Shown: piece by piece, positions 1 to 64,000 of the stretch
How the letters are laid out: each line of letters opens with the position of its first letter
Position numbering within the stretch: the first letter of the stretch is position 1
NCBI GenBank assembly: GCA_016721765.1
Contig: JADKHO010000002.1
Span: forward strand, 927,141 to 991,140
Length of the DNA: 64,000 bases
Source of the DNA: Bacteroidota bacterium
GTDB taxonomy: Bacteria > Bacteroidota > Bacteroidia > UBA4408
Reading direction: 5' to 3'
Position numbers and translations under genes: made by a program
Notes under the pieces: model-generated
The model's input: only the letters and a program-made list of their open reading frames with translations
Told to the model about the DNA's origin: nothing
Databases searched by the model: none

Positions 1-92
1 TCTCAAAATGCGGCAATTCTACCACTTTGGGAAGTGATAATGCCATTTCTTTCGCTGTTCCAATGCTAATCATAAGGAAAGCCGCTTCTTGT

Positions 93-791
93 TTAAAATT
101 CTTCTAATTCCTTTTTTACCAAATCTTGATAACTTCTGCCCACCGGTATTGCCTTGCCACCCACTTCCACTTCTGTAGATGACACTGCATCAATTTTACT
201 CTTAGAAACCAAAAACGAACGATGCACCCGAACAAAATTTTTATCGTTTAAAAATTCTTCCAATTCACCCAGCTGAAACTTGGTTACTATGCTCTTATCC
301 TTTGTTACAATCTTTACATAATCTTTCAAACTTTCCACAAACAAGATTTCATCCAAGTATATTTTAAACTTCTTCTTGTTTACATTAAAAAATCGATGTG
401 CACGCTCTTGCTGTTGCGGTGTCGCTGCCACTACCATTTCGGCAGCCGGCTGCAAGCGGTTCACTGCTTTTAAGAAACGCGCAAACGAAAATGGTTTTAG
501 CAAATAATCAACTATCTCCAACTCAAAACCTTCAATTGCGTATTGCTTGTAGGCACTAGTAATAATCACCTTGGGTGGATGGTGCAAGGCTTTCAAAAAA
601 TCAATCCCTTTTAACTTGGGCAAATGAATGTCCAAAAAAATCACATCGATGTGCTTTTGTTTCAACACTTCAAAAGCAGAAATAGCATCGAAACAAATTT
701 GTTCGAGCTTTAAAAAAGAAACTTGCCCGATGTATGATTGCGTAATTTCGGCTGCAAGCGGTTCGTCTTCAATGATGAGGCAATTGAGCAT
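93..791 (-). CDS. Two-component response regulator, LytTR family (receiver + LytTR DNA-binding domain)
   Basis: The N-terminus has a CheY-like receiver with a conserved Asp pocket (IIEDEPLAA...FLDIHLP). The C-terminus (HRSFLVSKSKI) matches the LytTR motif. The gene overlaps the upstream kinase gene by 23 nt. Confidence 0.85.
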   Translation of the reverse strand: MLNCLIIEDEPLAAEITQSYIGQVSFLKLEQICFDAISAFEVLKQKHIDVIFLDIHLPKLKGIDFLKALHHPPKVIITSAYKQYAIEGFELEIVDYLLKPFSFARFLKAVNRLQPAAEMVVAATPQQQERAHRFFNVNKKKFKIYLDEILFVESLKDYVKIVTKDKSIVTKFQLGELEEFLNDKNFVRVHRSFLVSKSKIDAVSSTEVEVGGKAIPVGRSYQDLVKKELEEF

Positions 792-1806
792 TTTCGTGTG
801 CTTTAAGATGGATTACTAGGTGAATTACAAATGTGTCTTTCAAATCTTTTATTTCTAAGTGATGGTGCTTACCATAAATTAATTCCAATTGTCGACTTAT
901 ATTCTTTAATCCAATTCCAACTGAATTTTCATTTGTTCCTTCTTTGCTGTTGGTGACCGTAAAACTTAGTGTACCTTGTTTCAGCTGCAAAGAAATCGAG
1001 ATCGTTGCATCAAAACGAGATTCGCTGGCACCATGCTTAAAACTATTTTCTACAAATGGTATCAGCAACAACGGAGCAATTAGCTCTTCCTCATTGTCCA
1101 CCTCAATATCCAAATTAACGGTAAGCCTGTCGCCATAGCGCAATTGCTCCAACTCAATATAATCATTCAGTGTTTTTATTTCATCTGCCAATTTTATTTT
1201 TTCGGCTGCTCCATCGTGCACCATAAATTGTAGCAGTTCGCTTAATTTTAAAATGGCATCCGATGTTTGAGGTGAATTTTTTAGCGACAATCCATAAATA
1301 TTATTTAAGGTGTTGAATAAGAAATGTGGATTTATTTGTGCTTTCAAAAAACTCAATTCGGTTTGCAATTTTTCCTTTTGTAACTCCTGCTCCCGCTCCA
1401 CACTAGCATACTTTTGCTTAAACAATTTAATGCTCACCGCAATGGCTGCTACCGAAAACACTTCAAATGTTCCCCACAACATTTTTGCAAAATTCCAGAA
1501 ATGAAATTCGCTATCGGGATAATAATAAGGCTGAACAATTTTATAAATCGTAAACCTGAAAATCAGCGAAGAGACAATGATCAAAAATAGGAGTATCAAA
1601 AAAAATTGAGCATACTGTCGGGTAATCACATAACGAGGTAAAATAAAATAGAGGATAAAATAAGTGGTTACAATCTTTAGCGGCAATTGCACTGCATCCG
1701 CCCAAAACGAACGGATAAAATTTCCATCGTAGGAGCCCATCACATAAACGCCCCACACAATATAGGTGAGCCAAAATAAGATGTGATACAGTACGCGTTT
1801 GGTCAT
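769..1806 (-). CDS. Sensor histidine kinase (LytS/YehU-type, His_kinase internal region + HATPase)
   Basis: The N-terminus has multiple TM helices. It is followed by a coiled-coil and an H-box region (FLKAQINPHFLFNTLNNI) and a C-terminal ATPase segment, typical of LytTR-partner kinases. Confidence 0.8.
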   Translation of the reverse strand: MTKRVLYHILFWLTYIVWGVYVMGSYDGNFIRSFWADAVQLPLKIVTTYFILYFILPRYVITRQYAQFFLILLFLIIVSSLIFRFTIYKIVQPYYYPDSEFHFWNFAKMLWGTFEVFSVAAIAVSIKLFKQKYASVEREQELQKEKLQTELSFLKAQINPHFLFNTLNNIYGLSLKNSPQTSDAILKLSELLQFMVHDGAAEKIKLADEIKTLNDYIELEQLRYGDRLTVNLDIEVDNEEELIAPLLLIPFVENSFKHGASESRFDATISISLQLKQGTLSFTVTNSKEGTNENSVGIGLKNISRQLELIYGKHHHLEIKDLKDTFVIHLVIHLKAHENAQLPHH

Positions 1807-2005
1807 GTTACAAAATTGATGATTTATCCTCGCTTTCTGTTGCGATGAAGTTAAAATTCACGCATCAGCCTACAAACAACAGGCATTTGCCAACGAACGG
1901 AAATTCTATGCATTTAGTGCTATACGTAGGCTTCAAACGGTTGATTGTATACTAATTAATTTTCTATCCTTAAAACGATGTAGTCTTACAACAAAAAATA
2001 AGTAA

Positions 2006-3391
2006 ATGCCAAAAAAGATACTTTATTTCTTACTTGCTCTTCTGTTTGGCTCTAATGCAAAGGCAAACATACTAAATGTTCCGGCTAATTTCGCCAACAT
2101 CCAGCTTGCCATTATTGCTTCCGCAGATGGAGATACAGTGTTGGTGGAACCGGGTACTTATTTTGAAAATATAAATTTAAGAGGAAAAAAAATATTGCTC
2201 ACCAGCCGTTTTTACGAATTAAAAGATACCGGATTTATATGTTCCACCATTATTAACGGAAGTCAACCCACTTACCCCGATTCAGCTAGTTGTATTACTA
2301 TTAATACGGCCGAAGATTCCACCACCATTATTCAAGGATTTACCATTACCGGCGGCGCAGGGACTAAATGGACGGATGAGCATGGTGCCGGGAATTACCG
2401 CGAAGGAGGAGGAATACTCATTGCTTACGCCTCTCCTACAATTCGCAACAATCATATAATAAACAATTGGGTTACAAATACCTTAACTGTTGCGTCCACA
2501 GGAGGCGGTGGAGTGCGCTGTGGAGACGGGCACCCACACATTTACAACAATGTGATTGCTTATAACAAAGCAAGATATGGAGCAGGCATTGTATTTAATC
2601 ATTGCACCAACGCCTTACTTAAAAATAATGTAATCGCTCACAATTCTGGTGGACAAGATTATGGTGGCGGTGGCGTATGGACCAATTATGGCGGGCTACT
2701 GCGCATCGAGAATAATACTATTGCTTATAATCACGTTAGTGGAACCGGCACCTTTGGCGGAAAAGCCGGAGGTATATGTGTTCGCTCCAATACTGTAAAT
2801 GTAAAAAATAACATTGTGTGGGGCAATTCTCAAAGTGGTGGAAATTCAATCCGTAATTTTTCAGGAACGCTCACAGTAAGCTACACCGATGTGGATTATG
2901 CAGCACCCGGAATTGGAAACATCAATATCGATCCACTCTTTATCGACACAGCCATTTTTTCGCTCAGTCAAAACTCGCCTTGCATTGATAAAGGTGATTC
3001 TCTTTCAGGATATGATGATTTAACGATGGGAGCCTCTGCAGCGCTCTACCCTTCGCTTGGAACCAATCGTAACGATATAGGTGCTTATGGTGGTAAGCTA
3101 GCTCAGCTAATTCCTCCATGTGCACTTTTATCTGTCGGAATAAAATCCGAATCCATTATTACTGACTTAAAAATTTATCCAAATCCGGCAGTTGAATATA
3201 TTCAAATTGAATCTTTCAACCAAGCCATTTTTGGTATTGAAATAATTAATGCTAACGGTATACTTGTTAAACAAATTCAAGTAAATCAGTCCCAATATAA
3301 GTTAGACACCCAACAATTCTCCACTGGAATATATGTCTTGAAACTAATTTTCAGTGATCATGTGTGTTACCAAAAAATAGTAATCAACTAA
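2006..3391 (+). CDS. Secreted right-handed parallel beta-helix repeat protein with T9SS C-terminal sorting domain
   Basis: It has a signal peptide and repeated 'NN.I..N' beta-helix turns (NNHIINN, NNVIAYN, NNVIAHN, ENNTIAYN, KNNIVWGN). The C-terminal ~80 aa (KIYPNPA...VLKLIF) is a T9SS CTD. Confidence 0.6.
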   Translation: MPKKILYFLLALLFGSNAKANILNVPANFANIQLAIIASADGDTVLVEPGTYFENINLRGKKILLTSRFYELKDTGFICSTIINGSQPTYPDSASCITINTAEDSTTIIQGFTITGGAGTKWTDEHGAGNYREGGGILIAYASPTIRNNHIINNWVTNTLTVASTGGGGVRCGDGHPHIYNNVIAYNKARYGAGIVFNHCTNALLKNNVIAHNSGGQDYGGGGVWTNYGGLLRIENNTIAYNHVSGTGTFGGKAGGICVRSNTVNVKNNIVWGNSQSGGNSIRNFSGTLTVSYTDVDYAAPGIGNINIDPLFIDTAIFSLSQNSPCIDKGDSLSGYDDLTMGASAALYPSLGTNRNDIGAYGGKLAQLIPPCALLSVGIKSESIITDLKIYPNPAVEYIQIESFNQAIFGIEIINANGILVKQIQVNQSQYKLDTQQFSTGIYVLKLIFSDHVCYQKIVIN

Positions 3392-3402
3392 AAATTTGTG
3401 CC

Positions 3403-5172
3403 ATGGTAAAAAAAGCAGTACTTCCTTTAATTTTAGTTTTTACAACTTGTGCTTCTACTTGCTTATTCGCACAATCCTTTACCAAAATTACAAGCGGACC
3501 TGTTGTAAATACCATCGGCGATTCCAGAAGCGTAAACTGGATAGATGTAAATAACGATGATTTGCTCGACCTCATGATTACCAATGGCCCAGCCGGAGGG
3601 CAAAATAATTTTTTATACTTGAATGATGGAGTAGGCGGCTTTACTGCTGTAATTAACGACACCATTGTGAAAGATGGAAAGCCATCGGATGGCGCCACTT
3701 GGGCCGATACGGATAACGATGGAGACTTAGATTGTTTTGTTGCCAATTGGTACAATTTTATTGGACTGTATTACAACAATAATGGCAACGGAACATTTAC
3801 TTACAATGCAGCTGCCGGTTTAACCAATGGAATCAGCTATTCAGAGACAGCTTCCTGGGGCGATTATGATAAAGATGGATTTGTAGATTTATATGTAGCG
3901 CGCAGCGGCGGCACTGTTGCGACCAACCGCAACTTTTTATTTCATAATAATGGAAATAACACCTTTACCAAAATAACCACTGGTAGCTTAGTAACCGATG
4001 CCCTTGTTTCTAGAAGTGTGAATTGGACGGATGCAGATAACGATGGCGATTTAGATTTATTTGTGAGTAATGAAGATGTTACCAATAACGATGAAAATTT
4101 TTATCGAAACGACGGAAATGGTGTATTTACGAAACTCAGCAGTGGCGATTTACTCAATGACGGCAAAAAAACCATGAGCAGTTCCTGGGCTGATTTTGAC
4201 AACGATGGCGACTTGGATGTTTTTCTTGCGAATGAAGATGCTACAAATGCACTCTTTAGAAATGACGGAAATTTTAATTTCACCAAACTCATTGCAGATA
4301 CGGTTTCTAAAGGCATTGCAAACTCATTTAGTTCAGCTTGGAGCGATGTGGACAATGATGGGGATGTTGATTTATTTGTTACCAACTCCTTTAAAACAAA
4401 TACAAAAATGCCTTGTCACTTTTACCTTAATAATGGCAATGCAACGTTTACCCGCATCACTAATCATACGCTAACAGCCGATTCGGGTTGGACTTATGGC
4501 TGTGCATTTGGCGATTACGATAACGATGGCTTTGAAGATTTAGCGGTTGCCACGGTGCGATATCAAAGTCAAGATAAGCCTGATTGGCTTTATCACAACG
4601 ATGCCAACTCAAACAATTGGCTTACACTAAAACTTATTGGAACTACTACTAATAAATCCGCACTTGGAACAAAAGTTAGAATTAAGTCTCAAATAAATGG
4701 AACACCTGTTTGGCAAATGCGCGAAATTTCTTCACAGTCTTCCTATTGTGGACAAAATGATATGCGAGCACATTTTGGTTTAGGCAATGCCACTTTAGTG
4801 GATAGTTTAAAAATTGAATGGCTTTCGGGACTCGTCCAGGTTTTTGATTCAGTTCCATTAAATGAATTTATTACGATTACCGAAGGGCAAGTCTCCCTTG
4901 GAATTTCTGAAAAGGAAAAAGCTTCCGATATGATTCTATTTCCGAATCCCAGTAAAGGAATTATAACGCTAAGCAATATCCGCCTAAGCGAAGGAGATGT
5001 GATTTTAATCTCCAATAACAAAGGCGATACGTTAAGCAAAATAGACATAAAATCAGCTGTCTCTCGCTTCGAAATTGATCTCAAAAAACAAGAATGTAAA
5101 TCCGGTGGAAACTATTATATAACGGTACAAAGTAAAAATGGTTCTATCACTAAAAAAATTGTAAAGCTATGA
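3403..5172 (+). CDS. FG-GAP/ASPIC-UnbV (CRTAC1-like) repeat protein with T9SS C-terminal domain
   Basis: It has repeated DxDxDGDxD Ca-binding FG-GAP-like motifs (DADNDGDLDLFV, DFDNDGDLDVFL, DVDNDGDVDLFV) and a UnbV/ASPIC-like region. The C-terminal FPNPSKG... is a T9SS CTD. The start is taken at the ATG at 3403 (MVKKAVLP), a signal peptide, rather than the overlapping start at 3364. Confidence 0.65.
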   Translation: MVKKAVLPLILVFTTCASTCLFAQSFTKITSGPVVNTIGDSRSVNWIDVNNDDLLDLMITNGPAGGQNNFLYLNDGVGGFTAVINDTIVKDGKPSDGATWADTDNDGDLDCFVANWYNFIGLYYNNNGNGTFTYNAAAGLTNGISYSETASWGDYDKDGFVDLYVARSGGTVATNRNFLFHNNGNNTFTKITTGSLVTDALVSRSVNWTDADNDGDLDLFVSNEDVTNNDENFYRNDGNGVFTKLSSGDLLNDGKKTMSSSWADFDNDGDLDVFLANEDATNALFRNDGNFNFTKLIADTVSKGIANSFSSAWSDVDNDGDVDLFVTNSFKTNTKMPCHFYLNNGNATFTRITNHTLTADSGWTYGCAFGDYDNDGFEDLAVATVRYQSQDKPDWLYHNDANSNNWLTLKLIGTTTNKSALGTKVRIKSQINGTPVWQMREISSQSSYCGQNDMRAHFGLGNATLVDSLKIEWLSGLVQVFDSVPLNEFITITEGQVSLGISEKEKASDMILFPNPSKGIITLSNIRLSEGDVILISNNKGDTLSKIDIKSAVSRFEIDLKKQECKSGGNYYITVQSKNGSITKKIVKL

Positions 5173-5222
5173 ACCCATTAAATTGTTTTAAGTTTGGTTA
5201 ACAAAAGGGAGCACGAGGAGAA

Positions 5223-5258
5223 CACAAAGCTTTGCAGCTAGCTTTGTGCTTTTCTTTG
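5223..5258 (+). terminator. Rho-independent terminator hairpin (CACAAAGC...GCTTTGTG + T-run)
   Basis: There is a perfect 8-bp stem followed by a T-rich tract immediately after the stop of the 3403..5172 gene. Confidence 0.5.
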
Positions 5259-5313
5259 TGTAAAAAGGGGAAGCATTTTCTAAAATAAAAATAAATAATC
5301 CACATAAAAAAAC

Positions 5314-6357
5314 ATGAAAATAAAAGCGCTTATTCTATCGTCATTTTTGCTTTTTCTTACTTGTAAAATAGAAGCACAATCCGAATTAAAAAAACCTGAA
5401 GCCAGTCAAGCTGCTGAAGTGAGCCAGCGCATTGGCTTAACGGATATTCGTATTAGCTATCACAGTCCCTTAGCCAATGGCCGCAAAATTTGGGGCGAGC
5501 TTGTTCCTTATAAGGAAGTATGGCGTGCCGGTGCGAATGAAAATACTTCCATCAGCTTTTCTACCGATGTTGAAATTGAAGGGAAAGGCTTATCAGCCGG
5601 CACTTATGGACTTCACATGATACCCGGCGAAAAAGAATGGACGATTATTTTTTCTAAAAACTATTACGCCTGGGGAAGTTTTTTCTACAACGAAAAGGAC
5701 GACGCTTTGAGGGTTCAAGTTAATCCCAAAACAGCTCCCATGCAAGACTGGCTAAGCTATTCCTTCCTATATCCCAAAGCAAAAGCGGTAACTATTGCTT
5801 TACATTGGGAACAATTAATTATTCCTATTCAGGTAGATATAAATGTACCCGAAACGGTTTATGAAAGTATGCGCCGCGAATTAAGTAATGTGAATGGTTT
5901 CTTTTGGCAGGGTCATAATCAGGCAGCAGCCTATTGCATACAAAATAACATTCACTTAGATGATGCTTCTGCTTGGATTGAAAAATCCATTTCCATCCAA
6001 AAGAATTTTACAAACCTCACAACCAAAGCTAAACTATTGGAAGTTCAAGGGAAATCACAAGAGGCAGATGCTTTGCGCAAAGAAGCCCTCACAATGGCCG
6101 ATGAAGCACAAATTAATGCTTATGGTTATGCACTAATTGCACAAAGCAAACTTGCGGATGCAACAGAGCTATTTCGACTTAATGTAAAACGTTATCCGGC
6201 GTCTTGGAATGTATATGACAGCTTGGGAGAAGCGCTGGATATGGCCGGTGATAAAAAAGGGGCAATTAACAATTATAAAACTGCCTTGTCAAAAGCGCCT
6301 GACGCACAGAAAAAAAGAATAGGTGATATTCTTAAAAAGCTGGAAGGAAAATCCTAA
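5314..6357 (+). CDS. DUF2911 domain protein with C-terminal TPR repeats (secreted)
   Basis: It has a signal peptide and a DUF2911-like N-domain (ISYHSP...GRKIWGELVPYKEVWRAGANE). The C-terminus has TPR-like helical repeats. Confidence 0.5.
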   Translation: MKIKALILSSFLLFLTCKIEAQSELKKPEASQAAEVSQRIGLTDIRISYHSPLANGRKIWGELVPYKEVWRAGANENTSISFSTDVEIEGKGLSAGTYGLHMIPGEKEWTIIFSKNYYAWGSFFYNEKDDALRVQVNPKTAPMQDWLSYSFLYPKAKAVTIALHWEQLIIPIQVDINVPETVYESMRRELSNVNGFFWQGHNQAAAYCIQNNIHLDDASAWIEKSISIQKNFTNLTTKAKLLEVQGKSQEADALRKEALTMADEAQINAYGYALIAQSKLADATELFRLNVKRYPASWNVYDSLGEALDMAGDKKGAINNYKTALSKAPDAQKKRIGDILKKLEGKS

Positions 6358-6363
6358 AAAAAA

Positions 6364-6389
6364 GGCGCGTTTCGAAAACGCGCCTTTTA
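6364..6389. terminator. Bidirectional terminator palindrome GGCGCGTTTcgaaAACGCGCC between convergent genes
   Basis: There is a perfect 9-bp inverted repeat flanked by A/T runs between the + gene ending at 6357 and the - gene ending at 6393. Confidence 0.6.
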
Positions 6390-6392
6390 AAT

Positions 6393-6887
6393 TTATTTCT
6401 TTAAAAAATTTAGTTGCCCTAAATGATAGGCTAAGTGCCCGGTTCGACCTATAACCACATTTAATTTGTTGCGATGTGGCTCCTTCACAAAGTCTTCTGC
6501 AGAAACCGAAGTGTGCCGCTCAAACCAATCATTAGCAGTCAAGCTTGCAAAATGCTTACTCAACTCAGCGCAGGAGTCAGACCAAAAATTCCTTATCTCT
6601 GCAATAGTCGGCAACACTTCCAATTCCCTATCCGCCTTATTCAAAAAAGCCTCAGACCATTGTGGAAATTTTTGTGCACCAAAGTTTAATAAAGGCAGCA
6701 TTTTATCATTCACCGCGGCCAAGTGGCCCACTAAATAAATTCCTCTGTTACGCCCGGGAGCTACTTCATTTTGCAATTGTTCATCACTCAGCGAACTGAG
6801 TAATTTGCTGGTATGGTTTACCTGGGCATTCCATGCATCCAAGGCCATTTTAACCAGAAGTTGATTTTGATCGATTACTGTTTCCAT
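6393..6887 (-). CDS. DinB/DinB_2 family (four-helix-bundle metal-dependent) protein
   Basis: The protein is 164 aa with His-containing motifs (VGHLAAV, HLAYHLGQ) spaced as in DinB_2 proteins. It is transcribed divergently from the HxlR gene. Confidence 0.45.
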   Translation of the reverse strand: METVIDQNQLLVKMALDAWNAQVNHTSKLLSSLSDEQLQNEVAPGRNRGIYLVGHLAAVNDKMLPLLNFGAQKFPQWSEAFLNKADRELEVLPTIAEIRNFWSDSCAELSKHFASLTANDWFERHTSVSAEDFVKEPHRNKLNVVIGRTGHLAYHLGQLNFLKK

Positions 6888-6978
6888 GTTGTTTTTAATT
6901 AGGTTTTAATTTAATTGAATTGCACTCCAATGCTTGAAAATAAACCGAGTAGAATAAAAAGAATATCCTACTTTTGTA

Positions 6979-7033
6979 CACTTGCAAAACGCAAGTGAAT
7001 GCAAATGTAGTTTATTACTTGCATTTTGCAAGC
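6979..7033. promoter_or_regulatory. Two related palindromic operator-like sites (CACTTGCaaaacGCAAGTG and CTTGCAtttTGCAAG) upstream of the HxlR gene
   Basis: The two inverted repeats share the half-site CTTGC(A). They lie in the divergent intergenic region between the DinB-like gene and the HxlR gene. Confidence 0.45.
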
Positions 7034-7136
7034 ATTATTTAAAAATAGTTTGAATAATTATTTGACCCCGATTCGAAACCTAAGTCAAATCAGTGTTACA
7101 AGTGTTTAAAAAATTGATCAATGTTTTATAATAAAT

Positions 7137-7559
7137 ATGGAATCGCATAAATCACATTGTCCCATCAACCTTTCGCTCGAAATATTTGGCGATAAATGGA
7201 GCTTGGTAATTATCCGCGACATGATGTTTGGCAACAAGCGCTCTTTCAGAGAATTGATAGATTCGCACGAGAAAATTGCTACCAATATATTAAGCGACAG
7301 GCTACTGATGCTCGAACGTGAAGGCATCATCACTAAAGCAAAAGACCCGGCACACAAACTCAAGTTCATATACAGCCTTACTAAAAAGGGTATCGATTTA
7401 CTGCCCATCCTCACCGAAATTGGTGCCTGGGGCATGAAACATTTAGCTTTTGATGAAGAAAAATTTCAGCATGCCAAAAAATTAGTAAAGGGCGGCAAGG
7501 AAATGCAGAAAGAAGTAAAACATTATTTGATAAAAGAGCACTTGAATAAAAAGAAATAA
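7137..7559 (+). CDS. HxlR family transcriptional regulator
   Basis: The CPI..SL...GDKWSL.II wHTH signature is typical of the HxlR/MarR-like family. Confidence 0.8.
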   Translation: MESHKSHCPINLSLEIFGDKWSLVIIRDMMFGNKRSFRELIDSHEKIATNILSDRLLMLEREGIITKAKDPAHKLKFIYSLTKKGIDLLPILTEIGAWGMKHLAFDEEKFQHAKKLVKGGKEMQKEVKHYLIKEHLNKKK

Positions 7560-7569
7560 CAAAAAATTT

Positions 7570-8601
7570 ATGGAAATAGGAATCGACAGTTTTGCAGCGG
7601 CTACTTTAAGTGAAGATAAAACAAAAGCATTACACCCGGCACAATCCATTGCCGATTTGTTGGAGCGCATTGAAGCCGCCGATGCTGCAGGCTTGGATGT
7701 ATTTGGAATAGGTGAACACCACCGCAAAGAATTTTTAGATTCGGCACCAACGGTTATTCTTGCAGCCGCCGCCGCTAAAACCAAACGCATTATACTTACC
7801 AGTGCAGTAACTGTATTGAGTGCCATTGACCCGGTGCGCGCATTTCAAAACTTTGCCACACTCGATTTAGTTTCTCAAGGCAGGGCCGAAATGGTGGTGG
7901 GCAGAGGTTCTTTCACAGAAGCCTTTCCTTTGTTTGGATTAGATTTAAATGATTACGATGAATTGTTTGCCGAGAACTTAGATTTGCTTTTAAAAATACG
8001 CGACAATGAAGTGATAACTTGGAACGGAAATTTCAGAGCACCCTTGCAACAACCAGCCATTTATCCGCGTCCGCTTCAAAAAAAATTACCCATTTGGCTG
8101 GGAGTGGGCGGTACTCCCGAATCATTTGTTCGTGCGGGAACACTTGGCTTGCCGCTCATGGTTGCAATTATAGGTGGAGAAACACAACGCTTTCGACCCT
8201 ATATAGATTTGTATCGAGCTGCCGGAAAACGTGCCGGATTTGCTGCGGAACAATTAACGGTAGGCTTGCATTCCCTCGGCTATGTTGCCAGCAGCAAGGA
8301 AGAAGCCATCGCCGATTATTATCCAGGCTATGCCGAAACGTTTACTCGCATTGGTAAAGAAAGAGGCTGGCCACCGGTGAGTCGTGCACGTTTTGATGCG
8401 CAAAATGGTCCATTGGGCGCGCTATTAGTTGGCGCCCCGGATGAAATTGCCGAAAAAATAATTCGTCACAGTGAAGCATTGGGTGGCATTTCACGCTTTA
8501 CGTTTCAAATGGATAATGCGGCATTGCCACATAGTAAATTATTGAACTCGATTCGTTTGATCGGGGAAAAGGTGGCGCCTTTAGTGAATGGGAGCATTTG
8601 A
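7570..8601 (+). CDS. LLM class flavin-dependent oxidoreductase (luciferase-like monooxygenase)
   Basis: It has an LLM TIM-barrel signature region (FGIGEHH, VGRGS) and is 343 aa. Confidence 0.75.
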   Translation: MEIGIDSFAAATLSEDKTKALHPAQSIADLLERIEAADAAGLDVFGIGEHHRKEFLDSAPTVILAAAAAKTKRIILTSAVTVLSAIDPVRAFQNFATLDLVSQGRAEMVVGRGSFTEAFPLFGLDLNDYDELFAENLDLLLKIRDNEVITWNGNFRAPLQQPAIYPRPLQKKLPIWLGVGGTPESFVRAGTLGLPLMVAIIGGETQRFRPYIDLYRAAGKRAGFAAEQLTVGLHSLGYVASSKEEAIADYYPGYAETFTRIGKERGWPPVSRARFDAQNGPLGALLVGAPDEIAEKIIRHSEALGGISRFTFQMDNAALPHSKLLNSIRLIGEKVAPLVNGSI

Positions 8602-8680
8602 TTTATGAAACCGAATGTTCCATAAATCACAACTTCTTATTTATTGAAATAGGAAGCATAACGTACATCATAAGCTAAAG

Positions 8681-9037
8681 TTATATTGAGCCTTTATCCC
8701 AAAAGGCAAAATAAATCAACATCAAAAATCCTACAATAGCAAGCAATCCATGCACGATCCCTAGCCATTTAGGGACTGACTTGCCGGTGATATCTCTGTA
8801 ATTTAAAATTAGTCCTCCTGATGCTGCTACTATAAATACAACGATGCTGGTCCATGGTCCGCCATCTTGTCTAATACAATAAATGAATAATAGGATTAAA
8901 GCCACAACAGCCAATAAACCATGTATAATAGTTACACCTTTTGGGGTGGATTTGTTGCGTAAAAGCAGGGTGAATAAATACATTCCTAAAAGGGCTGTCA
9001 TCCCCAAAATGGCAATTGCAGCATATATCGTTTCCAT
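8681..9037 (-). CDS. Small integral membrane protein (4 predicted TM helices), function unknown
   Basis: The protein is 118 aa and strongly hydrophobic. It directly follows the Rieske/FAD oxidoreductase gene with a 1-nt gap. Confidence 0.4.
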   Translation of the reverse strand: METIYAAIAILGMTALLGMYLFTLLLRNKSTPKGVTIIHGLLAVVALILLFIYCIRQDGGPWTSIVVFIVAASGGLILNYRDITGKSVPKWLGIVHGLLAIVGFLMLIYFAFWDKGSI

Positions 9038-9038
9038 G

Positions 9039-10646
9039 CTATTCGTTTTTTTCTACTTTATTTTCAACTGCATTAAATGTATAGGTCGGAAGGTTAAAAT
9101 TAGCGGGACCATTGATAACCTTTCCATCACAGGTAAAGCGACTTCCATGGCAGGGGCAATCCCAACTGCGTTCATCGGCATTCCACACCACACTGCATTT
9201 TAAGTGTGTGCATTGCGCGGAGACAATACTTAGCTTTCCGAAATCGTCGCGAAAAACGCCGAATTTTTCTTCGAGCATATCCACAATTTTTCCTTCACCA
9301 TTTTTTATTGACGACAATTCACTTGCATCCTTAAAATTGGGTAGTTGCTTTAAAAATGAAATCGTTTCGTTAATAAATTGTTTCACTGCCGGACCACTTT
9401 CTTTTACCGTAAAACGTGATGGGCTGTAGAGTTCCTTCCATTTATTTTCTTTACCGTGAATCAAATCGCTGATCAGTAAACCGGCAAAAGAGCAATGCGT
9501 CATTCCATTTCCTGAATCGCCTGTTACGATATACACATTCTCTTTGTCGTGAGGGTTGTGCCCGATAAAGGCAAGGCCATCCATAGGTTCCAATACTTGG
9601 CCCGACCATTTGTATACGATATCTTCAATCGGAAAATTTTGTCGCGTCCATGCTTCCACCAAGTCATAACGGTCTTCTTCTCGAACATCGGTTTTTCCGG
9701 TATCTCCAATCGGATGGTCTTCGCCACCACTGATGAGTAAGTCATAATTTTCGTTATACACTTGCACACGCACATAATGATACGGAGGAACTTTGCGGTT
9801 GGCAGTAAAATCGCCACTATCCCACCACAGTGCTTTTGGTAATAAATTTTTTTTCACCAATGCTGCAATCACATACGTGCGGAAAGCATATTGCCTTTCG
9901 ATAAGCATAAACAAATTATTTACAGGACTATTGGTGGCCACTACAATATGCTTTGCACTTATTTTAAAACCTTCGCTACTGGTAATTCCTTCCTGATTAA
10001 TTTCAGCTGCATGAGTTCCTGTAAAAATTTTACCACCCTTTTGTTCAATTGCTTTTTTCAATCCTTGCAAATATTTCATAGGATGAAATTGCGCTTGATT
10101 CATAAAACGTAATCCGTCGATTTTATCAAGTAATCCGGGCACTTCTGCTATTGCTTCAATTTCAACACCGGCTGTTAAGGCTGCCTTCAATTCATTTTCC
10201 AGCGCATCCGCTTTATCAGAAGGATGTTTAAAAAGATATCCACTAACACGTTCAAATTCGCAATCGATGTTTTCCGCTTTAACCGTTGCTTCCACAAAGT
10301 CAATTGCGGTTTGGTGACTAGATGCTATGAGTTTTGTTTTATCGGCACCAAAAACTTTTTCTAAATGATAATAGCGATCATCCAAAGCAGTAACCAAATG
10401 CGCGGTAGTTCTTCCTGTTTCGCCACTTCCAATGGCGCCATCTTCCACCACAATTACTTTTTTTCCCGACTGCATCAGGCAATACGCCACACTCATTCCG
10501 GCCAAACCGGCACCCACAATTACCACATCTGTTTCGAGATTTTCTTTTAAAGGATTTAATGCCGGATTAGGAACAGAATCCGTCCAAAAACTAATATTTT
10601 TCCCGGAAGTAAGTTCAGGATCTTGGGGATTATCATTTGCATGCAT
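9039..10646 (-). CDS. FAD-dependent oxidoreductase fused to C-terminal Rieske [2Fe-2S] domain
   Basis: The N-terminus has a GxGxxG dinucleotide fold (VVIVGAGLAGMSVA). The C-terminus has CTHLKC...CPCHGSRF, which is the Rieske CxH...CxxH motif. Confidence 0.75.
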   Translation of the reverse strand: MHANDNPQDPELTSGKNISFWTDSVPNPALNPLKENLETDVVIVGAGLAGMSVAYCLMQSGKKVIVVEDGAIGSGETGRTTAHLVTALDDRYYHLEKVFGADKTKLIASSHQTAIDFVEATVKAENIDCEFERVSGYLFKHPSDKADALENELKAALTAGVEIEAIAEVPGLLDKIDGLRFMNQAQFHPMKYLQGLKKAIEQKGGKIFTGTHAAEINQEGITSSEGFKISAKHIVVATNSPVNNLFMLIERQYAFRTYVIAALVKKNLLPKALWWDSGDFTANRKVPPYHYVRVQVYNENYDLLISGGEDHPIGDTGKTDVREEDRYDLVEAWTRQNFPIEDIVYKWSGQVLEPMDGLAFIGHNPHDKENVYIVTGDSGNGMTHCSFAGLLISDLIHGKENKWKELYSPSRFTVKESGPAVKQFINETISFLKQLPNFKDASELSSIKNGEGKIVDMLEEKFGVFRDDFGKLSIVSAQCTHLKCSVVWNADERSWDCPCHGSRFTCDGKVINGPANFNLPTYTFNAVENKVEKNE

Positions 10647-10868
10647 GATTTAATTTTTAGATAGGATTTCAGCATGCAATTTCCTATTCTTAATCACAAA
10701 GTACTTATATAATTCTTTGGAATGCTTATATAATTTAGGGAAGAGTTATTGAATTATTGTAATGCACAAGTTGGTAGACTTTCGCGAGAAGGGGTAGCCC
10801 CACATATATTCTCAATTATTCTAAACTAAGCCCACATTAGTTAATCTATACATCAACTAATTATCTTA

Positions 10869-12521
10869 TCATTCAAAAACAATCTTACCACTATAACTTT
10901 TTGTCCCATTGCTTAGTACCGCATTATATAAGCCCTTGGCTTCCGCTTCCAAACTAAGTTTTACTTTGCCATCGCTCATTTCTAAGTTCTTCTGTTGGAT
11001 GAGTTTGCCTAAGCTGTTGTAAATGCTCAGCACAAGAATTCTCTCGTGCAAAAATTCATTGGGCACTGAAATGTTGCACTTGCCTTCATTGGGGTTGGCG
11101 TGGATAAACAGTTGATTTCTTGAATTAGATTTTTCTAATTCCTTTGTATCTAAAGTTAAATCATATTTACCTATGAAAACATCATCATAGCCAGTGCTTG
11201 ATAATAGGAATAAGTCTAAAGAAATTGCTTGGTAAAAACTTCCTGAAATATATATATTATTTGATATATCTAATGTCATTTTAGCCAAACTATTAATAGC
11301 TATAAGCCTAGCTGATAGGCTATTACCACTATCATTGAGTGTATGAATAAAATGCTCACCATTTCCCGAACTAGTTAAAGAAAATGTATCAAAACTAGCA
11401 TTGCCATCAAGATAGCCCATTTGATAAATTGTCCCATCAGAACCAAGCGAAAGTTGCAATCCATCCATTCCATTTGAGGCATTTCCTTGTTTGCACCATT
11501 TCCAGATTCCCATTGAATCGGCTTTACAAATAAACATATCAGCCAAATTAGAATTAAATAATTGGAAATTCCCAAAATCCAAATTTGATTGAAAGTCACC
11601 AGTTATATAAACATTATCATTCAAATCACAGCATAAATCAAAAGCACCAGCATAAAAATTGCTCTATACTAATTTATGCCATTTTAGTGAACCAAGTGTA
11701 TCAAAACATGCCAAAATAAAGTTATGTGCAGTGGATGAAGTAATTTGGGTTGTATCAATTTTTATGGAATTACTGCTTACACTAAAAATTGAATAAATAT
11801 TATCATCCTTTCTTACTGTTTTAAATTCTAAAGTTTTTGATGATATTTTTTTACTAAATACAATATTTCCATTAATATCGAATAAAGCGAAAAAATTCCC
11901 AGGTAAAAGTATATTGGGACCAACCTGCATTGTATCAGATGTATAACCATAAATAATCTGATTTCCATGTATATCAGAATCGATTGAAATAAAACTTGAG
12001 AATGCATATGGAAATTGTTTTGCCCAAATGAAATTTCCATTCAAATCCATTTTAGTATAAAAACTCACTCCATAACCTGACAAAGTTGTGCTCCCGAATG
12101 CTGCAAAGCCATATATATTTCCGGTTAAATATATACATTGATTGAACGGATCAAAGCTTAAACTTCCAGATGATTCATAAATATTAGAGTTTCCAATAAT
12201 ATTGTTACCGCCTATACTTTTTGCCCAAAGTACATCTCCGGTGGAGGAATACTTCGCAATATAAATTTGATTATCTCCAACTGGAAGTAAGGTAATTGTA
12301 TCAAAACTTATGCTTGAGGCTGGAGTATTCATAAAAATAAAGCTATAAGTTCCAGTAACATAAACATTGCCGCTAAAGTCAGTACAAATATTGGAAATTT
12401 TATCAGATGAGCTGCCTCCGGCTTGTTTAGCCCATTGCCAATTTTGCGCATAAATTTCTATCGTATTTAAAAAAACACAAAATAGAATTATGCCATTTAT
12501 ATTTTTATAGATATTTTTCAT
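10869..12521 (-). pseudogene. SBBP (beta-propeller) repeat T9SS-secreted protein interrupted by a single in-frame TAG (at 11664-11666)
   Basis: ORFs 11664..12521 and 10869..11624 are in the same frame and are separated only by one TAG. The upstream part has a signal peptide and SBBP repeats. The downstream part continues the repeats (starting from a TTG pseudo-start) and ends with a T9SS CTD. The read-through peptide is a continuous ...WHKLV*SNFYAGAFDLCCDLNDNVYITGDF. Confidence 0.55.
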
Positions 12522-12617
12522 GTGAAAATATTTATTTTAACACCCCAGTCCCCACGAAGTTTTGCTTCGTGCGTTTTCTAATCTGTAGAGCTTTGCTCGG
12601 GTTAGAAATTCTCTACT

Positions 12618-12845
12618 TTAATTGTATTTTAATATTGCTTCAACAGACAAATCTTCATCAATCAGCGGCCAATGAATTCCATAACCGGAAGGGGAGACTT
12701 TATAAAAATTACGTTGCATATCACCGGTTGCCATAAGTCTTGGAGATAACATATCAAGACTTATTGTAATAATCTTTCCATCTATTTTGAGGATGAGAGC
12801 GTTGCTTGAAAAGCTCACTACTTGAATACTGCGTTTAACTATCAT
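12618..12845 (-). CDS. DUF2442 family small protein
   Basis: The protein is 75 aa and its C-terminus IHWPLIDEDLSVEAIL matches the DUF2442 signature. Confidence 0.4.
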   Translation of the reverse strand: MIVKRSIQVVSFSSNALILKIDGKIITISLDMLSPRLMATGDMQRNFYKVSPSGYGIHWPLIDEDLSVEAILKYN

Positions 12846-12940
12846 GATTTATTTATTAAAGTAGATATTCCAAGCAGGCTTCTATCACAAATATAAAGAT
12901 TCTTGAAAAACTCTTAATTAGCTATAAACTAAGCACAAAA

Positions 12941-12980
12941 AGAAAAGCCTTGCAAGAGTGAATCTTACAAGGCTTTTTTC
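12941..12980 (+). terminator. Hairpin AGCCTTG(n15)CAAGGCT + T6 immediately left of the att repeat
   Basis: A 7-bp stem is followed by TTTTTT, and it abuts the attL copy. Confidence 0.4.
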
Positions 12981-12995
12981 GAGCGGTCCGGACGG
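12976..12995. repeat. attL: 20-bp direct repeat TTTTCGAGCGGTCCGGACGG (duplicated 3' end of tRNA-Asp + 8 nt flank)
   Basis: It is identical to 43544..43563. The last 12 nt equal the 3' acceptor/T-stem end of the tRNA-Asp gene at 43552..43625. Confidence 0.75.
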
Positions 12996-13234
12996 CTTGA
13001 TATTCAGCACTTTAGCTACCTTTTTGCTTCTTTAATGCTTCCTGAATTGCCTGATTCTAAAGGCTTTCTATTTTTTATACCCAAATGGGTTACATACGCT
13101 TTTTAGATTTTTCGTAATCCCACACGTAATCCGTTTTTTGGCTCCTGAGTTAATAAATATACTTGGCAAAGCCTATGTTCTATGGTACCTTAGCTAATGA
13201 AGCGTCAAAGTTAGCGCCTTAAAAATCAAAGATA

Positions 13235-14608
13235 ATGAATATTAATTTCCATCCAAGAAACCTTACAAAAAAAACACCTCAGCGTATTTGGGCTATATTT
13301 TATGCCGAAAAAAACAGAATCGCAATTGACACTAATCTGTTTGTTTCACCCAAAGATTGGAGCAGAAAAAAGAAGTGTTATTTAAGCACAAATGCCAACT
13401 CCGAAAAGCTTAATAAAATTCTTAAAGAGCAAAAAAAGCAAATTGAAATTTATGCAGAGGAATTGCTCAGTCACTTGATGAAAAACAAAAAGCGTTTTTA
13501 CAAAGATGAATTTGAAAAAGAGTTGAAGGAAAAATTCGACTACTACTTCAAGTTTGGTGAAAATAAGCCGGAAGAAAAAGGTGAAGTATATGACTTCATC
13601 AGCTTTATTGATAAATACATTTCCAATCGAATGGAACTATGTGAAGGCACACATCAAACACTTCGTGGCGCGAGGAAAAATATTGTTTTGGCATTCAATC
13701 TTGCGCCAGCTAAACTGGTAAAAAAATGGAAAGCAATGAACAATTTTGAGCGAAAATTAAACCCTGATTTCTTGGAAGCTGAAAAACAACTTGACTTTTC
13801 TGAAATTAACAAATCATGGATGATGGCTTATAATACTTGGTTGATAAATGCTAATTATAGAGATAAGAACAAAGAGACCGGAATCATGGAGAATATGCCC
13901 TATTCGAAAAATTACATTGCGAAGGAAATAAAAATTGCAAAGCAATTTGCGAATGCAGCTGCCGATGAAGGGTACATAAGTAATTTAAGTTATAGAAGTG
14001 TAAAAGCGCAATGGGAAGAAGCAGATACAATTGCCCTATCATGGCAAGAAATTGCAAAACTTAAAGCATTAGAACTTGACCCGAATACTACAGAAGGTAA
14101 GGTAAGAAACCTATTTGTTTTTAATTGCTATTGCGGCTTACGATGGAGTGATTTAGTGCGCCTCGACAATAGCCGATTCTCAAGAGAAGGCAATCAACTG
14201 TTTCTAAGCATTCGCATGAAAAAGACAGATACATCCATTGGATTTCCAATTCTACCGGCTGCCGAAGAAATAATGAGAATTTATAATTACCGACTACCCA
14301 ACGTTTGTGTGCAAATATTTTGCGAAAAGATTAAAAAAATCTGTTTGAAAGCCGGTATCACAGAATTGGAAACCAAGCGTGAAACAAGAGGTGGAAGGAA
14401 ATTAATCTTCTCCATTCCCCGCTATAAAATGGTAAGCAGTCATACTGGAAGAAGAACATTTGCCACCAATTTTGAAGCAATGGGAGTAGCCTTAAATGAA
14501 TTGATGGCAATTACAGGACATACAACCGAAAAGGCATTTCGAAAATATGTAAAGAAAAGAGTGGAAACCAAATTTGCAAGTTTCTTAGCTGCGGGTGCAA
14601 CTGTATAA
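13235..14608 (+). CDS. Tyrosine-type site-specific integrase (Bacteroidota Arm-DNA-binding N-domain + SAM-like + catalytic domain)
   Basis: The C-terminal catalytic motifs are HTGRRTFAT...H..EKAFRKYV (R, H-x-x-R and the Tyr nucleophile region). The N-terminus resembles the Bacteroidota integrase arm-binding domain. Confidence 0.85.
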   Translation: MNINFHPRNLTKKTPQRIWAIFYAEKNRIAIDTNLFVSPKDWSRKKKCYLSTNANSEKLNKILKEQKKQIEIYAEELLSHLMKNKKRFYKDEFEKELKEKFDYYFKFGENKPEEKGEVYDFISFIDKYISNRMELCEGTHQTLRGARKNIVLAFNLAPAKLVKKWKAMNNFERKLNPDFLEAEKQLDFSEINKSWMMAYNTWLINANYRDKNKETGIMENMPYSKNYIAKEIKIAKQFANAAADEGYISNLSYRSVKAQWEEADTIALSWQEIAKLKALELDPNTTEGKVRNLFVFNCYCGLRWSDLVRLDNSRFSREGNQLFLSIRMKKTDTSIGFPILPAAEEIMRIYNYRLPNVCVQIFCEKIKKICLKAGITELETKRETRGGRKLIFSIPRYKMVSSHTGRRTFATNFEAMGVALNELMAITGHTTEKAFRKYVKKRVETKFASFLAAGATV

Positions 14609-14652
14609 CTAACTCAAATCAACAAAAAATCAACTAAACAATTACCATAACC

Positions 14653-15276
14653 ATGAATACAATTAAAACAATAACGCTCATTTGTAAATGCTGCGATCGA
14701 GAATTTATTCCAACCCGAATGGATGCAAAATTCTGTTCCGGTGCTTGCAAACAAAAAGCTTACAACCGAAGAGTGAAACAAAACATTTTAAAATACGGGA
14801 ATAATTGTTCAGCCCCAGAAAGGCAGCGGATTGACAGAATAAATGCCATTGAAATAAGGTTAGAACAGAAACTAAAGGAAAGTAGCATAGCCCCTACCCC
14901 AGCCACCGAAGATATTTCAAAATCAATGGAAGCGTTTTTCGCTAAAATGAAGCAGGATGATGAAAACAGAAAAGTCAAAGACGCCAATCAGCGCTTGAAA
15001 GAATGCCTGAATGAAATTTTGGAATATTCGCAACAAGAAGAAATTTCTCGATGGAGACTTATTTCACTTTGTAATTCCGTTGAAAGAAAGCTCGGAACAA
15101 GAATTTTTTCGTTGCCTATTGGATACAAATACACCTGCTTTATTAATGATACCTTATTACCAAAGGTAATGAATTTAAGGGATGTACTTAATAATTCAAA
15201 CGAGCGATATGTAAAAATGGAATTACACGAATTTCTTGAAAAACAAATTATAGAAATATTGAGCCAATTGGGATAA
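14653..15276 (+). CDS. Hypothetical protein with N-terminal zinc-ribbon (CKCCD...CSGAC)
   Basis: Four Cys are arranged CxxC...CxxxC within the first 35 aa and the rest is helical and charged. It lies immediately downstream of the integrase. Confidence 0.35.
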   Translation: MNTIKTITLICKCCDREFIPTRMDAKFCSGACKQKAYNRRVKQNILKYGNNCSAPERQRIDRINAIEIRLEQKLKESSIAPTPATEDISKSMEAFFAKMKQDDENRKVKDANQRLKECLNEILEYSQQEEISRWRLISLCNSVERKLGTRIFSLPIGYKYTCFINDTLLPKVMNLRDVLNNSNERYVKMELHEFLEKQIIEILSQLG

Positions 15277-15420
15277 TGCAGATTTAGAATTCTTTTGATT
15301 TATTAAAGTTTTTACCAACTAATTCAATAATTGAGAGTGATCAAATAGGGTTTGTTTTAGCGGAATTCCCAATCTTGTCAAAAAAACTATTATTGAAATT
15401 TATAAACATTTTGGGGGTTA

Positions 15421-15948
15421 TCAATAGACCAAAAAATAACTAAGGCCTACAAATTTTCCGTTAGTAATAATAACTGTATCGTGTATGGTAGGCTCTACTA
15501 AAGTACCTGAAAATGTTCCACTCACTTTATGGCTTATGCTGTCATTGGCAGTTATCTGTACTGAAGCTGCAAAAGCTACGTAATTATCATAGTAAACACC
15601 TGCTACCGTGCGCGACAATTCAACGGATGCTGTTGGATAACTCATTTGTGTTGCTGGTAGACTTAAATTTATTCCCGGAAAAGTAAAACCAAATCCAACG
15701 AAGTTTGAATCAATTATTCCCCCACAAACTAAAATTTTGAAATTTGATAAAGTATCAATGTAAAATGGATTGTTATCGGCTGAATCAGTATTAAAAAGCG
15801 TCCCATTTAAATTGCAGGAAAATTTTTTTAATGCTGCTGTGCTTGGTGGAATTTTAGCATCTTCCGATGAAGCAGGATTTTGTTCGTCTTTTTTGCATGC
15901 GCAAAATATCAGAATAAAAGAAATTATAATTATTTTTGTTATTTGCAT
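15421..15948 (-). CDS. Hypothetical lipoprotein
   Basis: It has a signal peptide with a lipobox-like Cys (ILIFCAC). Confidence 0.35.
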   Translation of the reverse strand: MQITKIIIISFILIFCACKKDEQNPASSEDAKIPPSTAALKKFSCNLNGTLFNTDSADNNPFYIDTLSNFKILVCGGIIDSNFVGFGFTFPGINLSLPATQMSYPTASVELSRTVAGVYYDNYVAFAASVQITANDSISHKVSGTFSGTLVEPTIHDTVIITNGKFVGLSYFLVY

Positions 15949-15952
15949 CTTA

Positions 15953-16519
15953 TTAATTTATAAAAATCGAGTTAAAGAAATTATTTTTTAAAATACTCAA
16001 ATCGGTTTCTCTTCGTTTTAAACCTATTAAAATAAAAGTATAAATGTCATGTCCGTTGTAGTAAATTCTTGTATGAAGTTCCTTTTCTGTTTGGTCTTCC
16101 TCATCAATATATGCCACACCAATTTCAGCACATTTTAAGTTTGTATCAGCTTGTTCAATAAGGTTGAAATAAAGTTCTGTTGTGCTATCGTGTAAGCTTT
16201 GGAACATAATACGATTCAAATAAAGTGGGTCGGCTAATGAATCGTTAGCTTGCATATAGTTTGAGTCATCTGTCGAAATGCCTTGATTCATAGACGCTCT
16301 AAAGGATGAATCAGATTTTACAAACTGAATAAAATACTGAGTACTATCAACATCTGATTCAGCAACGAATAATAATAACCCTAAAGTGTCGAGTTCTTTA
16401 GATGGAGGAATTGAAATGTCAAATCCAAATACAGGATTAGTATTTCGAATTTGAAAAGTAGATTGAGGAAACGATGATTCGCAAATAAGTAGTGCAACAA
16501 AAAGGAAATATTTTTTCAT
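15953..16519 (-). CDS. Hypothetical secreted protein
   Basis: It has a signal peptide (MKKYFLFVALLICESSF). It lies 4 nt from the downstream gene start and 1 nt from the upstream gene stop, so it sits in an operon. Confidence 0.35.
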   Translation of the reverse strand: MKKYFLFVALLICESSFPQSTFQIRNTNPVFGFDISIPPSKELDTLGLLLFVAESDVDSTQYFIQFVKSDSSFRASMNQGISTDDSNYMQANDSLADPLYLNRIMFQSLHDSTTELYFNLIEQADTNLKCAEIGVAYIDEEDQTEKELHTRIYYNGHDIYTFILIGLKRRETDLSILKNNFFNSIFIN

Positions 16520-16520
16520 T

Positions 16521-18512
16521 TTATTTAGACTTAATAAGTTTTAATGATTTGGTTTTCCCATTAATCTCAACTGTTACAAGGTAGAAGCCCTTGTCTAGTG
16601 CCTCTGTTGAAAAACTCAAAAGTGAATTTGATTCACTCACCAAGCCAGAGGAAAGTATCTTAATTAATTTTCCTTCAATCGACCTAAGTTCAATGGTAGC
16701 CCAACAAGGCATTTCAATAGAAAGATTTAAATTTATGTTTTCATTAAATGGTACTGGAAAGGCTGTAGCTTCAAAATTAATATTTACATTCTTTTGCTGC
16801 TTTAAATTTGACAAAACCGAATTTGAAATGGATTTTGCCGAAAGTTTTCTTTCAAAAACATCACCGTCATCAACACATTCTACATCATCAATGTGGGCAT
16901 AAAAATTTGCTTGTGCATCAACGGTAAAATTCGTAGTTAAATCAATGCTTTTTCCCGCTCTATATTCAACATCTCCAGAATTTGAAATATGGTTGCTTGC
17001 AGTTATTGTATTATGACTTATGATATCAGCTGGGTCACTTGAACTCCCATAATTTGATAAAGTTGGAAAATCAGTTATCATGGTATTATTGTATAAATCG
17101 TAAAAATACTTCTTTGTTGGCTCATTCTTAGTTAGGCATACTAAATTATACAATACCATATAATCTAATCCATGATACTCTCCAGGAAAATCAGGGTCAC
17201 ATTCACCTCTTCTTTCAGGTTCAACTAATAAAGTTGATGAAGACCAATTGTAACTTTGGTATAATACAGTATTACAATCTTCACTAAAGTTATAAGGACC
17301 ATAACACGGAGCTTCATCCAATAAATTTCGGTAATATGGATTACCATGCCAATCCGCTATTCCGTATAAATACTGATTAAGAAGTGGTAGGTCTACTCTT
17401 GGATGCTTATGGCTTAAATCTGTACTATAAAGGTTTATTTTAGCTCCAAATGGAAGGACATGATTATTATTTACATAATAAGGTCCTGAAAATGTCAAAC
17501 ACTCTAAAAATTTCAGCCCTTGACTTGACCAGAATACAAAGGGCGCACCAACCATATATTTATAAACCTTTTCTAGTTTTTTCCAAGCTTGATCAGCGGT
17601 TTTAATAATCTTGGTAGGATTATTATGGTTCGCGAAATTTAGATTGGCAAACGAAAGTGCGGGAGCTTGTAAATACGCACTTGCTGTACCGTTAAGGGTA
17701 GGCGTGCCAGTTGGATCATATATACGCCAATTCCATGGTGTATTAACTAATGTACCAGAATGGTGGATATAATCAATTATTCGTTTCATTATTTCTTTTG
17801 CTTCATTAGAAAAACTATATGGACCATCCATAAAATTTAAACTCGGGCTAACAGAAGAGGGCATTTTATTTATTAATACATTTAATGCCATATATAAATG
17901 AAGTACTTGATCAATACTCATTTCAAATTCAGGAAGCATATGCTCCTTGGATGCTATCCACATAGCACCTAAATTATCAATACGAGAATTTTGTGATTTA
18001 TTATTCAAATGATCTATAACCGATTGATATGATGTATTATTTTTTTGGTGAAGCGCATCATCCCAACAATTAAAACACAAATCCTCCCTCATTAAAAATC
18101 CATTCAAAGATGTAGTAAATCCCCACCATGACTCGCAATAATGATCGAGTCTATTTATTGCCTCAACAGCGTAATATAATTCATTTAATGTAGCATCAGT
18201 ATTTTGACCGTTTTGTGTTAATAAATCATATTCTGTAACTAAAGCTATTATATAGTAAGATAATGTTATAGTTCCATCAGCACCTTCTTCCCATGTGCCT
18301 CCTGGAGTAGGATGGAAATCTGTTCTAAAACTTGCCGGTATGCTCTCGCCATGTCCAGCGCCAATATCAAGCATAAATTTTGTCCTAAGCCTCTCTCTGT
18401 AATACCAGTATTTTAATTGCCTTTGCTGGTCATCGGATATTTGTGCAACTGCAAAGTGTTGCAAAAACAAGAAAAAAATAAAAATCAATAATAAATTTCG
18501 TTTCATATTCAT
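16521..18512 (-). CDS. Hypothetical secreted protein with T9SS C-terminal sorting domain
   Basis: It has a signal peptide. The C-terminal ~80 aa (ATIELRSIEGKLIKIL...GFYLVTVEINGKTKSLKLIK) is a T9SS type-A CTD. Confidence 0.5.
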   Translation of the reverse strand: MNMKRNLLLIFIFFLFLQHFAVAQISDDQQRQLKYWYYRERLRTKFMLDIGAGHGESIPASFRTDFHPTPGGTWEEGADGTITLSYYIIALVTEYDLLTQNGQNTDATLNELYYAVEAINRLDHYCESWWGFTTSLNGFLMREDLCFNCWDDALHQKNNTSYQSVIDHLNNKSQNSRIDNLGAMWIASKEHMLPEFEMSIDQVLHLYMALNVLINKMPSSVSPSLNFMDGPYSFSNEAKEIMKRIIDYIHHSGTLVNTPWNWRIYDPTGTPTLNGTASAYLQAPALSFANLNFANHNNPTKIIKTADQAWKKLEKVYKYMVGAPFVFWSSQGLKFLECLTFSGPYYVNNNHVLPFGAKINLYSTDLSHKHPRVDLPLLNQYLYGIADWHGNPYYRNLLDEAPCYGPYNFSEDCNTVLYQSYNWSSSTLLVEPERRGECDPDFPGEYHGLDYMVLYNLVCLTKNEPTKKYFYDLYNNTMITDFPTLSNYGSSSDPADIISHNTITASNHISNSGDVEYRAGKSIDLTTNFTVDAQANFYAHIDDVECVDDGDVFERKLSAKSISNSVLSNLKQQKNVNINFEATAFPVPFNENINLNLSIEMPCWATIELRSIEGKLIKILSSGLVSESNSLLSFSTEALDKGFYLVTVEINGKTKSLKLIKSK

Positions 18513-19039
18513 TAACTTTTAAAATGTATCCAAATATATTTTCCATTATAAGTTAGTTCAAGCCAAAGTTCACTTTTAGTTAGTCGCTTAATTCTATATT
18601 CAACATAATCATCCGTAAAAAATGGCCCAACTTCCTTATACTTTAAGTTTACAATGTCTGAAGTTCGAATAATATTCATAATTAAATATTTTCCATTTTC
18701 GCTCAGCTTATAAGAACCTGGCAGATGAGAATAATAGATAGACCCTGTAATATTAACTCGCACATCAATTGGTGCGTAATTAAAACAAGTTCCATCACTT
18801 GGCTCAATAAATTTTGCTCTAAATTTATTATCAATTATGCCTAAAGCTTTATAAACCGCCTCTGTAGAATCAATGCCATCAATATAGATATAAGAAAGCG
18901 TCCATGTCCTTTCTAGCCTTTTACATTTAGAAGTAAAACTAATTAAGGGACCTTCTTCATATTTTCTTTTACAGGATGCCAATACTGCAAATGCCATTCC
19001 TAGAAGAAAAAAAAATTTAATTCTAACTTTAAAATTCAT
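18512..19039 (-). CDS. Hypothetical lipoprotein
   Basis: It has a signal peptide plus a lipobox (VLASC). Confidence 0.35.
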   Translation of the reverse strand: MNFKVRIKFFFLLGMAFAVLASCKRKYEEGPLISFTSKCKRLERTWTLSYIYIDGIDSTEAVYKALGIIDNKFRAKFIEPSDGTCFNYAPIDVRVNITGSIYYSHLPGSYKLSENGKYLIMNIIRTSDIVNLKYKEVGPFFTDDYVEYRIKRLTKSELWLELTYNGKYIWIHFKS

Positions 19040-19040
19040 G

Positions 19041-22000
19041 TTATCTTAATTTTTCAATCTCAATTTTCAACAAGTCATTTTCCTTTTTAAGCTCAATCAT
19101 ATGCAAGGTAAGTTCCTCAACACTTTTTAATAGTTTCACTTGCATTTCTAACAAATCTACACCATTTTCTTGTGCTTCACATTCTGTTGGCATATCGGGT
19201 AAATGTTTGTTTTTTGCAATGAAAGCTTCAAGTTCATTTAGTGGCATCCTTTTATAATTTTTGTCAAACACATAATCTGCCCAACCTGCAGTTGCACCGA
19301 TATCTACCTTCACTCTTTCTGTTCGTATTCCGTGTGTAACGTACAAATCATAATCTGCTGAAAATCCACCTATTTTAATATCCTTACCTATACCAACTTT
19401 ACCGGTAGCAGTAATAATCATTTTAACATTTTGTAAAACTGAGGCATCTGTAGTAGTAACTTCACCGGAATTGTCACCCGGTATTGTTGCAAATCTTAAG
19501 TCACCTGCAAGTGACCCCATTATTACTGATGCCCCATTTCCTGAATTGTCTTTAAAGGTCCAAGTTCCAGCTTCTGAATTTGCTGCCTTTTGGCGTGCGG
19601 CATTAAAACCTAAATAATTGGTTATCCACTCATTTCCATAGCTCCAAAATCCACCCATCGAAATGCTACCAACCCCTTGTCCTACCTGAAATTGAGCATT
19701 TGGGGCATTATTACCAATTCCAACATTACCAAAACTATAATTATTTGCATTATCCAAAAAAGGTTTAATAAAAATGGAAGGTTGATTCGGATCACCAAAT
19801 AATGTTTTTCCATTGGCATTAATCGAAAAAACTTCATTATTTAAATTATTGGCTTTTAGAAAGCCTCCTATTAATTTTGTTACAGTAGAACTAGATATTA
19901 ATTGGGCAGTGTATGCTGGATCACTAGAGGTTTCAACTCGCAGCCCTTCTTCTCCCATAGGAGCAATTACATCTAAATAAGTGGATGGGATGCTTGTTCC
20001 AATACCCACTCTACCGGATGGCCTGTAAACATTAACACCATTCGTTTCCCATAAGCCAATTCCATTGAGCGTATTGGTGGAAACATAACTCAGTTTCCCA
20101 TTCGCATCCGATTGAACTAAATTATATGCATTTGGTCCATTTGCTAATCCCGAAATTCGCACCTCCCCTTGTACATCTAATTGTTCTTGCGGGTCATCGG
20201 TTCCAATTCCCACATAACTTGTGGTTAAAATACTTCCATCAAAAAAAGGTTTTATAAATAATGAAGGTTCGGTTGTTGTAACATCACTACCAATTCTTGT
20301 TTCACCATCTCCTTTAATTGAAAAAAGTTCTTGATCCCAACTTCCGTTAAATGAGGTGCCGCTTATTATTTTAGTGCGTATATCATATACCGAGAGTTGG
20401 GTGTTTTTTTGAGGATATAATCCTCCATTTGGCGTAGTTGTTAAAACTTTTAAGCCGGTATTTGCAACTGAATTAATGTTTGCTGTTACTTCCGGTGAAC
20501 CGCTTGGCACATAAGGGCCACCTATTTCAAAATGTTTTCCAACTCTAACTACCCCAGAGTTATAACCAGGATCTGTATTTGTGCAAATGGAAACGTCTCT
20601 TCCACAAAAATAATTTATTAAAAGCCCGTTGTTTGTGCCCCCATTATTATCGGTGCCTTGCACATCAATTAATCCACTTCCATCCCAAGGTGCCGAACCC
20701 ATTATTAGCGCTGAATTGGTGCTTCCTATAGGGTTGGATGGAAGTGAAGTCATAAATCCTTCAAATAAAAATTTGGTATTTGTCCCACCCAAATTTGGGC
20801 TAATACAGGTAGGCGCATTGGCATTGACTCTTCCAAAATACACTGTTTTTTCGCCAGCTATTGAGTCACTTATAATTTTTAAAGTTTTTGATGGATTTAA
20901 AGCTATCCCTGCTTCGGCACTTATTAATTTACTAAATTTTGTTCCGCTCGAAGTAAAACGCATTGTTTCGGAATTAAAACGCTTAAACACCAAATCTTTA
21001 TTATCAGCTGTACCAATATATTGGGTGGTGGGGTCAATACCTGTGTTACCGGACATTGACCAATCCTCACGCTCGGGTGCTATAATAAAAGCTGTTTTTT
21101 CGGTGGTACATCCTGCTGCATCCACTATCGCAACGGAATAAACACCTGCCGCAAGATTATTCGGGTTTTGAACATGCGAACCATTATTCCACGTATAAGT
21201 ATAAGGGGCTGTACCACTTGTTATAGATAAATTAATACTACCGTTGTTACATGTATTACATGATGTGTTTTTGTTATTAGAATATACAAATGGAGTTGCT
21301 GTTGCTGAAATTTCAGGCGATCGTGTCATTGATATATAAGCCCTATCTTCAGCACCATTTGCATCCATAACCAAGACGCCATAAACTCCTTCCTCTAATA
21401 CATCAGTTACATTTTGTGTACTTGGTCCATGCTCCCAAACAAAAGAGTAGGAATTAGTCCCACCTGAAACTTGTAAGTTAATAGAGCCGGCTATTCCACA
21501 CCCTATATTGTAATTTCCAACAACTTTAGGACTAGTAATACTTACAATATGTAAGACAGTTGGTTCAATTAAAGTTACGCTACCAAATGCTGTACAATTA
21601 GTAGCATCATGCACGGTAATTGAATAAGTTCCGGCACTTACATCAGTTATATTATCACTAGAAGTACTTCCATTGCTCCATAAATAAGTATAAGGTGGCA
21701 CACCTCCTGAAACTTCAACTTTAACTTCACCATCACTCCCACCATTTTCGGAAATATGATACCCACCATTTTTTTCAGTTGGAATTAAAGCTGCATTAAA
21801 TGGCTCAGGTTCAACCAAACCAATAGCCCTAACTACACTTGCCCCATTTGATGCAGTTACTGTAACACTATAGTCGCCTGCAATCAAATTTGAACGATTC
21901 CTTGTTGTAATTCCGTCATTCCAAACATAGGTGTATGGGGCGACTCCACCTGTTATAAACAAATTAATTGAGCCGGTGTTTGCACCGTGGCAACTTATAT

Positions 22001-22118
22001 TATAACCACCGACATACAAAGAAGGTGTTAACTGCACATCAAATTCCTGAGCGCTTACTGCTGAACTAAATAAAAGCATTAAAAATGCAGTTCTAAAAAG
22101 AAAGGATAATTTTTTCAT
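19041..22118 (-). CDS. Large secreted SprB-repeat protein with tail-fibre-like C-terminal coiled-coil domain
   Basis: It has four SprB-type repeats (GGVAPYTYVWNDG, GGVPPYTYLWSNG, GGTNSYSFVWEHG, GTAPYTYTWNNG). The C-terminus (WADYVF...HLPDMP...coiled coil) resembles the Bacteroidota 'tail fiber domain-containing protein' C-terminal module. Confidence 0.5.
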   Translation of the reverse strand: MKKLSFLFRTAFLMLLFSSAVSAQEFDVQLTPSLYVGGYNISCHGANTGSINLFITGGVAPYTYVWNDGITTRNRSNLIAGDYSVTVTASNGASVVRAIGLVEPEPFNAALIPTEKNGGYHISENGGSDGEVKVEVSGGVPPYTYLWSNGSTSSDNITDVSAGTYSITVHDATNCTAFGSVTLIEPTVLHIVSITSPKVVGNYNIGCGIAGSINLQVSGGTNSYSFVWEHGPSTQNVTDVLEEGVYGVLVMDANGAEDRAYISMTRSPEISATATPFVYSNNKNTSCNTCNNGSINLSITSGTAPYTYTWNNGSHVQNPNNLAAGVYSVAIVDAAGCTTEKTAFIIAPEREDWSMSGNTGIDPTTQYIGTADNKDLVFKRFNSETMRFTSSGTKFSKLISAEAGIALNPSKTLKIISDSIAGEKTVYFGRVNANAPTCISPNLGGTNTKFLFEGFMTSLPSNPIGSTNSALIMGSAPWDGSGLIDVQGTDNNGGTNNGLLINYFCGRDVSICTNTDPGYNSGVVRVGKHFEIGGPYVPSGSPEVTANINSVANTGLKVLTTTPNGGLYPQKNTQLSVYDIRTKIISGTSFNGSWDQELFSIKGDGETRIGSDVTTTEPSLFIKPFFDGSILTTSYVGIGTDDPQEQLDVQGEVRISGLANGPNAYNLVQSDANGKLSYVSTNTLNGIGLWETNGVNVYRPSGRVGIGTSIPSTYLDVIAPMGEEGLRVETSSDPAYTAQLISSSTVTKLIGGFLKANNLNNEVFSINANGKTLFGDPNQPSIFIKPFLDNANNYSFGNVGIGNNAPNAQFQVGQGVGSISMGGFWSYGNEWITNYLGFNAARQKAANSEAGTWTFKDNSGNGASVIMGSLAGDLRFATIPGDNSGEVTTTDASVLQNVKMIITATGKVGIGKDIKIGGFSADYDLYVTHGIRTERVKVDIGATAGWADYVFDKNYKRMPLNELEAFIAKNKHLPDMPTECEAQENGVDLLEMQVKLLKSVEELTLHMIELKKENDLLKIEIEKLR

Positions 22119-23236
22119 GAGGTAGCGTTTTAGTTATAAATTGGGATAAAAGGATTGGCGATACAAGGTTGAACAAAGGATTTTGGATTGTCAATACTCA
22201 AAAAGGATGATATTTGAGTGATTACAAAAAAGGCGCTTGGAAATTGCTTAGAAAGAGAATGGGTAGTTCTTATCATGTAGTTCGGTTTTAAAAATTAAAA
22301 CTCCAACCTTACATTTTTCACTCAATTTTTTAAGTGAAAATCCTTCTAAGTAAAAAGCCTAAATAAAATGCATTTGGGCGATGAATTATTTGATGGGGTC
22401 AATTAAAGAAAAATAAATTGAAATGTCAATCCGTATTTCTACGGAAAATTCAATTATTTTTTGGATAGCTACAAACCAATGATAGAAAGGAATCAAACAA
22501 TTTATTTGCGAATATCGCAAATTTTTGTTTAAATTTTTTTCGGCAGATTTGATAAAACAGGAGCAAAATATTGGCGATTTTAGCGGGAACGAAAAGCAAG
22601 AAAAAAACTCCCTTTTTTTTAGAAATAAAACATGCCATTTTTTACTTCCAATTCATTTAATAATTTTCTTTGAGCGGCTAATTATTTATCTAAGCATGAA
22701 ATAGATTTAAGGCAAAATACTCCTGTCGCAAATTGTTTTTTGCATTGTTGCCTGCAAGCTTTTATAATGGCTAAACCCAATTTCATTTTTCTGGATTCTG
22801 AATTAGAGCGATTTTGATGTTATAACTTGTTGTAGCAAGATAACTGCTAAAGATTTCTAGGCATTTTATTTTCGAAAAATCAAATAGCTGCTTTTATACT
22901 TTTATTTCAAGCTTTAACTAAGCTATTCCTAATCAAACAAAAATAATTGCTGGCTTTTCGAAGAAATTTCGAATAGCTCCCAAACGATTACTCAATTCAA
23001 ACACAGTTTAACTCGATGTGAATTAAAAATAACGGACTTTATCCAAGCAATTCTAGACTTCTCACTTAAAATAATGGATTGTTGCCAATGTATTTCTGAT
23101 AATTTGAAGCTTTTTGGAGCATATTACAAGAGTTTTTCTAAAGTGTAACCTGTTTGCATAGTATTTTAATGTTATTTAGATGGCATTTTTATGCCTTTTA
23201 CATACCATTTACATAGATTTTAATGTTATTTACAGG

Positions 23237-23380
23237 CTTATCCGTAACAATAACACAGTTTTATACAAGAATTACAGACTTATCCGTAACAATAACACGG
23301 TTTATCACATTAATAACTCATTTATCCGTAACAATAATTCATTTTTTCGAATCAATTACAGACTTAGCCGTAACAAATAA
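23237..23380. repeat. Iteron array: 4 copies of (A)CAGrCTTAtCCGTAACAAtAA at exact 42-bp spacing
   Basis: The copies start at 23237, 23279, 23321 and 23363. They lie in a 2-kb non-coding region between divergent genes. Confidence 0.7.
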
Positions 23381-24080
23381 GTGCTGTAAACTACTGAATT
23401 TACACGGTTTTATGAAATGGGATGATAAATTCCACGCATTTTAGCTTAGTGTCGCTCACATTTGAATTAGGCAATTGCTAAAAGATATCATTTTCACCGT
23501 TTCCTGACTTGCGCATTTCCATTTCAGAAAACAAAAAAACTCAAGCCAAATTTTGCTTTTTGTGTTTTACAATTTTCGAATATTTTTCTCCCCCATTTTC
23601 CAAAATCTGACGGAATTTTCCGGTCCCGTTTTTTGCAGAAATCGCAAAAATAGTTAGCAATCATTTACCAGCGTTGAGCTACAGCTATTTTTAAGATAGT
23701 TGCATTTTCCGTATTTCTACGGATTGATAATTCGATTATTTTTTTATTGCTTTAGCGGGATTTAATTTATTAAAGTGGCTAGGGATAAATTTGAGTTCTT
23801 TGAATTATTTTGATAAATAACATTAAAACAAGCTGAAAGCAATAATAAAAGTGGATAAACTATCTTGATAAATTTTTTAAGACCTAATAATGCACTTTAT
23901 TTTGGGTAAATAGGGATTGAAAATATAAAATATTCTTTTTGAAAGCACCTGAAAAATATTATGATGGAATAGAGTGGATAATTCCAATAATTACAGATTT
24001 AGTGTCTGATAAATTATCAGCAAAAGAAATAATTAAAAAAGTAATCACAATTATTCAAACAATAAATAAATAAATAGGTC

Positions 24081-24572
24081 ATGGCAAGAAAAACATTCTT
24101 TAGCTTCCATTATGAAAATGATGTATGGAGAGCAAATCAAGTTAGAAATAGTTGGGTAACCAAGGACAATAACGAAGCGGCTGGCTTTATTGATTTTGCA
24201 GATTTTGAGAAAGTAGAGAAAGAAGGAGAGACTGCAATAAAGCAATGGATAGATAAACAGCTTGAAGGAACTTCTGTAACTGTTGTATTGATTGGTTCAG
24301 ACACCAACAATCGTCCGTATGTAAAATATGAGTTAGAAAAAAGCTGGGAAAAGGGCAATGGCATTTTGGGTATTTATATTCATCAACAAAAGAATAAAGA
24401 CGGGAAAATTGATAAAAAGGGAAGTAATTCATTTGGCCCTCTCTTTAAAAAGAGTTCTGATGACAAGCAATATTTTTGGGAACGATTTGAAACTTATGAC
24501 TGGGTTGATGATGACGGTTATAATAACATGGGAAAATGGATTGAATTAGCAGCAAAAAAAGCAGGTAGATAA
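24081..24572 (+). CDS. ThsB-like TIR domain protein (DUF1863/MTH538 TIR-like)
   Basis: The N-terminal motif FFSFHYENDVWRANQVRNSW and the overall ~160-200 aa layout match Thoeris ThsB-type TIR proteins. It is the first of three tandem paralogs. Confidence 0.65.
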   Translation: MARKTFFSFHYENDVWRANQVRNSWVTKDNNEAAGFIDFADFEKVEKEGETAIKQWIDKQLEGTSVTVVLIGSDTNNRPYVKYELEKSWEKGNGILGIYIHQQKNKDGKIDKKGSNSFGPLFKKSSDDKQYFWERFETYDWVDDDGYNNMGKWIELAAKKAGR

Positions 24573-25195
24573 TGGCAAGATATGTTTTTTTTAGTTTCGC
24601 TTATGACGATGTAAAGAACTTCAAAGTAAACGTTGTTCGGCACAGTTGGCTAATCAATAAAAATGAAGAAACTTTTATTGATGGTTCAATTTGGGAAAAG
24701 GATAAAACCAAAGGTTCAATAGCAATAATGAAGCTTATTGAGAATGGTTTAAACAAAACATCGGTAACGGCAATTCTAATTGGAGAAGAAACGGCAAATA
24801 GGCGTTGGGTTAATTATGAACTAATAAAAAGTTTTGACCGAGGAAACGGAATTTTAGGAGTTTATATTAATAGAATCAGAGGCAAACAACAAGCAATTTC
24901 AGCAAGAGGCCTTAATCCACTTGACCGTCTTGCATTTCAAATTTCAGAGGATGGAAGGAAAATTCGGTTTTATGAATTGATAAATCGCAAATGGGTCGTT
25001 TACTCTGACTTACCTGAAATAAATAATAAGAAGTCAAATACACTTTACTTTGAAGATAGCTTTTGGAAGGGTAATGATTTTGGAAAATCATTTCGCTTTT
25101 CTGAAATGTTCAATACTTTTTGTTGGATAAATGATGATGGACACAAAAACTTTTCATCTTGGGTTGAAGAAGCGGCAAATGAAGCAGGACGATAA
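24572..25195 (+). CDS. ThsB-like TIR domain protein (DUF1863)
   Basis: It has FFSFAYDDVKNFKVNVVRHSW...SVTAILIGEETANRRWVNYE...WVEEAANEAG. This is the closest in the window to the canonical ThsB pattern. Its start overlaps the previous gene's stop. Confidence 0.7.
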   Translation: MARYVFFSFAYDDVKNFKVNVVRHSWLINKNEETFIDGSIWEKDKTKGSIAIMKLIENGLNKTSVTAILIGEETANRRWVNYELIKSFDRGNGILGVYINRIRGKQQAISARGLNPLDRLAFQISEDGRKIRFYELINRKWVVYSDLPEINNKKSNTLYFEDSFWKGNDFGKSFRFSEMFNTFCWINDDGHKNFSSWVEEAANEAGR

Positions 25196-25212
25196 ACATA
25201 AAATATATTTTC

Positions 25213-25590
25213 ATGAGTAAATCAATTTTTATTAGTTGCGTTTTTGAAGACAGTCATAGAATTGAGTCAATAAAAAAATGGGCTATGAACAACCGACTTG
25301 GGGATGTAATAATTACCCATGAAACGGAAGATAAACGCCCACTTGGTAAAGATGCAATCAAGAAACATATTCAAAGCAAAATTGAAGGCGCTGCCATAAT
25401 ATTAGTATTGATTGGACAAGACACACATAATCATGAATGGATTGAAGCAGAAGTTGAGCTTGCAAACAGTTTTCATAAAGAAATTATTTGCGTTAGAGTT
25501 CCTCAAACCAAAGGTGCAGCTCCAATTTTGCTGGCAAATAAACGTTTAATTAGTTTTGACCCTGACGCTATTAAAAAGCTAATTTCATAG
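25213..25590 (+). CDS. Short TIR-like (DUF1863-like) protein
   Basis: It has an IFISCVFEDS start with an AIILVLIGQDTHNHEWIEAEVELA core. It is 125 aa. Confidence 0.5.
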   Translation: MSKSIFISCVFEDSHRIESIKKWAMNNRLGDVIITHETEDKRPLGKDAIKKHIQSKIEGAAIILVLIGQDTHNHEWIEAEVELANSFHKEIICVRVPQTKGAAPILLANKRLISFDPDAIKKLIS

Positions 25591-25852
25591 ACTATACTTA
25601 AACAGAATAAAGAGACAAAAAGCACAGAGCAAATGGATCATTTGAAAAAAGATAGATATCAAGTTCCGTAGATTATTTTTACAACGTACGTCTTTTTTAA
25701 TTCAATTTTATTGCCATCTCACAAATAATAAATTTGGTTTTGCCTAAGTCATAAGCAAAACCTTTGTAAACATTTATTGTCCACGCAACAACAATAACTT
25801 TAAGTATTTATAACTTAGCAAATTCCTAGACTTAAAATACTTATACCCAAAA

Positions 25853-27415
25853 ATGGCAAAACAAAAAAAAGAAGTAAAAGAAAAAAGCATTGAAGTTACC
25901 CTTTGGGAAGCAGCTAATAAATTGAGAGGTAGCGTAGAGCCTGCCGAATACAAACACGTAGTATTAGGCCTGATTTTCTTAAAGTTTGCCAGTGACAAGT
26001 TTGAAGAACATCGAGCCAAATTGATTGCAGAAGGCAAAGACAAATACCTTGAACTGGCTGACTTCTACAATATGAGCAACGTATTCTTTTTGGAAGAAAC
26101 AAGCCGGTGGAGTCTCCTTATAAAAAAGTCAAAACAAAACGACATTGCATTGCTCATTGACACAGCATTGCATACTATTGAAAAAAACAACAAAGCACTG
26201 AAAGGTGCATTGCCCGACAATTACTTTTCTCGTTTGGGTTTGGATGTAACCAAACTAGCTTCTTTGCTTGATACCATTAACGACATTGACACCATCAAAG
26301 ACCCGAAGCAAGATGTTGTTGGGAAAGTGTATGAATACTTTCTTTCAAAATTTGCATTGGCAGAAGGAAAAGGCAAAGGAGAATTTTACACCCCCAAAAG
26401 CATTGTAAACCTGATTGCCGAAATGATTGAACCTTACAAGGGAATTATCTATGACCCAGCTTGTGGTTCGGGTGGAATGTTTGTGCAGAGTATTAAGTTT
26501 ATTGAAGCACACCACGGCAACAAAAAAGAAATTAGCATTTACGGACAGGAATACACCAACACGACTTACAAACTGGCGAAAATGAATTTGGCCATTAGAG
26601 GCATTAGTGGCAATCTTGGTGAAAAAGCTGCCGACACTTTTGCAGACGATCAACACAAAGACCTTAAAGCAGATTACATAATGGCTAATCCACCTTTTAA
26701 CCAAAAAGATTGGCGTGCCGAGAACGAATTGAAAGACGACCCACGTTGGAGAGGCTATGATGTGCCTCCCAAAAGCAACGCCAATTATGGTTGGATATTA
26801 AATATGGTTTCTAAACTTTCCGACAATGGTATTGCAGGTTTTATATTGGCAAACGGTGCATTGAGTGGCGGTGGCGAAGAATATAAAATACGCAGAAAAC
26901 TGATTGAAAATAAATTGGTGGAAGCCATTTTGGTATTGCCACGTAATTTGTTTTATACCACCGACATCAGCGTTACGCTTTGGATTGTGAACAAAAACAA
27001 AAAAGCACAAAATAAAAAAGTGGGAGTCGAAACCCGCAACAACCGTGACCGTGAAAAGGAAATCTTATTTATGGATTTGCGACAAATGGGCGAACCATTT
27101 GAAAAGAAATACACACAGTTTTCTGAGACTGATATTCAAAAAGTAACAAGTACATACCACCAATGGCAAACTAAAAATATTGAAAACGTTCCTGAATTCT
27201 GCTATTCGGCAACGTTTGATGAAGTAGCCAAAAAAGATTTTTCACTCGTTCCGAGCAAATACATTGAGTTTGTAAACCGTGACGAGAATATTGACTTTGA
27301 CAAAAAAATGCAAATCCTGCAAAACGAATTTGCAGGATTACTAAAAGCAGAAGCTAATTCAAAAAATGATTTACTAACCGTGTTTAAAGAATTGGGTTAT
27401 GAAATCACATTATAA
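25853..27415 (+). CDS. hsdM: Type I restriction-modification system DNA methyltransferase subunit
   Basis: It has an N6-adenine MTase catalytic motif NPPF (IMANPPFNQ) and an AdoMet motif (DPACGSGGMF). It is 520 aa and has HsdM N- and C-domains. Confidence 0.9.
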   Translation: MAKQKKEVKEKSIEVTLWEAANKLRGSVEPAEYKHVVLGLIFLKFASDKFEEHRAKLIAEGKDKYLELADFYNMSNVFFLEETSRWSLLIKKSKQNDIALLIDTALHTIEKNNKALKGALPDNYFSRLGLDVTKLASLLDTINDIDTIKDPKQDVVGKVYEYFLSKFALAEGKGKGEFYTPKSIVNLIAEMIEPYKGIIYDPACGSGGMFVQSIKFIEAHHGNKKEISIYGQEYTNTTYKLAKMNLAIRGISGNLGEKAADTFADDQHKDLKADYIMANPPFNQKDWRAENELKDDPRWRGYDVPPKSNANYGWILNMVSKLSDNGIAGFILANGALSGGGEEYKIRRKLIENKLVEAILVLPRNLFYTTDISVTLWIVNKNKKAQNKKVGVETRNNRDREKEILFMDLRQMGEPFEKKYTQFSETDIQKVTSTYHQWQTKNIENVPEFCYSATFDEVAKKDFSLVPSKYIEFVNRDENIDFDKKMQILQNEFAGLLKAEANSKNDLLTVFKELGYEITL

Positions 27416-28565
27416 ACCATTGGGTAAATACATACAACTTGTTGTAGGTCGCAACAATGAGTTGGGAGATTTACCATTAATGGGCTTGAGTATTTCAAAA
27501 AAATTTATTCCTTCTATTGCGAATACAATAGGAACTGATATGTCAACATACAGAACCATTTATAAAAATCAGTTCGCTTATGGTCCTGTAACATCAAGAA
27601 ACGGAGATAAATTTACAATTGCTTTGTTTAATGATTATGACAAAGCGTTGATTTCACAAGCATATATTCCTTTTGAAGTAAAAGACAGCAACGAACTTGA
27701 ACCCGAATATTTGATGATGTGGTTTCGCAGACCTGAGTTTGACCGTTACGCAAGATTTAAAAGTCACGGCAGTGCAAGAGAAATTTTTGATTGGGAAGAA
27801 ATGTGTAATACACTTCTGCCAGTTCCCCACCCCGACAAACAACGAGAAATAGTAAAAGAATACAACACCATACAAAACCGCATAGCACTCAACCAGCAAC
27901 TGATACAAAAACTCGAAGAAACCGCACAAGCTATTTATAGGCAGTGGTTTGTGGAAGGTATTGATTTACAGAATTTGCCAGAGGGGTGGACAATTGGTGA
28001 TTTAAGTATGATTTCCAAAAAAATATTTAGCGGTGGTACTCCGTCAACTGAAGTTGATGAATATTGGAATGGTGATTATTACTGGTTTTCTTCTGGTGAG
28101 ACTGGCTATAAATATATTCTTAGTACAGAAAAAAAAATCACTAAGGAAGGTATAAAGAACTCTACCACAAAAAAAACACAAAGATTAAGTACTGTAATTG
28201 CAACTGCGGGTCAGGGTAAAACTAGAGGTCAATCTGCTCTAATTTTTAATGATGTTTATATTAACCAATCTGTTATCTCTGTAGAACCAATAAGTACTGA
28301 ATATTCATATTTCATTTTCCTGAACATTAATTCAAGATACGAGGAATTAAGAAATGATTCTGATGCTCAAAGTATCAGAGGTAGCATCAATTCAAATGAC
28401 ATTAAAGGGTTGTCAACGATAGTGCCACTAAATGACATTATGCTAAAGTTTCACAAGACCGTTTCTCCTTTTTTTGAAATAATTGAGAATAAAATGAAAC
28501 AAAACCAAATGCTAAAGGAACTGAAAGATTTGCTTCTTTCGAAATTAGCGACAATAGAAAATTAA
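27399..28565 (+). CDS. hsdS: Type I restriction-modification specificity subunit
   Basis: It has two target-recognition domains separated by a conserved central helical repeat. It overlaps hsdM by 17 nt. Confidence 0.8.
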   Translation: MKSHYKPLGKYIQLVVGRNNELGDLPLMGLSISKKFIPSIANTIGTDMSTYRTIYKNQFAYGPVTSRNGDKFTIALFNDYDKALISQAYIPFEVKDSNELEPEYLMMWFRRPEFDRYARFKSHGSAREIFDWEEMCNTLLPVPHPDKQREIVKEYNTIQNRIALNQQLIQKLEETAQAIYRQWFVEGIDLQNLPEGWTIGDLSMISKKIFSGGTPSTEVDEYWNGDYYWFSSGETGYKYILSTEKKITKEGIKNSTTKKTQRLSTVIATAGQGKTRGQSALIFNDVYINQSVISVEPISTEYSYFIFLNINSRYEELRNDSDAQSIRGSINSNDIKGLSTIVPLNDIMLKFHKTVSPFFEIIENKMKQNQMLKELKDLLLSKLATIEN

Positions 28566-28572
28566 AAAAAAT

Positions 28573-29754
28573 ATGAGATATAAATATCAGCTAATAATAT
28601 TAGGCAGTAAAGTTTCAATAATTGATGATGTGATAGAATTGTTTTCTAAAAAATTAGAAGATTTGAAATTGCCAGATAGTTCTGTTAAAATTATTAATTC
28701 AGGTAATTTTGAAGCTGAATACCTAGGTAATCAGCCGGCATTTGTATTTTATTTTGGTGATGTGGTTGGAAATTTTAAGGATTTGGATATTACTCAGAGG
28801 TTATTGAATGAAGGCACTATGATATTGCCTATTTATTTTAATAATGATTCCTTCTCAAAGGAAATACCATGCATTTTAGAAAACCAAAATGGTATTCAGT
28901 ACAAAAAAATTGAAGAAGACAGAATAGTAAATATTGCATTAGAATCTTTTGAACTATTAAACAATACAAGAAAAATATTTATTAGTTATAAAAGAAATGA
29001 ATCAACATCAGTTGCCATTCAATTATTTGAAGCTTTAGAAGCGCATAATTTTGATGTTTTTTTAGATACTCATTCAATAGGTAAAGCTGAAGCGTTTCAA
29101 GAAGAATTATGGCACAAAATGACGGATTGTGATGTAATTCTACTACTGAATACACCAAATTTTCTGAATAGTCATTGGTGTAAAGAAGAATTTGCAGAAG
29201 CTGGTGCTAAACAAATTGGTATTGTTCAATTGGTTTGGCCAAATCATAATGTAAAAATGGATGATACATCTCATATCAGTTTTCCAAAGCAATTAATTAA
29301 AGAAAATTTCATTGCCGATTTATTTGATGACAGGGATAAATCAAAATTAAAAGATGATATAGTTGAAGAGATAATCAAAGAGGTTGAATCAGTTAGAGCG
29401 AGGAATTTAGCCGCACGGCAAGATAATTTAATTACAGAATTTAGAAATATTGCTGATAGAATTGGAAAAAAAATCACTTTACAACCAGAAAGATTTTTGA
29501 CAGAAGATTTGTCAAACGGTGAAAGAAGAATATATATACCAACGATTGGTATACCACAGTCAACAAGTTGTCAATCTGCTGAAATAAGAAATGAATTATT
29601 AAACTATGGTAATATCAGCATTAGGTTAATTTATGATGATATACGGATAAGAGAAAAATGGATTAATCATCTAGATTGGTTAAATAAAAATTTAAATGTA
29701 GATATCAAGACATTAAAAAAACAAGAATTTGAATCATGGCTAAGCAAGAATTAA
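28573..29754 (+). CDS. TIR domain-containing protein (N-terminal unknown domain + canonical TIR + C-terminal extension)
   Basis: The central RKIFISYKRNESTSVAIQLFEALEAHNFDVFLD...DVILLLNTPNFLNSHWCKEE is a canonical TIR signature. It starts 8 nt after hsdS. Confidence 0.6.
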   Translation: MRYKYQLIILGSKVSIIDDVIELFSKKLEDLKLPDSSVKIINSGNFEAEYLGNQPAFVFYFGDVVGNFKDLDITQRLLNEGTMILPIYFNNDSFSKEIPCILENQNGIQYKKIEEDRIVNIALESFELLNNTRKIFISYKRNESTSVAIQLFEALEAHNFDVFLDTHSIGKAEAFQEELWHKMTDCDVILLLNTPNFLNSHWCKEEFAEAGAKQIGIVQLVWPNHNVKMDDTSHISFPKQLIKENFIADLFDDRDKSKLKDDIVEEIIKEVESVRARNLAARQDNLITEFRNIADRIGKKITLQPERFLTEDLSNGERRIYIPTIGIPQSTSCQSAEIRNELLNYGNISIRLIYDDIRIREKWINHLDWLNKNLNVDIKTLKKQEFESWLSKN

Positions 29755-30332
29755 AAAATATTTTTCTATCTGCAAGTATTCCTTTGCCGGACAGAGATCC
29801 AAAATATATAGAGACTGCTGATATTATTGCTATCCGAGATGCTGTTATAGCTCTAACAACAGTTGTGCTACCATATCATAGAATTATTTGGGGTGGTCAT
29901 CCATCAATTACTCCTTTAATTTATTATGTAATGGATAAATTGAAATTAAATGTACAAAATCATGTTACTCTTTATCAATCAGAGTTCTTTAAAGAAAAGT
30001 TTCATGAAGACAATAATAAATTTGAAAATGTAATACTTACTGAAAACCTAGGTGACATTCCTTCAAGTGTTAAAAGAATGCGTGAAATAATATTTTCTGA
30101 GAATAAATTTGTTGCTGCAGTTTTTATAGGTGGTATGGATGGAATTGAAGTTGAATTTAATATGTTTCGAGAATATCATCCGGATGCTATTTTATTGCCA
30201 ATTTCAAGTGCAGGAGCAGCTTCTAAAGTTGTTTATGAAAATCTTCTGCCTGCAGAATTTAAAAATGAAATGCTGGTTAAGAATTATGCTTATATGTCTT
30301 TATTTCAAAATTTGTTAATCGATAAAATTTAG
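29736..30332 (+). CDS. SLOG/LOG-like Rossmann-fold protein (candidate TIR-signal sensor)
   Basis: The protein is 198 aa with two Gly-rich loops (RIIWGGHPS and VFIGGMDGIE) like LOG/SLOG (ThsA C-terminal) domains. It overlaps the upstream TIR gene by 19 nt. Confidence 0.4.
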   Translation: MAKQELKNIFLSASIPLPDRDPKYIETADIIAIRDAVIALTTVVLPYHRIIWGGHPSITPLIYYVMDKLKLNVQNHVTLYQSEFFKEKFHEDNNKFENVILTENLGDIPSSVKRMREIIFSENKFVAAVFIGGMDGIEVEFNMFREYHPDAILLPISSAGAASKVVYENLLPAEFKNEMLVKNYAYMSLFQNLLIDKI

Positions 30333-30335
30333 TTT

Positions 30336-31031
30336 ATGGCAAGAAATGTTTTTGTTTCATACAAATATTCTGACTCAAAAGTTCAAGACTTAGAGCTTTT
30401 TGAGATAGTTAATTATTTTGGTTCTAATATGAGACGTAAAATCACTACTACTGCTCGGCACTATGTAGACAAAGTAGCTGAAAAGCTGGAAAAGGAAGAC
30501 CACATCTTTAAAGGAGAAGATGATAATGAAAGCATGGAGACACTTGCTGATTCAACCATTGGTTCAAAGTTAGGTGATAAGATATTTTACAGTAGCGTAA
30601 CAATAGTGTTAATCTCTAAAGGAATGAAAGAACCTTTCAAGGCAGATAAAGACCAATGGATTCCTTGGGAAATATCTTATTCATTAAAACAACAAGATAG
30701 GCAAGATCAAAAAAGCAAAACCAATGGAGTTATAGCAGTTGTGTTACCTGATGAACTAGGCAGTTATGACTACTATATTACAAGAGATGAAGAATGTAAT
30801 TGCCGGTCATTAAATACGCCTATTCTCTTTGAAATACTAAGAGAAAATATGTTCAATGTAAAAGTCCCTAACAGACGACTTTGCAATGGTAGCTATGTTT
30901 ACACAGGTGATGCTTCATATATCCCGTCAATTAAATGGGAGGATTTTATTATTAAACCTTCAACATACATTGATAAGGCAATAGAACTAAGAGACAGAAA
31001 GGAAGATTTTGAATTAAGAAAAAATTTGTAA
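30336..31031 (+). CDS. TIR-like (DUF1863-like N-terminus) protein with unknown C-terminal domain
   Basis: The N-terminus MARNVFVSYKYSDSK parallels the ThsB-like genes upstream. It is 231 aa and starts 4 nt after the SLOG-like gene. Confidence 0.45.
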   Translation: MARNVFVSYKYSDSKVQDLELFEIVNYFGSNMRRKITTTARHYVDKVAEKLEKEDHIFKGEDDNESMETLADSTIGSKLGDKIFYSSVTIVLISKGMKEPFKADKDQWIPWEISYSLKQQDRQDQKSKTNGVIAVVLPDELGSYDYYITRDEECNCRSLNTPILFEILRENMFNVKVPNRRLCNGSYVYTGDASYIPSIKWEDFIIKPSTYIDKAIELRDRKEDFELRKNL

Positions 31032-31041
31032 CAAAAATAAT

Positions 31042-32754
31042 ATGGCGGAATTACATGTAAGTAGAAAAACGATCAGCAAATTACTAAGTGAAATGCAAGG
31101 AAGAAGGTTTATTATTCCAGATTTTCAACGCCCTTATAGATGGGACATAGAAAAATGTGAAACTCTTTGGAACGATATTATTAATTTTTTTGAAAATGAT
31201 CCAGAAGACACGGAATATTTTTTAGGAACCATTGTTACTGCTGAAAATGAAGAAAAAAATCCAGAAGTAATTGATGGACAGCAACGACTTACTTCGCTTT
31301 TTTTAATGTTAAGAGCTTTTTACAAGAAGTTGGAATCAATGAAAGATGATGATGATGTATTAGGTCTTAAAATGCAAGTAGGTCCATGTCTTTGGGATGT
31401 ACATTCAATATCTAAAAAAGTAAGTGATTTCAGTAAAATACATATATATTCTGATGTTGCAACCGATAGCGATAATCAGGTATTTCATAACATACTAGTT
31501 AAAGGTGAAGTAGAGAAGGCTCATGAAGATAATTATTCAATTAATTATCAATTTTTCAAAAGCTCTTGTGATGAATACGCAAAATCTAAACCGACAAAAT
31601 GGTATAGCTTATGTGTGGCAATACTAAATAGATGCATTATATTACCAATTGAATGTGATAAGCAGGAAACTGCCCTTACAATTTTTTCAACATTAAATGA
31701 TAGAGGGCTTCCTTTGGCAGACTCTGATATTTTTAAAGCTCAAATTTATAAGAACTATAAGTCTTCGGCTGAAAGAAAGGAATTTACTGAGCAATGGAAG
31801 CAGCTTACTGAAGTTTGCACTGAAGCTAATATTTCAATAGATGATGTCTTTAGGTATTATACTCATATTTTAAGAGCTAAAGCGAATGATAAAACAAAAG
31901 AGGTGGGCTTAAGAAAGTTTTATGCTCAAGATTTCTATTCCAGATTAAAAGAGGAGAACTGTCTTTCAGAAATTATTAAACTCTCTAATTTTTGGTGGTA
32001 TATTAATAATTATGAAAATCCTGCTGATTACCTTGAAGAAAATGAACCCTACCAAATCAGTACTTCAGCATTCAGATATATTCACGTTCTTATGAACTAC
32101 CCAAATGAATATTGGAAATATGTTACCAGTGTTTATTACTATACAAACAGAGTAAATGAAAATTTTAAAGATGATTTTGAGATATTCCTGAAACAACTTA
32201 TTGCATTTTTATTTGCAAAATTTATTGAACAGCCTACTGTAAACGCAATTAAAGATGATATTTATAGCGCTTGCATTTCAATTAGTTATGGAAACGGCTT
32301 AGGTCTTTACTACAATTTTTCTCAAGCCTATTTAGCTAATCGATATGAAACATTTTCTAGTTCTAAAATCAGCAAAGGCTTATTGCTACTTGACGCTTAT
32401 TTACATCCTGATCAAAAAGACTACATAAAAAAAGAAGTTGAAATTGAACATATATTTCCTAGGAAATGGCAATCTACAAATTACTTTGGATGGAAAGAAG
32501 AAGATGCAAGGGATTACTTAGACAAATTCGGAAATAAAATTGTTTTTGAGAAGAAACTAAATATTCAGGCCGGTAATGGTTATTTTAAGCGGAAGCAAGA
32601 TAAATATAGGTCTTCGGAAATTTCAGTTGTTAGAGATTTGGCAAACTATCAAAATAATGATTGGACAAAAGATGATATTGAAAAGCGTGAAGCAATTTTA
32701 AAAGATAGATTGATTGATTTTTTCAATAGTTTTATAAATGTTGGCTCTAAATAA
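31042..32754 (+). CDS. GmrSD-family type IV (modification-dependent) restriction enzyme, DUF262 + DUF1524
   Basis: The N-terminal DUF262/ParB-like motif is FIIPDFQRPYRWD...IDGQQRLTS. The C-terminal DUF1524 His-Me finger is EIEHIFPRKW. Confidence 0.8.
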   Translation: MAELHVSRKTISKLLSEMQGRRFIIPDFQRPYRWDIEKCETLWNDIINFFENDPEDTEYFLGTIVTAENEEKNPEVIDGQQRLTSLFLMLRAFYKKLESMKDDDDVLGLKMQVGPCLWDVHSISKKVSDFSKIHIYSDVATDSDNQVFHNILVKGEVEKAHEDNYSINYQFFKSSCDEYAKSKPTKWYSLCVAILNRCIILPIECDKQETALTIFSTLNDRGLPLADSDIFKAQIYKNYKSSAERKEFTEQWKQLTEVCTEANISIDDVFRYYTHILRAKANDKTKEVGLRKFYAQDFYSRLKEENCLSEIIKLSNFWWYINNYENPADYLEENEPYQISTSAFRYIHVLMNYPNEYWKYVTSVYYYTNRVNENFKDDFEIFLKQLIAFLFAKFIEQPTVNAIKDDIYSACISISYGNGLGLYYNFSQAYLANRYETFSSSKISKGLLLLDAYLHPDQKDYIKKEVEIEHIFPRKWQSTNYFGWKEEDARDYLDKFGNKIVFEKKLNIQAGNGYFKRKQDKYRSSEISVVRDLANYQNNDWTKDDIEKREAILKDRLIDFFNSFINVGSK

Positions 32755-35700
32755 ATGAAATTCACGGAAGAAAAATTAGAGAGAGCATTTATCGAATTGT
32801 TAGGGCAAGAAGGATTTCCCTACCGATTAGGCAATACTTTAACTCGTAAGTCTGAAGAAGTATTGATAGAAGAAGATTTACAAAACTTTCTTTTAACACA
32901 ATACGCTGGGCAAGGCATTACAGTCAATGAAATCAAATCTATTATTCTTCAACTCAAATCGCTTTCCGCTTCCGACCTTTATGAAAGCAACAAAACATTT
33001 TTAAAAATGCTTTCAGACGGTTTTATTCTCAAACGAGAAGACCGCAGCCAAAAAGATATTTACATTCAGCTTATCAATTACGCAGGACTAAACAAACACC
33101 GCCAACCTGATGCAGCCCAGTTAATTTCTATTGCTGCCGAACCCGAAGAAGTTTATCCACCAGACAATAACATTTACAAGTTTGTAAACCAATTAGAAAT
33201 TATTGGTTCAGAAAAACGTATTCCTGATGGTATTGTTTATATCAACGGTTTGCCTTTGGTGGTATTTGAATTCAAATCTGCCATTCGTGAAGAAGCCACT
33301 ATTTTCGATGCTTTCAAGCAATTAACGGTTCGTTACCGCAGAGATATTCCTGAACTGTTTAAATACAATGCTTTTTGTGTTATTAGCGATGGCGTAAATA
33401 ACAAGTCAGGTTCATTCTTTGCCCCGTATGAGTTTTTCTATGGCTGGCGCAGAGTGGCAGGTTTGGCAAAAGATGTGGACGGCATTGACAGTATGTTTAC
33501 ACTCATACAGGGAATGTTTCACAAAAACCGATTACGAGATATTATTCGCAACTTCATTTACATTCCTGATAGCTCAAAGAAAAATGAAAAAATTGTTTGT
33601 CGCTATCCGCAATACTATGCAGCAAGAGCATTATATGACAATATCAAAAAAGCCCAAAAGCCCGAAGGAAACGGAAAAGGTGGAACTTATTTTGGTGCCA
33701 CAGGATGCGGAAAAAGTTTTACTATGCTTTATCTCACAAGATTGTTGATGAAGAGCGAATACTTTGAAAGTCCGACTATTGTTTTAATAACTGACCGTAC
33801 CGATTTAGATGACCAACTTTCGGGACAATTTACCAATGCTAAAAATTTCATAGGCGACAATACTGTTGTAAGTGTGGAGAGCAGGGCCAATTTGAGAGAA
33901 TTAATTCAAGGCAGACAAAGCGGAGGCGTTTTCTTAACCACGATTCACAAGTTTACGGAGGACACACAACTTCTTACCGATAGACCAAACGTGATTTGTA
34001 TTTCTGACGAAGCTCACAGAAGCCAAGTAAACCTTGACCAAAAAGTAAAAGTTACCGAGAAAGGCGTTACCAAAACTTATGGCTTCGCCAAATACTTGCA
34101 CGATTCATTGCCCAATGCCACATTTGTTGGTTTCACAGGAACTCCCATAGATGCAACGTTGGATGTATTTGGGAAAGTGGTGGATGCTTACACAATGACC
34201 GAATCGGTGAAAGATGAAATCACTGTGCGGATTGTTTATGAAGGCAGAGCAGCAAAAGTGTTGTTGAACAATTCCAAACTCAAAGAGATTGAAGATTATT
34301 ACGCCAAGTGTGCTGAAATAGGCAGCAACGAAAATCAGATTGAACAGAGCAAAAAGGAAATGGCACACATGTATGCCATCATTGGCGACCCTGACCGTTT
34401 AAAAGCAGTTGCCGAAGACTTTGTAAACCATTATGAAAACAGAGTTTCGGAAGGTTCAACCGTGAAAGGCAAAGCAATGTTTGTGTGTAGCACTCGTGAA
34501 ATTGCTTATGAGTTGTATAAAAACATTATTGCCCTAAAACCCGAATGGAATGAAATACTTGCAGCAGAAGAAGGAGCAGAACTCACCGACAAAGACAAAC
34601 GAGAACTAAAACCCATTGAACGAATAAAGTTGATTGCCACCCAAGGAAAGGACGATGAAAAAGATATGTATGATTTGTTAGGCACAAAAGATTATCGCAA
34701 AGAACTTGACAGACAATTCAAAAATGAAAAATCGAATTTCAAAATCGCAATAGTAGTTGATATGTGGCTCACAGGTTTTGATGTGCCGTTCTTGGATAGC
34801 ATTTACATTGACAAACCTATTCAACGACATAATTTAATTCAAACTATTTCAAGAGTAAACCGCAAGTTTGAAGGAAAGAACAAAGGTTTGGTTGTGGATT
34901 ATATCGGCATCAAAACACAAATGAATCTGGCCTTGAAGCAATACAGCGAAGGCGACAAAGATAATTTTGAAGACATTGCTGAATCTATAATCATTGTAAG
35001 AAATCATTTAGACCTTTTGGCTAAACTGTTTCACACCTTTGACAATTCAAAATATTTTAAAGGCACTACTATTCAGCAATTAAATACGTTGAATTTGGCT
35101 GCTGAATATGTGCAACAAAGCAAAGACTTTGAAACCCGTTTTATGGGCTTGGTAAAGCGACTAAAAGCCGCTTATGATATTTGTGCAGGAAGCGAACAAT
35201 TAACTCAGTTAGAAAGAGATTACACACATTTTTATTTGGCAGTTCGTTCTATTGTTTTCAAACTCACCAAAGGTAATGCACCCGACACAGCACAGATGAA
35301 CGCTAAAGTTCGGGAAATGATAAAAGAAGCGTTGCAAAGTGAAGGTGTAGAAGAAATTTTCAAGCTCGGTGATGAAGCAGAAACCGAACAAGACATATTT
35401 GATGAAGATTATTTAGCGAAAATTGATAAAATCAAATTGCCGAATACTAAAATCAAATTGCTTCAACAGTTATTGGCTAAAGTGATTGCAGAAATTAAAA
35501 AAGTAAATCGTGTAAAAGGAATTGACTTTACTAAAAAGATGCAAGCTCTTGTTGAACGCTACAACAACCGTGATGTAAATGATATTTTGAGAAGTGAAGT
35601 GTATGAGGAAATGGCAAACGCTTTGACAGACTTGATTTGGGAAGTTCACAAAGAATTTGCAGCAGGAGACGCTTTAGGAATTGACTTTGAAGAAAAAGCA

Positions 35701-35967
35701 TTTTACGACATTCTTAAAGAACTGTGTGTAAAATACGACTTCAAGTATCCTGATGACAAAATGATTGACCTTGCAAAAGCTGTGAAAGACTTGGTTGATG
35801 GACAAGCCAAATTTCCTGATTGGAATAAACGTGATGATATTAAATCAGCTTTGAAAGTTGGTTTGATTTTATTATTGGATGAGTTTGGTTATCCACCGGT
35901 GGAAAGGGATGAAGTGTATGTAGAGATTTTTGAACAGGCGGAGAATTTTAAGAAAAATAAAATTTAA
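32755..35967 (+). CDS. hsdR: Type I restriction enzyme R subunit
   Basis: It has an N-terminal HsdR_N, an SF2 helicase motor (GTGKS-like Walker A in ATGCGKSF and DEAH-box ISDEAHRSQ) and a C-terminal helical domain. It is 1070 aa and its start abuts the gmrSD stop. Confidence 0.9.
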   Translation: MKFTEEKLERAFIELLGQEGFPYRLGNTLTRKSEEVLIEEDLQNFLLTQYAGQGITVNEIKSIILQLKSLSASDLYESNKTFLKMLSDGFILKREDRSQKDIYIQLINYAGLNKHRQPDAAQLISIAAEPEEVYPPDNNIYKFVNQLEIIGSEKRIPDGIVYINGLPLVVFEFKSAIREEATIFDAFKQLTVRYRRDIPELFKYNAFCVISDGVNNKSGSFFAPYEFFYGWRRVAGLAKDVDGIDSMFTLIQGMFHKNRLRDIIRNFIYIPDSSKKNEKIVCRYPQYYAARALYDNIKKAQKPEGNGKGGTYFGATGCGKSFTMLYLTRLLMKSEYFESPTIVLITDRTDLDDQLSGQFTNAKNFIGDNTVVSVESRANLRELIQGRQSGGVFLTTIHKFTEDTQLLTDRPNVICISDEAHRSQVNLDQKVKVTEKGVTKTYGFAKYLHDSLPNATFVGFTGTPIDATLDVFGKVVDAYTMTESVKDEITVRIVYEGRAAKVLLNNSKLKEIEDYYAKCAEIGSNENQIEQSKKEMAHMYAIIGDPDRLKAVAEDFVNHYENRVSEGSTVKGKAMFVCSTREIAYELYKNIIALKPEWNEILAAEEGAELTDKDKRELKPIERIKLIATQGKDDEKDMYDLLGTKDYRKELDRQFKNEKSNFKIAIVVDMWLTGFDVPFLDSIYIDKPIQRHNLIQTISRVNRKFEGKNKGLVVDYIGIKTQMNLALKQYSEGDKDNFEDIAESIIIVRNHLDLLAKLFHTFDNSKYFKGTTIQQLNTLNLAAEYVQQSKDFETRFMGLVKRLKAAYDICAGSEQLTQLERDYTHFYLAVRSIVFKLTKGNAPDTAQMNAKVREMIKEALQSEGVEEIFKLGDEAETEQDIFDEDYLAKIDKIKLPNTKIKLLQQLLAKVIAEIKKVNRVKGIDFTKKMQALVERYNNRDVNDILRSEVYEEMANALTDLIWEVHKEFAAGDALGIDFEEKAFYDILKELCVKYDFKYPDDKMIDLAKAVKDLVDGQAKFPDWNKRDDIKSALKVGLILLLDEFGYPPVERDEVYVEIFEQAENFKKNKI

Positions 35968-36331
35968 ATTAAAAATAGACATTATATGAAAGGCAACATT
36001 CAAGGAATTGAAAGTGAAAATTTGGGCAATTAAGAGACTTATGAAAAAACACATCTCTGGTATTCAAGCATTGATAACTTTAAAATTGGCAATAACATTT
36101 GCGAATTTTCATTCAATTGGGATATTTATGTTTATCGCATAAATGCAACTACAAATAATGATTTTAATTACAAGGGTACTATTCAAATTCAGGGATATGA
36201 AGCGCATGACATAAGTTTTTGTCATTATAAAAACGGCAATCGGAATTTATTAATTGGCAATTATATTGAGGATGATACTGACTACAGATTTGTTATTGAA
36301 GTGAGTTGACGTTTTCTAAGAATAAAATTAA

Positions 36332-37588
36332 ATGGAAGAAAAAACTGAGCCCAAGAACGGATTTAGGATTTTAAGCGCCACAATGGCTATTGCTATTGCA
36401 TTTATTGCATTGGTAGCATTTCTTTTTATTACTTTTTTTTTCTTCCATAGCGAAATAATCCCATACAAATTTTTCGAACAAGCAACAGGTAATTATGCTC
36501 AATTAATTGCCGGAGTAATTGGAACATTGCTCTCATTTGCAGGCATCATTTTAATATACGCAACCTTTAAAGAACAGCAAGACTCAAATAAGGCGCAAGA
36601 TGATAAACAAAATCGGCAAACTAAACTTTTTAATCAACAGCAATTTGAAACAACTTTTTTTAATTTAATAGAAAACCATTTTAGAATAATTAAAAGTTTT
36701 GATGAAGAATTTTTTGATTTAAATAGAAATAGTTCCAAAGACAAGAGTGGCTATAATCAGCTAAATGATTGCTTCAGAAGGTTCAGAATAAAATTCTACA
36801 AAGTCGCAGATTATCAAATTTCTTCGCAATATTCAAATTACCAAACAATCAACTTTTATCCACTAGCTGATGAAAATATTGATAAAGCAATTATTATAAA
36901 ATCTGCTTCAAACATTCAGTTGATACTTGACTATATTTTGAGCTCAAAACAAATCGATAAAGATGCAAAAGAGCTTTATGCTAGAATATTATTTACTTCT
37001 TTAAATGAGAGTGAGGTATATTTTTACATTGCAAGAAGTTTTTGGGAAACCGGAAAATCAAATTTTTTCTTTAAAAACTTTAACGACTATTTCTTAGAGC
37101 AAGAAATGATGCGGAGTGTAAAGTTTAGCCTGAACCAATCACTTGGTTTTTACACATCCGAAAGAAATGGTCCTTCAAGGGAATTTGTCCTCACTGCTAA
37201 CGATGTTAAGTCAGATTTAAAACTTATCGAAATGGGGGAAAATCAAGAAATAAATTCTATTGAACATTCAATCTACGGAGAAAATGTTTCATTCGAATTT
37301 GAAGAAATAGTTTTACTTTTCCCTGAGCGCAAAAAACTTAAAATAGATTTTGATAAGTGTAATGGAGGAGGAATGTTTTATATAAAGTTACCTATTGCAT
37401 CAATTGCAAATGAACTTTATCCTAATCGCTTTGTACCTAACAGTGTTGAAGAAAAAAAAACATTTTTTGATGAGCATCAATTAGCTATAAGTTATTCTAT
37501 AAAAACAGGCACTGAATCCACAAAAATATGGTATAAAGTAAAAATGCAATATGAAGCTTTGAATCAAATAAGGATGGAAATTGAATAA
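36332..37588 (+). CDS. Hypothetical membrane protein (2 N-terminal TM helices + ~330 aa cytoplasmic domain); candidate defence/Abi effector
   Basis: Hydrophobic segments are at aa ~18-40 and 57-79. It is AT-rich and lies inside the defence island. Confidence 0.4.
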   Translation: MEEKTEPKNGFRILSATMAIAIAFIALVAFLFITFFFFHSEIIPYKFFEQATGNYAQLIAGVIGTLLSFAGIILIYATFKEQQDSNKAQDDKQNRQTKLFNQQQFETTFFNLIENHFRIIKSFDEEFFDLNRNSSKDKSGYNQLNDCFRRFRIKFYKVADYQISSQYSNYQTINFYPLADENIDKAIIIKSASNIQLILDYILSSKQIDKDAKELYARILFTSLNESEVYFYIARSFWETGKSNFFFKNFNDYFLEQEMMRSVKFSLNQSLGFYTSERNGPSREFVLTANDVKSDLKLIEMGENQEINSIEHSIYGENVSFEFEEIVLLFPERKKLKIDFDKCNGGGMFYIKLPIASIANELYPNRFVPNSVEEKKTFFDEHQLAISYSIKTGTESTKIWYKVKMQYEALNQIRMEIE

Positions 37589-37731
37589 GAGTTACTTCTT
37601 GTTTTGCTCAAGCGGTAATTACATCGCAGTTAGACCAAGATTTTTGAGCTCCTGAGTCCTATAATTTCTTAAATAAATGTGAATAACTCGTTATAAATAG
37701 ACGTTTCGAATTCATTAATTTTGCCTTCATA

Positions 37732-38727
37732 ATGACTATAAATCAAACCATTATGAAGAGAACAAACGAAATTATTAAATCATTTGATTACTCAGTAAAT
37801 CAAACTGAAGAATTGCTGTCAAGTTTAAGTGGAGAGCTCAGGATGTTGCCTCTAATTACAACCACTATTGCAAAAGGACAAAAAATATTTAGATGCCGTC
37901 CGATTCGCAAAGTTTCAGATATTCCACATTCTGAAAGCGAAATTTCTTATAGACCTGATGAAAAAGAAATTAAAACAATAGGCAGATGCAACTGGTTGGA
38001 GTCTTCAAAATTCTATGGTTCCATTAAAAGTGGAAATGAAGATGAAAACAATAAGGAGAAAAAGTATATACCTGGGGACGTGACAGCAATTGCAGAAATC
38101 AGTGATCTTGCACGAAATGATAAAGACGGTTCCGAAGTTTATGCAGTTGGAGTCTGGGAGGCTATAGAAGATTTTAAATTGTCTGTCTTGAAACCACCAT
38201 CTACAATTTCTTCCGAAAGTTTAATTGTTACAGAAATTCGTAATGCTTATAATGAGACATTTAAGAATGATAATCTTTCAGATGATCTCATAGAATTTCT
38301 TGAATTATATGGAAAACACATGGTACAAAAAGTAGGACCTGATGAAAATGAAAAGTATATGATATCATCATTAATCTCAGAGACACTTTTAGACTTTATT
38401 CCAGGGATGATATATACCTCGGTACAGTCGGATCACAAGGGCTTAAATGTTGTTATGAATCCACATGATTTTGTTAAATATTTTGCATTAAATCATGTAG
38501 TTATTGGTGAGTATTTCAAATTTAAAAACCATGCAACTTTTGGAGCAGTGTCGGTTTGTGAAGACACAAACGTCATTCCGTTTCAATATAAATTACCATC
38601 TGAAAAGGATCGCTTGATTTATTCTGAAATTATCGCGCTTTTTATCAGAGAAGGTATCTCTCGCGATTATATGGCAGATGTATTGACTAAACAATTGGCA
38701 AGTCAATCTCAAAAGGTTAAAGTATGA
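37732..38727 (+). CDS. RES-like (Arg-Glu-Ser NAD+-glycohydrolase toxin fold) domain protein - tentative
   Basis: GRCNW...KFYGS, AIAEIS and GMIYTSVQSDHKGLNVVMNP resemble the RES domain R / E / S blocks. Confidence 0.35.
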   Translation: MTINQTIMKRTNEIIKSFDYSVNQTEELLSSLSGELRMLPLITTTIAKGQKIFRCRPIRKVSDIPHSESEISYRPDEKEIKTIGRCNWLESSKFYGSIKSGNEDENNKEKKYIPGDVTAIAEISDLARNDKDGSEVYAVGVWEAIEDFKLSVLKPPSTISSESLIVTEIRNAYNETFKNDNLSDDLIEFLELYGKHMVQKVGPDENEKYMISSLISETLLDFIPGMIYTSVQSDHKGLNVVMNPHDFVKYFALNHVVIGEYFKFKNHATFGAVSVCEDTNVIPFQYKLPSEKDRLIYSEIIALFIREGISRDYMADVLTKQLASQSQKVKV

Positions 38728-39194
38728 ATTTCAGCATAGAATCTATTGTTGGAATATTAGCATTGTTAATAGCAGCTGCAGCTTTTATTCTTCAAATAAG
38801 AGATTCAAGTAAGAAAAAACCACCTGCACGTTTTAAAGGAGGCATTGGTAAGGGCAGCGTAGATATAGATATTAATACAGGAAATTTTGTGAGTTTTATT
38901 TTTAATAAAGAAGCAGGAGAGATTATTTATTTAGATATTTTTTTTGAAAATGATCAGAATTATGGGATAGATGAAAATAATAGATTCCATTTTTCTTTTT
39001 ATGAAAAACCAGAGCCGCAATGGGGTGGTTACAGTTTTTACATAGAAGTAAACGAAAATGATGATTTTTTTTTCGACAACAGACCATCTTCAAGAAGGTT
39101 GGCTGGACATTTTAAAATTATTGGAACAATTGGACCGCAACAAGGTTGGGTTACAGCATTTTTGAAGCCTGTAAAAAGTGAATTTATTAACTAA
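38724..39194 (+). CDS. Small protein with N-terminal TM helix, overlapping partner of the RES-like gene
   Basis: It has a 4-nt start/stop overlap with the upstream gene. There is a hydrophobic N-terminus (IVGILALLIAAAAFIL). Confidence 0.35.
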   Translation: MNFSIESIVGILALLIAAAAFILQIRDSSKKKPPARFKGGIGKGSVDIDINTGNFVSFIFNKEAGEIIYLDIFFENDQNYGIDENNRFHFSFYEKPEPQWGGYSFYIEVNENDDFFFDNRPSSRRLAGHFKIIGTIGPQQGWVTAFLKPVKSEFIN

Positions 39195-39217
39195 TTGTCT
39201 TCTATTAAACCTATAGT

Positions 39218-40006
39218 ATGCTTAGACTTGACGAAATAAAACTCCCAGATGGAAGTGGAGAACAAATGCATTTCCATTCTCCTGATGTGGAATACGTTGA
39301 CCCCATTGAGCATGTTGCCAATGCAATATTTGAATTGAGTGCATCTCTTACTACAAAACTTCTTTTGAACTCTGGGTTACCGTATTCACCTGAAATACTC
39401 AAAGGTGAGGCATTAAAGTTCGCATCGAGATCATTAAAAAAGGAAATGGATTTGTTTTTTGCGGCAACAATACCTGAAAATCTTCTTTCGATATTAACTG
39501 CAACCAAAAAGAACAATCAAGTCAAATTACTCAAAGGATTATCTATTACCCAGGAACAACTTTACGCATTTATTTTTAGAGCGAAAACTGAATTTGACTT
39601 TTTATTCAGCACTTATACTGCTGAACACCTACCCAATGGACTTGACCCAAATGAACTACCGGTATTTATAGAGGTAAAAGGTAACGAGGTTAATAAAATT
39701 GGGCAAACTAATCTTTCTGATGGACAACTAAAACAAGTGATGGCACATAGAAATTTTGTCTCTGCAATGTTTATAGATAAGGGCAGCACATGGCACTGTT
39801 TCTTTTTTACATTTAACAGTGTAAGAGGAAAAGAGGCATGGAAGGATGGCCAAGCCCACTATCATTATATTTCTGATAAATTTGGAATTCCCAGAGCAAA
39901 GGTTGTTGAGGAAATAAAGAGCGGAAGATATCACTTGGGAAACCTTCCTCATATTAATCTAAATGATGATCGTTACGACAAAAATAAAGGGAAAGGAACT
40001 TACTAA
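39218..40006 (+). CDS. Hypothetical protein (262 aa), no recognisable domain
   Basis: It is an intact ORF inside the defence cluster with an RBS-like spacing to the upstream gene. Confidence 0.35.
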   Translation: MLRLDEIKLPDGSGEQMHFHSPDVEYVDPIEHVANAIFELSASLTTKLLLNSGLPYSPEILKGEALKFASRSLKKEMDLFFAATIPENLLSILTATKKNNQVKLLKGLSITQEQLYAFIFRAKTEFDFLFSTYTAEHLPNGLDPNELPVFIEVKGNEVNKIGQTNLSDGQLKQVMAHRNFVSAMFIDKGSTWHCFFFTFNSVRGKEAWKDGQAHYHYISDKFGIPRAKVVEEIKSGRYHLGNLPHINLNDDRYDKNKGKGTY

Positions 40007-40463
40007 CAAATACGTAAAAATAATGCTAAAACAGGTTGTAACCGCTATAAGTAAAAGCAATAGAGATTCCTTAATAAAGGGAGTTGAGTATGCAATGTTA
40101 TTAGAAATTGAAACAAACGGGAGAATAGTTATTGAATTATATCCGCTGGTTGTGCCCGGTAAGGTGATTGTATAGATAAGCCTACATGACTTTTTATTTT
40201 AGTGGAAGGAAGTTACGGGCTAATTCTATTCAAAAAAGAAAAAAGCGGATGTAGAAGACTTTTCTGTGTTTCATGAAGAGACTGCAACCGAAAAGGAAGA
40301 TATATCAAATGAAGATATTTCACCATCAATAACGTTTTCGAGTAAAATGAACATTGACGATGATTCTGCGCCATTTTAACCATTACTAATTTAAGGCAAG
40401 TGGTGATCAAAATCCAGTTTTTTTAAATTGGTAGATTTAAGAATTGAATTAATCTTAGGTAAG

Positions 40464-41843
40464 ATGACCAATAAGGAAGTACTCAAAAACTGTATATTTT
40501 GTAATAACTCATTGGATAATTCTGATGAACATATAATTCCTGATTGTTTAAATGGTCGGCTGCACTCAAAGTACTTAATATGCCAAAAATGCAATTCCGA
40601 TAAATTTGGCAAGCAACTTGAACCAGCAATAAAAAAACTATTCAACACAATCCTAATAATATTAGGGTTTGAAAATGCGAAATCAGTCTATTCAGAAGAC
40701 CCTGATGGAAAGATATTTTTATTTAGTAAAGGTGGAAATATTTCGCAAGTGAAACCTGAGATTTTGGTAAATAAAAGGGGGGGGAAAACATATCTCAGCA
40801 TTAATGGTGATAGCAAGAATGCCTTAAAATATTTTGAAAAACAGGCTAATGAACTTTTGAAGAAGGGCCATAGACCTCTACATAGCTGTGTATTGAAAAC
40901 TGATTCAACATCACTTCCAATTAAAGTCGAGGAAAAATTTCAAATCTCTCCAGAGATTATTTTGGAATTAAATAAAATCGCAATCGAATTCTATGCTTAT
41001 TCTGGTTTAGATATTTCTAAGATTAAGGAACTATCGGACAGGGTTAATAAGATGGATAGGACTTTAAAAAATGTTGTATTCTGCAATGCTTCAAATGAAA
41101 TTAGAACCTGTCAATCAGATGAAGTATCTCATATTATAGTTATTCGAACACATACAAATGGATCGCTATACTGTTACATAGAGCTCTTCAATATTGTTTG
41201 TGCTTACATTAATTTTTATGATGGTCATGAAAGCAAAACGATGTATTCTTATTATCAAGATGCTTTAACAGGTGAAAGACTTACAGAAGATATTGTCCTT
41301 GACTTCGATAAGGAGCCTGATAATGTAGAAAATTTAAATTTTAACTCTCAGATTAATGCTTTATCTGATCGGCTAAGGTCAAGGGAATATAATTCGATGC
41401 TTGCATCAATAGCTAAGGATTTAACTGAATTTATTGATAAAGAAGTTTTGGAAGAGAGGATTAAAAAGGAGGATAGAGATAAAATTTTATGCGATAGCAT
41501 AATTGGTGAAGCAGCACGATTGTCAGTTTATGAATTTCCTTATATGATTGAAGATTACGAGGATGAAAAAAATGATGAGTTAAATCACATACATTCCAAT
41601 TTACAAGAAAATCAATATGAAGATTTTTGTAATAAGTATAACAAATTAATTGGGCGTAGGATTGATATACCAGACGAAGGAATTTATCTAATTGATAGTT
41701 TTCTGAAACAACCTTTTTTACAACGAAACGGTATAAGTTTGGTTAAAGTATTTTGTGTATTGACACATGAGGATTTTAAACATAAACGGTATATTCCATA
41801 CAGGGATCTTTTCGTAGCAATATCTATAAGACATGACACTTGA
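40464..41843 (+). CDS. HNH nuclease-domain protein with long C-terminal helical region
   Basis: The N-terminal CIFCNN...DEHIIPDCLNGRL...CQKCNSDKFG is the HNH/His-Me finger pattern. The start is placed at the ATG at 40464 (MTNKEV) rather than the upstream alternative start at 40428. Confidence 0.5.
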   Translation: MTNKEVLKNCIFCNNSLDNSDEHIIPDCLNGRLHSKYLICQKCNSDKFGKQLEPAIKKLFNTILIILGFENAKSVYSEDPDGKIFLFSKGGNISQVKPEILVNKRGGKTYLSINGDSKNALKYFEKQANELLKKGHRPLHSCVLKTDSTSLPIKVEEKFQISPEIILELNKIAIEFYAYSGLDISKIKELSDRVNKMDRTLKNVVFCNASNEIRTCQSDEVSHIIVIRTHTNGSLYCYIELFNIVCAYINFYDGHESKTMYSYYQDALTGERLTEDIVLDFDKEPDNVENLNFNSQINALSDRLRSREYNSMLASIAKDLTEFIDKEVLEERIKKEDRDKILCDSIIGEAARLSVYEFPYMIEDYEDEKNDELNHIHSNLQENQYEDFCNKYNKLIGRRIDIPDEGIYLIDSFLKQPFLQRNGISLVKVFCVLTHEDFKHKRYIPYRDLFVAISIRHDT

Positions 41844-42199
41844 AGAAGAATTAATATTTTCAATTAACATTTTACAAAAACTTAGGGATCATTTGAAACA
41901 GAACTCAAATAATAAGGAGTTAATCGAAAGAACATTGCAAAAATTAAGGGATAAAAAATTGGATTTAATTCTTACTGAGTTTATCTCAGGTGAGGAAGAA
42001 ATTATTTAAACAGTACTAAATCCTCCTGCGCCCAAGTGTTCCTTTTTGAGGGTGTTTTTTTAAAAAACTACAACCTCCGAAAGCCTTGATGCTAAATGAA
42101 ACCCGTTGGTTTTAGTCGGACAGCGATGTAATTACCGCTCAAGCAAAAAAACAATGTTATTATATTTTGTTTTTCATAATAACATTGTATATTTGCATC

Positions 42200-42907
42200 A
42201 TGAAAGCTCAAAAGAAGATTACAATAAAACCATTTCTAAATCAGAACCTGATACCGGAATGCACTGATGGTAGCGGAAAAAACTTTTATCCCTTATACAT
42301 ACAAATTACCTACGACCGCAAAAACACACAAATTCGCAGTAAGTATGGTATGTATTACGAAACGCTGAACGATCCGGGATTATTTAATCTAATTGCCTTT
42401 GAGTCGAACATCCTTCAAAAAATCATACAATTTGAGACAAAAAATAGCGATTGCGAATACGATTTAAGAGGGCTTAAAAACAAATACACTACTTACAGCA
42501 CATCTATTCACTATGCGGTAAGCGAATACCTCAAAGAAAAGCTTAAATGGGCAATCAAGCGAACTAACAATGAGCTAATGCATGTTTTAAAATTTGAGGG
42601 CTTTAAATCGGGTTTTGATAATCTGTACAAGGCTTCACAATTGTTATTTCCCAACTTGAAAGAAAAAATTACTCCTGAGTTTAAAAAAGAAATTGAAGCC
42701 TTTCATTTACTGAATAAGCTCCACCCCATTGGCAGCGGGGAATATTCCTTCGCAGCCTTAATCGATTGGAAAGACAATAGTTTTAAATCAAAATTTGAAG
42801 CGAGTTTGAATAAGGAATTGAAACAAAACAAAAAACAAGTGTCCGAAACGCTTGCTATTATTGATAAAATCGTTGCTGAAAATTTGAAAAGTATAGAGGG
42901 CGCTTAA
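42200..42907 (+). CDS. Integrase N-terminal (Arm DNA-binding + SAM-like) domain-only protein; truncated integrase or recombination directionality/regulatory factor
   Basis: ITIKPFLNQ...YPLYIQITYDRKNTQIRSKYGM matches the Bacteroidota integrase arm-binding domain. It is 235 aa with no catalytic R-H-R-Y region. Confidence 0.45.
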   Translation: MKAQKKITIKPFLNQNLIPECTDGSGKNFYPLYIQITYDRKNTQIRSKYGMYYETLNDPGLFNLIAFESNILQKIIQFETKNSDCEYDLRGLKNKYTTYSTSIHYAVSEYLKEKLKWAIKRTNNELMHVLKFEGFKSGFDNLYKASQLLFPNLKEKITPEFKKEIEAFHLLNKLHPIGSGEYSFAALIDWKDNSFKSKFEASLNKELKQNKKQVSETLAIIDKIVAENLKSIEGA

Positions 42908-42984
42908 AAAAATTTACTAAATATGTTCGTATTTTTTTTATATTATAATAACAGTAATTAGACTGAGTAAAAGTCAAGAAATTA

Positions 42985-43365
42985 ATGACTCCTGAATTAA
43001 ATAAAATTTTCAAAGCTCTTGAAAAGGAGATAACTGCAATAGTTACCAAAAAGGTAACAGCGCAGCTGAGGGAATCTTATGTGGAGGATGTTAAAGCAAT
43101 AGTAAAGGATTGCTTGAAAAACAATGAATTTATAAATGAAGCAGGTTCAGGTTTCATTACCATTGAAGCACTTAGTAAAAAATATGGGGTAAGCAGAAAA
43201 ACAGTAACTGATAAATGCAAGCAATTCAATGAAGGTTTCTTAAAAATTGAGCGCAAGTGGGTGAATGGACACCATACAGTAAACGAAAAACAATATGTGG
43301 AGGCTTGTGATCATTCCTCAAGAAAAGGGAAACCGAAATTTATCTCCAAGCAAAAAGCAGCTTAA
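42985..43365 (+). CDS. Small helix-turn-helix DNA-binding protein (excisionase-like), adjacent to attR
   Basis: ITIEALSKKYGVSRKTVTDKCK is an HTH. The protein is 126 aa and is the last gene before the tRNA/att site. Confidence 0.4.
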   Translation: MTPELNKIFKALEKEITAIVTKKVTAQLRESYVEDVKAIVKDCLKNNEFINEAGSGFITIEALSKKYGVSRKTVTDKCKQFNEGFLKIERKWVNGHHTVNEKQYVEACDHSSRKGKPKFISKQKAA

Positions 43366-43543
43366 TCACCCTAATTTTAGTCGCAATTCAAAAAGTTATC
43401 AACAGTAGTACTAGCGCTACTCTCCCACTCCACCACCTTCTACAAGCCAATAATATCAAGGTTTTTTATAAAACGTCATCCAGCACGTGATCCGCATCAA
43501 ATCAAAAGCCCTTAAGTAGTTGATACTTAAGGGCTTTACGAAA

Positions 43544-43563
43544 TTTTCGAGCGGTCCGGACGG
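43544..43563. repeat. attR: second copy of 20-bp direct repeat TTTTCGAGCGGTCCGGACGG overlapping the tRNA-Asp 3' end
   Basis: It is identical to 12976..12995. Confidence 0.75.
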
Positions 43564-43625
43564 GACTCGAACCCGCGACCCCATGCGTGACAGGCATGTA
43601 TTCTAACCAGCTGAACTACCGAACC
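43552..43625 (-). tRNA. tRNA-Asp (anticodon GTC)
   Basis: The reverse complement folds as a cloverleaf. The acceptor stem is GGTTCGG/CCGGACC (one G-U). The anticodon stem is CATGC/GCATG with loop CTGTCAC, giving GTC. The T-arm is GCGGG-TTCGAGT-CCCGT. The length is 74 nt and no CCA is encoded. A downstream terminator hairpin is GCCCTTAAGTA..TACTTAAGGGC. Confidence 0.85.
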
Positions 43626-43698
43626 GTTTTTGTATTAGAATTTTGGGACTGCAAAAATAGATTAATTTTAATACCAAGCAAAATAATCTTTCAAATAA

Positions 43699-44628
43699 TT
43701 AAATAAGCTTGCTGCGCTTAATTAAATAGGCCGATAAAATAGTGTTGAAACCCGCGTTAATATCAGCTTCCACAAAATCGATGTGGTATTGTCCGCATTT
43801 TAATTTTAATTCTTTGGTGTAGGCATTTACCGCTTTTAAGTAGCTTTCCTTAATTTCATGGGGATGAACTTTGAGCTCCTCCCCTGTTTCCATATCGATA
43901 AAATTGTAAGGCCGGTTCTCAAATTCAAATTCCATTTCCTTGGACTTATCCACCACATGAAACAAAATTACTTCATGCTTATTATGCCGCAAATGCTGCA
44001 AAGCCGCAAACAAATCGGCATCACTTTTAGTGGATTCCATCATGTCACTAAAAATAATGACGAGCGAACGTTTATGGATGTTTTCGGCAATTTCGTGCAA
44101 GGCATTCACTGCAAAGGTGCGTTTTGTGTGCTCTGGAGAATAAGGTAAAAGTAATTTTTCGAGCTCCGAAAAAATCAGCTTGCTATGCACCATGCTCGAT
44201 TTACAAGGTGTTTGAACCGTAACCTTATCCGAAAACACGCTCAAGCCCACTGCATCTCTTTGGTTTCGCAGCAAGTAAGTAAGGGCAGCTGCACAATGTG
44301 TACTAAAGTTGATTTTATTTTGCTTTTCAGGATATCTTTTATCCGCTTCCGGAAAATACATCGAAGAGGAAGCATCAATAACCAACTGACAACGTAAATT
44401 GGTTTCCTCCTCATAGCGTTTCACAAACAATTTATCGCTACGCCCATATAATTTCCAATCAATATGCTTGGTCGATTCTCCTGTATTATACAAGCGATGC
44501 TCGGCAAATTCCACCGAAAAGCCATGAAACGGACTTTTATGCAAGCCGGTAATAAATCCCTCCACCACTTGCTTAGCAAGCAATTCTAAATGCGAATATT
44601 GTTGAATTTGTTGTTGATTCAGAGACAC
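43699..44628 (-). CDS. DUF58 domain protein (VWA-like, MoxR-associated family)
   Basis: Its length and motifs (LVIDASSSM...) are typical of DUF58. Confidence 0.7.
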   Translation of the reverse strand: MSLNQQQIQQYSHLELLAKQVVEGFITGLHKSPFHGFSVEFAEHRLYNTGESTKHIDWKLYGRSDKLFVKRYEEETNLRCQLVIDASSSMYFPEADKRYPEKQNKINFSTHCAAALTYLLRNQRDAVGLSVFSDKVTVQTPCKSSMVHSKLIFSELEKLLLPYSPEHTKRTFAVNALHEIAENIHKRSLVIIFSDMMESTKSDADLFAALQHLRHNKHEVILFHVVDKSKEMEFEFENRPYNFIDMETGEELKVHPHEIKESYLKAVNAYTKELKLKCGQYHIDFVEADINAGFNTILSAYLIKRSKLI

Positions 44629-44639
44629 GGGGTTAGTTT

Positions 44640-45175
44640 TTAAGTTATTGGGTTATTGAGTTATTGAGTTATTGGGTTGTTATGTCATCCTGAGCGTAGT
44701 CGAAGGAGGGTTATTGGGTTGTTATGTCATCCTGAGCGTAGTCGAAGGAGAGTTATTTAGTTATTGAGTTCTTATGTCATCCTGAGCGTAGTCGAAGAAG
44801 GGTTATTGGATTATTGAGATTCTTGATTCAATTTATGCAGTTGTTGTTTATAAATATCCCCCGCTGGCGAGGGCAGGGGGTGGTATGGAACGCTGATTTA
44901 TTATGATAATTATGATTTTTATATGATTTTCTTGTATCGAGTTTCTTGGTTTCAAGGTTTCAAGGTTTCAAGGTTATAATTTATCTCGAAAATAGTAGTT
45001 GTTAGTTTCAACCTCAATTAATCAACCAATCCAAACACTAGCAAATCATCCAATCCCTATGTCACCTAATCGGCTAATCAGCTAATCAGCTAATCGGCTA
45101 ATCGGCTAATCAAAACAATCAGCTAATCAACAATAGTACAAAAATAAAAACGGCTAATCATTATTAAAAAAATAA
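44640..45175. repeat. Tandem-repeat-rich intergenic region with three families: 3× ~46-bp unit containing GTCATCCTGAGCGTAGTCGAAGGAG, 4× GGTTTCAA(G), and ≥8× (C/A)GGCTAATC 9-mers
   Basis: The units occur at 44684, 44726 and 44776 with TTATTGRGTT sub-repeats. GGTTTCAAGGTTTCAAGGTTTCAAGG is at ~44948-44975. CGGCTAATCAGCTAATCAGCTAATCGGCTAATCGGCTAATC is at ~45070-45130. Confidence 0.8.
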
Positions 45176-45202
45176 CAATTAACCGTTTTTGAATTCGTTC
45201 TA

Positions 45203-45523
45203 TTATGCCAACTGAGCGTCCAATTTGCCTGATAATACTGACTTTGGAACTGCGCCTACTTGTTTGTCGACAACCTGACCATTCTTAATAAATAAAATGG
45301 TAGGGATATTTCGGATACCGAATTTTGCGGAAATCATGGGATTGTTATCCACATCCACTTTTCCAATCACCGCTTTCCCGGCATAATCGTTTGACATTTC
45401 TTCAACTACCGGACCAACCATTCTGCAAGGACCACACCATTCGGCCCAAAAATCGACCAACACCGGTTTGTCTGATTTCATTACCATTTCTTCGAAATTT
45501 GCATCTGTTATTTCTAGTGCCAT
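45203..45523 (-). CDS. trxA: Thioredoxin
   Basis: The WCGPC active site (FWAEWCGPCRM) is present and the protein is 106 aa. Confidence 0.9.
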   Translation of the reverse strand: MALEITDANFEEMVMKSDKPVLVDFWAEWCGPCRMVGPVVEEMSNDYAGKAVIGKVDVDNNPMISAKFGIRNIPTILFIKNGQVVDKQVGAVPKSVLSGKLDAQLA

Positions 45524-46181
45524 TTTATTTGAGATTTAAAAATTTAGAACTGTTTTATTTTCTGTAAAAGTACGTTTAATTTCTCTTACGCTTTGTATAA
45601 AGTCAATTTGTTTGCCAAGAAGAAATAAACAATAAATGTTAATACCGCTTTACAAAATACTGCTTGCTATGTAACTATTAATAAACCACTTAAGACATAT
45701 TTATTACAAATTTTAAGCTTTGATCTTGCCGCGTCATTGTGTCATATTGTGCTTGCCAAAATGGGAGTATGTTTCTCTGTTCAGTGGGTTTAATAAAAAA
45801 TACACGAAAGCATTAATGCAATGGGAATTCTTTTATATCGATTAAGGAAATTTTTATTTTAAAAAGACCTATTTATTTTTGCTACTCCGTTTTAAAGACC
45901 ACTAGAGCTGAAAAATTCTAGCTCGTCGGGGCGATACAATTTCGCCTTTAATTTTTCTTCTTTTAAAGTTCAATCATCAATTTGGTTTTCCTTAGAATAG
46001 TGGCAACAAAATCGAATTTTTTGCACTCCCATATTAAATACATATTACTAAAACAGCACCTTAATTTTTCTATTTTTATCCGTTTAAAAAAATATTTTAC
46101 TCCGGCATAGGGGTATATCCCCTTTTGTTTGTCATAAGGTTAAAAGAAGGCAAAAATTGAATTCAACTTGTACATTTTTTT

Positions 46182-46760
46182 GTGGAATATTCAGATAGCG
46201 AAATAGTTTCGGCAATGCAAAACAGCAACGAACTGGTTTTTGAAGCCCTGTTTCGTTTCTACTACCAGCGGCTTTGCAATTATGCAAATACTTTACTCAA
46301 GGATGCCGATGAATCGGAAGAAGCGGTGCAACAATTTTTTGCAGGCTTGTGGGAAAGACGCGAGCGTTTTTCGGTAACGCTGTCGGTAAAATCCTATCTC
46401 TACAAATCGGTTCACAATGCCTGCTTGAATAAAATAAAACAAAATCAGATGAAACAAGCGCATCATGAACGCGAAAGCAAATTGGAAACAGTGAGCAAAT
46501 CAAGCACAGAGCAAGCACTGGTGATGAAAGAACTGGAACAACAAATTGCTCTTGCTATTGAAAGCCTGCCGGAACAATGTCGCCTCATTTTTAAATTAAG
46601 TCGCTTTGAAGAATTAAAATACGCAGAGATTGCAGGTCAATTAAACCTCTCAGTAAAAACAGTGGAAAACCAAATGGGTAAGGCCTTGCGTGTAATGCGT
46701 GAAAAATTAAATGCCTACTTACCCACCCTGCTTACCCTCTTATTATTAACCCATAGCTAA
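46182..46760 (+). CDS. RNA polymerase ECF-type sigma-70 factor
   Basis: Sigma-70 regions 2 and 4 are present. It heads the σ/FecR/receptor arrangement. Confidence 0.85.
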   Translation: MEYSDSEIVSAMQNSNELVFEALFRFYYQRLCNYANTLLKDADESEEAVQQFFAGLWERRERFSVTLSVKSYLYKSVHNACLNKIKQNQMKQAHHERESKLETVSKSSTEQALVMKELEQQIALAIESLPEQCRLIFKLSRFEELKYAEIAGQLNLSVKTVENQMGKALRVMREKLNAYLPTLLTLLLLTHS

Positions 46761-46768
46761 ACAAGACG

Positions 46769-47776
46769 ATGAAGGAAATGAACGAATACAGGGATGAACT
46801 TATCGCCATGAACCTTGCCGGGGAAGCCAATCTCCAGCAAATTCAAGAGCTTAGTGATTGGGTGAATGCTTCGTCTGAAAATGCGCAGTATTATGCTCAA
46901 CTAAAAACACTTTTTGAAGCATCTTCAACTGCTCAAAAAATTACCCCTTTCGATACCGATACCGCCTGGCTTAATTTGCAAACTAAAATCCATTCACAAA
47001 ATAAAAACAAGCATGGAATTCTATATTTGTTTCAAAAATACGATTTCATGAAAGCTGCAGCAGGACTGCTTCTGTTGCTTGGATTAACCTATGTCCTAAA
47101 TATTGTGTTTAACAATAACACTTCACGTGAGATCAGTTTTAAAGCCGATAAACGCGCCGTGGAAAAAAGAATGGCCGATGGCTCGGTGTTGCATCTGAAT
47201 AAAAAATCGAGTATTCAGTACAGCAAAAATTTCAACAAAAGCAATCGCAAAGTTATCCTTAGCGGGGAAGCCTTTTTTGAGGTGATACACAATGAAAAAC
47301 TGCCCTTTACCGTTGCCGTGGATGAATTGCTGATTGAAGATGTTGGTACTTCATTTAACGTAAATGCCTATCCCGATAAGGAAAGCGTGGAAGTAAGCGT
47401 GCTAAGCGGAGAGGTAAAAATGTTTACTGAAAATGAAATAGGAATTTCATTAAGCGCCGGAGAATCGGCGAGCTATAATAAACGAACCAAACTATTTGCG
47501 CACACTCAAGTGAAAAATAAAAACTTAACCGCCTATAAAGACAAAATTTTTGTATTTGAAAATACTGCCTTGCATACGGTGATTGCCATGCTGAATGATG
47601 TATATCAAAGCTCCATTGTGCTTGCTAATCCTAAATTAAACGATTGCCAACTTACGGTTAGTTTCGAAAATGAATCGTTGGATAAAGTGGTTGACGTTAT
47701 TGCAGCTACTTTTAATTTAAAAGTCACTAAAACCGAAACCGGAATTTTATTGGAAGGCGATGGTTGTGGAAAATAA
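46769..47776 (+). CDS. FecR family anti-sigma factor (FecR + DUF4974)
   Basis: It has a central TM helix and a periplasmic FecR domain. It follows the ECF sigma gene by 8 nt. Confidence 0.8.
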   Translation: MKEMNEYRDELIAMNLAGEANLQQIQELSDWVNASSENAQYYAQLKTLFEASSTAQKITPFDTDTAWLNLQTKIHSQNKNKHGILYLFQKYDFMKAAAGLLLLLGLTYVLNIVFNNNTSREISFKADKRAVEKRMADGSVLHLNKKSSIQYSKNFNKSNRKVILSGEAFFEVIHNEKLPFTVAVDELLIEDVGTSFNVNAYPDKESVEVSVLSGEVKMFTENEIGISLSAGESASYNKRTKLFAHTQVKNKNLTAYKDKIFVFENTALHTVIAMLNDVYQSSIVLANPKLNDCQLTVSFENESLDKVVDVIAATFNLKVTKTETGILLEGDGCGK

Positions 47777-47786
47777 AAAAGTACTC

Positions 47787-49625
47787 ATGTCAAAATTACA
47801 TTTTGCTATTTTGCTAGTTTTCTTGCTTCTAGGCGCTCGTATCCATGCGCAAAGCACCACGCCAGCTTTGGAGCGTACGCTAAATTTGCAAGTAACGAAC
47901 GCTTCAATAGAAGTAATTTTAAATAAAATTTCTACAGCTTGCGGATGCAAATTTTCTTACAATCCCGGCGCCATTGGTAGTCAAAAAATTAGTTCGCTTC
48001 AGGTTAAAAATAAATCGGTAAGAGAAAGTTTGAACTTGCTGTTTGCCAATCAGGTAAACTATAAAGCACGCGGCAACTATATTATCCTGCAAAAGAAAAG
48101 CGAAGCCGAATTAAAAGCAGCCAAGAAAAACGTAGTGGTAAAAGGCTATGTGACCAATGCCAATACAGGTGAGAAAGTTCCATTTGCAACCATTTACGAT
48201 AAAAAATCATTGGGATCCGCCAATAGCGACGATTACGGCTACTATGAACTGAAGTTAAGAAACGATCGCGAACTGCAATTAAACATCAATAAACAAAATT
48301 ATTCGGATACCATTATCATTGTTAAACAAGATGCAGATGAGCTCATTAACGTGGCCATTTATCCCGCTACAGCGGATACCACTAAAGTGGAAAAAATCAG
48401 CAGCCGAATTAAGAAATCAACTGTCGATTTTTTTATCAGCGCCCGGCAGAAAGTGAATAGTTTGAATGTGCGCGACACGCTTTCGCGGAAATGGCAAGTT
48501 TCGTTGGTACCTTATGTTGGAACAAATTTGATGATGAGTGGAAATGTAAAAAACGACTATTCACTTAATGTTATTGGTGGCTATTCGCAAGGAACGCGCA
48601 TTTTAGAAATGGGTGGTGTTGTTAATATGGACAGAGGTGATGTTGGCAAAGTGCAAGTGGCCGGTTGTGCCAATTTGGTTGCCGGAAAGGTAAATGGAGT
48701 GCAATTGGCGGGCTGCACCAATATTAACAAGCAGGGCTTTTATGGTTTACAAAGTGCTGGATTTTTAAATCTCAACAACGATTCCAGCAGCGGAGTGCAG
48801 CTGGCAGGATTTTTAAATGTAAATCACGCCAAAATGAATGGCATTCAAGCCGCAGGCTTTGCCAATGTAAACTCCAATTCAGAAGTCGGAATTTTATTAG
48901 CGGGATTTACAAATGTGAATCGAGGCAACTACACCGGTGTTCAGCTCGCAGGATTTGGGAACAATCACAAAGGAAATTTAAACGGAGTGCAAGTTGCCGG
49001 ATTTTATAATTCGGTGCAAGGGGAAATAAGCGGTGTGCAAGTTGCGGGGTTTATTAATTATGCAAAAAAAGTGAATGACTTTCAATTGGGAATAATAAAC
49101 ATTTCGGATAGTTGCGGCGGTGTTCCTTTCGGGATTTTTAGTTATGTGAAAAGCGGCTATCATCGCATTGAATTGGCTGCCGACCAACAACTTTACTATA
49201 GTGCTGCCTTTCGCACTGGAACAAAGCGCTTGTACAACATTTTTACAGCCGCTACGCAAGTCAATACCCTTCAAGGAAAATCAGAATTGTGGACACTTGG
49301 TTATGGTATGGGAACCAGTTTTCAGGCCGCAAAAAAAATACAAGTTAACCTCGATCTAACGGCACATCAATTTGTATCCGAAAGCAATATTAGTTCTTAT
49401 CAAACAGTAGGAAAATTGGCACTTAGCGCGGACTTTTATGTAGTGCCGAAATTTTCAATCTTCATAGGCCCTGTTTTAAATGTGGCCATTTTAGATAAAT
49501 CGGATAAAGAATTTTATACCAAAGTGGTCAAAAATTTACCTGGCCCCAATTATCTTTCTAATTTAAATACCACACAACAACTGCGTGGATGGCTAGGTGT
49601 GAAGGCCGGAATTAGATTTTTATAA
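47787..49625 (+). CDS. STN (secretin/TonB N-terminal) + CarboxypepD_reg-like domain protein with internal Gly-rich ~17-aa tandem repeats (GVQLAGFxNVN...) and beta-barrel-like C-terminus
   Basis: It has a signal peptide from MSKLHF. The STN-like region is LNLQVTNASIEVILNKI. The CarboxypepD region is VKGYVTNANTGEKVPFATIY. There are about 10 repeats of G(V/I)Q(L/V)AGF.N. Confidence 0.5.
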   Translation: MSKLHFAILLVFLLLGARIHAQSTTPALERTLNLQVTNASIEVILNKISTACGCKFSYNPGAIGSQKISSLQVKNKSVRESLNLLFANQVNYKARGNYIILQKKSEAELKAAKKNVVVKGYVTNANTGEKVPFATIYDKKSLGSANSDDYGYYELKLRNDRELQLNINKQNYSDTIIIVKQDADELINVAIYPATADTTKVEKISSRIKKSTVDFFISARQKVNSLNVRDTLSRKWQVSLVPYVGTNLMMSGNVKNDYSLNVIGGYSQGTRILEMGGVVNMDRGDVGKVQVAGCANLVAGKVNGVQLAGCTNINKQGFYGLQSAGFLNLNNDSSSGVQLAGFLNVNHAKMNGIQAAGFANVNSNSEVGILLAGFTNVNRGNYTGVQLAGFGNNHKGNLNGVQVAGFYNSVQGEISGVQVAGFINYAKKVNDFQLGIINISDSCGGVPFGIFSYVKSGYHRIELAADQQLYYSAAFRTGTKRLYNIFTAATQVNTLQGKSELWTLGYGMGTSFQAAKKIQVNLDLTAHQFVSESNISSYQTVGKLALSADFYVVPKFSIFIGPVLNVAILDKSDKEFYTKVVKNLPGPNYLSNLNTTQQLRGWLGVKAGIRFL

Positions 49626-49714
49626 AATTTATCCTTCACGCAAACTTTTTTCAAAAAGACATAGGGGTACTTGCAGTTTTAATTGTCCTAACATCAAAAC
49701 CAATAATTGATGTT

Positions 49715-52081
49715 ATGAAAAAATTAAAAATCGTTGTTTTGTTTCTCTCCCTTTTCTTATACTCAGCCACATTACAAGCAAGCGACTTAAGTCAAACCGT
49801 GCGTGGGCAAGTAGTGGATAAAATAACCCAAAGTCCTTTGCCGGGCGCAACAATACTCTTGCTCAACCAAGCTACAACTATTGGAACCGCAAGCGATGCA
49901 GATGGATTTTTTAAACTTACGAATGTTCCTCTGGGCAAACAAAGTTTAGTGGTAAATTACATGGGCTATAAGCCGAGCACCATCAGCAACATAACTGTAA
50001 ATGCCGGAAAGGAAGTGGTCTTAACCATTGCATTGGAAGAGAACATAATGCAATCCAAAGAATTTGTGGTTACGGCAAAAGTCGAAAAAAACAAAGCGCT
50101 GAATGAATTGGCGACTGTAAGTGCACGTACTTTTTCGGTAGAAGAAACACAAAAATATGCAGCAGCAGTAAACGATCCTGCGCGTATGGCTACAGCATTT
50201 GCCGGTGTTACCTGCACCGATGATGGCAACAACCGCATCTCCATCCGTGGAAACGCACCACAAGGATTATTGTGGCGAATGGAAGGAGTAGAAATTCCCA
50301 ACCCCAATCATTTCAGTAATGTAGGAACGTCGGGTGGTGGAATTTCCATTTTGAGTTCTCAATTAATGGCCAATTCCGATTTTTTAACAGGCGCTTTCCC
50401 CGCCGAATATGGCAATGCACTTTCGGGTGTGTTTGACATTAAACTCCGAAAAGGAAATGACGAAAAAAAAGAATACACATTTCAAGCGGGTGTGCTTGGT
50501 TTGGATGCCGCAATGGAAGGCCCATTTAAAAAGGGATACAACGGCTCGTACTTAGTAAATTACCGTTATTCTACCCTCTCGGTATTGGGTAAATTGGGTG
50601 TGCCTTTGGGCGATGCCATTACCCTTTTTCAGGATTTATCCTACAACATTTCCTTACCCACGTCACATGCCGGAACATTCGGATTATTTGGCTTTGGTGG
50701 ATTAAGCAATCAAAAAACATGGTCCACCAAAGATTCCACAAAATGGAAGGAAAATCCTTTTAAAAAATACGACTCTGAATTTTTAGCAAACACCGGTGCG
50801 TCGGGACTCACACATACACTCATTCTAAATCCGCAAACCGCCTTAAGAACTGCGCTGGTGTATTCCGGAACCGGCAATGGCTATCACGAAACACAACTCG
50901 ACAAAGAGTATGAAAAAGTAGAACAGGGCCGTCAAAATTTTGTGCAAAAAAAGCTTACGCTCAGCAGCACGCTTACACATAAGTTTAGCCCTAAAAGCAG
51001 TTTAAAAAGTGGAATTATTTTAAATCAGTTATCGTACAATTTCAAGCAAAAATATTTTGATTATGATTTAAAAAAATATGTGGTTAGTTTGGATGCAAAA
51101 GGCACTGCACATACACTGCAAGCCTTTTCGCAATTCAGTTATAAACTCAACGAGGACTTAACGCTAAATCCGGGAATACACTACATGCGTTATTTCGAAA
51201 ACAGTACTCAGTCGGTAGAGCCGCGCCTCTCCATGCGTTATCAATTAAATCGCAAAAACAGTGTGAGTCTTGGTTATGGGATGCACAGCCAGCTTCAGCC
51301 GATTGGTGTTTATTTTGCAGAACGAACCGATGACTCAGGCATAATTAGTAGACCCAATAAAAATTTAAAACTGGCAAAGTCTCAACACCTTGTGCTTTCC
51401 TACGACTTAATGGCAACCGAATTTTATCATTTTAAAGTCGAGAGTTATTATCAACACCTCAGCAATGTTGCCATAAGCACAAATCCAAACAATACTGTTT
51501 CATTAATTAATTTAGAAGATGGCTATTATACCGATTCGTTGAACAGCAATGGAATTGGGCGCAATTATGGTTTGGAGCTCACAGCAGAGCGCTTTTTGAA
51601 AAACAATTTATACTTTTTATTAAGTGCTTCCTTTTTCGATTCCAAATATCGGGCGGCAGATAATCGTTGGTACAACACCCGTTTCAATGGAAATTACTTA
51701 GTTACATTCACTGCCGGAAAAGATTTCCCGATAAACCGACATGAAAAATCACGTGTTTTTGGCATCGGTATAAAAACGGTGTATTGTGGCGGATTACGCT
51801 ACACGCCCATCAACCAAGAAAAATCAATCGAAAAAGGAAGCGCAGTATATGAAGACGATAAAGCGTATACCTTACAAAATGCAGCGTATTTTCGCACCGA
51901 CATCAAAGTCAGTTTAAAACGAAATTACAAACGCAGCACCGGAACCATTTCATTTGATGTGCAAAATGTGAGCAATCGCAAAAACGCCGGCGGCAGTTAT
52001 TATAACCCCGAAAGCGCGAAAATAGAAACATGGTCACAGGCACCTTTGATACCGATTTTGAGTTATAGAATTGAATTTTAA
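49715..52081 (+). CDS. TonB-dependent outer-membrane receptor (CarboxypepD_reg + plug + barrel)
   Basis: It has a signal peptide, a CarboxypepD N-domain, a TonB-box/plug region and a C-terminal aromatic residue (RIEF). Confidence 0.8.
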   Translation: MKKLKIVVLFLSLFLYSATLQASDLSQTVRGQVVDKITQSPLPGATILLLNQATTIGTASDADGFFKLTNVPLGKQSLVVNYMGYKPSTISNITVNAGKEVVLTIALEENIMQSKEFVVTAKVEKNKALNELATVSARTFSVEETQKYAAAVNDPARMATAFAGVTCTDDGNNRISIRGNAPQGLLWRMEGVEIPNPNHFSNVGTSGGGISILSSQLMANSDFLTGAFPAEYGNALSGVFDIKLRKGNDEKKEYTFQAGVLGLDAAMEGPFKKGYNGSYLVNYRYSTLSVLGKLGVPLGDAITLFQDLSYNISLPTSHAGTFGLFGFGGLSNQKTWSTKDSTKWKENPFKKYDSEFLANTGASGLTHTLILNPQTALRTALVYSGTGNGYHETQLDKEYEKVEQGRQNFVQKKLTLSSTLTHKFSPKSSLKSGIILNQLSYNFKQKYFDYDLKKYVVSLDAKGTAHTLQAFSQFSYKLNEDLTLNPGIHYMRYFENSTQSVEPRLSMRYQLNRKNSVSLGYGMHSQLQPIGVYFAERTDDSGIISRPNKNLKLAKSQHLVLSYDLMATEFYHFKVESYYQHLSNVAISTNPNNTVSLINLEDGYYTDSLNSNGIGRNYGLELTAERFLKNNLYFLLSASFFDSKYRAADNRWYNTRFNGNYLVTFTAGKDFPINRHEKSRVFGIGIKTVYCGGLRYTPINQEKSIEKGSAVYEDDKAYTLQNAAYFRTDIKVSLKRNYKRSTGTISFDVQNVSNRKNAGGSYYNPESAKIETWSQAPLIPILSYRIEF

Positions 52082-52190
52082 GTGAATTGCCTGCGCATCA
52101 ATTAAAATCTGAAAACGGTTTTATCCAAGCATTTAGGAATTCAAAAAAATGGCTATTTTTGGCGCGGAAAAATGAACAATTTCTAATCGT

Positions 52191-52268
<78 letters not shown>

Positions 52269-52333
52269 AATTTTAAGCCTGAAGAAATTCAGGCTTTCTT
52301 ATTTTTTATTTTTATGAATTTAAACTAAACCAC

Positions 52334-53974
52334 ATGCCACTACAACGCCTTTCCTATTTGACTTTAATTATTGCTTTAGCACTGCTCAGCTCCTGCTCAA
52401 AAAAGCAAGTTGACCTTGTACTTTACAATGGAAAAATATACACAATTGACAGTACTTTTAAAGTAGTGGAAGCAATGGCCATACATGATGGAAAAATTGT
52501 TTCATGCGGAAGTAACACCGAAATCGAATCTTTTGAAGCTGCTCAAAAAATAGATTTGAAGGGAAACTTTGTGTATCCCGGCTTTATTGATGCCCATTGT
52601 CATTTTTATGGGTATGGTGTGGATTTAAAAAAAATAAATTTAACCGGAACCAATTCATGGAATGCTGTGCTCGATACCCTTGTGAAATATAGAGAACAAA
52701 AATTTATGGGTTGGATTTTTGGTCGCGGATGGGATCAAAACGATTGGGAAACAAAACAATTTCCGAGAAAAGAAAAATTAGACAGCCTCTTCCCGGACGT
52801 TCCGGTTTTTTTAATGCGCATTGATGGACATGCTGCAGTTGTAAATCAAAAAGGATTGGATATGTGTGGACTCAGCATCACCAGTAAAATTGACGGAGGA
52901 GAAGTAGTTCTTAAAAATGGGAAATTGAGCGGATTACTAATTGATAATGCCGTGGATTTAGTAAAATTAAAAATACCGAATCCAACTAAAGCAGCCGAAA
53001 TTGAAGCCTTATTAAGTGCACAAAAAAATTGCTTTGAAGTTGGACTTACCACTGTTGATGATGCCGGATTAGAAAAGGAAACTATCTTATTAATTGATTC
53101 CTTACAAAAGGCTGGGCAATTAAAAATGCGCTACTATGCCATGATTAGCTGCACCGAAAGCAATAAAAAGTATTTCTTTGAAAAAGGCAAAATCAAAACC
53201 GATCATCTATCAGCACGCTCGTTTAAAATTTATGCGGATGGAGCCTTAGGTTCGAGAGGAGCTTTGCTTTTGGAAGACTACGCAGATATGGCAAACCACA
53301 GAGGACTTGCACTCACACCAATGGACCAAGTAAAAAAATCGGCCGAAGAAATTGCTGCACATGATTTTCAGCTTTGCACCCATTGCATTGGAGACTCTGC
53401 CAATCGTGTATTGTTAGGCATTTATGCTGCAGCCACTAAAAACAATCTCAATGCCCGCTGGCGCATCGAACATGCTCAAGTGTTGAATGAATCAGATTTT
53501 CAACTTTTCAAAACAGCTCATGTTATCCCATCGGTGCAACCCACGCATGCCACAAGCGATATGTATTGGGCGGGAGATCGTTTGGGAAATGAACGAATTA
53601 AAAATGCTTATGCCTACAAAAAACTTTTAACCTACACAGGAATTCTTGCTGCCGGCAGCGATTTTCCAGTGGAAGATATAAACCCGCTGTATGGATTTTA
53701 TGCAGCAACCGTGCGCAAAGACAAAAAGAATTATCCCCCAAACGGTTATCAAACTGAAAATGCGTTGAGTCGCGAAGAAGCATTGCGGGCCATGACTTAT
53801 TGGGCGGCCTATGCTAATTTCGAAGAAAAAGAAAAAGGTTCACTTGAACCCGGAAAATTTGCTGATTTTGTGATTTTAAATGAGGATTTAATGAATGCAC
53901 CCGATGAAAAACTGTGGCAATTGAAAGTGCAACGCACTTATGTGAATGGAGAATTGGTTTTTGAAAGAAAATAA
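52334..53974 (+). CDS. Amidohydrolase family (Amidohydro_3) metal-dependent hydrolase, lipoprotein
   Basis: There is a lipobox LLSSC. The metal-binding motif is YPGFIDAHCHF. It is 546 aa. Confidence 0.8.
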   Translation: MPLQRLSYLTLIIALALLSSCSKKQVDLVLYNGKIYTIDSTFKVVEAMAIHDGKIVSCGSNTEIESFEAAQKIDLKGNFVYPGFIDAHCHFYGYGVDLKKINLTGTNSWNAVLDTLVKYREQKFMGWIFGRGWDQNDWETKQFPRKEKLDSLFPDVPVFLMRIDGHAAVVNQKGLDMCGLSITSKIDGGEVVLKNGKLSGLLIDNAVDLVKLKIPNPTKAAEIEALLSAQKNCFEVGLTTVDDAGLEKETILLIDSLQKAGQLKMRYYAMISCTESNKKYFFEKGKIKTDHLSARSFKIYADGALGSRGALLLEDYADMANHRGLALTPMDQVKKSAEEIAAHDFQLCTHCIGDSANRVLLGIYAAATKNNLNARWRIEHAQVLNESDFQLFKTAHVIPSVQPTHATSDMYWAGDRLGNERIKNAYAYKKLLTYTGILAAGSDFPVEDINPLYGFYAATVRKDKKNYPPNGYQTENALSREEALRAMTYWAAYANFEEKEKGSLEPGKFADFVILNEDLMNAPDEKLWQLKVQRTYVNGELVFERK

Positions 53975-54106
53975 AAGAGTATGGTGATTTACATTCAAAT
54001 GTTTTGTTACAGCCAAAACGGCTGATAAACGCTGAACTAAAAAAAATTATATGGCAATTTCGGGGTTCCGTATAAAATATTTATTTTTGTCGTATAAAAC
54101 AAAATT

Positions 54107-54364
54107 ATGGATGCAAAAATCACATTAAGTTTTGATGAGCAAATCATCAGCAAGGCTAAAAAATTTGCTGAGGATAACGATATCAGTCTTTCCCGCTTAA
54201 CTGAATTTTTATTGGCAAAAGTTACCAGTTCCACCTACAAATCGTTGGATAGTTTGCCTGTTGCGGATTGGATTTCGATACTTGCTGAAGGTCAAACGGA
54301 GTATCAAACAAAAGCCAAAAGCCGTAAAGCGCTTAAAAATGAATATTACAGCTCCAAAAAGTGA
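54107..54364 (+). CDS. Putative antitoxin (ribbon-helix-helix-like/DUF6364-type) of VapBC-like pair
   Basis: The protein is 85 aa and charged. It overlaps the downstream PIN gene by 4 nt. Confidence 0.5.
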   Translation: MDAKITLSFDEQIISKAKKFAEDNDISLSRLTEFLLAKVTSSTYKSLDSLPVADWISILAEGQTEYQTKAKSRKALKNEYYSSKK

Positions 54365-54780
54365 AAATCTTTTTAGATGCTAATATTCTTGTTTCGGTAT
54401 TGAATAATGAATATCCATTGTTCACTTATTCAGCACGTGTGCTTAGTTTGATGGACAATCGAAAATTTGAAGTGTATACTTCACCGCTTTGCATGGCAAT
54501 TGCATATTATTTTGCAGAGAAAAAGAGTGGAAATAAAATTGCCTTACAAAAAATTAGGTTATTGAGTTCAAAAATTAAAATTGCAGGAATTACTGAAGCC
54601 AATGTAAAATCAGCTGCCGAGAATGTTAAAATCCATGATTTTGAGGATGGAATTCAATACTATTCTGCTTTACAGGCTAAATGCACTTGCCTTATAACTG
54701 AAAACACAGAAGATTTTTATTTTTCTGAAATGGAGGTTTTAGATGCCAAAAGCTTCCTGGAAAAGACTTTCGTGAAGTAA
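54361..54780 (+). CDS. PIN-domain toxin (VapC-like)
   Basis: It has MKIFLDANILV, which is the PIN N-terminal acidic motif, and further conserved D/E positions. It is 139 aa. Confidence 0.7.
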   Translation: MKIFLDANILVSVLNNEYPLFTYSARVLSLMDNRKFEVYTSPLCMAIAYYFAEKKSGNKIALQKIRLLSSKIKIAGITEANVKSAAENVKIHDFEDGIQYYSALQAKCTCLITENTEDFYFSEMEVLDAKSFLEKTFVK

Positions 54781-54879
54781 AATTTCATCGTATTTTGAAG
54801 GAAAATGAAAATATATTTTGATGGAAAGGTATTTTTTTTACCTTTGCAGTCCGTTTTAAAAAAGTAAAAATAAAATACG

Positions 54880-55038
54880 ATGAAAAGGACATTTCAACCT
54901 TCCCAGAGAAAAAGAAGAAATAAGCACGGTTTTCGTGAGCGCATGGCTACTGCAAATGGGCGAAGAGTAATAAATGCACGCAGAGCAAAAGGCCGTAAAA
55001 AACTTACTGTGTCTTCCGATAAATTGCACAAAAAATAA
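54880..55038 (+). CDS. rpmH: 50S ribosomal protein L34
   Basis: The translation [45 protein letters not shown] matches the L34 signature. It is 52 aa and is not in the ORF track because it is <60 aa. Confidence 0.85.
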
Positions 55039-55156
55039 TAATTGATTTAGCTTCGGCGAATCAATGCTCTAAAAATGCTACTCATTTTCGATAATGAGTA
55101 GCATTTTTATTTTTATAATGTTTACATTTGGATTACAGATAATTTTAACTCCCTAA

Positions 55157-57844
55157 ATGAAACCTACTCCATCCCTTCTTCTGCTTTCGGCATTGTTTTT
55201 TGTCGTAAACCTTTCAGCACAACCCTTTTTAAAAACCACTGCGAACAAAGCCCTAAGCTTTAAAGAAATGCAATTGCAATTTGATCAATGGAAGCAGACT
55301 GTTGATCTTAAAAAGCAAAAGAATTGGAAGAACTTTAAGCGTTGGGAAATGGAAACCCAGTTGCATACCGATGCGCAGGGAAATCCAGTGAATCCCGAAT
55401 TATATGTGAATGAAATTATTAAAGCCACTGCCGATAAAGCCAAACAGAGCGCCGCCCGAACTAATTTTGCACACCCATGGATTCCAACAGGTCCATTTAA
55501 TTTGCCGTTAAATCAAACTGGTTATCTGGAAGTGGGCATGGGGCGAATAAATTGCATGGCTTTTCATCCTTCTGATCCAAATACTTATTTTGTAGGTGTA
55601 GCACAAGGCGGATTGTGGAAAACCACAAACAGCGGTCAAAGCTGGATACCCTTGACGGATAATTTACCCATTTTACGCATCAGCGATATTGCTATTGACC
55701 CCATCAATCCAAACACCATTTACATTTCGGTATGTGACTTTGAATACCTGGATGTGAGTTTAAAATTAGATGGTAGAAAACGAAATACGCATTATGGTTT
55801 AGGATTGTATAAAACCACAGATGGTGGGCTTACCTGGAACCCTACGGGATTGAGTTTTCAATTAACGAATGGCGATGCTTCTTTGATTCGCAAAACTATT
55901 ATTCATCCCTCCACAACAAATAAATTGGTTGCTTGCGGACCAAGCGGAATGTATATCAGCAACAATGCAGGCCAAAATTGGACAAAGACAATGGATTCTC
56001 TTTTTTGGGATTTGGTGCAAGATCCGGCCAACCCAAACTTACTTTACGCAGCAAGTGGTTGGTTAAAAAATTCGAACACCGGAAATGCAGCTATCTACAA
56101 ATCAACTGATTTTGGTGTAACCTGGACAATGCTTACTACCGGAATACCTTCAACAGGCTTTGTTCAGCGTATAAAATTAGCAGTTGCACCATCTGATCCC
56201 AATTATATTTATGCTGTAGCTGTGGATTATGATAGAGGTTTATATGGTATTTACAAAAGCACCGATGCCGGCAACAATTGGGTGTATATTCCACCCGCAT
56301 TAAATATTTTAGAAGGCGGTGATGGAAGTTCTCCCGGCGGGCAAGGAACTTACGATTTAGGATTGCTGGTAAGCAGTACCAATCGGGATTTACTTTATGT
56401 TGGTGGTGTAAACCTTTGGGGATCGAGTGACGGTGCACAAAGTTTTAATCCGGTTAGCCATTGGACAACAAGTTACGGGCCTACCACACATGCCGATATT
56501 CACTATTTATATAGCCATCCCCTTACGGGAAATATATTTGCATGCAACGACGGAGGAATTTATCGCACCACCAATATAATAATACATTCCTGGTTGGATG
56601 CAAATAATGGAATACCGTGGCCAACACAATGGGCAAAATTGAACGATGGCTTGCAAATAACATCATTTTACAGACTTTCAAGTTCAAAAAACACCAATGG
56701 AAAAATCATGGCTGGTGCTCAGGATAATTCCACCTTCTTTTTTAATGGGACATCCTGGACGAACATTGGAGGTGGCGATGGGATGGATAATTACATAAAT
56801 CCACAAAACGACAGTAATCTTATTACCTCCAGCCAGTATGGAAATTTTAGTTTATCCTACGATAATGGAGTAAATGGTTTTTGGTGCGATCCAAATATAA
56901 ATGGTGAAGTAGCAGAATGGACAAGTCCTATAATTGCTGATTATAACCAATCTAATACCTTGTATGCAGGTTTTGCCAATGTAAGTAAATCAACAGATGG
57001 AGGAAATAATTGGACAGCGATTTCTAACTTCCCTACCGGAGGCTTTGCGAACAATGAAATTTCGGCGCTTGCTGTTGCTAACACCAATGGCAATGTGCTT
57101 TATGCGACTAAACGCGTACGTTATGAATATGGCATTCCCGGAAGTGTATTTACCACTACGGATGGAGGAACCAATTGGACGGATGTTACTGCAGGTTTGC
57201 CCGACTCGCTATATTATACCTCAGTGGAAGTAAACGTTGCCGATCCGGATATTGCTTATGTTACTATGGCCGGGTTTAGTGCGGGCTTAAAAGTATTTAT
57301 TACCGGCGATGGCGGAGCAAGCTGGCAAAATATTTCGTATAATTTGCCCAACTTGCCTGTTAATTGCATCAAGAGCTTGCCTGGAGGCAGTAAACTGCTT
57401 ATCGCAACCGATATTGGCCTCTACATGCTTGATGATACTTCTTCTACTTGGCAGCAAGTAAGCACAGGATTGCCCAATGTAATTGTTACGGACATAGAAC
57501 TGAATGTTTCATTAAATAAAGTATACGTTTCTACATTTGGAAGAGGAATTTGGGAAACGGATTTAGATGCGCTATTAGGCACTTCACAAGCCCAAGCTTC
57601 CTTGTCGGAGTTTAAGCTTTATCCAAGTATTAACAGTGGAGCCTTCACACTTGAAGTGCAACACAAAAGCAAAATAGACTCGCATTTAACACTGCAAATT
57701 ATCGACATTATGGGCAGAATGGTTTACAGCAGTGAATTGGCAAAAGCTAAAAACCAAATTCAAGTCGATTTGCCTTCCGGTAAATACTTTGCAAAGGTAA
57801 GTGGAAACGGATTTTCAGCGGTTAAAACTTTTGTGAAGGAGTAG
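55157..57844 (+). CDS. BNR/Asp-box repeat (sortilin/VPS10-like glycoside-hydrolase-like) protein with T9SS C-terminal domain
   Basis: There are multiple S/T-x-D-x-G-x-T-W Asp-box repeats (WKTTNSGQSW, YKTTDGGLTW, YKSTDFGVTW, YKSTDAGNNW, TTTDGGTNW). The C-terminal ~80 aa is a T9SS CTD. Confidence 0.65.
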   Translation: MKPTPSLLLLSALFFVVNLSAQPFLKTTANKALSFKEMQLQFDQWKQTVDLKKQKNWKNFKRWEMETQLHTDAQGNPVNPELYVNEIIKATADKAKQSAARTNFAHPWIPTGPFNLPLNQTGYLEVGMGRINCMAFHPSDPNTYFVGVAQGGLWKTTNSGQSWIPLTDNLPILRISDIAIDPINPNTIYISVCDFEYLDVSLKLDGRKRNTHYGLGLYKTTDGGLTWNPTGLSFQLTNGDASLIRKTIIHPSTTNKLVACGPSGMYISNNAGQNWTKTMDSLFWDLVQDPANPNLLYAASGWLKNSNTGNAAIYKSTDFGVTWTMLTTGIPSTGFVQRIKLAVAPSDPNYIYAVAVDYDRGLYGIYKSTDAGNNWVYIPPALNILEGGDGSSPGGQGTYDLGLLVSSTNRDLLYVGGVNLWGSSDGAQSFNPVSHWTTSYGPTTHADIHYLYSHPLTGNIFACNDGGIYRTTNIIIHSWLDANNGIPWPTQWAKLNDGLQITSFYRLSSSKNTNGKIMAGAQDNSTFFFNGTSWTNIGGGDGMDNYINPQNDSNLITSSQYGNFSLSYDNGVNGFWCDPNINGEVAEWTSPIIADYNQSNTLYAGFANVSKSTDGGNNWTAISNFPTGGFANNEISALAVANTNGNVLYATKRVRYEYGIPGSVFTTTDGGTNWTDVTAGLPDSLYYTSVEVNVADPDIAYVTMAGFSAGLKVFITGDGGASWQNISYNLPNLPVNCIKSLPGGSKLLIATDIGLYMLDDTSSTWQQVSTGLPNVIVTDIELNVSLNKVYVSTFGRGIWETDLDALLGTSQAQASLSEFKLYPSINSGAFTLEVQHKSKIDSHLTLQIIDIMGRMVYSSELAKAKNQIQVDLPSGKYFAKVSGNGFSAVKTFVKE

Positions 57845-57853
57845 TATCACACC

Positions 57854-58273
57854 TTACTTTAGTTTCATTTGTGCAAAATAAGGATGTTCAGGATTTACTA
57901 GCAGTTCCTGACGAAGAGGATGAATTACAACATCTAAATCTTCCAATGGAATTGCCCCCAATAAAGGCTCATTGTTACCTGAAAGGACAAGTGCATTGCA
58001 CACGGTTCTTCGATTTTTGAATTTTACAACCACAGGCCCAACAACGTCAAATTCTTCGATATTTCCATTCGCCATTTGAGCCTTTCGTTTTTCAATGTAA
58101 GGCAAGTTTAATTGTGCTTGGATGCTTTCATTAATACAAAGATTATATGCACCGGTATCTACTAACATTTTAACATTCAAACGTTTTACCTCCTCCTCTC
58201 CAATTATGCTGCGACGCACTAAGCCCAAATCATCAGAATTAATCAATTCAATATCAGCGTAAATAATTCCCAT
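57854..58273 (-). CDS. Retropepsin-like (clan AA) aspartic protease
   Basis: The D-T/S-G active-site motif LVDTGAY is present. The protein is 139 aa, the size of a single-lobe dimeric retropepsin. Confidence 0.6.
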   Translation of the reverse strand: MGIIYADIELINSDDLGLVRRSIIGEEEVKRLNVKMLVDTGAYNLCINESIQAQLNLPYIEKRKAQMANGNIEEFDVVGPVVVKFKNRRTVCNALVLSGNNEPLLGAIPLEDLDVVIHPLRQELLVNPEHPYFAQMKLK

Positions 58274-58424
58274 TTTTTCTTCTACTAACTTTTTCTTCTA
58301 CAAATTTAAAAAAATTGCTGATAATTTGTTTATAAAAACTCTTCAAAACAGTGTCTCAAAAAGACTCAAAAAGGGGATAAATGTTACCTTTGCGCACCAG
58401 TAAAAACACTTATCCTTCCAATCC

Positions 58425-61265
58425 ATGCCATTAGATAAATCCATTAAATCAGTATTAATCATCGGAAGCGGACCCATTGTTATTGGACAAGCTTGTGAAT
58501 TTGATTACAGCGGGTCACAGTCGGCTCGTTCGCTTAAGGAGGAAGGTATTGAAGTGAGTTTAATCAACTCCAATCCGGCTACCATCATGACCGATAAGGT
58601 GACAGCCGACCATGTGTACTTGCTTCCGCTTACTACGCAAAGCATTGTTAAAATATTGCAAGAGCGTAAAATTGATGCTGTACTTCCAACTATGGGCGGG
58701 CAAACTGCGCTAAACCTCTGCATTAAAGCAGATGAAATGGGCATTTGGAAAAAATACGGTGTAAAGTTGATTGGGGTGGATATTGCTGCAATAGAGATTA
58801 CGGAAAATCGTGAGAAATTCCGCCAATTGATGATTGATATTGGAATTGGCGTTGCACCTTCCGAAACGGCTAACTCTTTTTTGGAAGGGAAAGAGATTGC
58901 TCAGCGCATTGGCTTTCCATTAGTTATAAGACCTTCCTACACCTTGGGTGGTACTGGAGCTTCATTTGTGCACACCCGCGAAGAATTTGACGAATTATTG
59001 AATCGCGGATTACACGCCTCTCCTATTCACGAAGTGCTTATTGATAAAGCCGTTTTGGGTTGGAAAGAATACGAGTTAGAATTGTTGCGCGATAACAATG
59101 ATAATGTTACCATCATTTGCAGCATCGAAAATTTTGATCCCATGGGAATCCATACCGGCGATTCCATTACAGTTGCGCCTGCCATGACCTTAAGCGACAC
59201 TACATTTCAGCGTTTGCGCACTATGGCCATAAAAATGATGCGCAGCATTGGAAATTTTGCCGGTGGTTGTAATGTTCAATTTGCGGTGAGCCCGGACGAA
59301 AAGGAAGAAATTATTGCCATCGAAATTAACCCACGTGTTTCACGTTCATCAGCCTTAGCAAGCAAAGCAACCGGTTATCCCATTGCCCGCATTGCTTCCA
59401 AATTGGCTATTGGGTATAATTTAGACGAACTTAAAAATCCAATTACTGGGAATACCTCCGCATTTTTTGAACCTACCTTAGATTATGTTATCGTGAAAAT
59501 TCCGCGTTGGAATTTTGATAAATTTAAAGGAGCTAATCGTGAACTCGGCTTGCAAATGAAATCGGTGGGTGAGGTAATGGCCATTGGGCGTACCTTTCAG
59601 GAAGCATTGCAAAAAGCGTGTCAAAGTTTGGAGATTAAACGTAATGGTTTGGGAGCCGATGGAAGAGAACTTCGCAATCAGGATGAGTTGTTAACCAGCT
59701 TAGCAAAACCCAGTTGGAACAGGCTTTTCCATATTTATGATGCACTTAAATTAGGCATCTCTTTTAAGACCATTCAAAAATTAACTTTGATAGACCCTTG
59801 GTTTCTCAATCAAATTGAAGAATTGGTGAATCTCGAAAAAGAGATTACGTCTTATACACTCGCCGATATTCCGGCAGAAGTAATTTTTATTGCCAAGCAA
59901 AAAGGGTATGCGGATCGTCAAATTGCCCACTTACTGCGTTGCTTGGAGAGTGAGGTGTACAAGAAACGAAACGATTTAAACATTAAACGTGTTTACAAAT
60001 TAGTGGATACTTGTGCCGGCGAATTTACAGCGCAAACACCTTATTACTATTCCACTTTCGAAAATCCGCCTTTGCAAGGTGAGGTGCTAACGAACGAATC
60101 GATAGCCAGCAAAAAGAAAAAAGTTATAGTGTTGGGTTCAGGCCCAAATCGCATTGGACAGGGAATTGAATTTGATTACAGCTGTGTGCACGGAATTTTG
60201 GCAGCGAAGGAATGCGGGTATGAAACCATCATGATAAATTGCAATCCAGAAACAGTTTCTACGGATTTTAGCACAGCGGATAAATTGTATTTCGAGCCGG
60301 TTTTTTGGGAACATATTTACGATATAATTCTGCACGAAAAACCCGATGGCGTGATTGTTCAACTTGGTGGACAAACGGCATTAAAGTTGGCAGAGAAATT
60401 AAATCGATACGGAATTAAAATTTTGGGAACAACCTATCATGCGCTCGATTTAGCTGAAGACCGAGGAAGTTTTTCGACATTGCTGAAAGAGAACAATATT
60501 CCCTATCCTAAGTTTGGAGTGATTGAAGATGCAGAGCAGTCGATAGAACTGGCAAGGGAGCTTGGCTTTCCGCTGTTGGTGCGACCCTCGTATGTGTTGG
60601 GCGGACAAGGCATGAAAATCGTGATAAACGAGCAAGAGTTGGAAACACACGTGGTGAATATTTTAAAAGATATTCCCGAGAACAAAGTATTGTTGGATCA
60701 TTTTTTAGAGCGTGCCTTGGAGGCTGAGGCCGATGCTATTTGCGACGGTGAGGATGTTTACATTATTGGTATTATGGAACACATTGAGCCGGCCGGGATA
60801 CATTCGGGCGATTCGTATGCGGTGCTTCCACCTTTTGATTTGAGTGAAGGAGTGATTAAACAGATTGAAGAATACACCAAAAAAATAGCCATTGCCTTAA
60901 AAACGGTGGGCTTAATTAATATACAATTTGCCATAAAAAATGAAGTGGTGTATGTGATTGAAGCCAATCCACGTGCATCTCGTACGGTACCCTTTATTGC
61001 AAAAGCATATGATGAACCTTATGTAAATTACGCCACAAAAATAATGTTGGGCGAAAAAAAGGTGAAGGATTTTAAATTTAATCCGCGCAAGCAAGGTTAT
61101 GCCATTAAAATTCCGGTTTTTAGTTTTGAAAAATTTCCGGAAGTAAATAAAGAGTTGGGACCTGAAATGAAATCCACAGGTGAATCCATTTATTTTATTG
61201 AGGATTTAACGGATGAATATTTTCACCAGATTTATTCTGAACGAAATCTTTATTTGAGTCGCTAA
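58425..61265 (+). CDS. carB: Carbamoyl-phosphate synthase large subunit
   Basis: It has two ATP-grasp halves with conserved motifs and an oligomerisation domain between them. It is 946 aa. Confidence 0.95.
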   Translation: MPLDKSIKSVLIIGSGPIVIGQACEFDYSGSQSARSLKEEGIEVSLINSNPATIMTDKVTADHVYLLPLTTQSIVKILQERKIDAVLPTMGGQTALNLCIKADEMGIWKKYGVKLIGVDIAAIEITENREKFRQLMIDIGIGVAPSETANSFLEGKEIAQRIGFPLVIRPSYTLGGTGASFVHTREEFDELLNRGLHASPIHEVLIDKAVLGWKEYELELLRDNNDNVTIICSIENFDPMGIHTGDSITVAPAMTLSDTTFQRLRTMAIKMMRSIGNFAGGCNVQFAVSPDEKEEIIAIEINPRVSRSSALASKATGYPIARIASKLAIGYNLDELKNPITGNTSAFFEPTLDYVIVKIPRWNFDKFKGANRELGLQMKSVGEVMAIGRTFQEALQKACQSLEIKRNGLGADGRELRNQDELLTSLAKPSWNRLFHIYDALKLGISFKTIQKLTLIDPWFLNQIEELVNLEKEITSYTLADIPAEVIFIAKQKGYADRQIAHLLRCLESEVYKKRNDLNIKRVYKLVDTCAGEFTAQTPYYYSTFENPPLQGEVLTNESIASKKKKVIVLGSGPNRIGQGIEFDYSCVHGILAAKECGYETIMINCNPETVSTDFSTADKLYFEPVFWEHIYDIILHEKPDGVIVQLGGQTALKLAEKLNRYGIKILGTTYHALDLAEDRGSFSTLLKENNIPYPKFGVIEDAEQSIELARELGFPLLVRPSYVLGGQGMKIVINEQELETHVVNILKDIPENKVLLDHFLERALEAEADAICDGEDVYIIGIMEHIEPAGIHSGDSYAVLPPFDLSEGVIKQIEEYTKKIAIALKTVGLINIQFAIKNEVVYVIEANPRASRTVPFIAKAYDEPYVNYATKIMLGEKKVKDFKFNPRKQGYAIKIPVFSFEKFPEVNKELGPEMKSTGESIYFIEDLTDEYFHQIYSERNLYLSR

Positions 61266-61283
61266 TTAAAAGAGTTTTAAAAA

Positions 61284-61835
61284 ATGAAAGATTTAGCATT
61301 TCCGGAATTGCACACCGAGCGACTTATCCTGAGGCAAGTTTCAGAAAGCGATGTGGCCGAAATATTTTTTTTGCGATCAGATGAAAGGCAATTAAAATAC
61401 CTGGATAAAAAACCCGCAACGAGCACAGAGGAAGCCCTTACATGGATTCGTATGATTGAAGATTTGCAGCAGAAGGAAGAGGGATATATGTGGGCTATTT
61501 GTTTGAAAAATAATCCCAAACTTATTGGTACATTTTGCTTTTGGAACATTCAAAAAGAGAATTTTCGAGCCGAAATTGGTTATTCACTTCATCCCGATTT
61601 TCAAGGAAAAGGAATTATGGACGAAACCATAAAAGCGGCACTGGATTTTGGTTTTAAGCAGCTCAAGTTTCATTCGGTGGAAGCCAATGTGAATCCGGCC
61701 AACGAAAAATCTATTCAGCTCCTACAACGAAATAATTTTGTAAAAGAGGCACATTTTAAAGAAAACTATTATTTTGATGGAAAATTTATTGATTCGGCTA
61801 TCTACTCCTTACTCGCATCGGTGCATTTAAAATAA
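61284..61835 (+). CDS. GNAT family N-acetyltransferase (RimJ/RimL-like)
   Basis: It has the Acetyltransf_3 pattern and is 183 aa. Confidence 0.75.
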   Translation: MKDLAFPELHTERLILRQVSESDVAEIFFLRSDERQLKYLDKKPATSTEEALTWIRMIEDLQQKEEGYMWAICLKNNPKLIGTFCFWNIQKENFRAEIGYSLHPDFQGKGIMDETIKAALDFGFKQLKFHSVEANVNPANEKSIQLLQRNNFVKEAHFKENYYFDGKFIDSAIYSLLASVHLK

Positions 61836-61865
61836 TAAATTTGTAGTCATTTAATTCTTCAACAA

Positions 61866-62093
61866 ATGCAAGATTTTTTGCTCACCCTTGTGGTAGTTTA
61901 TGTGCTCTTCCGCATTTTTGGTAGGAGTTCAACTGCACCAAAATCAACAGTCCATTTTACACAAAACAATTTTAATGCTTCCGAAAAAAAGCCGGATGGT
62001 AAAGTAAGTGTTGATTATATTCCTGAAAACAAATCCACAAAAACTAAAACCAACGAATCAGGTGATTATGTTGATTATGAAGAAGTGCAATAA
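61866..62093 (+). CDS. Small hypothetical protein with N-terminal TM helix
   Basis: The protein is 75 aa with the hydrophobic segment LLTLVVVYVLFRIF followed by a charged tail. Confidence 0.3.
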   Translation: MQDFLLTLVVVYVLFRIFGRSSTAPKSTVHFTQNNFNASEKKPDGKVSVDYIPENKSTKTKTNESGDYVDYEEVQ

Positions 62094-62135
62094 GTTTTTC
62101 TATTTTTACCCTTTACTAAAAAATCAATTTAACGT

Positions 62136-64000
62136 ATGACATTCAATTTTAAAAAATTAATTCCGCATGCTGTTGCCATTGTGGGGTTTATACTTGTTAC
62201 GCTAGTTTTCTTTAGCCCACTGCTCGAAGGCAAAAAACTAAAGCAATCGGATGTGAGCAATTTTAAAGGCATGTCGAAAGAAATTTCCGATTATCGTGCC
62301 GCTCATCCCGGGGAAGAACCCTTGTGGACCAACTCTATGTTTAGTGGGATGCCGGCCTATCAAATTTCGGTTTTGTATCCTTCTAACCTCGTAAAAAGTG
62401 TTACCAAATTGCTTTCTTTTGGTACACCACACCCTTCTTCTATAATTTTATTGTGCTTTCTTGGTTTTTATTTTTTGCTGATTGTTCTAGGCGCAAGTCC
62501 TTTATTGGCGGGCGTAGGAGCAATTGCATTTGGGCTCTCTTCTTACTTTTTGATTTTGATTGAAGCAGGTCACAATCCTAAGGGATACGCCATTGCATAT
62601 ATGGCGCCTGTAGTTGCAGGTATTTTGCTTACCTATCGTGGTAAATTACTGTTGGGTGCGGCTGTTACGGCTTTCATGCTTTCGCTTGAATTATCTGCAA
62701 ACCACTTACAAATTACCTATTATTTAATGCTGTGTATTGGTATTTTAGTTTTAGTTGAATTGGTGGATGCAGTAAAAAATAAGACACTTCCTACATTTTT
62801 TAAAGCCTCAGCCTTGTTGCTTGTAGCAGCACTTTTGGCTGTAGGACCCAACTTAACCAACCTTTGGGTAACAGCCGATTACGGAAAATACACTACACGT
62901 GGTACATCCGATTTAACGCACGATAAGGACAACAAAACTTCGGGACTCGATAAAGATTATGCAACTGCTTGGAGTTACGGTCAGGGTGAAAGCTTTTCGC
63001 TGATGATTCCAAATTTTAATGGAGGCGCTTCTGGTGCTATTGGGGATAATAAAAGTGCTTTAAAAAATGTAGATCCTGAATTCAAACAATACATCGCCAA
63101 TGTGGATTCCTATTTTGGAAATCAACCTTTTACTTCGGGGCCGGTGTATGCGGGAGCATTGGTTTGTTTTCTTTTTGTGTTGGGATTATTTATTGTAAAA
63201 AGCAATATGCGTTGGTGGTTGCTTGCGGCTACTTTGTTTTCGATCATGTTGGGATGGGGTAAAAATTTTATGCCTTTAACCGAATTTTTCCTCGATCATT
63301 TTCCGGGCTATAATAAATTTCGTGCGGTATCGATGATACTTGTAATTGCAGAGTTTACCATCCCGCTTTTGGCAATATTGGCTGTGATGGAAGTTATTGC
63401 CAATCCTAGCATCTTAAAAGAAAAACGCAAACAGTTTTACATTGCCTTTGGACTTACTGGAGGTTTGTGTTTTGTTTTTTATTTGATGCCCGATATGTTT
63501 ATGGATTTCTTTAAAGTAGGCGAATACAATGACATTAGTTCACAACTTAAAAAGAGTCAACTTAGTCCTGACCAAGTGAATCTATTTTTAGCCGGTGTGG
63601 AAGAAGCGCGCAGAAGTATTTTTAATGCGGATGCATTGCGCAGTTTCTTTTTTATTTTACTAGGTGCAGGTTTGATGTTCTTTTATTCCATTAAAAGTTT
63701 CAATAAAAATATCTTAATTGGAGCACTCGGATTTTTGATCTTGATAGATATGTGGGTGGTGGATAAACGCTACATGAACAAAGATAATTTTGTAACGAAA
63801 AGTTTGGTGGATGAGCCTTTTGAAATGACTCAAGCTAATCTTCAAATATTGGAAGATAAAGATCCCAACTTTAGGGTTTACAATACTACGGTTAGCACGT
63901 TTAATGATGCAAGCACTTCTTATTACCACAAATCAATTGGAGGATACCATGGTGCGAAGTTGAAGCGTTATCAGGAATTAATAGAAATGCAAATCAGCAA
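62136..64000 (+). CDS. YfhO-family polytopic membrane protein (partial, runs off the window)
   Basis: There is an ATG at 62136. The frame is stop-free to the window end and is not in the ORF track. It has multiple TM helices. Confidence 0.6.

Follow-up and report, generated by a model that had tools for sequence, protein, structure and literature searches.

Two identical 20-nt sequences lie about 30.5 kb apart in this 64-kb stretch of DNA from an uncultured Bacteroidota bacterium (the window), one of them within an intact tRNA gene, and it was asked whether the interval between them is one mobile unit and how it came to lie there. Positions 12996-43543 were read, with a probability of about 0.85, as a single integrated genomic island inserted by its own integrase at the 3' end of a tRNA-Asp gene. 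Its edges are defined by four features, all on the minus strand:

12943..12977, minus: terminator-like hairpin just outside the island (terminator scan: 15-pair stem, then a T-run)
12976..12995, minus: tRNA-distal att repeat, a displaced tRNA-Asp 3' fragment (13 nt) plus 7 nt downstream, exact copy of 43544-43563
43544..43563, minus: tRNA-proximal att repeat, which gives the functional tRNA-Asp its 3' end
43551/2-43625, minus: intact tRNA-Asp(GTC), the integration target (ARAGORN; Rfam tRNA, 64.9 bits)

Boundaries of the island

The 20-mer TTTTCGAGCGGTCCGGACGG was found in exact form at 12976-12995 and 43544-43563, in the same orientation, and nowhere else in the 64-kb window: no third copy appeared with up to two mismatches allowed, the 13-nt tRNA part had no other copy, and 0 copies were expected by chance in shuffles. 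It is thus specific to two places, as the original prediction held, and not a dispersed repeat. In the right copy, 12-13 nt (43551-43563) form the tRNA 3' end, from the T-stem/acceptor-stem junction through the discriminator, and the remaining 7 nt (43544-43550) lie directly downstream; the tRNA that this copy had been said to complete is indeed intact, but just 13 of the 20 nt belong to it. At the left copy (12976-12995) no tRNA was called by ARAGORN or Rfam and the sequence past it departs from the tRNA immediately, in agreement with its description as an orphan 3' fragment followed by unrelated sequence. The adjoining hairpin (12943..12977) is presumed to be the original tRNA-Asp terminator, left with the displaced fragment; an equivalent hairpin stands ahead of the orphan fragment in all siblings. 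A thioredoxin-DUF58-tRNA-Asp neighbourhood is kept in related MAGs.

Both edges coincide with breaks in homology. A sibling element from other metagenomes (L083/L084; integrase 97% identical) matches window positions 12983-22215, starting exactly at the orphan fragment, and homology is regained precisely at the tRNA 3' end (43551); outside the island on the left, L083 is unrelated to the window. A third element, L093, has the right 1.4 kb in common (42141-43546, 88% identity), and homology ends where the 20-mer begins. Six more distant integrase relatives showed the same layout of terminator hairpin, orphan tRNA fragment, approximately 230 bp and integrase. In L087, L090, L091 and L092 (integrases 49-65% identical) orphan tRNA-Asp fragments lie 225-250 bp upstream and break at the same tRNA position as here, and L088 is a complete 4.3-kb relative in tRNA-Arg with a 15-bp repeat.

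Base composition (GC 0.334 in the interior, 0.392 at 1-10700, 0.386 in the right flank) marks the right edge sharply and does not mark the left, where low GC (0.322 at 10701-12975) runs 2.3 kb outside the repeat; GC therefore does not confirm the left edge. An interior more AT-rich than both flanks had been expected, and on running the GC check this held on the right but not on the left, where the AT-rich zone overshoots. This fuzzy left boundary is all that favours a coincidental or dispersed 20-mer pair with no discrete element, a reading that was refuted by the copy count (two only, 0 expected by chance), by boundaries meeting homology breaks to the base in two independent relatives (L083 and L093) and by the family-wide recurrence of the architecture. 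One integrase-mobilised island between the 20-mer copies, as originally proposed, is supported by the L083 and L093 breakpoints, the low synonymous divergence described below and the recurrent layout; the island is a real, cleanly bounded case of an element type that is very common.

Integrase, attachment-site arms and insertion

Recombination would involve the integrase and the arms at either end:

12996..13234, plus: integrase-side arm (P arm), with a doubled 8-mer CGTAATCC-N4-CGTAATCC at 13113-13132
13235..14608, plus: tyrosine integrase, 457 aa (Pfam Phage_integrase and Phage_int_SAM_5 above cut-offs; weak Arm-DNA-bind_5)
43366..43543, plus: tRNA-side arm (P' arm), with a doubled 8-mer CGTCATCC-N4-CGTGATCC at 43474-43493

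A tyrosine integrase had been placed about 240 bp inside the left end; the ORF starts 239 bp inside the left 20-mer copy, and its family matches bear the assignment out. From its full-length ORF and the conservation of all six catalytic residues (R303, K330, H403, R406, H429 and Y438, invariant among 28 family members) the integrase is predicted to be catalytically intact. No solved structure related to its clade was found at an E-value of 0.01 or better, relatives on sequenced Bacteroidota plasmids are only 25-31% identical, and no relative was found in IMG/VR viral contigs.

The P arm (12996..13234) is 96% identical to that of L083, and every sibling carries a doubled 8-mer with 12-bp spacing at the same position, its sequence varying with the integrase. 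The sole other match to the P-arm doubled motif in the window (up to two mismatches) is that of the P' arm, 51 bp from the right repeat. A hairpin of the P' arm (approximately 43504-43535) now lies 3' of the tRNA, and the order motif-hairpin-core recurs in L093 and, to the left of the fragment, in L092. The doubled 8-mers are candidate arm-type binding sites, and because the motifs of both arms match, the two island ends look cognate.

Insertion probably proceeded as follows. An attachment site on the circular element, identical to the final 13 nt of tRNA-Asp and to 7 nt beyond them, would have recombined with the chromosomal tRNA-Asp, the crossover being made at the T-stem/acceptor-stem junction by the element's own tyrosine integrase. 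The right end of the island would bring a replacement tRNA 3' end and the hairpin; the tRNA would stay intact because of this replacement, and the original 3' end and terminator would have been displaced by 30.5 kb, to where they now lie, 239 bp ahead of the integrase gene.

Identity at third codon positions between the window and L083 was 0.83 for the integrase, 0.99 for a 207-aa gene and 0.96 for a 175-aa gene, as against 0.56 for the adjacent host DUF58 gene, a contrast that rests on one 750-nt host gene. The values of 83-99%, set beside 56% in the neighbouring host gene, point to recent horizontal spread of the integrase-side module.

The original prediction had looked to an empty tRNA-Asp site in related genomes and to a circular excised form. 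Searching genome and metagenome contigs for the exact predicted empty tRNA-Asp junction gave 0 matches, and even the nearest relatives available are so distant that they do not have the left flank in common with the window; the fragment/P-arm junction pattern, which would reveal sibling copies or the circular form, likewise had 0 matches in metagenome contigs. That no circular or empty-site sequence was found is consistent with a genuine integrase-inserted island that is now fixed, its excision and spread lost and the repeat and integrase kept as relics, as are the want of a confident excisionase and of transfer genes and the loss of the tRNA-side arm from L083, by which family members do decay. 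Such fixation was nevertheless considered unlikely, since the repeat is perfect (20/20), the integrase is encoded by a full-length ORF and keeps every catalytic residue, each arm carries the doubled motif, and near-identity to L083 at synonymous sites argues for movement much later than the host split. The integrated island may still be able to excise.

Mosaic composition and cargo

Inside the arms, the island carries the following:

14653..15276, plus: conserved protein of 207 aa, Cys-rich at its N-terminus (gene 98.6% identical to L083 in nucleotide sequence)
15421..22118, minus: five-gene cell-surface operon; two of its products are a SprB-repeat protein of 1025 aa and a protein of 663 aa with a sub-threshold match to a T9SS C-terminal sorting domain
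22119..24080, no strand: gene-free AT-rich 2-kb stretch, the start of the block missing from L083
24081..25590, plus: three tandem ThsB-like TIR genes (Pfam ThsB_TIR; PADLOC ThsB, best E-value 1.6e-68)
25853-27415 and 27399-28565, plus: type I R-M hsdM and hsdS (Pfam N6_Mtase, HsdM_N, Methylase_S; PADLOC MTase_I, Specificity_I)
28573..31031, plus: Thoeris type III module between hsdS and hsdR, comprising TIR (28573-29754), SLOG protein ThcA (29736-30332) and TIR (30336-31031)
31042..32754, plus: GmrSD-family restriction endonuclease (Pfam GmrSD_N, GmrSD_C)
32755..35967, plus: type I restriction subunit hsdR (Pfam HSDR_N, SWI2_SNF2, T1RH-like_C; PADLOC REase_I, 1261 bits)
36332..41843, plus: five genes (418, 331, 156 and 262 aa and a 471-aa HNH_5 protein)
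42200..42907, plus: stand-alone protein of approximately 235 aa, from an unnamed Bacteroidota family (246 aa when read from the called start at 42167)
42985..43365, plus: 126-aa protein with a weak helix-turn-helix signal (sub-threshold HTH_11, HTH_28, DUF6398)

By comparison with its relatives, the island appears to be a mosaic of three parts: a 9.2-kb integrase-side module (integrase, 207-aa protein and SprB-repeat operon) common to L083, a 21-kb block with defence systems seen only here, and a 1.4-kb tRNA-side backbone (the approximately 235-aa protein, the HTH protein and the arm) common to L093. The L083 element measures approximately 10.7 kb, against 30.5 kb here, and is without the 21-kb defence block. 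Also missing from it are the tRNA-side backbone and the doubled motif there, and it contains an unexplained perfect repeat of 91 bp; these elements therefore rearrange in ways outside the simple model.

In the integrase-side module, the 207-aa protein had no significant family match in Pfam, PADLOC, PHROGs and NCBIfam-type profile scans, and its gene was not found beside the more distant integrases. The surface operon is also present in L083, its middle genes just 37-59% identical. Within it, the SprB match of the 1025-aa protein reached 110.8 bits in Pfam, and the Por_Secre_tail match of the 663-aa protein was sub-threshold (24.2 bits versus a cut-off of 27). The gene-free stretch (22119..24080) contains approximately 6.6 copies of a 21-bp tandem repeat (23230-23376), no ORF of at least 80 aa and no Rfam match. 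ThcA scored 250.7 bits against NCBIfam Thoeris_type3_ThcA (cut-off 110), and the module also matched Pfam LD_cluster3 and TIR_2 and the PADLOC ThsB models. The five genes at 36332..41843 had no Pfam, PADLOC or NCBIfam matches except HNH_5 and phrog_8999, and an inverted repeat of 43 nt (37596-37638 / 42112-42154) encloses the last four. An interior rich in defence genes together with a T9SS-cargo operon had been anticipated, and Pfam, PADLOC and NCBIfam recovered both, the T9SS tail at sub-threshold score. The cargo is of already known kinds: type I R-M with inserted Thoeris type III and GmrSD, ThsB-like TIRs and a SprB-repeat operon.

At the tRNA side, the approximately 235-aa protein gene is likely an island backbone gene. 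The 126-aa HTH protein, a candidate regulator or excision factor, has a 94% identical homologue in L093, frameshifted there, and its structure model was unusable (pLDDT 50). The predicted Xis-like HTH gene is there, but its HTH matches are sub-threshold and it is missing from the closest sibling; no excisionase was identified with confidence on the island. The tRNA-side genes may help to control recombination.

The three-part structure raises the possibility, which was regarded as doubtful, that two tandem islands at one tRNA-Asp site were fused, the internal junction and a second integrase being deleted later. The partners in such a fusion might tentatively be an L083-like integrase/surface-operon island and an L093-like defence island with the 235-aa/HTH backbone. 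L083 homology is confined to 12983-22215 and L093 homology to 42141-43546, the gene-free 2-kb stretch lies at the join, L092 shows an apparent tandem arrangement, and tDNAs are well known to harbour tandem arrays (PMC4383910). Against these points, there is a single integrase and a single orphan fragment with no further partial core copy, and the right-arm doubled motif matches that of the integrase-side arm. Fusion concerns the history of the island and is compatible with single-unit behaviour now.

A conjugative or mobilisable element (ICE/IME), a prophage or a phage satellite would share with a plain island the site-specific tRNA integration and the integrase at one end; the 418-aa protein matches a phage orthologue group of unknown function, and the iteron-like repeats (23230-23376) might serve as an origin. 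Among the sizeable ORFs, however, Pfam, PHROGs and NCBIfam returned no relaxase, coupling protein, type IV secretion or replication genes and no capsid, terminase, portal or tail genes, and the lack of an integrase relative in IMG/VR viral contigs likewise makes such an element very improbable.

Comparison with known systems

The single-island reading agrees with the tDNA islands described by Islander (Hudson, Lau & Williams 2015, PMC4383910), whose endpoints are a regenerated target and a displaced fragment: a tyrosine integrase lies inside, the tRNA 3' end is regenerated and a displaced fragment in the same orientation stands at the far end. With its start in the 3' strand of the T-stem, the 13-nt fragment fits subsite 'J' (T-stem/acceptor-stem junction; PMC4383910). 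Unlike in Islander islands, the integrase here is far from the intact tRNA and beside the displaced fragment, as in all clade members examined; the clade comes from uncultured Bacteroidota.

A tRNA-Asp island from an uncultured Cytophagaceae MAG (L094/L095) resembles the window island in that a homologue of the approximately 235-aa protein (40% identical) stands beside an HTH gene and an integrase, that its cargo is of the defence type (reverse transcriptase, HipA, HEPN and NB-ARC) and that an orphan fragment of tRNA-Asp precedes the integrase by 172 bp. It differs in its distantly related integrase (23% identity over the catalytic part) and in its fragment of 43 nt, which reaches up to the anticodon loop, so that the crossover subsite differs. 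Its 235-aa and HTH genes adjoin the integrase, whereas in the window island they occupy the opposite end. Circularisation of the window element would likewise bring these genes next to the integrase, across the attachment site.

NBU1 and NBU2 are mobilisable integrated elements of Bacteroides at the 3' ends of tRNA-Leu and tRNA-Ser, respectively; NBUs have a mobilisation gene and an oriT, conjugative transposons bring about their transfer, and their integrase is of the tyrosine type with Arm-binding, SAM-like and catalytic parts. The window island is likewise a Bacteroidota element at a tRNA 3' end with an integrase of this composition, but the profile scans detected neither a relaxase nor a mobilisation gene in it, and its cargo is made up of surface and defence genes.

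Defence islands, and type I R-M loci with other defence genes between hsdS and hsdR, are also familiar. The present locus resembles such interrupted loci, with Thoeris type III and GmrSD inside and three more ThsB-like genes adjoining; unlike in defence islands, the whole cluster lies inside a precisely bounded integrase island and is missing from the same-site sibling L083, which marks the defence block as exchangeable payload and not as a chromosomal hotspot. Thoeris type III combines a SLOG-only ThcA with the TIR protein ThcB (bioRxiv 10.64898/2026.01.22.701046), and the module here, with ThcA above the NCBIfam equivalog cut-off and TIR genes on either side, conforms to this as plain cargo.

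The tRNA-Asp attachment site

The 30.5 kb between two copies of the 20-mer TTTTCGAGCGGTCCGGACGG is a genomic island integrated at a tRNA gene that acts as a defence island. The element is of an ordinary type, in a lineage that is unstudied, and leaves the current understanding of genomic islands unchanged. Its features, in window coordinates and in order, were:

12976-12995: left copy of the 20-mer
13235-14608: tyrosine integrase ORF (Pfam Phage_integrase and Phage_int_SAM_5, above cut-offs)
14653-15276: 207-aa Cys-rich protein without assigned function
following, minus strand: five-gene surface operon, including a SprB-repeat protein and a protein with a sub-threshold T9SS sorting domain
22119-24080: 2-kb gene-free stretch
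24081-25590: three ThsB-like TIR genes
following: hsdM and hsdS
within 25853-35967, between hsdS and hsdR: Thoeris type III module (TIR, ThcA, TIR) and GmrSD endonuclease
following hsdR: five genes without assigned function (one HNH_5)
42200-42907 (ORF from 42167): ~235-aa stand-alone protein outside known families, its own family holding 798 cluster representatives
42985-43365: 126-aa protein
43544-43563: right copy of the 20-mer
43551/2-43625, minus strand: intact tRNA-Asp(GTC) (ARAGORN; Rfam, 64.9 bits, model positions 1-71 of 71)

The repeat pair was found as the original prediction had placed it. No third copy was present in the window at ≤2 mismatches, nor was a third copy of the 13-nt tRNA part, and 0 copies were expected in shuffled sequence, which excluded a chance origin of the pair; the possibility named in advance as refuting the island, that the 20-mer is a common dispersed repeat, was searched for in the window and did not apply. 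From the position of the tRNA-Asp call, 13 bases of the right copy are the tRNA 3′ end (3′ strand of the T stem into the acceptor stem), and the other 7 nt lie just downstream of the tRNA, so that the right copy does form the end of an intact gene as had been proposed. The left copy, described beforehand as an orphan, lies outside any tRNA; its 13-nt tRNA-Asp fragment has the same orientation as the intact tRNA, and the sequence after it is unrelated from the first base. Directly outside the left copy, on the tRNA strand, a terminator-like hairpin was found; such a hairpin is expected where the fragment represents the original tRNA end, moved away along with its terminator.

From the left copy it is 239 bp inward to the start of the integrase ORF, matching the predicted ~240 bp. 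The integrase is intact: R303, K330, H403, R406, H429 and Y438, the full tyrosine-recombinase catalytic set, were invariant in an alignment of 28 family members. A lambda-Int-like heterobivalent integrase has an N-terminal arm-binding domain and repeated arm sites on both arms of attP; of these, Arm-DNA-bind_5, annotated in many family members, stayed below its cut-off in the window integrase (18.5 against 22.6 bits), and doubled 8-mers on the two arms are candidate arm sites. The clade had no relative of solved structure in the PDB. Islander recognizes a tDNA island by an intact tRNA and a displaced fragment in the same orientation on one replicon, an integrase between them and a regenerated target (PMC4383910). 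Here the tRNA and fragment are both present with the integrase between them, and the island regenerates its target, tRNA-Asp being complete in the Rfam model and having the repeat as the source of its last 13 nt. The crossover position in this integrase clade is that of the Islander 'J' subsite (PMC4383910).

GC content was 0.334 in the interior, 0.392 in 1-10700 and 0.386 in the right flank, and 0.322 in the 2.3 kb that adjoin the left repeat on its outer side (10701-12975). The interior is therefore more AT-rich than 1-10700 and the right flank, as predicted, but not than the sequence adjoining its left edge, and composition supports the right edge of the island only. An earlier insertion at this site may have left the AT-rich 2.3 kb behind; a search near the GC step at ~10.7 kb for another tRNA fragment, in decayed form, found none. 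Within the 2.3 kb lie a DUF2442 gene and, next to each other with 40 bp between them, two ORFs that resemble one split T9SS-secreted SBBP-repeat gene (285 aa with a signal peptide, 251 aa with a sorting domain).

Sibling elements and recent spread

An integrase 97% identical to that of the window was found on JGI and Logan contigs L083-L086. Nucleotide homology between the window and L083, the closest sibling locus, starts exactly at the tRNA fragment (12983), runs to 22215, resumes exactly at the tRNA 3′ end (43551) and continues into the DUF58 gene, whereas the sequences left of the fragment are unrelated (DUF2442, SBBP and DAO-Rieske genes in the window; TIM, PrmA and a CBASS system in L083). 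These breaks at the fragment and at the tRNA end bear out the original reading of an integrative element at tRNA-Asp, and the sibling elements are the decisive evidence for the island. The right boundary is marked independently by a third element, L093, the end of a 314-kb NCBI contig, which matches window 42141-43546 at 88% across the ~235-aa gene, the 126-aa gene (frameshifted in L093) and the arm, and loses similarity where the 20-mer begins.

The L083 element, of ~10.7 kb, carries the integrase, the 207-aa gene and the surface operon; where the window has its 21-kb defence block, L083 has a response regulator. The same integrase island stands at the same tRNA-Asp site in two lineages, with and without a block made up of type I restriction-modification, Thoeris type III, GmrSD and extra TIR genes, and gives a base-precise example of how anti-phage systems travel. 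Third-codon identity between the window and L083 was 0.83 for the integrase, 0.99 for the 207-aa gene and 0.96 for the 175-aa gene, against 0.56 for the adjacent host DUF58 gene; on these values the integrase-side module is far more recent than the host split and has spread recently between lineages. This contrast, drawn against one host gene, is the signature of horizontal transfer. The L083 element is bounded by a perfect 91-bp direct repeat (9670-9760 and 20398-20488; 13 nt of tRNA and 78 nt downstream), against 20 bp in the window, and it has no ~235-aa gene, HTH gene or right-arm doubled motif.

Protein identity between the siblings is 85-97% in the outer parts of the module but only 37-59% in the central part of the surface operon, so the island is a mosaic. 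The divergent middle comprises three surface-operon genes (window 15953-19039, L083 12725-15831); cassettes may have been exchanged there, or diversifying selection may have acted on the exposed proteins. Two islands that had each inserted at this site may also have fused into the present one. Such a fusion would explain both the gene-free join and the mosaic of three parts, and is compatible with the main conclusion of a tRNA-integrated defence island.

More distant relatives (L087, L090, L091 and L092) have integrases 49-65% identical to that of the window. In each, a terminator hairpin and then GCGG[T/A]C[C/T]GGACGG are found 225-250 bp upstream of the integrase, and all four stop matching tRNA-Asp at one and the same base. 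A complete relative, L088 (4.3 kb), sits in tRNA-Arg(TCT) and is bounded by a 15-bp repeat. Throughout this clade the integrase lies at the island end adjoining the displaced fragment. The finding defines this Bacteroidota integrase clade, with its consistent attachment-site layout. No excisionase conserved among the siblings was found, and gene content next to the integrase or on the tRNA side varies from one sibling to another.

Gene content and class of the element

Gene content was determined by three Pfam scans together with PADLOC, PHROGs and NCBIfam. The interior had been described as loaded with defence genes, and type I restriction-modification, Thoeris type III, GmrSD and ThsB-like TIR genes were indeed identified. 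For type I restriction-modification, the HsdM, HsdS and HsdR subunits are all encoded. Thoeris type III consists of a SLOG-only ThcA and a TIR-domain partner (bioRxiv 10.64898/2026.01.22.701046); by its sequence matches the island locus is such a system, ThcA scoring 250.7 bits against NCBIfam NF058525 (cut-off 110) and the flanking TIR proteins matching PADLOC ThsB models. The three further ThsB-like TIR genes just upstream have no ThsA-type partner of their own. Of the proposed T9SS-cargo operon, the five-gene operon with its SprB-repeat protein was recovered, and the sorting domain reached a sub-threshold score only. Reasonable candidates for new defence or recombination-control functions, all outside known families, are the genes at 36332-41843, the 207-aa protein and the ~235-aa family.

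Three other classes of mobile element were considered and rejected. For an ICE, no relaxase, coupling protein or mating-pair genes (type IV secretion or Bacteroidota Tra) were found among the island ORFs with Pfam, PHROGs and NCBIfam, and for an NBU-like IME the same searches gave no relaxase or Mob family match. A prophage or phage satellite was rejected since no hallmark gene (capsid, terminase, portal, tail, primase or packaging-hijack) was found by these searches and the integrase had no relative among viral contigs; in PHROGs the only named matches were integrase families and a marginal HNH-endonuclease match of the 207-aa protein (E 0.008), the others being families of unknown function. 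Replication and phage structural genes were absent from the island by Pfam, PADLOC, PHROGs and NCBIfam. Relatives of the integrase clade on sequenced Bacteroidota plasmids were only 25-31% identical.

The gene-free stretch (22119-24080; no ORF ≥80 aa, GC ~0.30) is absent from the sibling island and gave no Rfam match. It contains ~6.6 copies of the 21-bp repeat TTATCCGTAACAATAACAC (23230-23376) and two copies, ~1.28 kb apart, of the palindrome TCCGTATTTCTACGGA (near 22432 and 23710), and might represent an origin, regulatory sequence or a degenerate gene. Further right, a 43-nt inverted repeat (37596-37638 and 42112-42154, 81% complementary) brackets a 4.5-kb cassette of four genes (331, 156 and 262 aa and the 471-aa HNH_5 protein). 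Its right arm falls within a 110-bp non-coding block (42040-42149) that had no Rfam match and folded no better than shuffles; an 80% identical block in L083 (2205-2313) lies at the edge of the CBASS island, outside the tRNA-Asp element. The block may delimit a defence cassette that can be exchanged.

Attachment arms, right-end genes and the tRNA-Asp neighbourhood

A doubled 8-mer with 12-bp spacing was found ~110-120 bp upstream of every family integrase, its sequence varying with the integrase. In the window it reads CGTAATCC-N4-CGTAATCC (13113-13132), and the only other match to this pattern in the window (≤2 mismatches) was CGTCATCC-N4-CGTGATCC at 43474-43493, on the same strand, with 51 bp between it and the right repeat. 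The L093 end and the sequence left of the fragment in L092 also show doubled motif, hairpin and core in this order. From these patterns we infer that the doubled 8-mers are arm-type binding sites and that both att arms are intact, and the element is probably still competent for excision. The island may instead be a fixed relic, which would be compatible with the main conclusion as well. The candidate arm sites could be used to find more islands in MAGs, whose contigs often break at tRNA-Asp. In L092, at 9700-9800, a second doubled motif (ACGTCCCC twice) and a hairpin lie left of the orphan tRNA-Asp fragment; this looks like the tRNA-side arm of a neighbouring sibling element and would point to a tandem array at that locus.

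On the reading with the best support, a circular element with the attachment site 43366-43543 + core + 12996-13234 entered the tRNA-Asp gene by recombination at the junction of T stem and acceptor stem. The tRNA is kept functional by the island's copy of the last 13 nt and a hairpin, and the original tRNA end and terminator were displaced. The integrase-side module has spread recently between lineages, with the defence block an exchangeable payload acquired inside the island.

In the circular form the ~235-aa gene would lie across attP from the integrase. Members of its family occur in two tRNA-Asp islands with distantly related integrases, that of the window and that of L094/L095 (an uncultured Cytophagaceae MAG), and at the L093 contig end. 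In L094/L095 a 40% identical member is flanked by the distantly related integrase and by an HTH_17 gene; the cargo there is of defence type, and the orphan tRNA-Asp fragment, 43 nt long, reaches the anticodon loop. The ~235-aa protein had been described beforehand as an ORF with an integrase arm domain only, but no sequence similarity between it and integrases was detected. The HTH matches of the 126-aa protein were sub-threshold, and its structure prediction (pLDDT 50) was unusable. It is conceivable, but rather unlikely, that the ~235-aa family is an integrase-derived DNA-binding protein without a catalytic domain that forms, with the small HTH protein, a recombination-control or directionality module of Bacteroidota tRNA-Asp islands; if so, islands without transfer genes would be a widespread platform shuttling exchangeable defence blocks.

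The predicted empty junction (left flank, 20-mer and tRNA) gave 0 exact matches in genome-contig and metagenome-contig collections. The core plus P-arm pattern, diagnostic of a sibling or circle, gave 0 matches in metagenome contigs, a collection to which the JGI samples of L083/L084 evidently do not belong. Mobility of the element, for which an empty site in relatives or an excised circle would be direct evidence, has indirect support in the different left flank and cargo of L083 and in the contrast at synonymous sites (0.83-0.99 against 0.56 for the host gene). The source organism is an uncultured member of the Bacteroidota; apart from a 1.13-Mb NCBI MAG contig encoding a protein 100% identical to one of the left flank, it was seen only in Logan run SRR11673995. 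In the flanking DUF58 gene, its closest relatives that could be compared are 85-88% identical at the amino-acid level. DUF58 adjoins tRNA-Asp in 13 of 80 DUF58-homologue loci, six of the 13 also keeping thioredoxin; downstream of tRNA-Asp the content differs in each of these 13 related MAGs and several contigs end there. For the DAO-Rieske gene of the left flank, whose relatives are ≤74% identical barring the source genome itself, the neighbourhood is not kept. tRNA-Asp in this group looks like a general hotspot of variable DNA that breaks metagenome assemblies. Among the DUF58 relatives L003-L039, several contigs end within a few hundred bases past tRNA-Asp. On the host side, tandem repeat arrays (44635-45129; 8-bp and 42-50-bp units, e.g. 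GTTATGTCATCCTGAGCGTAGTCGAAGGAGG) fill the DUF58-thioredoxin spacer.

What the first reader, a model, noticed from the sequence alone, without database searches (positions are those of the whole stretch)
22119..24080. 2-kb non-coding region with a 4× iteron array at exact 42-bp periodicity and flanking repeated palindromes
No credible ORF spans 22119-24080; the listed ORFs at 23180-23444 merely translate the repeats. The region contains four copies of CTTAtCCGTAACAAtAA(cac) at 23237/23279/23321/23363. A 42-bp spacing is four helical turns, typical of iterons for a Rep or regulator, or of an oriT/oriV. It also contains two copies of CCGTATTTCTACGG with similar flanks at 22431 and 23709, a perfect 17-bp palindrome TTTGCGAATATCGCAAA at 22505, and a twice-repeated ATTTTAATGTTATTTA at 23163/23217. 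This looks like a replication/transfer origin or a heavily regulated divergent promoter hub for the defence island and the SprB-like operon.
Basis: seen in the sequence. Interest (0 to 1): 0.65.

Follow-up and report, generated by a model that had tools for sequence, protein, structure and literature searches.

The report
Orphan binding-site array in gene-loss scar
The 2-kb gene-free stretch is real, but it is a strain-specific piece of non-coding DNA that replaced most of a defence gene (thsA) inside an integrated genomic island, and its four evenly spaced repeats look like docking sites for an unidentified DNA-binding protein rather than a replication or transfer origin.

Summary
No frame is coding. 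The region is composite.

- **22119-22229:** the only part conserved with a sister island. It is the upstream stub of the SprB-like operon.
- **23925-24073:** the last ~45-49 codons of thsA. In relatives thsA sits directly in front of the same thsB triplet.
- **22230-23924:** 1.7 kb of AT-rich non-coding DNA. I found it nowhere else, so it is lineage-specific as far as the searches reach. It has mirror symmetry: imperfect inverted repeats of about 245 bp whose axis coincides with the segment's midpoint.

The whole region lies in a 30.6-kb island integrated at tRNA-Asp.

The 4×42-bp array keeps a 16-nt core identical in three units, while the rest of each unit has drifted to 58% identity and the spacing stays exactly 42 bp. 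Each unit holds a 7-4-7 dyad, TTACAGA-CTTA-TCCGTAA. I read it as phased sites for a dimeric DNA-binding protein encoded elsewhere, an architecture like the F-plasmid centromere sopC.

No rep, par or mob gene and no DnaA-box cluster were found. The motif is not a widespread repeat. An origin is therefore not supported, and a promoter-hub role remains untested. Interest is modest.

The parts
12976..43563 (.). Integrated genomic island of about 30.6 kb. It is bounded by a 20-bp direct repeat, TTTTCGAGCGGTCCGGACGG, at 12976-12995 and 43544-43563; the second copy overlaps the 3' end of tRNA-Asp. A tyrosine integrase lies at 13235-14608.
   Evidence: repeat and tRNA; integrase.
22119..22229 (-). Conserved upstream stub of the SprB-like operon. 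It is the only part of the 'non-coding region' shared with the sister island L028.
   Evidence: In one search, blastn homology between window 18864-22215 and L028 15656-19041 is 85%. By eye it continues to 'gattac' at 22229.
22230..23924 (.). Lineage-specific, AT-rich (~30% GC), non-coding segment with mirror-symmetric layout. It replaces the 5' ~1.3 kb of thsA.
   Evidence: No homolog was found in plasmids, phages or GTDB genomes.
22396..22640 (+). Left arm of the imperfect inverted repeat. The core, 22400-22521, is 70% identical to the right arm.
   Evidence: score 65.5 against shuffles of 23 ± 2.6; 59% identity over 256 columns; anti-diagonal offset of 1-3 nt.
23512..23753 (-). Right arm of the imperfect inverted repeat. 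Its core is 23632-23749.
22430..22445 (+). Exact 16-mer TCCGTA-TTTC-TACGGA (a 6-4-6 dyad), at the apex of a palindrome of about 58 bp.
23708..23723 (+). Second exact copy of TCCGTATTTCTACGGA. Its loop is in the same (direct) orientation as in the first copy.
22505..22521 (.). Perfect 7-3-7 palindrome TTTGCGA-ATA-TCGCAAA. Its degenerate partner, TTTGCAGAAATCGCAAA, lies at 23632-23648 in the other arm.
   Evidence: (family D5).
23230..23397 (+). Array of four 42-bp units starting at 23230, 23272, 23314 and 23356. Each holds the dyad TTACAGA-CTTA-TCCGTAA followed by CAATAA. The core TTATCCGTAACAATAA is invariant in units 1-3.
23163..23232 (+). Two copies of ATTTTAATGTTATTTA (23163, 23217) flank a small GC hairpin at 23182-23195, just upstream of the array. 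An inverted copy lies at 23814-23828.
23786..23793 (+). TAAATTTG, one of three exact matches to the Bacteroidota -7 motif TAnnTTTG in the scanned interval 22000-24200. It is a candidate replacement promoter for the thsB genes. This is inference only.
   Evidence: The consensus comes from my own knowledge of Bacteroidota sigma-A promoters.
23925..24073 (+). 3' remnant of thsA (the SIR2-STALD Thoeris effector). The last 44 codons are 73% identical to intact ThsA residues 434-477.
   Evidence: E = 2e-13; breakpoint at 23916-23925; intact thsA in relatives.
24081..25590 (+). Three thsB (TIR) genes of 163, 207 and 125 aa. The relative L033 has the same triplet behind an intact thsA.

Best explanation
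The 1.96-kb gap is a composite, not one functional locus.

**Shown.**
- It lies mid-way in a tRNA-Asp-integrated island.
- Its left 110 bp are the conserved upstream stub of the SprB-like operon.
- Its right 150 bp are the 3' end of a truncated thsA.
- The 1.7 kb in between (22230-23924) is lineage-specific non-coding DNA that replaced the first ~430 codons of thsA.
- That insert is mirror-symmetric. Its ~245-bp imperfect inverted repeats have an axis that coincides with the insert's midpoint to within 1-3 bp, so it behaves as one discrete unit.
- It carries three kinds of dyad-symmetric sites: the 4×42-bp array, two exact TCCGTA-N4-TACGGA sites, and two TTTGCGA-N3-TCGCAAA-type sites.

**Inferred.**
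- The array is a set of four phased sites for a dimeric sequence-specific DNA-binding protein that is encoded elsewhere. A spacing of 42 bp is four helical turns, so all four sites face the same side of the helix and bound dimers could co-operate.
- Its present role is most likely cis-regulatory or architectural. Candidate roles are repressing, insulating, or supplying the replacement promoter region of the now thsA-less thsB operon.
- It arrived with a non-autonomous element or through an illegitimate recombination event.
- It is not a replication or transfer origin.
For: **Island.** A 20-bp direct repeat lies at 12976 and at 43544, the latter at the 3' end of tRNA-Asp, and an integrase is present.

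**Variable block.** Window 12983-22215 and 43551-44448 match the sister island L028 at 82-87%. Window 22216-43550 has no counterpart there.

**thsA loss.**
- Five loci from three lookups of relatives place a 477-478-aa SIR2_2+STALD gene 5 nt upstream of the 163-aa thsB. L033 has the same thsB triplet as the window.
- Only ThsA residues 434-477 survive, at window 23939-24070 (73% identity, E = 2e-13). The breakpoint is at 23916-23925.

**Non-coding status.**

**Constraint on the array.**
- The core is 48/48 identical in pairwise comparisons against 45/78 for the rest of the unit (Fisher p = 7e-9, core chosen post hoc).
- No net indel has disturbed the 42-bp spacing.
- The core shows no synonymous-type variation in the ORF that reads through it. 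This argues for DNA-level rather than protein-level selection.

**Dyad.** TTACAGA-N4-TCCGTAA has 0-2 mismatches in all four units and occurs nowhere else in 64 kb at up to one mismatch.

**Inverted repeat and symmetry.**

**Architectural precedent.** sopC of plasmid F consists of 12 direct 43-bp repeats, each carrying a 16-bp inverted repeat bound by SopB (PMC3177203).
Against: - No candidate binding protein was identified. There is no HTH, Par or Rep gene in the island.
- The array sits 700-850 bp from the thsB start and more than 1.1 kb from the SprB-like start. That is far for a simple operator.
- The region has no homolog anywhere, so the constraint is inferred only from four paralogous units in one sequence. 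It may reflect selection in an ancestral context, leaving a relic that is inert today.
- Promoter motifs are not enriched.
- The coincidence of the symmetry axis with the midpoint is a post hoc observation (roughly p = 0.015).
Confidence: 0.4

Rival explanations
1. The array is a relic. The 1.7-kb segment would be a fossil of the maintenance region of a plasmid, ICE or phage, carrying a sopC-like centromere or a Rep/repressor site array. It was captured by the recombination event that deleted thsA. The cognate genes are gone and the sites are now inert.
For: - The architecture matches sopC: direct repeats of about 43 bp, each with a dyad (PMC3177203).
- No partner gene is present in the island.
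- The segment is bounded by a gene truncation and a homology break.
- It is absent from the sister islands.
Against: - blastn finds no similarity to any of 72,556 plasmids or 50,697 phages.
- No coding remnants are present in any of the six frames.
- Three cores are still identical and the phasing is intact, which is unexpected after long neutral decay.
Confidence: 0.22
2. The segment is a non-autonomous mobile element. On this reading 22230-23924, or 22446-23707 between the two exact 16-mers, is a transposase-less element with long subterminal inverted repeats. It could be MITE-like, foldback-like, or a derivative of the IS200/IS605 type. Its insertion, with an associated deletion, destroyed thsA. 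The internal repeats would be binding sites for a transposase or recombinase supplied in trans.
For: - The layout is mirror-symmetric and its axis coincides with the midpoint of the novel segment.
- Both ends of the segment coincide with breakpoints.
- Identical 16-nt hairpins lie in direct orientation near both ends, as in IS200/IS605-type ends (the comparison is from my own knowledge).
Against: - There is no target-site duplication and no similarity at the very termini.
- There is no second copy in the 64-kb window.
- The conserved 20-nt module pattern gave only 4 unrelated chance hits in 185,579 genomes and 0 in viral contigs.
- No transposase remnant is present.
- At 1.7 kb it is large for a bacterial MITE.
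Confidence: 0.12
3. The feature acts at the RNA level. The array would be transcribed, most likely from the minus strand, as a repetitive structured RNA. It could be an orphan type III antitoxin-like array or an sRNA, with the two hairpin modules acting as terminators.
For: - The minus-strand RNA of the array folds to -32.9 kcal/mol (z = -3.4). The plus strand gives -11 kcal/mol (z = -0.4). This strand asymmetry comes from G·U pairs.
- Type III antitoxins are short tandem arrays found in defence contexts, for example ToxI with 5.5 × 36 nt (PMC3401426).
- The hairpin modules fold with z = -2.2 to -3.4.
Against: - No toxin ORF or remnant lies on either side.
- No terminator-like site follows the array.
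- Only 58% of the unit outside the core is conserved, whereas, from my own knowledge of ToxI, antitoxin repeats are near-identical over the whole unit.
- Rfam gives no match with E < 0.05.
- The G·U asymmetry is one inherited feature copied into the units, not independent covariation.
Confidence: 0.1
4. The region is a functional oriV or oriT of the island.
For: - Four direct repeats lie in AT-rich DNA inside a mobile island.
- Two one-mismatch DnaA boxes lie at 23850 and 23973.
- The gene strand switch and the local minimum of cumulative GC skew fall at about 22 kb.
Against: - No Rep, primase, relaxase or Mob protein is present in the island.
- The spacing is 42 bp rather than about 22 bp.
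- DnaA-box-like sites are no denser here than elsewhere in the window.
- The sister island lacks the region entirely yet keeps the integrase and att sites.
- The skew minimum merely follows the switch in gene orientation.
Confidence: 0.05
5. The segment is an invertible promoter that flips between the SprB-like operon and the defence genes.
For: - Inverted repeats flank about 1 kb between a surface-adhesin operon and defence genes, and a tyrosine recombinase is present in the island.
- Such switches are common in Bacteroidota (my own knowledge).
Against: - The only exact segments, the 16-mers, are in direct orientation including their asymmetric centre TTTC. Recombination between them would delete rather than invert.
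- The arms are only 59-70% identical.
- The recombinase is the island's integrase, 9 kb away, and it is also present in a sister island that lacks the segment.
Confidence: 0.04

Closest known systems
sopC centromere of plasmid F (12 × 43-bp direct repeats, each with a 16-bp inverted repeat bound by SopB; PMC3177203)
   Same: - Both are tandem direct repeats of about four helical turns (42 vs 43 bp).
- In both, each unit carries one short dyad-symmetric site. Here the arms are 7 bp.
- The rest of the unit is less constrained here; I did not check how far this holds for sopC.
   Different: - Here there are only 4 units.
- No parA/parB (sopA/sopB) genes are nearby.
- The array lies in an integrated island, not on a replicon that needs partition.
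- The site sequence is unrelated.
- Binding has not been tested.
Iteron-type plasmid origins (Rep-bound direct repeats of about 17-22 bp)
   Same: - Both have direct repeats with an invariant core.
- Both lie in AT-rich DNA on a mobile element.
- A weak 21-bp half-period is detectable here.
   Different: - The period here is 42 bp, not about 22 bp.
- Each unit here is a dyad rather than an asymmetric iteron.
- There is no rep gene, no DnaA-box cluster and no similarity to plasmid records.
Type III toxin-antitoxin antitoxin arrays (ToxI, 5.5 × 36 nt; PMC3401426)
   Same: Both are short tandem arrays (36-42 nt) in a defence-gene neighbourhood.
   Different: - There is no terminator or toxin gene downstream.
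- The repeats here are conserved only in a 16-nt core.
Canonical Thoeris locus (thsA SIR2-STALD followed by thsB genes), as in loci L033 and L036
   Same: The window has the same thsB triplet and the same last 44 codons of thsA directly upstream.
   Different: The first ~430 codons of thsA are missing and are replaced by the 1.7-kb non-coding segment.
42-bp hairpin arrays in Bacteroidota-like metagenome contigs (L015, L016, L018, L019)
   Same: - They also have an exact 42-bp period.
- They share 13 nt, ATCCGTAACAATA.
- They lie in AT-rich intergenic DNA, once next to R-M genes.
   Different: - There the whole unit is conserved, with about 20 copies.
- There the unit is a 9-bp-stem hairpin with the shared 13-mer in the loop.
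- The flanks are unrelated.
- The shared core was the search key, and scrambled controls give similar hit numbers. The link is therefore probably coincidental.

Membership tests
Iteron-type replication origin (oriV) | Three or more direct repeats bound by a Rep initiator, typically 17-22 bp at a spacing of about 22 bp | tested here: inconclusive
   Four direct repeats are present, but at 42 bp, and each is a dyad. Only a weak 21-bp sub-period is seen, at 62% matches.
Iteron-type replication origin (oriV) | A cognate rep (initiator) gene adjacent to or on the same element | tested here: not met
   No Rep or primase family was found in any island ORF or in the six-frame translation of the region.
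Iteron-type replication origin (oriV) | A DnaA-box cluster or AT-rich unwinding element next to the iterons | tested here: not met
   Only two one-mismatch boxes are present, 450-600 bp away. Their density is no higher than in the rest of the window. AT-richness is uniform across the 2 kb.
Iteron-type replication origin (oriV) | Supports autonomous replication | not testable with these tools
   This needs a cloning and replication assay.
Origin of transfer (oriT) | A relaxase or Mob gene and a nic site on the element | tested here: not met
   No relaxase, Mob or T4SS family is present in the island.
sopC-type partition centromere | Tandem direct repeats of about 43 bp, each with an inverted-repeat binding site | tested here: met
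   There are 4 × 42 bp units, each with TTACAGA-N4-TCCGTAA. The definition is taken from PMC3177203.
sopC-type partition centromere | Adjacent parA/parB-type genes | tested here: not met
   No ParA or ParB centromere-binding gene was found. The only hit I know (not from the tool output) to have a ParB-like fold is the GmrSD_N nuclease at 31042-32754.
Type III toxin-antitoxin locus | A tandem repeat array followed by a terminator and a ToxN/CptN/TenpN toxin gene (PMC3401426) | tested here: not met
   No terminator-like site follows the array. There is no ORF longer than 46 aa within 600 nt and no Pfam hit in six frames.
Invertible promoter (inverton) | Near-identical inverted repeats flanking the segment | tested here: not met
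   The arms are 59-70% identical. The only exact 16-mers are in direct orientation.
Invertible promoter (inverton) | Both orientations present in a population | not testable with these tools
   This needs read-level data. Sample SRR28060519 carries a 100% identical stretch.
MITE or other non-autonomous transposable element | Terminal inverted repeats flanked by a target-site duplication | tested here: not met
   The inverted repeats are subterminal, about 170 bp from each breakpoint. No target-site duplication or terminal similarity is present.
MITE or other non-autonomous transposable element | Multiple copies in the genome or in related genomes | tested here: inconclusive
   There is no other copy in the 64-kb window. 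GTDB genomes and viral contigs gave only chance hits. The rest of the host genome is not available.
Thoeris thsA gene | An intact SIR2-STALD ORF of about 477 aa immediately upstream of thsB | tested here: not met
   Only residues 434-477 are recognisable, at 23939-24070. The gene is therefore a truncated remnant.
Known RNA families (Rfam 15) | A covariance-model match at or above the gathering score | tested here: not met
   There is no match in the region at gathering score. The best sub-threshold hit is a chance plastid 3'UTR match at 26 bits against a threshold of 55.8.

The most novel reading that the evidence does not exclude
The mirror-symmetric 1.7-kb non-coding segment could be a new kind of non-autonomous element that mediates cargo exchange in Bacteroidota tRNA-island defence loci. 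Its arrival truncated thsA. The 4×42-bp dyad array would act as a centromere-like or recruitment platform for a trans-encoded protein, or as a minus-strand hairpin-array RNA. The 42-bp arrays with the same 13-nt core in other Bacteroidota-like contigs (the L016 family, once next to R-M genes) would then be relatives rather than coincidences.
Probability: 0.07. Interest if true: 0.6.

Novelty: new member of a known kind. Interest (0 to 1): 0.3.

Why it matters
- **Annotation.** A 2-kb 'intergenic regulatory hub' or 'origin' is largely the scar of a gene loss. This Thoeris locus has lost its effector thsA but keeps three thsB genes. That affects any prediction of the island's defence capacity.
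- **A testable target.** The phased dyad array is a clean, small target for DNA pull-down, which could identify an unknown DNA-binding protein of a Bacteroidota island.
- **Wider significance.** This is limited unless the element turns out to recur or to be mobile.

Tried and rejected
- **Chromosomal oriC.** A gene strand switch and a skew minimum fall at 22 kb. I rejected this because there is no DnaA-box cluster, the region lies inside an island, and the sister island lacks it.
- **Decayed genes filling the gap.** tblastn with ThsA and its neighbours, and with the response-regulator gene of the sister island, finds only the 44-codon thsA tail. A six-frame Pfam scan is empty.
- **A universal ATCCGTAACAA motif.** The metagenome scan gave 26 loci, but they are heterogeneous.
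  - L005 carries tubulin and so is eukaryotic, and ORF-poor L007, L009, L023 and L026 look like eukaryotic minisatellites.
  - L001, L008, L021 and probably L024 are coding peptide repeats of the VTDN type.
  - L020 is a Firmicutes 7 × 21-bp array.
  - L015, L016, L018 and L019 are the L016 hairpin-array family.
  - None shares flanks with the window.
  - Scrambled 11-mers give similar counts in viral contigs: 2 for the real motif against 0 and 2.
- **Tandem accretion of two islands.** There is no third att copy.
- **Outer 170-bp flanks as terminal inverted repeats.** The similarity is not significant.
- **Exact-protein look-ups of flanking genes and of the repeat ORF.** These found nothing. 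The exception is thsB3, which located only a 920-bp identical contig.
- **Operator and palindrome patterns in viral contigs.** These gave only single chance hits.
- **Similarity between AATTACAGAYTTA in the array and in the thsA remnant (23985-24001).** I judged this not significant after allowing for multiple testing.
Full report

Yes.
- A 42-bp tandem array lies at 23230-23376. TRF gives score 157 and 3.5 copies, with a weaker 21-bp sub-period.
- It has four in-register copies with spacings of 42, 42 and 42.
- TTATCCGTAACAA is exact at 23238, 23280 and 23322 and has one mismatch at 23364. The window holds no other match with fewer than 2 mismatches.
- TCCGTATTTCTACGGA is exact at 22430 and 23708.
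- The 7-3-7 palindrome TTTGCGAATATCGCAAA is at 22505.
- ATTTTAATGTTATTTA is at 23163 and 23217, with a third, inverted copy at 23814.

No frame is open. The longest ORFs (73 and 66 aa) only read through the repeats, stops are dense in all six frames, and a six-frame Pfam scan is empty. Rfam finds nothing credible.

**2. Where is it?**

The window comes from a Bacteroidota-type chromosome. It encodes T9SS sorting domains, SprB repeats and a FecR/ECF pair.

A 20-bp direct repeat, TTTTCGAGCGGTCCGGACGG, lies at 12976 and at 43544. The second copy overlaps the 3' end of tRNA-Asp. Together with a tyrosine integrase at 13235, this defines a 30.6-kb integrated island.

The non-coding stretch lies mid-island. 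On its left is a five-gene SprB-like/T9SS operon on the minus strand. On its right is a run of defence genes on the plus strand:
- three ThsB-TIR genes;
- a Type I R-M system interrupted by ThsB-SLOG-ThsB and GmrSD.

Pfam, NCBIfam, PHROGs, PADLOC and PDB sequence searches identify no Rep, Par, Mob or HTH regulator gene in the island.

**3. Comparative evidence**

*Sister island.* An integrase 97% identical to the window's (P0001) led to four contigs carrying a sister island (L028-L031). blastn shows the following.
- Window 12983-22215 is 85-87% identical to L028 9748-19041, apart from a diverged stretch at about 17250-18860 inside the SprB-like operon.
- Window 43551-44448 (tRNA-Asp and DUF58) is 82% identical to L028 20476-21373.
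- Window 22216-43550 has no counterpart. L028 has instead 1.4 kb with a response-regulator gene, and this is unrelated to the window's segment.

By eye the shared sequence ends at 22229. So only about 110 bp upstream of the SprB-like gene is conserved. The rest of the 'intergenic region' belongs to a variable cargo block.

*The right edge.* Relatives of the 163-aa ThsB were looked up in their contigs.
- In L033, L034 and L036-L038 a 477-478-aa SIR2_2+STALD gene (thsA) ends 5 nt before thsB.
- L033 carries the same thsB triplet (163, 206 and 127 aa) as the window (163, 207 and 125 aa).
- tblastn of those ThsA proteins against the window finds only residues 434-477, at 23939-24070 (73% identity, E = 2e-13).
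- The nucleotide alignment puts the breakpoint at 23916-23925.

The 44-aa 'ORF' at 23939-24073 is therefore the tail of a truncated thsA. About 1.3 kb of thsA has been replaced by 22230-23924.

The very closest ThsB relatives (L043-L045) pair with a different small upstream gene that I read, by eye, as a membrane protein. Effector swapping therefore appears to occur in this family.

*Is the segment found elsewhere?* No.
- blastn against plasmids and phages finds nothing.
- The iteron pair gives 0 hits in 185,579 species genomes.
- The 20-nt pattern conserved between the two hairpin modules gives 0 viral hits and 4 unrelated genome hits.
- There is no other copy in the window.
- A 920-bp Logan contig from SRR28060519 is 100% identical to 24927-25846. 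The strain therefore exists in a public sample, but this adds no comparative information.

**4. Anatomy of the 1.7-kb segment**

*Inverted repeat.* The two 'palindromes with similar flanks' are part of a larger imperfect inverted repeat.
- 22400-22521 against 23632-23749 is 70% identical over 125 columns. The score is 65.5, against shuffles of 23 ± 2.6 with a maximum of 32.
- At lower identity the repeat extends to 22396-22640 against 23512-23753, 59% over 256 columns.

*Symmetry.* When 22230-23924 is reverse-complemented on itself, the matches fall on anti-diagonal offsets of 1-3 nt. The axis of the inverted repeat (23075-23077) therefore coincides with the midpoint between the two independently defined breakpoints (23073-23077). 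This is a post hoc observation with roughly p = 0.015. It suggests that the segment is one discrete, mirror-symmetric unit.

*The outer flanks.* The outer ~170 bp on each side are not significantly similar to each other, and there is no target-site duplication.

*Contents of each arm.* Each arm holds two features:
- a palindrome of about 58 bp centred on the exact 16-mer TCCGTA-TTTC-TACGGA;
- about 60 nt further in, a TTTGCGA-N3-TCGCAAA-type palindrome.

The two exact 16-mers have the same loop on the same strand. As recombination sites they would be direct repeats, which argues against an invertible switch.

**5. The array itself**

*Conservation pattern.* Within units 1-3 the 16-nt core TTATCCGTAACAATAA is identical at 48 of 48 pairwise positions. 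The other 26 nt match at 45 of 78 (58%). Fisher's test gives p = 7e-9, with the core chosen post hoc.

*Spacing.* Despite that drift the spacing is still exactly 42 bp. At 10.5 bp per turn this is four helical turns.

*Not a coding constraint.* The ORF that reads through the array shows no synonymous-type variation in the core and free change elsewhere. This is the opposite of a coding pattern.

*Dyad.* Each unit contains the imperfect dyad TTACAGA-CTTA-TCCGTAA, with 6 of 7 half-site positions symmetric. It is present with 0-2 mismatches in all four units and occurs nowhere else in 64 kb at up to one mismatch.

*Interpretation.* Together these are the marks of selection on phased binding sites for a dimeric DNA-binding protein, not of a neutral minisatellite.

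*Shared hexamer.* The half-site contains TACGGA, which is also the arm of the 16-mer hairpins. This could be meaningful or a six-base coincidence.

*RNA folding.* As RNA, the minus strand of the array folds much better than the plus strand (-32.9 kcal/mol, z = -3.4, against -11 kcal/mol, z = -0.4). The difference arises because the dyad's single asymmetry is a G·U pair on that strand. It is one inherited feature copied into the units, not independent covariation.

**6. Is the motif a general one?**

A looser metagenome scan (ATCCGTAACAA twice, 37-47 bp apart) returned 26 loci. They are heterogeneous.
- L005 encodes tubulin and so is eukaryotic, and the ORF-poor loci L007, L009, L023 and L026 look like eukaryotic minisatellites.
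- L001, L008, L021 and probably L024 are coding peptide repeats.
- L020 is a Firmicutes 7 × 21-bp array lying between a gene I read by eye as a NERD-domain gene and an mreB-like gene.
- L015, L016, L018 and L019 form one Bacteroidota-like family of 42-bp hairpin arrays.

None shares flanks with the window. Composition-matched scrambled 11-mers give similar hit counts in the viral collection: 2 for the real motif against 0 and 2. I therefore treat these hits as background. The shared 13-mer and 42-bp period of the L016 family remain an unexplained coincidence.

**7. What it most likely is and does**

*Shown.*
- The 'region' is a composite: a conserved 110-bp stub, a 1.7-kb lineage-specific symmetric non-coding insert, and a thsA remnant.
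- The insert carries three classes of dyad sites.
- The array core is under DNA-level constraint, or was until recently.

*Inferred (confidence about 0.4).*
- The array is a phased set of sites for a dimeric DNA-binding protein encoded outside the island.
- It acts as a cis-regulatory or architectural element of the DNA that now stands upstream of the thsA-less thsB genes.
- A Bacteroidota -7-like motif, TAAATTTG, at 23786, just outside the right arm, is a candidate replacement promoter.

*Closest architecture.* The nearest parallel is sopC of plasmid F, with 12 × 43-bp direct repeats each holding a 16-bp inverted repeat bound by SopB (PMC3177203). Membership fails because no par genes are present.

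*Rivals.*

| Reading | Confidence |
|---|---|
| Inert relic of a plasmid or ICE maintenance region | 0.22 |
| Non-autonomous mobile element (favoured by the symmetry and the breakpoints; disfavoured by no TSD, no other copy and no transposase trace) | 0.12 |
| RNA-level function, such as an orphan type III antitoxin-like array (no toxin or terminator; definition from PMC3401426) | 0.10 |
| Functional oriV or oriT | 0.05 |
| Inverton | 0.04 |

**8. Novelty and interest**

The feature is real but ordinary in kind. It is a lineage-specific array of operator or centromere-like sites inside a recombination scar of a defence island.

The practically useful results are the re-annotation and a well-defined pull-down target. 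The re-annotation covers the truncated thsA, the island boundaries and the extent of the variable cargo block.

Interest is 0.3. The most novel reading that the evidence does not exclude is a new cargo-swapping non-coding element related to other 42-bp arrays in Bacteroidota. I give it about 7%.

Noticed in passing
window 12976-12995 and 43544-43563: A 20-bp direct repeat, TTTTCGAGCGGTCCGGACGG, bounds a 30.6-kb island integrated at the 3' end of tRNA-Asp (43551-43625, minus strand). The integrase at 13235-14608 lies at the end of the island far from the tRNA.
   Followed up: yes
window 25853-35967: The Type I R-M operon (hsdM 25853, hsdS 27399, hsdR 32755) is interrupted by a second Thoeris-like set and by GmrSD. 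The set is a ThsB-like TIR protein (28573, 393 aa), a SLOG cluster-3 protein (29736) and a second ThsB-like protein (30336). GmrSD is at 31042. The SLOG protein could be the effector for the thsA-less thsB genes.
   Followed up: partly
window 36332-43365: Seven consecutive plus-strand ORFs at the tRNA-proximal end of the island have essentially no family assignment. The only hits are a weak HNH_5 match in the 471-aa protein and weak DUF6398 and phrog_8999 matches. PADLOC finds nothing.
   Followed up: partly
L016 9279-10118; also L015, L018 and L019: These Bacteroidota-like metagenome contigs carry about 20 tandem 42-bp units, GGAAAGGCATCCGTAACAATATTTTATGCTTTCCATTTTGAA. Two unit variants differ by apparently compensatory changes in a 9-bp stem (CAAAG..CTTTG against GGAAAG..CTTTCC). 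The arrays occur at several loci in one sample, once beside a Dam methylase/HNH cluster. This may be an undescribed hairpin-array repeat family.
   Followed up: partly
L020 1285-1420: A Firmicutes-like contig has 7 × 21-bp repeats of TTTATCCGTAACAAA. This is the same 13-mer as the window's core. The repeats lie between a gene I read by eye as a NERD-domain gene and an mreB/mbl-like gene. Their function is unknown.
   Followed up: no
L028 19454-20101: In the sister island, the response-regulator (REC + GerE) gene upstream of the SprB-like operon appears split into 157-aa and 40-aa ORFs. This may be a frameshift or pseudogene. A terminator-like hairpin, CCCCGTATTTTGACGGGG-TTTTC, at 19199 resembles the window's 16-mer.
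   Followed up: no
window 11664-12975 against L028 8849-9747: The left flank of the island differs between the window (SBBP/T9SS genes) and the sister island (TIM, PrmA). The tRNA-Asp/DUF58 flank is shared. The chromosomal context on that side is therefore not syntenic.
   Followed up: no
window 23985-24001 against 23266-23282 and 23350-23366: AATTACAGAYTTA occurs in two array units and once inside the thsA remnant, where it encodes ITDL. After allowing for multiple testing I judged this chance. Origin of the array from thsA sequence was not excluded.
   Followed up: partly
L057 (SRR28060519), equal to window 24927-25846: A public sequencing run contains a contig 100% identical to part of the thsB block. 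Read-level tests for inversion, excision or strain variants of the non-coding segment are therefore possible.
   Followed up: partly
L051 9271-9330: A high-GC viral contig has ATTTGCGAATATCGCAAAT and a near copy, TTTGCGATTATCGCAA, flanking a TTGACA promoter-like hexamer. This is a classic two-operator layout with the same palindrome as window 22505. It is probably coincidence.
   Followed up: no

Follow-up and report, generated by a model that had tools for sequence, protein, structure and literature searches.

The window analysed here is a stretch of 64 kb within a contig of about 1.13 Mb from a Bacteroidota bacterium; all genes named below lie on its forward (+) strand, and related loci are designated by L numbers. 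Three co-directional genes for ThsB-type TIR proteins occupy positions 24081-25590: T1 (24081-24572, 163 aa), T2 (24572-25195, 207 aa, with a longer C-terminal domain) and T3 (25213-25590, a short TIR protein of 125 aa); the start of T2 overlaps the stop of T1 by 1 nt. The initial annotation had described them as three tandem ThsB-like TIR (DUF1863) paralogues; its coordinates were exact, and the profile searches against ThsB families that it proposed returned matches for all three proteins. In Pfam, PF08937 (ThsB_TIR, DUF1863; gathering score 21.2 bits) was matched by T1 with 96.7 bits (E = 1e-27), by T2 with 65.5 bits (E = 6e-18) and by T3 with 49.8 bits (E = 5e-13), and T3 also matched TIR_2 (E = 9e-7). 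PADLOC ThsB models were matched by each of the three, T1 matching PDLC00431 with E = 2e-68. T1 matched the solved Bacillus cereus ThsB (6lhy, E = 2e-34), T1 and T2 each share 51% identity with the TIR domain of this protein (BcThsB), and its catalytic E85 aligns with E84 of T1, E83 of T2 and E80 of T3, all three ORFs being intact. The quoted N-terminal motifs FFSFHY, FFSFAY and FISCVF were confirmed, and the C-termini have diverged, with paralogue identities of 36% (T1/T2), 29% (T1/T3) and 24% (T2/T3).

Directly upstream of T1 lies a 3′ remnant of thsA, the gene for the SIR2-SLOG effector of type I Thoeris (23939-24070, 132 nt). It consists of the last 44 codons plus stop, has no start codon and is preceded by an in-frame stop just 5′; its translation is LKAPEKYYDGIEWIIPIITDLVSDKLSAKEIIKKVITIIQTINK, followed by the stop. 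By tblastn it is 77% identical to the C-terminus of ThsA from L028 (E = 2e-16) and 45–50% identical to ThsA from L013, L015 and L016. Nucleotide similarity to a related locus (blastn, 84.6% over 162 nt) starts exactly at 23939, and the sequence upstream of this position has no similarity to any related locus. The gene is truncated by deletion or replacement with its right-hand breakpoint at 23939, and deletion accounts for the lack of ThsA, given that the remnant abuts T1. That absence had been noted before and holds for SIR2, STALD and Macro domains in all window ORFs of at least 110 aa (Pfam), the remnant of 44 codons having been missed; apart from it, no further piece of thsA and no relocated 5′ part gave a tblastn match below E = 0.1 in the window. 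Between the remnant and L028 dN/dS is 0.38, compared with 0.09 for T2 (88% identical to T2 of L028), a value that comes from only 16 substitutions and carries too much noise for dating the deletion. A false junction hiding thsA is very improbable: contigs of metagenome-assembled genomes (MAGs) can be chimeric, and thsA is frameshifted in several related MAG loci (L015, L028), but L048, assembled independently by Logan from run SRR11673995, spans the junction with 100% identity over 3,499 nt (22420-25918).

The 1.8 kb before the remnant (22119-23938, no strand assigned) are AT-rich and non-coding, with no ORF of more than 73 aa, and stand where relatives have the 5′ part of thsA and usually also an upstream ThsB gene. 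This stretch contains 52-nt imperfect inverted repeats at 22409-22460 and 23693-23743 and four repeats spaced by 42 nt at 23230-23376. Bacteroidetes-like −7 motifs (TAAATTTG boxes) occur at 23786 and, beyond T3, at 25729. Plasmid and phage sequences gave no match to the stretch, and the two single matches of its repeat unit to viral contigs were taken as chance, as was the one sub-threshold Rfam match between 22 and 26 kb. Sigma-70 promoter scanning returned 68 sites compared with 60 ± 7 in shuffled sequence, and therefore no promoter is claimed.

Of 31 loci in related genomes, 20 have thsA beside the T1 orthologue, as a rule just upstream of it and in the same orientation. The ORF is intact in 17 of the 31 and disrupted in three more: it is frameshifted in L015 and L028, and in L021 it has decayed independently, having lost aa 142-322 internally beside an intact T1. 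ThsA of these relatives has 470–500 aa, its stop lies 1–17 nt upstream of the T1 orthologue in most loci, and its product carries SIR2_2 and STALD domains and matches PADLOC ThsA1 (E = 2e-201) and the solved ThsA 6lhx (E = 2e-136). An orthologue of T3 was found only in L012 among the sampled loci (55% identity), where the order is ThsA-T1-T2-T3. The likeness to type I Thoeris loci with multiple ThsB genes is thereby borne out. The initial annotation had named two findings that would speak against its reading, namely that the proteins do not match TIR/DUF1863 profiles or that a canonical, normally co-transcribed ThsA is found elsewhere; the proteins do match, and the second finding was made in part, as relatives have a canonical ThsA next to the T1 orthologue. 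Because the thsA remnant abuts T1 and thsA adjoins the T1 orthologue in this many loci, T1-T3 are read as a type I Thoeris that has lost its effector.

A partner of T1-T3 encoded elsewhere in the genome, either an intact ThsA or some other effector, is unlikely. Thoeris signals are diffusible small molecules, which makes signalling in trans chemically possible, and the window covers only a small part of the contig; against this, none of the 31 sampled loci has the partner of the T1 orthologue farther away than a few hundred bases, and the cognate thsA once stood here, as its remnant shows. A PDC-M50 or RelA/SpoT-type partner for T1-T3 was considered as well and rejected, both being absent from the window.

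Downstream of T3, after a gap of 262 nt with a hairpin, follows an intact, co-directional type I restriction-modification (R-M) operon in which all neighbouring genes overlap or are separated by at most 10 nt. It begins with the methyltransferase gene hsdM (25853-27415; N6_Mtase, E = 1e-104, and HsdM_N) and the specificity subunit gene hsdS (27399-28565; Methylase_S in two stretches), continues with TIR4, SLOG3, T5 and a gene for a type IV restriction enzyme of the GmrSD family as embedded cargo (31042-32754; GmrSD_N, E = 2e-38; GmrSD_C, E = 5e-16; PADLOC HEC-06, E = 2e-54), and ends with the restriction subunit gene hsdR (32755-35967; HSDR_N, SWI2_SNF2 and T1RH-like_C). SLOG3 (29736-30332, 198 aa; PF18180, E = 6e-59) is a stand-alone LD_cluster3 SLOG protein and corresponds to ThsD; as the initial annotation had stated, it is the only SLOG gene, 4 kb downstream of T1-T3 and inside the R-M operon. 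The TIR genes on both sides of it had been missed. TIR4 (28573-29754, 393 aa) has an N-terminal domain, a TIR domain at about residues 135-225 (TIR_2, E = 6e-14) and a C-terminal domain, and matches the PADLOC ThsB model PDLC00434 over its full length (E = 2e-133). T5 (30336-31031, 231 aa) is an accessory ThsB-type TIR (PADLOC PDLC00428, E = 6e-78; PF08937, E = 6e-6) that starts 3 nt after the SLOG gene and is 83% identical to the T5 of L037, which is likewise embedded in an hsd operon at the same position. E206 of TIR4 and E112 of T5 align with E85 of BcThsB.

Type III Thoeris has been described as combining several TIR proteins with a SLOG effector, with four TIR domains given for Pseudomonas aeruginosa L0872 (10.64898/2025.12.03.692087); the type is attributed to van den Berg et al. 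2024, with ThsD as its SLOG effector (as cited in 10.64898/2025.12.03.692087). TIR4 is 46% identical to TIR4 of L0872 (E = 2e-37). The gene order and SLOG sequence of L0872 were deduced from close homologues: those of its TIR4, with 93–97% and 71% identity, are each followed directly by a PF18180 SLOG gene whose product is 40–43% identical to SLOG3 (43% for the one beside the 93–97% homologue). Wherever a SLOG gene is present, TIR4 adjoins it, in most loci with an overlap of the two genes (19 nt in the window), and full-length TIR4-SLOG fusions occur in four representative clusters (P0265, P0356, P0385 and P0298). SLOG3, whose structural model is of moderate confidence (pLDDT 71), keeps three of the residues with which ThsA contacts 3′cADPR (R116, G136 and E140). 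By gene content, TIR4, SLOG3 and T5 make up a complete type III Thoeris. The idea that the downstream SLOG gene is a stray ThsA fragment was rejected, as it forms this type III system with the flanking TIR genes.

At least nine related loci (L032, L033, L034, L037, L038, L039, L040, L041 and L054, the last from a Cyclobacterium plantarum isolate) have the block of a 393-aa TIR, a SLOG and a ThsB-type protein between hsdS and hsdR. HsdM of these cassettes is 67–79% and HsdR 62–85% identical to the proteins of the window, and DNA similarity runs from exactly the ATG of hsdM (25853) to the stop of hsdR. TIR4 and SLOG3 are 46–67% and 59–72% identical to their counterparts in the embedded cassettes, compared with 41–46% and 51–56% in arrays adjacent to T1 orthologues (L001, L008, L015-L017 and L031); the T1-adjacent L006 is higher, with 55% for TIR4 and 64% for SLOG3. 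Neither T1-T3 nor thsA was found upstream of hsdM in any of the embedded loci that extend that far (L032, L037, L039 and L054). Given the shared embedding, the lack of T1-T3 and thsA upstream in relatives and the limits of homology at the cassette ends, the linkage of hsd and SLOG is older than the adjacency to T1-T3. TIR4-SLOG3-T5 and the hsd genes move together as one cassette, and in Bacteroidota the interval between hsdS and hsdR repeatedly houses type III Thoeris.

These observations bear on the proposal that an insertion of hsdM-hsdS split a contiguous Thoeris locus (T1-T2-T3-TIR4-SLOG3-T5), which the initial annotation had offered as one of two explanations. The gene order does match L031 and L016 except for hsdMS. 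However, two insertions would be needed, hsdMS before TIR4 and gmrSD-hsdR after T5; the hsdS-TIR4 junction and the junction from T5 through to hsdR are common to the nine loci, with no T1-T3 in the available sequence; cassette homology begins at the hsdM start codon; and the core proteins are nearer to those of embedded cassettes than to those of T1-linked arrays. Since these relatives share the position of the type III module between hsdS and hsdR, the proposal is unsupported, and we consider it improbable.

The second explanation offered, that these TIR proteins serve a different effector, stays alive because orthologues of the first two occur in type III arrays without ThsA (T1 and T2 in L001, L008, L017 and L031, T1 alone in L006; L035 is a further such array). 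The T1 orthologues of such arrays are 58–75% identical to T1 and interleave in the tree with ThsA-linked ones, and T1-T3 may therefore be working members of the neighbouring type III system instead of relics. ThsB orthogroups appear, from these sequence relationships, to have been exchanged between arrays with and without ThsA. One reading along these lines is a single working but physically split type III Thoeris, in which T1-T3 would sense for TIR4-SLOG3 in trans across hsdMS and the thsA remnant would record a former second effector, as seen today in L016. It is possible, if rather doubtful. TIRs resembling T1 and T2 are part of the published type III system (TIR2 of L0872 is 47% identical to T1, and TIR3 46% to T2); orthologues of T1 and T2 form one uninterrupted array with TIR4-SLOG3 in the ThsA-less loci L001, L008, L017 and L031 (T1 only in L006); L015 and L016 carry both effectors in the gene order of the window; and the series L016, L015, L013 and L031 at one chromosomal site has lost either effector and kept T1-T2. 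The intact T1-T3 ORFs and the ThsA-like ligand contacts kept by SLOG3 are in keeping with it. On the other side, the type III core of the window is of the hsd-embedded lineage, whose cassettes are complete without T1-T3, as L039 has only TIR4-SLOG3-T5 and L054 these three plus a C2-type TIR; the other embedded cassettes reaching upstream of hsdM have no T1-T3 there; the gap with the hairpin sets T1-T3 apart as a separate unit; the extra TIRs of embedded cassettes are only 36–42% identical to T1; and type III has no known signal chemistry, its signalling still being described as uncharacterised in a preprint of December 2025 (10.64898/2025.12.03.692087).

It is thus highly probable that two separate Thoeris-type systems stand side by side in one low-GC Bacteroidota defence island, T1-T3 being a type I system without its effector. 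T1-T3 would be the ThsB array, sensor and signal synthase in one, of a type I locus ordered as in L012, whose effector gene was presumably lost to deletion or replacement with only its last codons left. The type I arm is dead in cis. By homology, T1-T3 could still produce a signal of the cyclic-ADPR type upon infection, the SIR2-SLOG NADase that would read it being gone. We lean towards regarding them as an idle relic, with the reservation that three intact ORFs with catalytic Glu are unexpected for a long-orphaned array; that they feed the neighbouring type III effector is a tentative alternative, and service to a thsA elsewhere in the genome is unlikely. For the type III system we infer that accessory ThsB-type TIRs would detect the phage and produce a signal derived from ADPR, which SLOG3 would bind in the pocket formed with the ThsA-like contacts and so switch on its obligate partner TIR4. 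TIR4 and SLOG3 would then be a split TIR-SLOG analogue of the SIR2-SLOG ThsA, probably an NADase leading to abortive infection. A speculative extension, which we find hard to favour at present, is that T1-T3 have been kept as type I and type III share sensors and signal, T1/T2-type ThsBs making the same gcADPR-type molecule for either effector and TIR4 with the LD_cluster3 SLOG reading it as a split NADase; if so, loss of thsA would re-wire T1-T3 onto the hsd-embedded type III system and widen its phage range.

All parts of the locus belong to known families and known categories are unchanged; it represents ordinary defence-island turnover, though an instructive case. The apparent anomaly of ThsB genes without ThsA comes from effector loss plus a neighbouring system of different type, and a missing partner is best checked via gene remnants and homologous loci. 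Testable leads for type III are the constant adjacency of TIR4 and SLOG with its usual overlap and occasional fusion, the ThsA-like contacts kept by SLOG3 and the ThsB types held in common with type I.

Compared with type I Thoeris (B. cereus MSX-D12; ThsA SIR2-SLOG and ThsB TIR), T1 and T2 show the likeness to BcThsB given above, the TIRs of the window keep the catalytic Glu, the thsA 3′ end is still attached and multi-ThsB arrays are usual there; in contrast, the defining component is missing, which makes the array a relic rather than a working system. Unlike type II Thoeris, no window ORF scanned has a Macro domain. T1 and T2 also match PDC-M50B (E = 5e-61 and 4e-52) of the PADLOC candidate system PDC-M50, a small transmembrane protein plus a T1-type TIR of which a literature search found no mention, and in L002-L004 a T1 orthologue (75% identity) stands next to PDC-M50A; the window, in contrast, has no PDC-M50A (tblastn of homologues, E = 0.22; no ORF of more than 73 aa upstream of T1). 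With the type III Thoeris of L0872 the window shares an LD_cluster3 SLOG-only protein, an overlapping TIR4-type gene and further ThsB-type TIRs. It differs in that its core lies between hsdS and hsdR, that only T5 shares the operon while T1-T3 lie 3 kb upstream in a separate unit with a type I scar, that a C2/TIR1-type TIR is absent and that the host belongs to the Bacteroidota. No mention of Thoeris, ThsB or SLOG was found in the preprint on ‘guilt-by-embedding’ (10.1101/2024.01.29.577857). As in that work, in TgvAB of Vibrio cholerae VPI-2 (PMC11411939) and in PrrC, the cargo of the window is flanked by hsdS and hsdR in a single co-directional array and includes a GmrSD-family gene (HEC-06); unlike the known R-M-embedded defence genes, this cargo is a multi-gene TIR/SLOG signalling system.

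T1 (24081-24572, 163 aa), T2 (24572-25195, 207 aa, its start sharing 1 nt with the T1 stop) and T3 (25213-25590, 125 aa) are three co-directional open reading frames, which the initial annotation had read as ThsB-type TIR genes in exactly this interval (24081-25590); this was borne out by profile searches against ThsB families. All three passed the gathering score of Pfam ThsB_TIR (PF08937; E = 1e-27 for T1, 6e-18 for T2 and 5e-13 for T3) and were matched by PADLOC ThsB models (E = 2e-68 for T1), and T1 was matched by the solved B. cereus ThsB (6lhy) and ThsB1 (9b7d) at E = 2e-34. They are diverged paralogues (T1/T2 36%, T1/T3 29% and T2/T3 24% identical), each with a glutamate (E84, E83 and E80, respectively) aligned with catalytic E85 of B. 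cereus ThsB. T1 belongs to a large and closely conserved family: 6,121 proteins were found at E ≤ 1e-5, and the best 120 of these are 69-87% identical and 159-174 aa long.

For a survey of gene neighbourhoods, 31 genomic loci encoding a T1 relative were fetched and the neighbouring genes were clustered. The commonest neighbour of T1 orthologues is a gene for 470-500 aa, intact in 17 of the 31 loci and disrupted in a further three (by frameshifts in L015 and L028, by internal deletion in L021); in most loci its end lies 1-17 nt 5' of the T1 orthologue. A TIR_2 protein of ~180-206 aa (C2 type) is often encoded upstream of it. The product is a canonical type I ThsA by its matches to Pfam SIR2_2 and STALD, PADLOC ThsA1 (E = 2e-201) and the solved ThsA 6lhx (E = 2e-136). 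In L021 (9083-9948), a second and independent decay of thsA was seen, in which residues 142-322 are deleted, the frame is shifted and the downstream T1 orthologue is intact.

When ThsA proteins were searched against the window, the last 44 codons of thsA were found at 23939-24070, ending ten bases 5' of the T1 start, and no other thsA fragment was detected; Pfam gave no SIR2 or Macro domain in the other window ORFs of at least 110 aa. The earlier statement that the window lacks a ThsA was thus upheld, with this remnant as the sole trace. The remnant lacks a start codon, follows an in-frame stop and is 77% identical to the C-terminus of L028 ThsA (E = 2e-16) and 45-50% to those of L013, L015 and L016. 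At the DNA level it is 84.6% identical to L028 over 162 nt, from exactly 23939 through the thsA stop into T1, and upstream of 23939 no resemblance to any related locus was found. A mis-join of the metagenome-assembled genome (MAG) at this junction was ruled out, since the sequence of 22420-25918 was recovered with 100% identity in an independent Logan assembly (run SRR11673995). The 44-codon remnant and the absence of any other thsA piece, SIR2 or Macro domain indicate that the cluster is a type I Thoeris, originally ThsA-T1-T2-T3, whose effector has been lost; this exact order was seen in L012, the one locus with a T3 orthologue (55% identical).

In place of the deleted 5' part of thsA stands a segment (22409-23743) with a 52-nt imperfect inverted repeat at either end (22409-22460 and 23693-23743), both arms carrying the hairpin TCCGTATTTCTACGGA. 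It holds four copies of TTACAG(A/G)CTTATCCGTAACAA at 23230-23376, spaced by exactly 42 nt (four occurrences of the core motif, 0.13 expected). The segment contains no ORF and matched nothing in Rfam or among plasmids and phages; it could be iteron-like or MITE-like.

Downstream, from hsdM (start 25853) to hsdR (end 35967), all genes are co-directional and overlap or are separated by at most 10 nt, in the order hsdM, hsdS, TIR4 (28573-29754, a 393-aa TIR protein), SLOG3 (29736-30332, a 198-aa LD_cluster3 SLOG protein), T5 (30336-31031, a 231-aa ThsB-type TIR), a GmrSD enzyme (PADLOC HEC-06) and hsdR. NCBI protein IPP32_12305 from a Bacteroidetes MAG has the same sequence as SLOG3 (100% identity). 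Type III Thoeris, which a December 2025 preprint (10.64898/2025.12.03.692087) describes, goes back to van den Berg et al. 2024, who reported it from P. aeruginosa L0872; the preprint's supplement lists four TIR domains for that system, and its SLOG differs, according to a review, from the STALD type. By blastp, L0872 TIR4 is 46% identical to window TIR4 (E = 2e-37), TIR2 47% to T1, TIR3 46% to T2 and TIR1 40% to the C2 type. Identity of the type III SLOG was tested indirectly, through the genes beside close homologues of L0872 TIR4 (93-97% identical in L056, 71% in L046 and L047): each has a PF18180 LD_cluster3 gene downstream of it, immediately so in L046 and L047, where ThsB_TIR genes come next; in L056 a frameshift divides the TIR4 gene into two ORFs, the second of which abuts the SLOG gene. 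These SLOG proteins are 40-43% identical to SLOG3. An annotated type III-like array on the conjugative E. coli IncHI1B plasmid NZ_CP034659.1 (204170-216739) has the order C2-type, T1/T2-type, patatin, TIR, TIR4-type, SLOG, C2-type. By these similarities TIR4-SLOG3-T5 has every sequence feature expected of a type III Thoeris. The plasmid array comprises five TIR genes and the SLOG gene, its mid-array patatin-like phospholipase is annotated as 'CBASS cGAMP-activated phospholipase', and it adjoins a TnsD-family gene.

A metagenome scan seeded with SLOG3, combined with isolate look-ups, gave 17 further loci, nine of which (L032, L033, L034, L037, L038, L039, L040, L041 and Cyclobacterium plantarum L054) carry the type III module between hsdS and hsdR of the same hsd family (HsdM 67-79%, HsdR 62-85% identical to the window), with a varying count of extra TIRs after SLOG. 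L039 holds exactly TIR4-SLOG3-T5 and L054 adds only a C2-type TIR, so the window module appears complete on its own. Neither T1-T3 nor thsA is present upstream of hsdM in the embedded loci that reach there (L032, L037, L039, L054), and nucleotide similarity to the embedded cassettes runs from the hsdM ATG (25853) to the hsdR stop. The window proteins share 46-67% (TIR4) and 59-72% (SLOG3) identity with those of the embedded cassettes, more than with those of most T1-contiguous arrays (41-46% and 51-56% in L001, L008, L015-L017 and L031); the values for L006 are higher (55% and 64%). The shared embedding, the limits of similarity and this kinship indicate that the hsd/type III linkage is older than the adjacency to T1-T3. 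The proposal in the initial annotation of a Thoeris locus interrupted by insertion of hsdMS is not parsimonious on this evidence and is disfavoured. Between T3 and hsdM lies a 262-nt gap with a hairpin; T1-T3 are a unit separate from the hsd array. In L037, a 70-nt copy (11878-11946, 87% identical) of window 32748-32817, which takes in the first ~65 nt of hsdR, lies directly after the embedded Thoeris genes and 3 kb before the real hsdR. It resembles the trace of a recombination event at the 5' junction of hsdR in which cargo was exchanged.

In L001, L006, L008, L017, L031 and L035, where there is no ThsA, a T1 orthologue (58-75% identical) is contiguous with TIR4-SLOG3; L001, L008, L017 and L031 have a T2 orthologue as well. 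Both effectors occur in L015 and L016 in the order C2-ThsA-T1-T2-C2-TIR4-SLOG3-T5. At one chromosomal site in related Chitinophagaceae, L016 has both effectors, L015 a frameshifted thsA, L013 ThsA without TIR4-SLOG3 and L031 TIR4-SLOG3 without ThsA, T1-T2 being retained throughout. On a tree built by neighbour joining, T1 orthologues with ThsA, type III or PDC-M50 (a PADLOC candidate system) neighbours are intermingled. A type III array and, 4 kb away, a separate ThsA-TIR-TIR locus are both present in L042. The same ThsB orthogroups thus serve different effectors, in agreement with the association of one TIR cluster with several effector types in the above preprint (10.64898/2025.12.03.692087). 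On these grounds T1-T3 could plausibly cross-talk with the type III effector beside them, though this is doubtful; that they are idle relics of the lost system is somewhat probable. Relative to L028, dN/dS is 0.38 for the thsA remnant, on only 16 substitutions, and 0.09 for T2. Service to a thsA elsewhere in the genome is improbable.

Other partners were seen beside these genes. A RelA_SpoT-domain protein (PADLOC PDC-S33-like; L021 10817-11527, L023 10489-11496, L030 10486-11481) is encoded after the T1 orthologue, directly in L023 and L030 and with one small ORF between in L021, and may be another effector pairing. L002-L004 (e.g. L004 626-4864), from MAGs labelled as different phyla, share a tight row of genes for a 1,110-aa methyltransferase-like protein, a 130-aa TM protein (PDC-M50A) and a 75% identical T1 orthologue (PDC-M50B). 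In Flavobacterium sp. PL002 and Pseudoflavitalea sp. X16 (L051/L052 10724-13892, L053 10213-13214), the type III array continues directly into, or is interspersed with, Nmad2, DCD, MazG_C and HMUDK_hel genes, which may be a linked nucleotide-manipulating module.

TIR4 and SLOG3 adjoin in every locus holding the SLOG gene and overlap in most (by 19 nt in the window). Among 1.84 billion representative proteins, a profile search gave four full-length TIR4-SLOG3 fusions (572-735 aa; P0265, of 600 aa, P0356, P0385 and P0298) and one SLOG3-ThsB (SLOG-ThsB_TIR) fusion (P0392, 371 aa). The catalytic glutamate of TIR4 (E206) is kept, also in the TIR4-SLOG3 fusions. SLOG3 residues 109-173 align with the ligand-binding half of ThsA SLOG (hhalign, 90% probability), and nearly invariant R116 and invariant G136 and E140 correspond to R371, G399 and E403 of B. 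cereus ThsA (6lhx numbering), which contact the diphosphate and distal ribose of 3'cADPR; K388 has no counterpart. From this adjacency, overlap, fusion and conservation we infer that TIR4 and SLOG3 form a split TIR-SLOG effector, paralleling the SIR2-SLOG ThsA. SLOG3 would be its sensor half and TIR4 the executing enzyme, probably an NADase, and the variable ThsB-type TIRs (T5; elsewhere T1-, T2- and C2-types) would act as phage sensors and signal synthases. Alternatively, SLOG3 may itself be an enzyme of LOG type. The comparative data are a useful lead on how type III Thoeris may work.

The surrounding stretch (~11000-43600) is low in GC (0.29-0.36 vs 0.37-0.43 in the flanks) and may be one large genomic island; it contains a tyrosine integrase (13235-14608), SprB-repeat and T9SS-tail proteins, defence genes, three genes without Pfam or PADLOC match (37732-40006), an HNH_5 protein (40428-41843) and an HTH protein, and ends at a tRNA-Asp (43551-43625, minus strand). 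A stand-alone PIN_3-domain gene lies at 54361-54780.

The locus is a decayed type I Thoeris, its thsA truncated at 23939, beside a complete type III Thoeris, which recurs in Bacteroidota as cargo of a type I R-M operon. The finding stands, known biology accounts for it, and its parts belong to known kinds; defence genes embedded in type I R-M operons are a known pattern, as in TgvAB (PMC11411939) and in "guilt-by-embedding" (10.1101/2024.01.29.577857).
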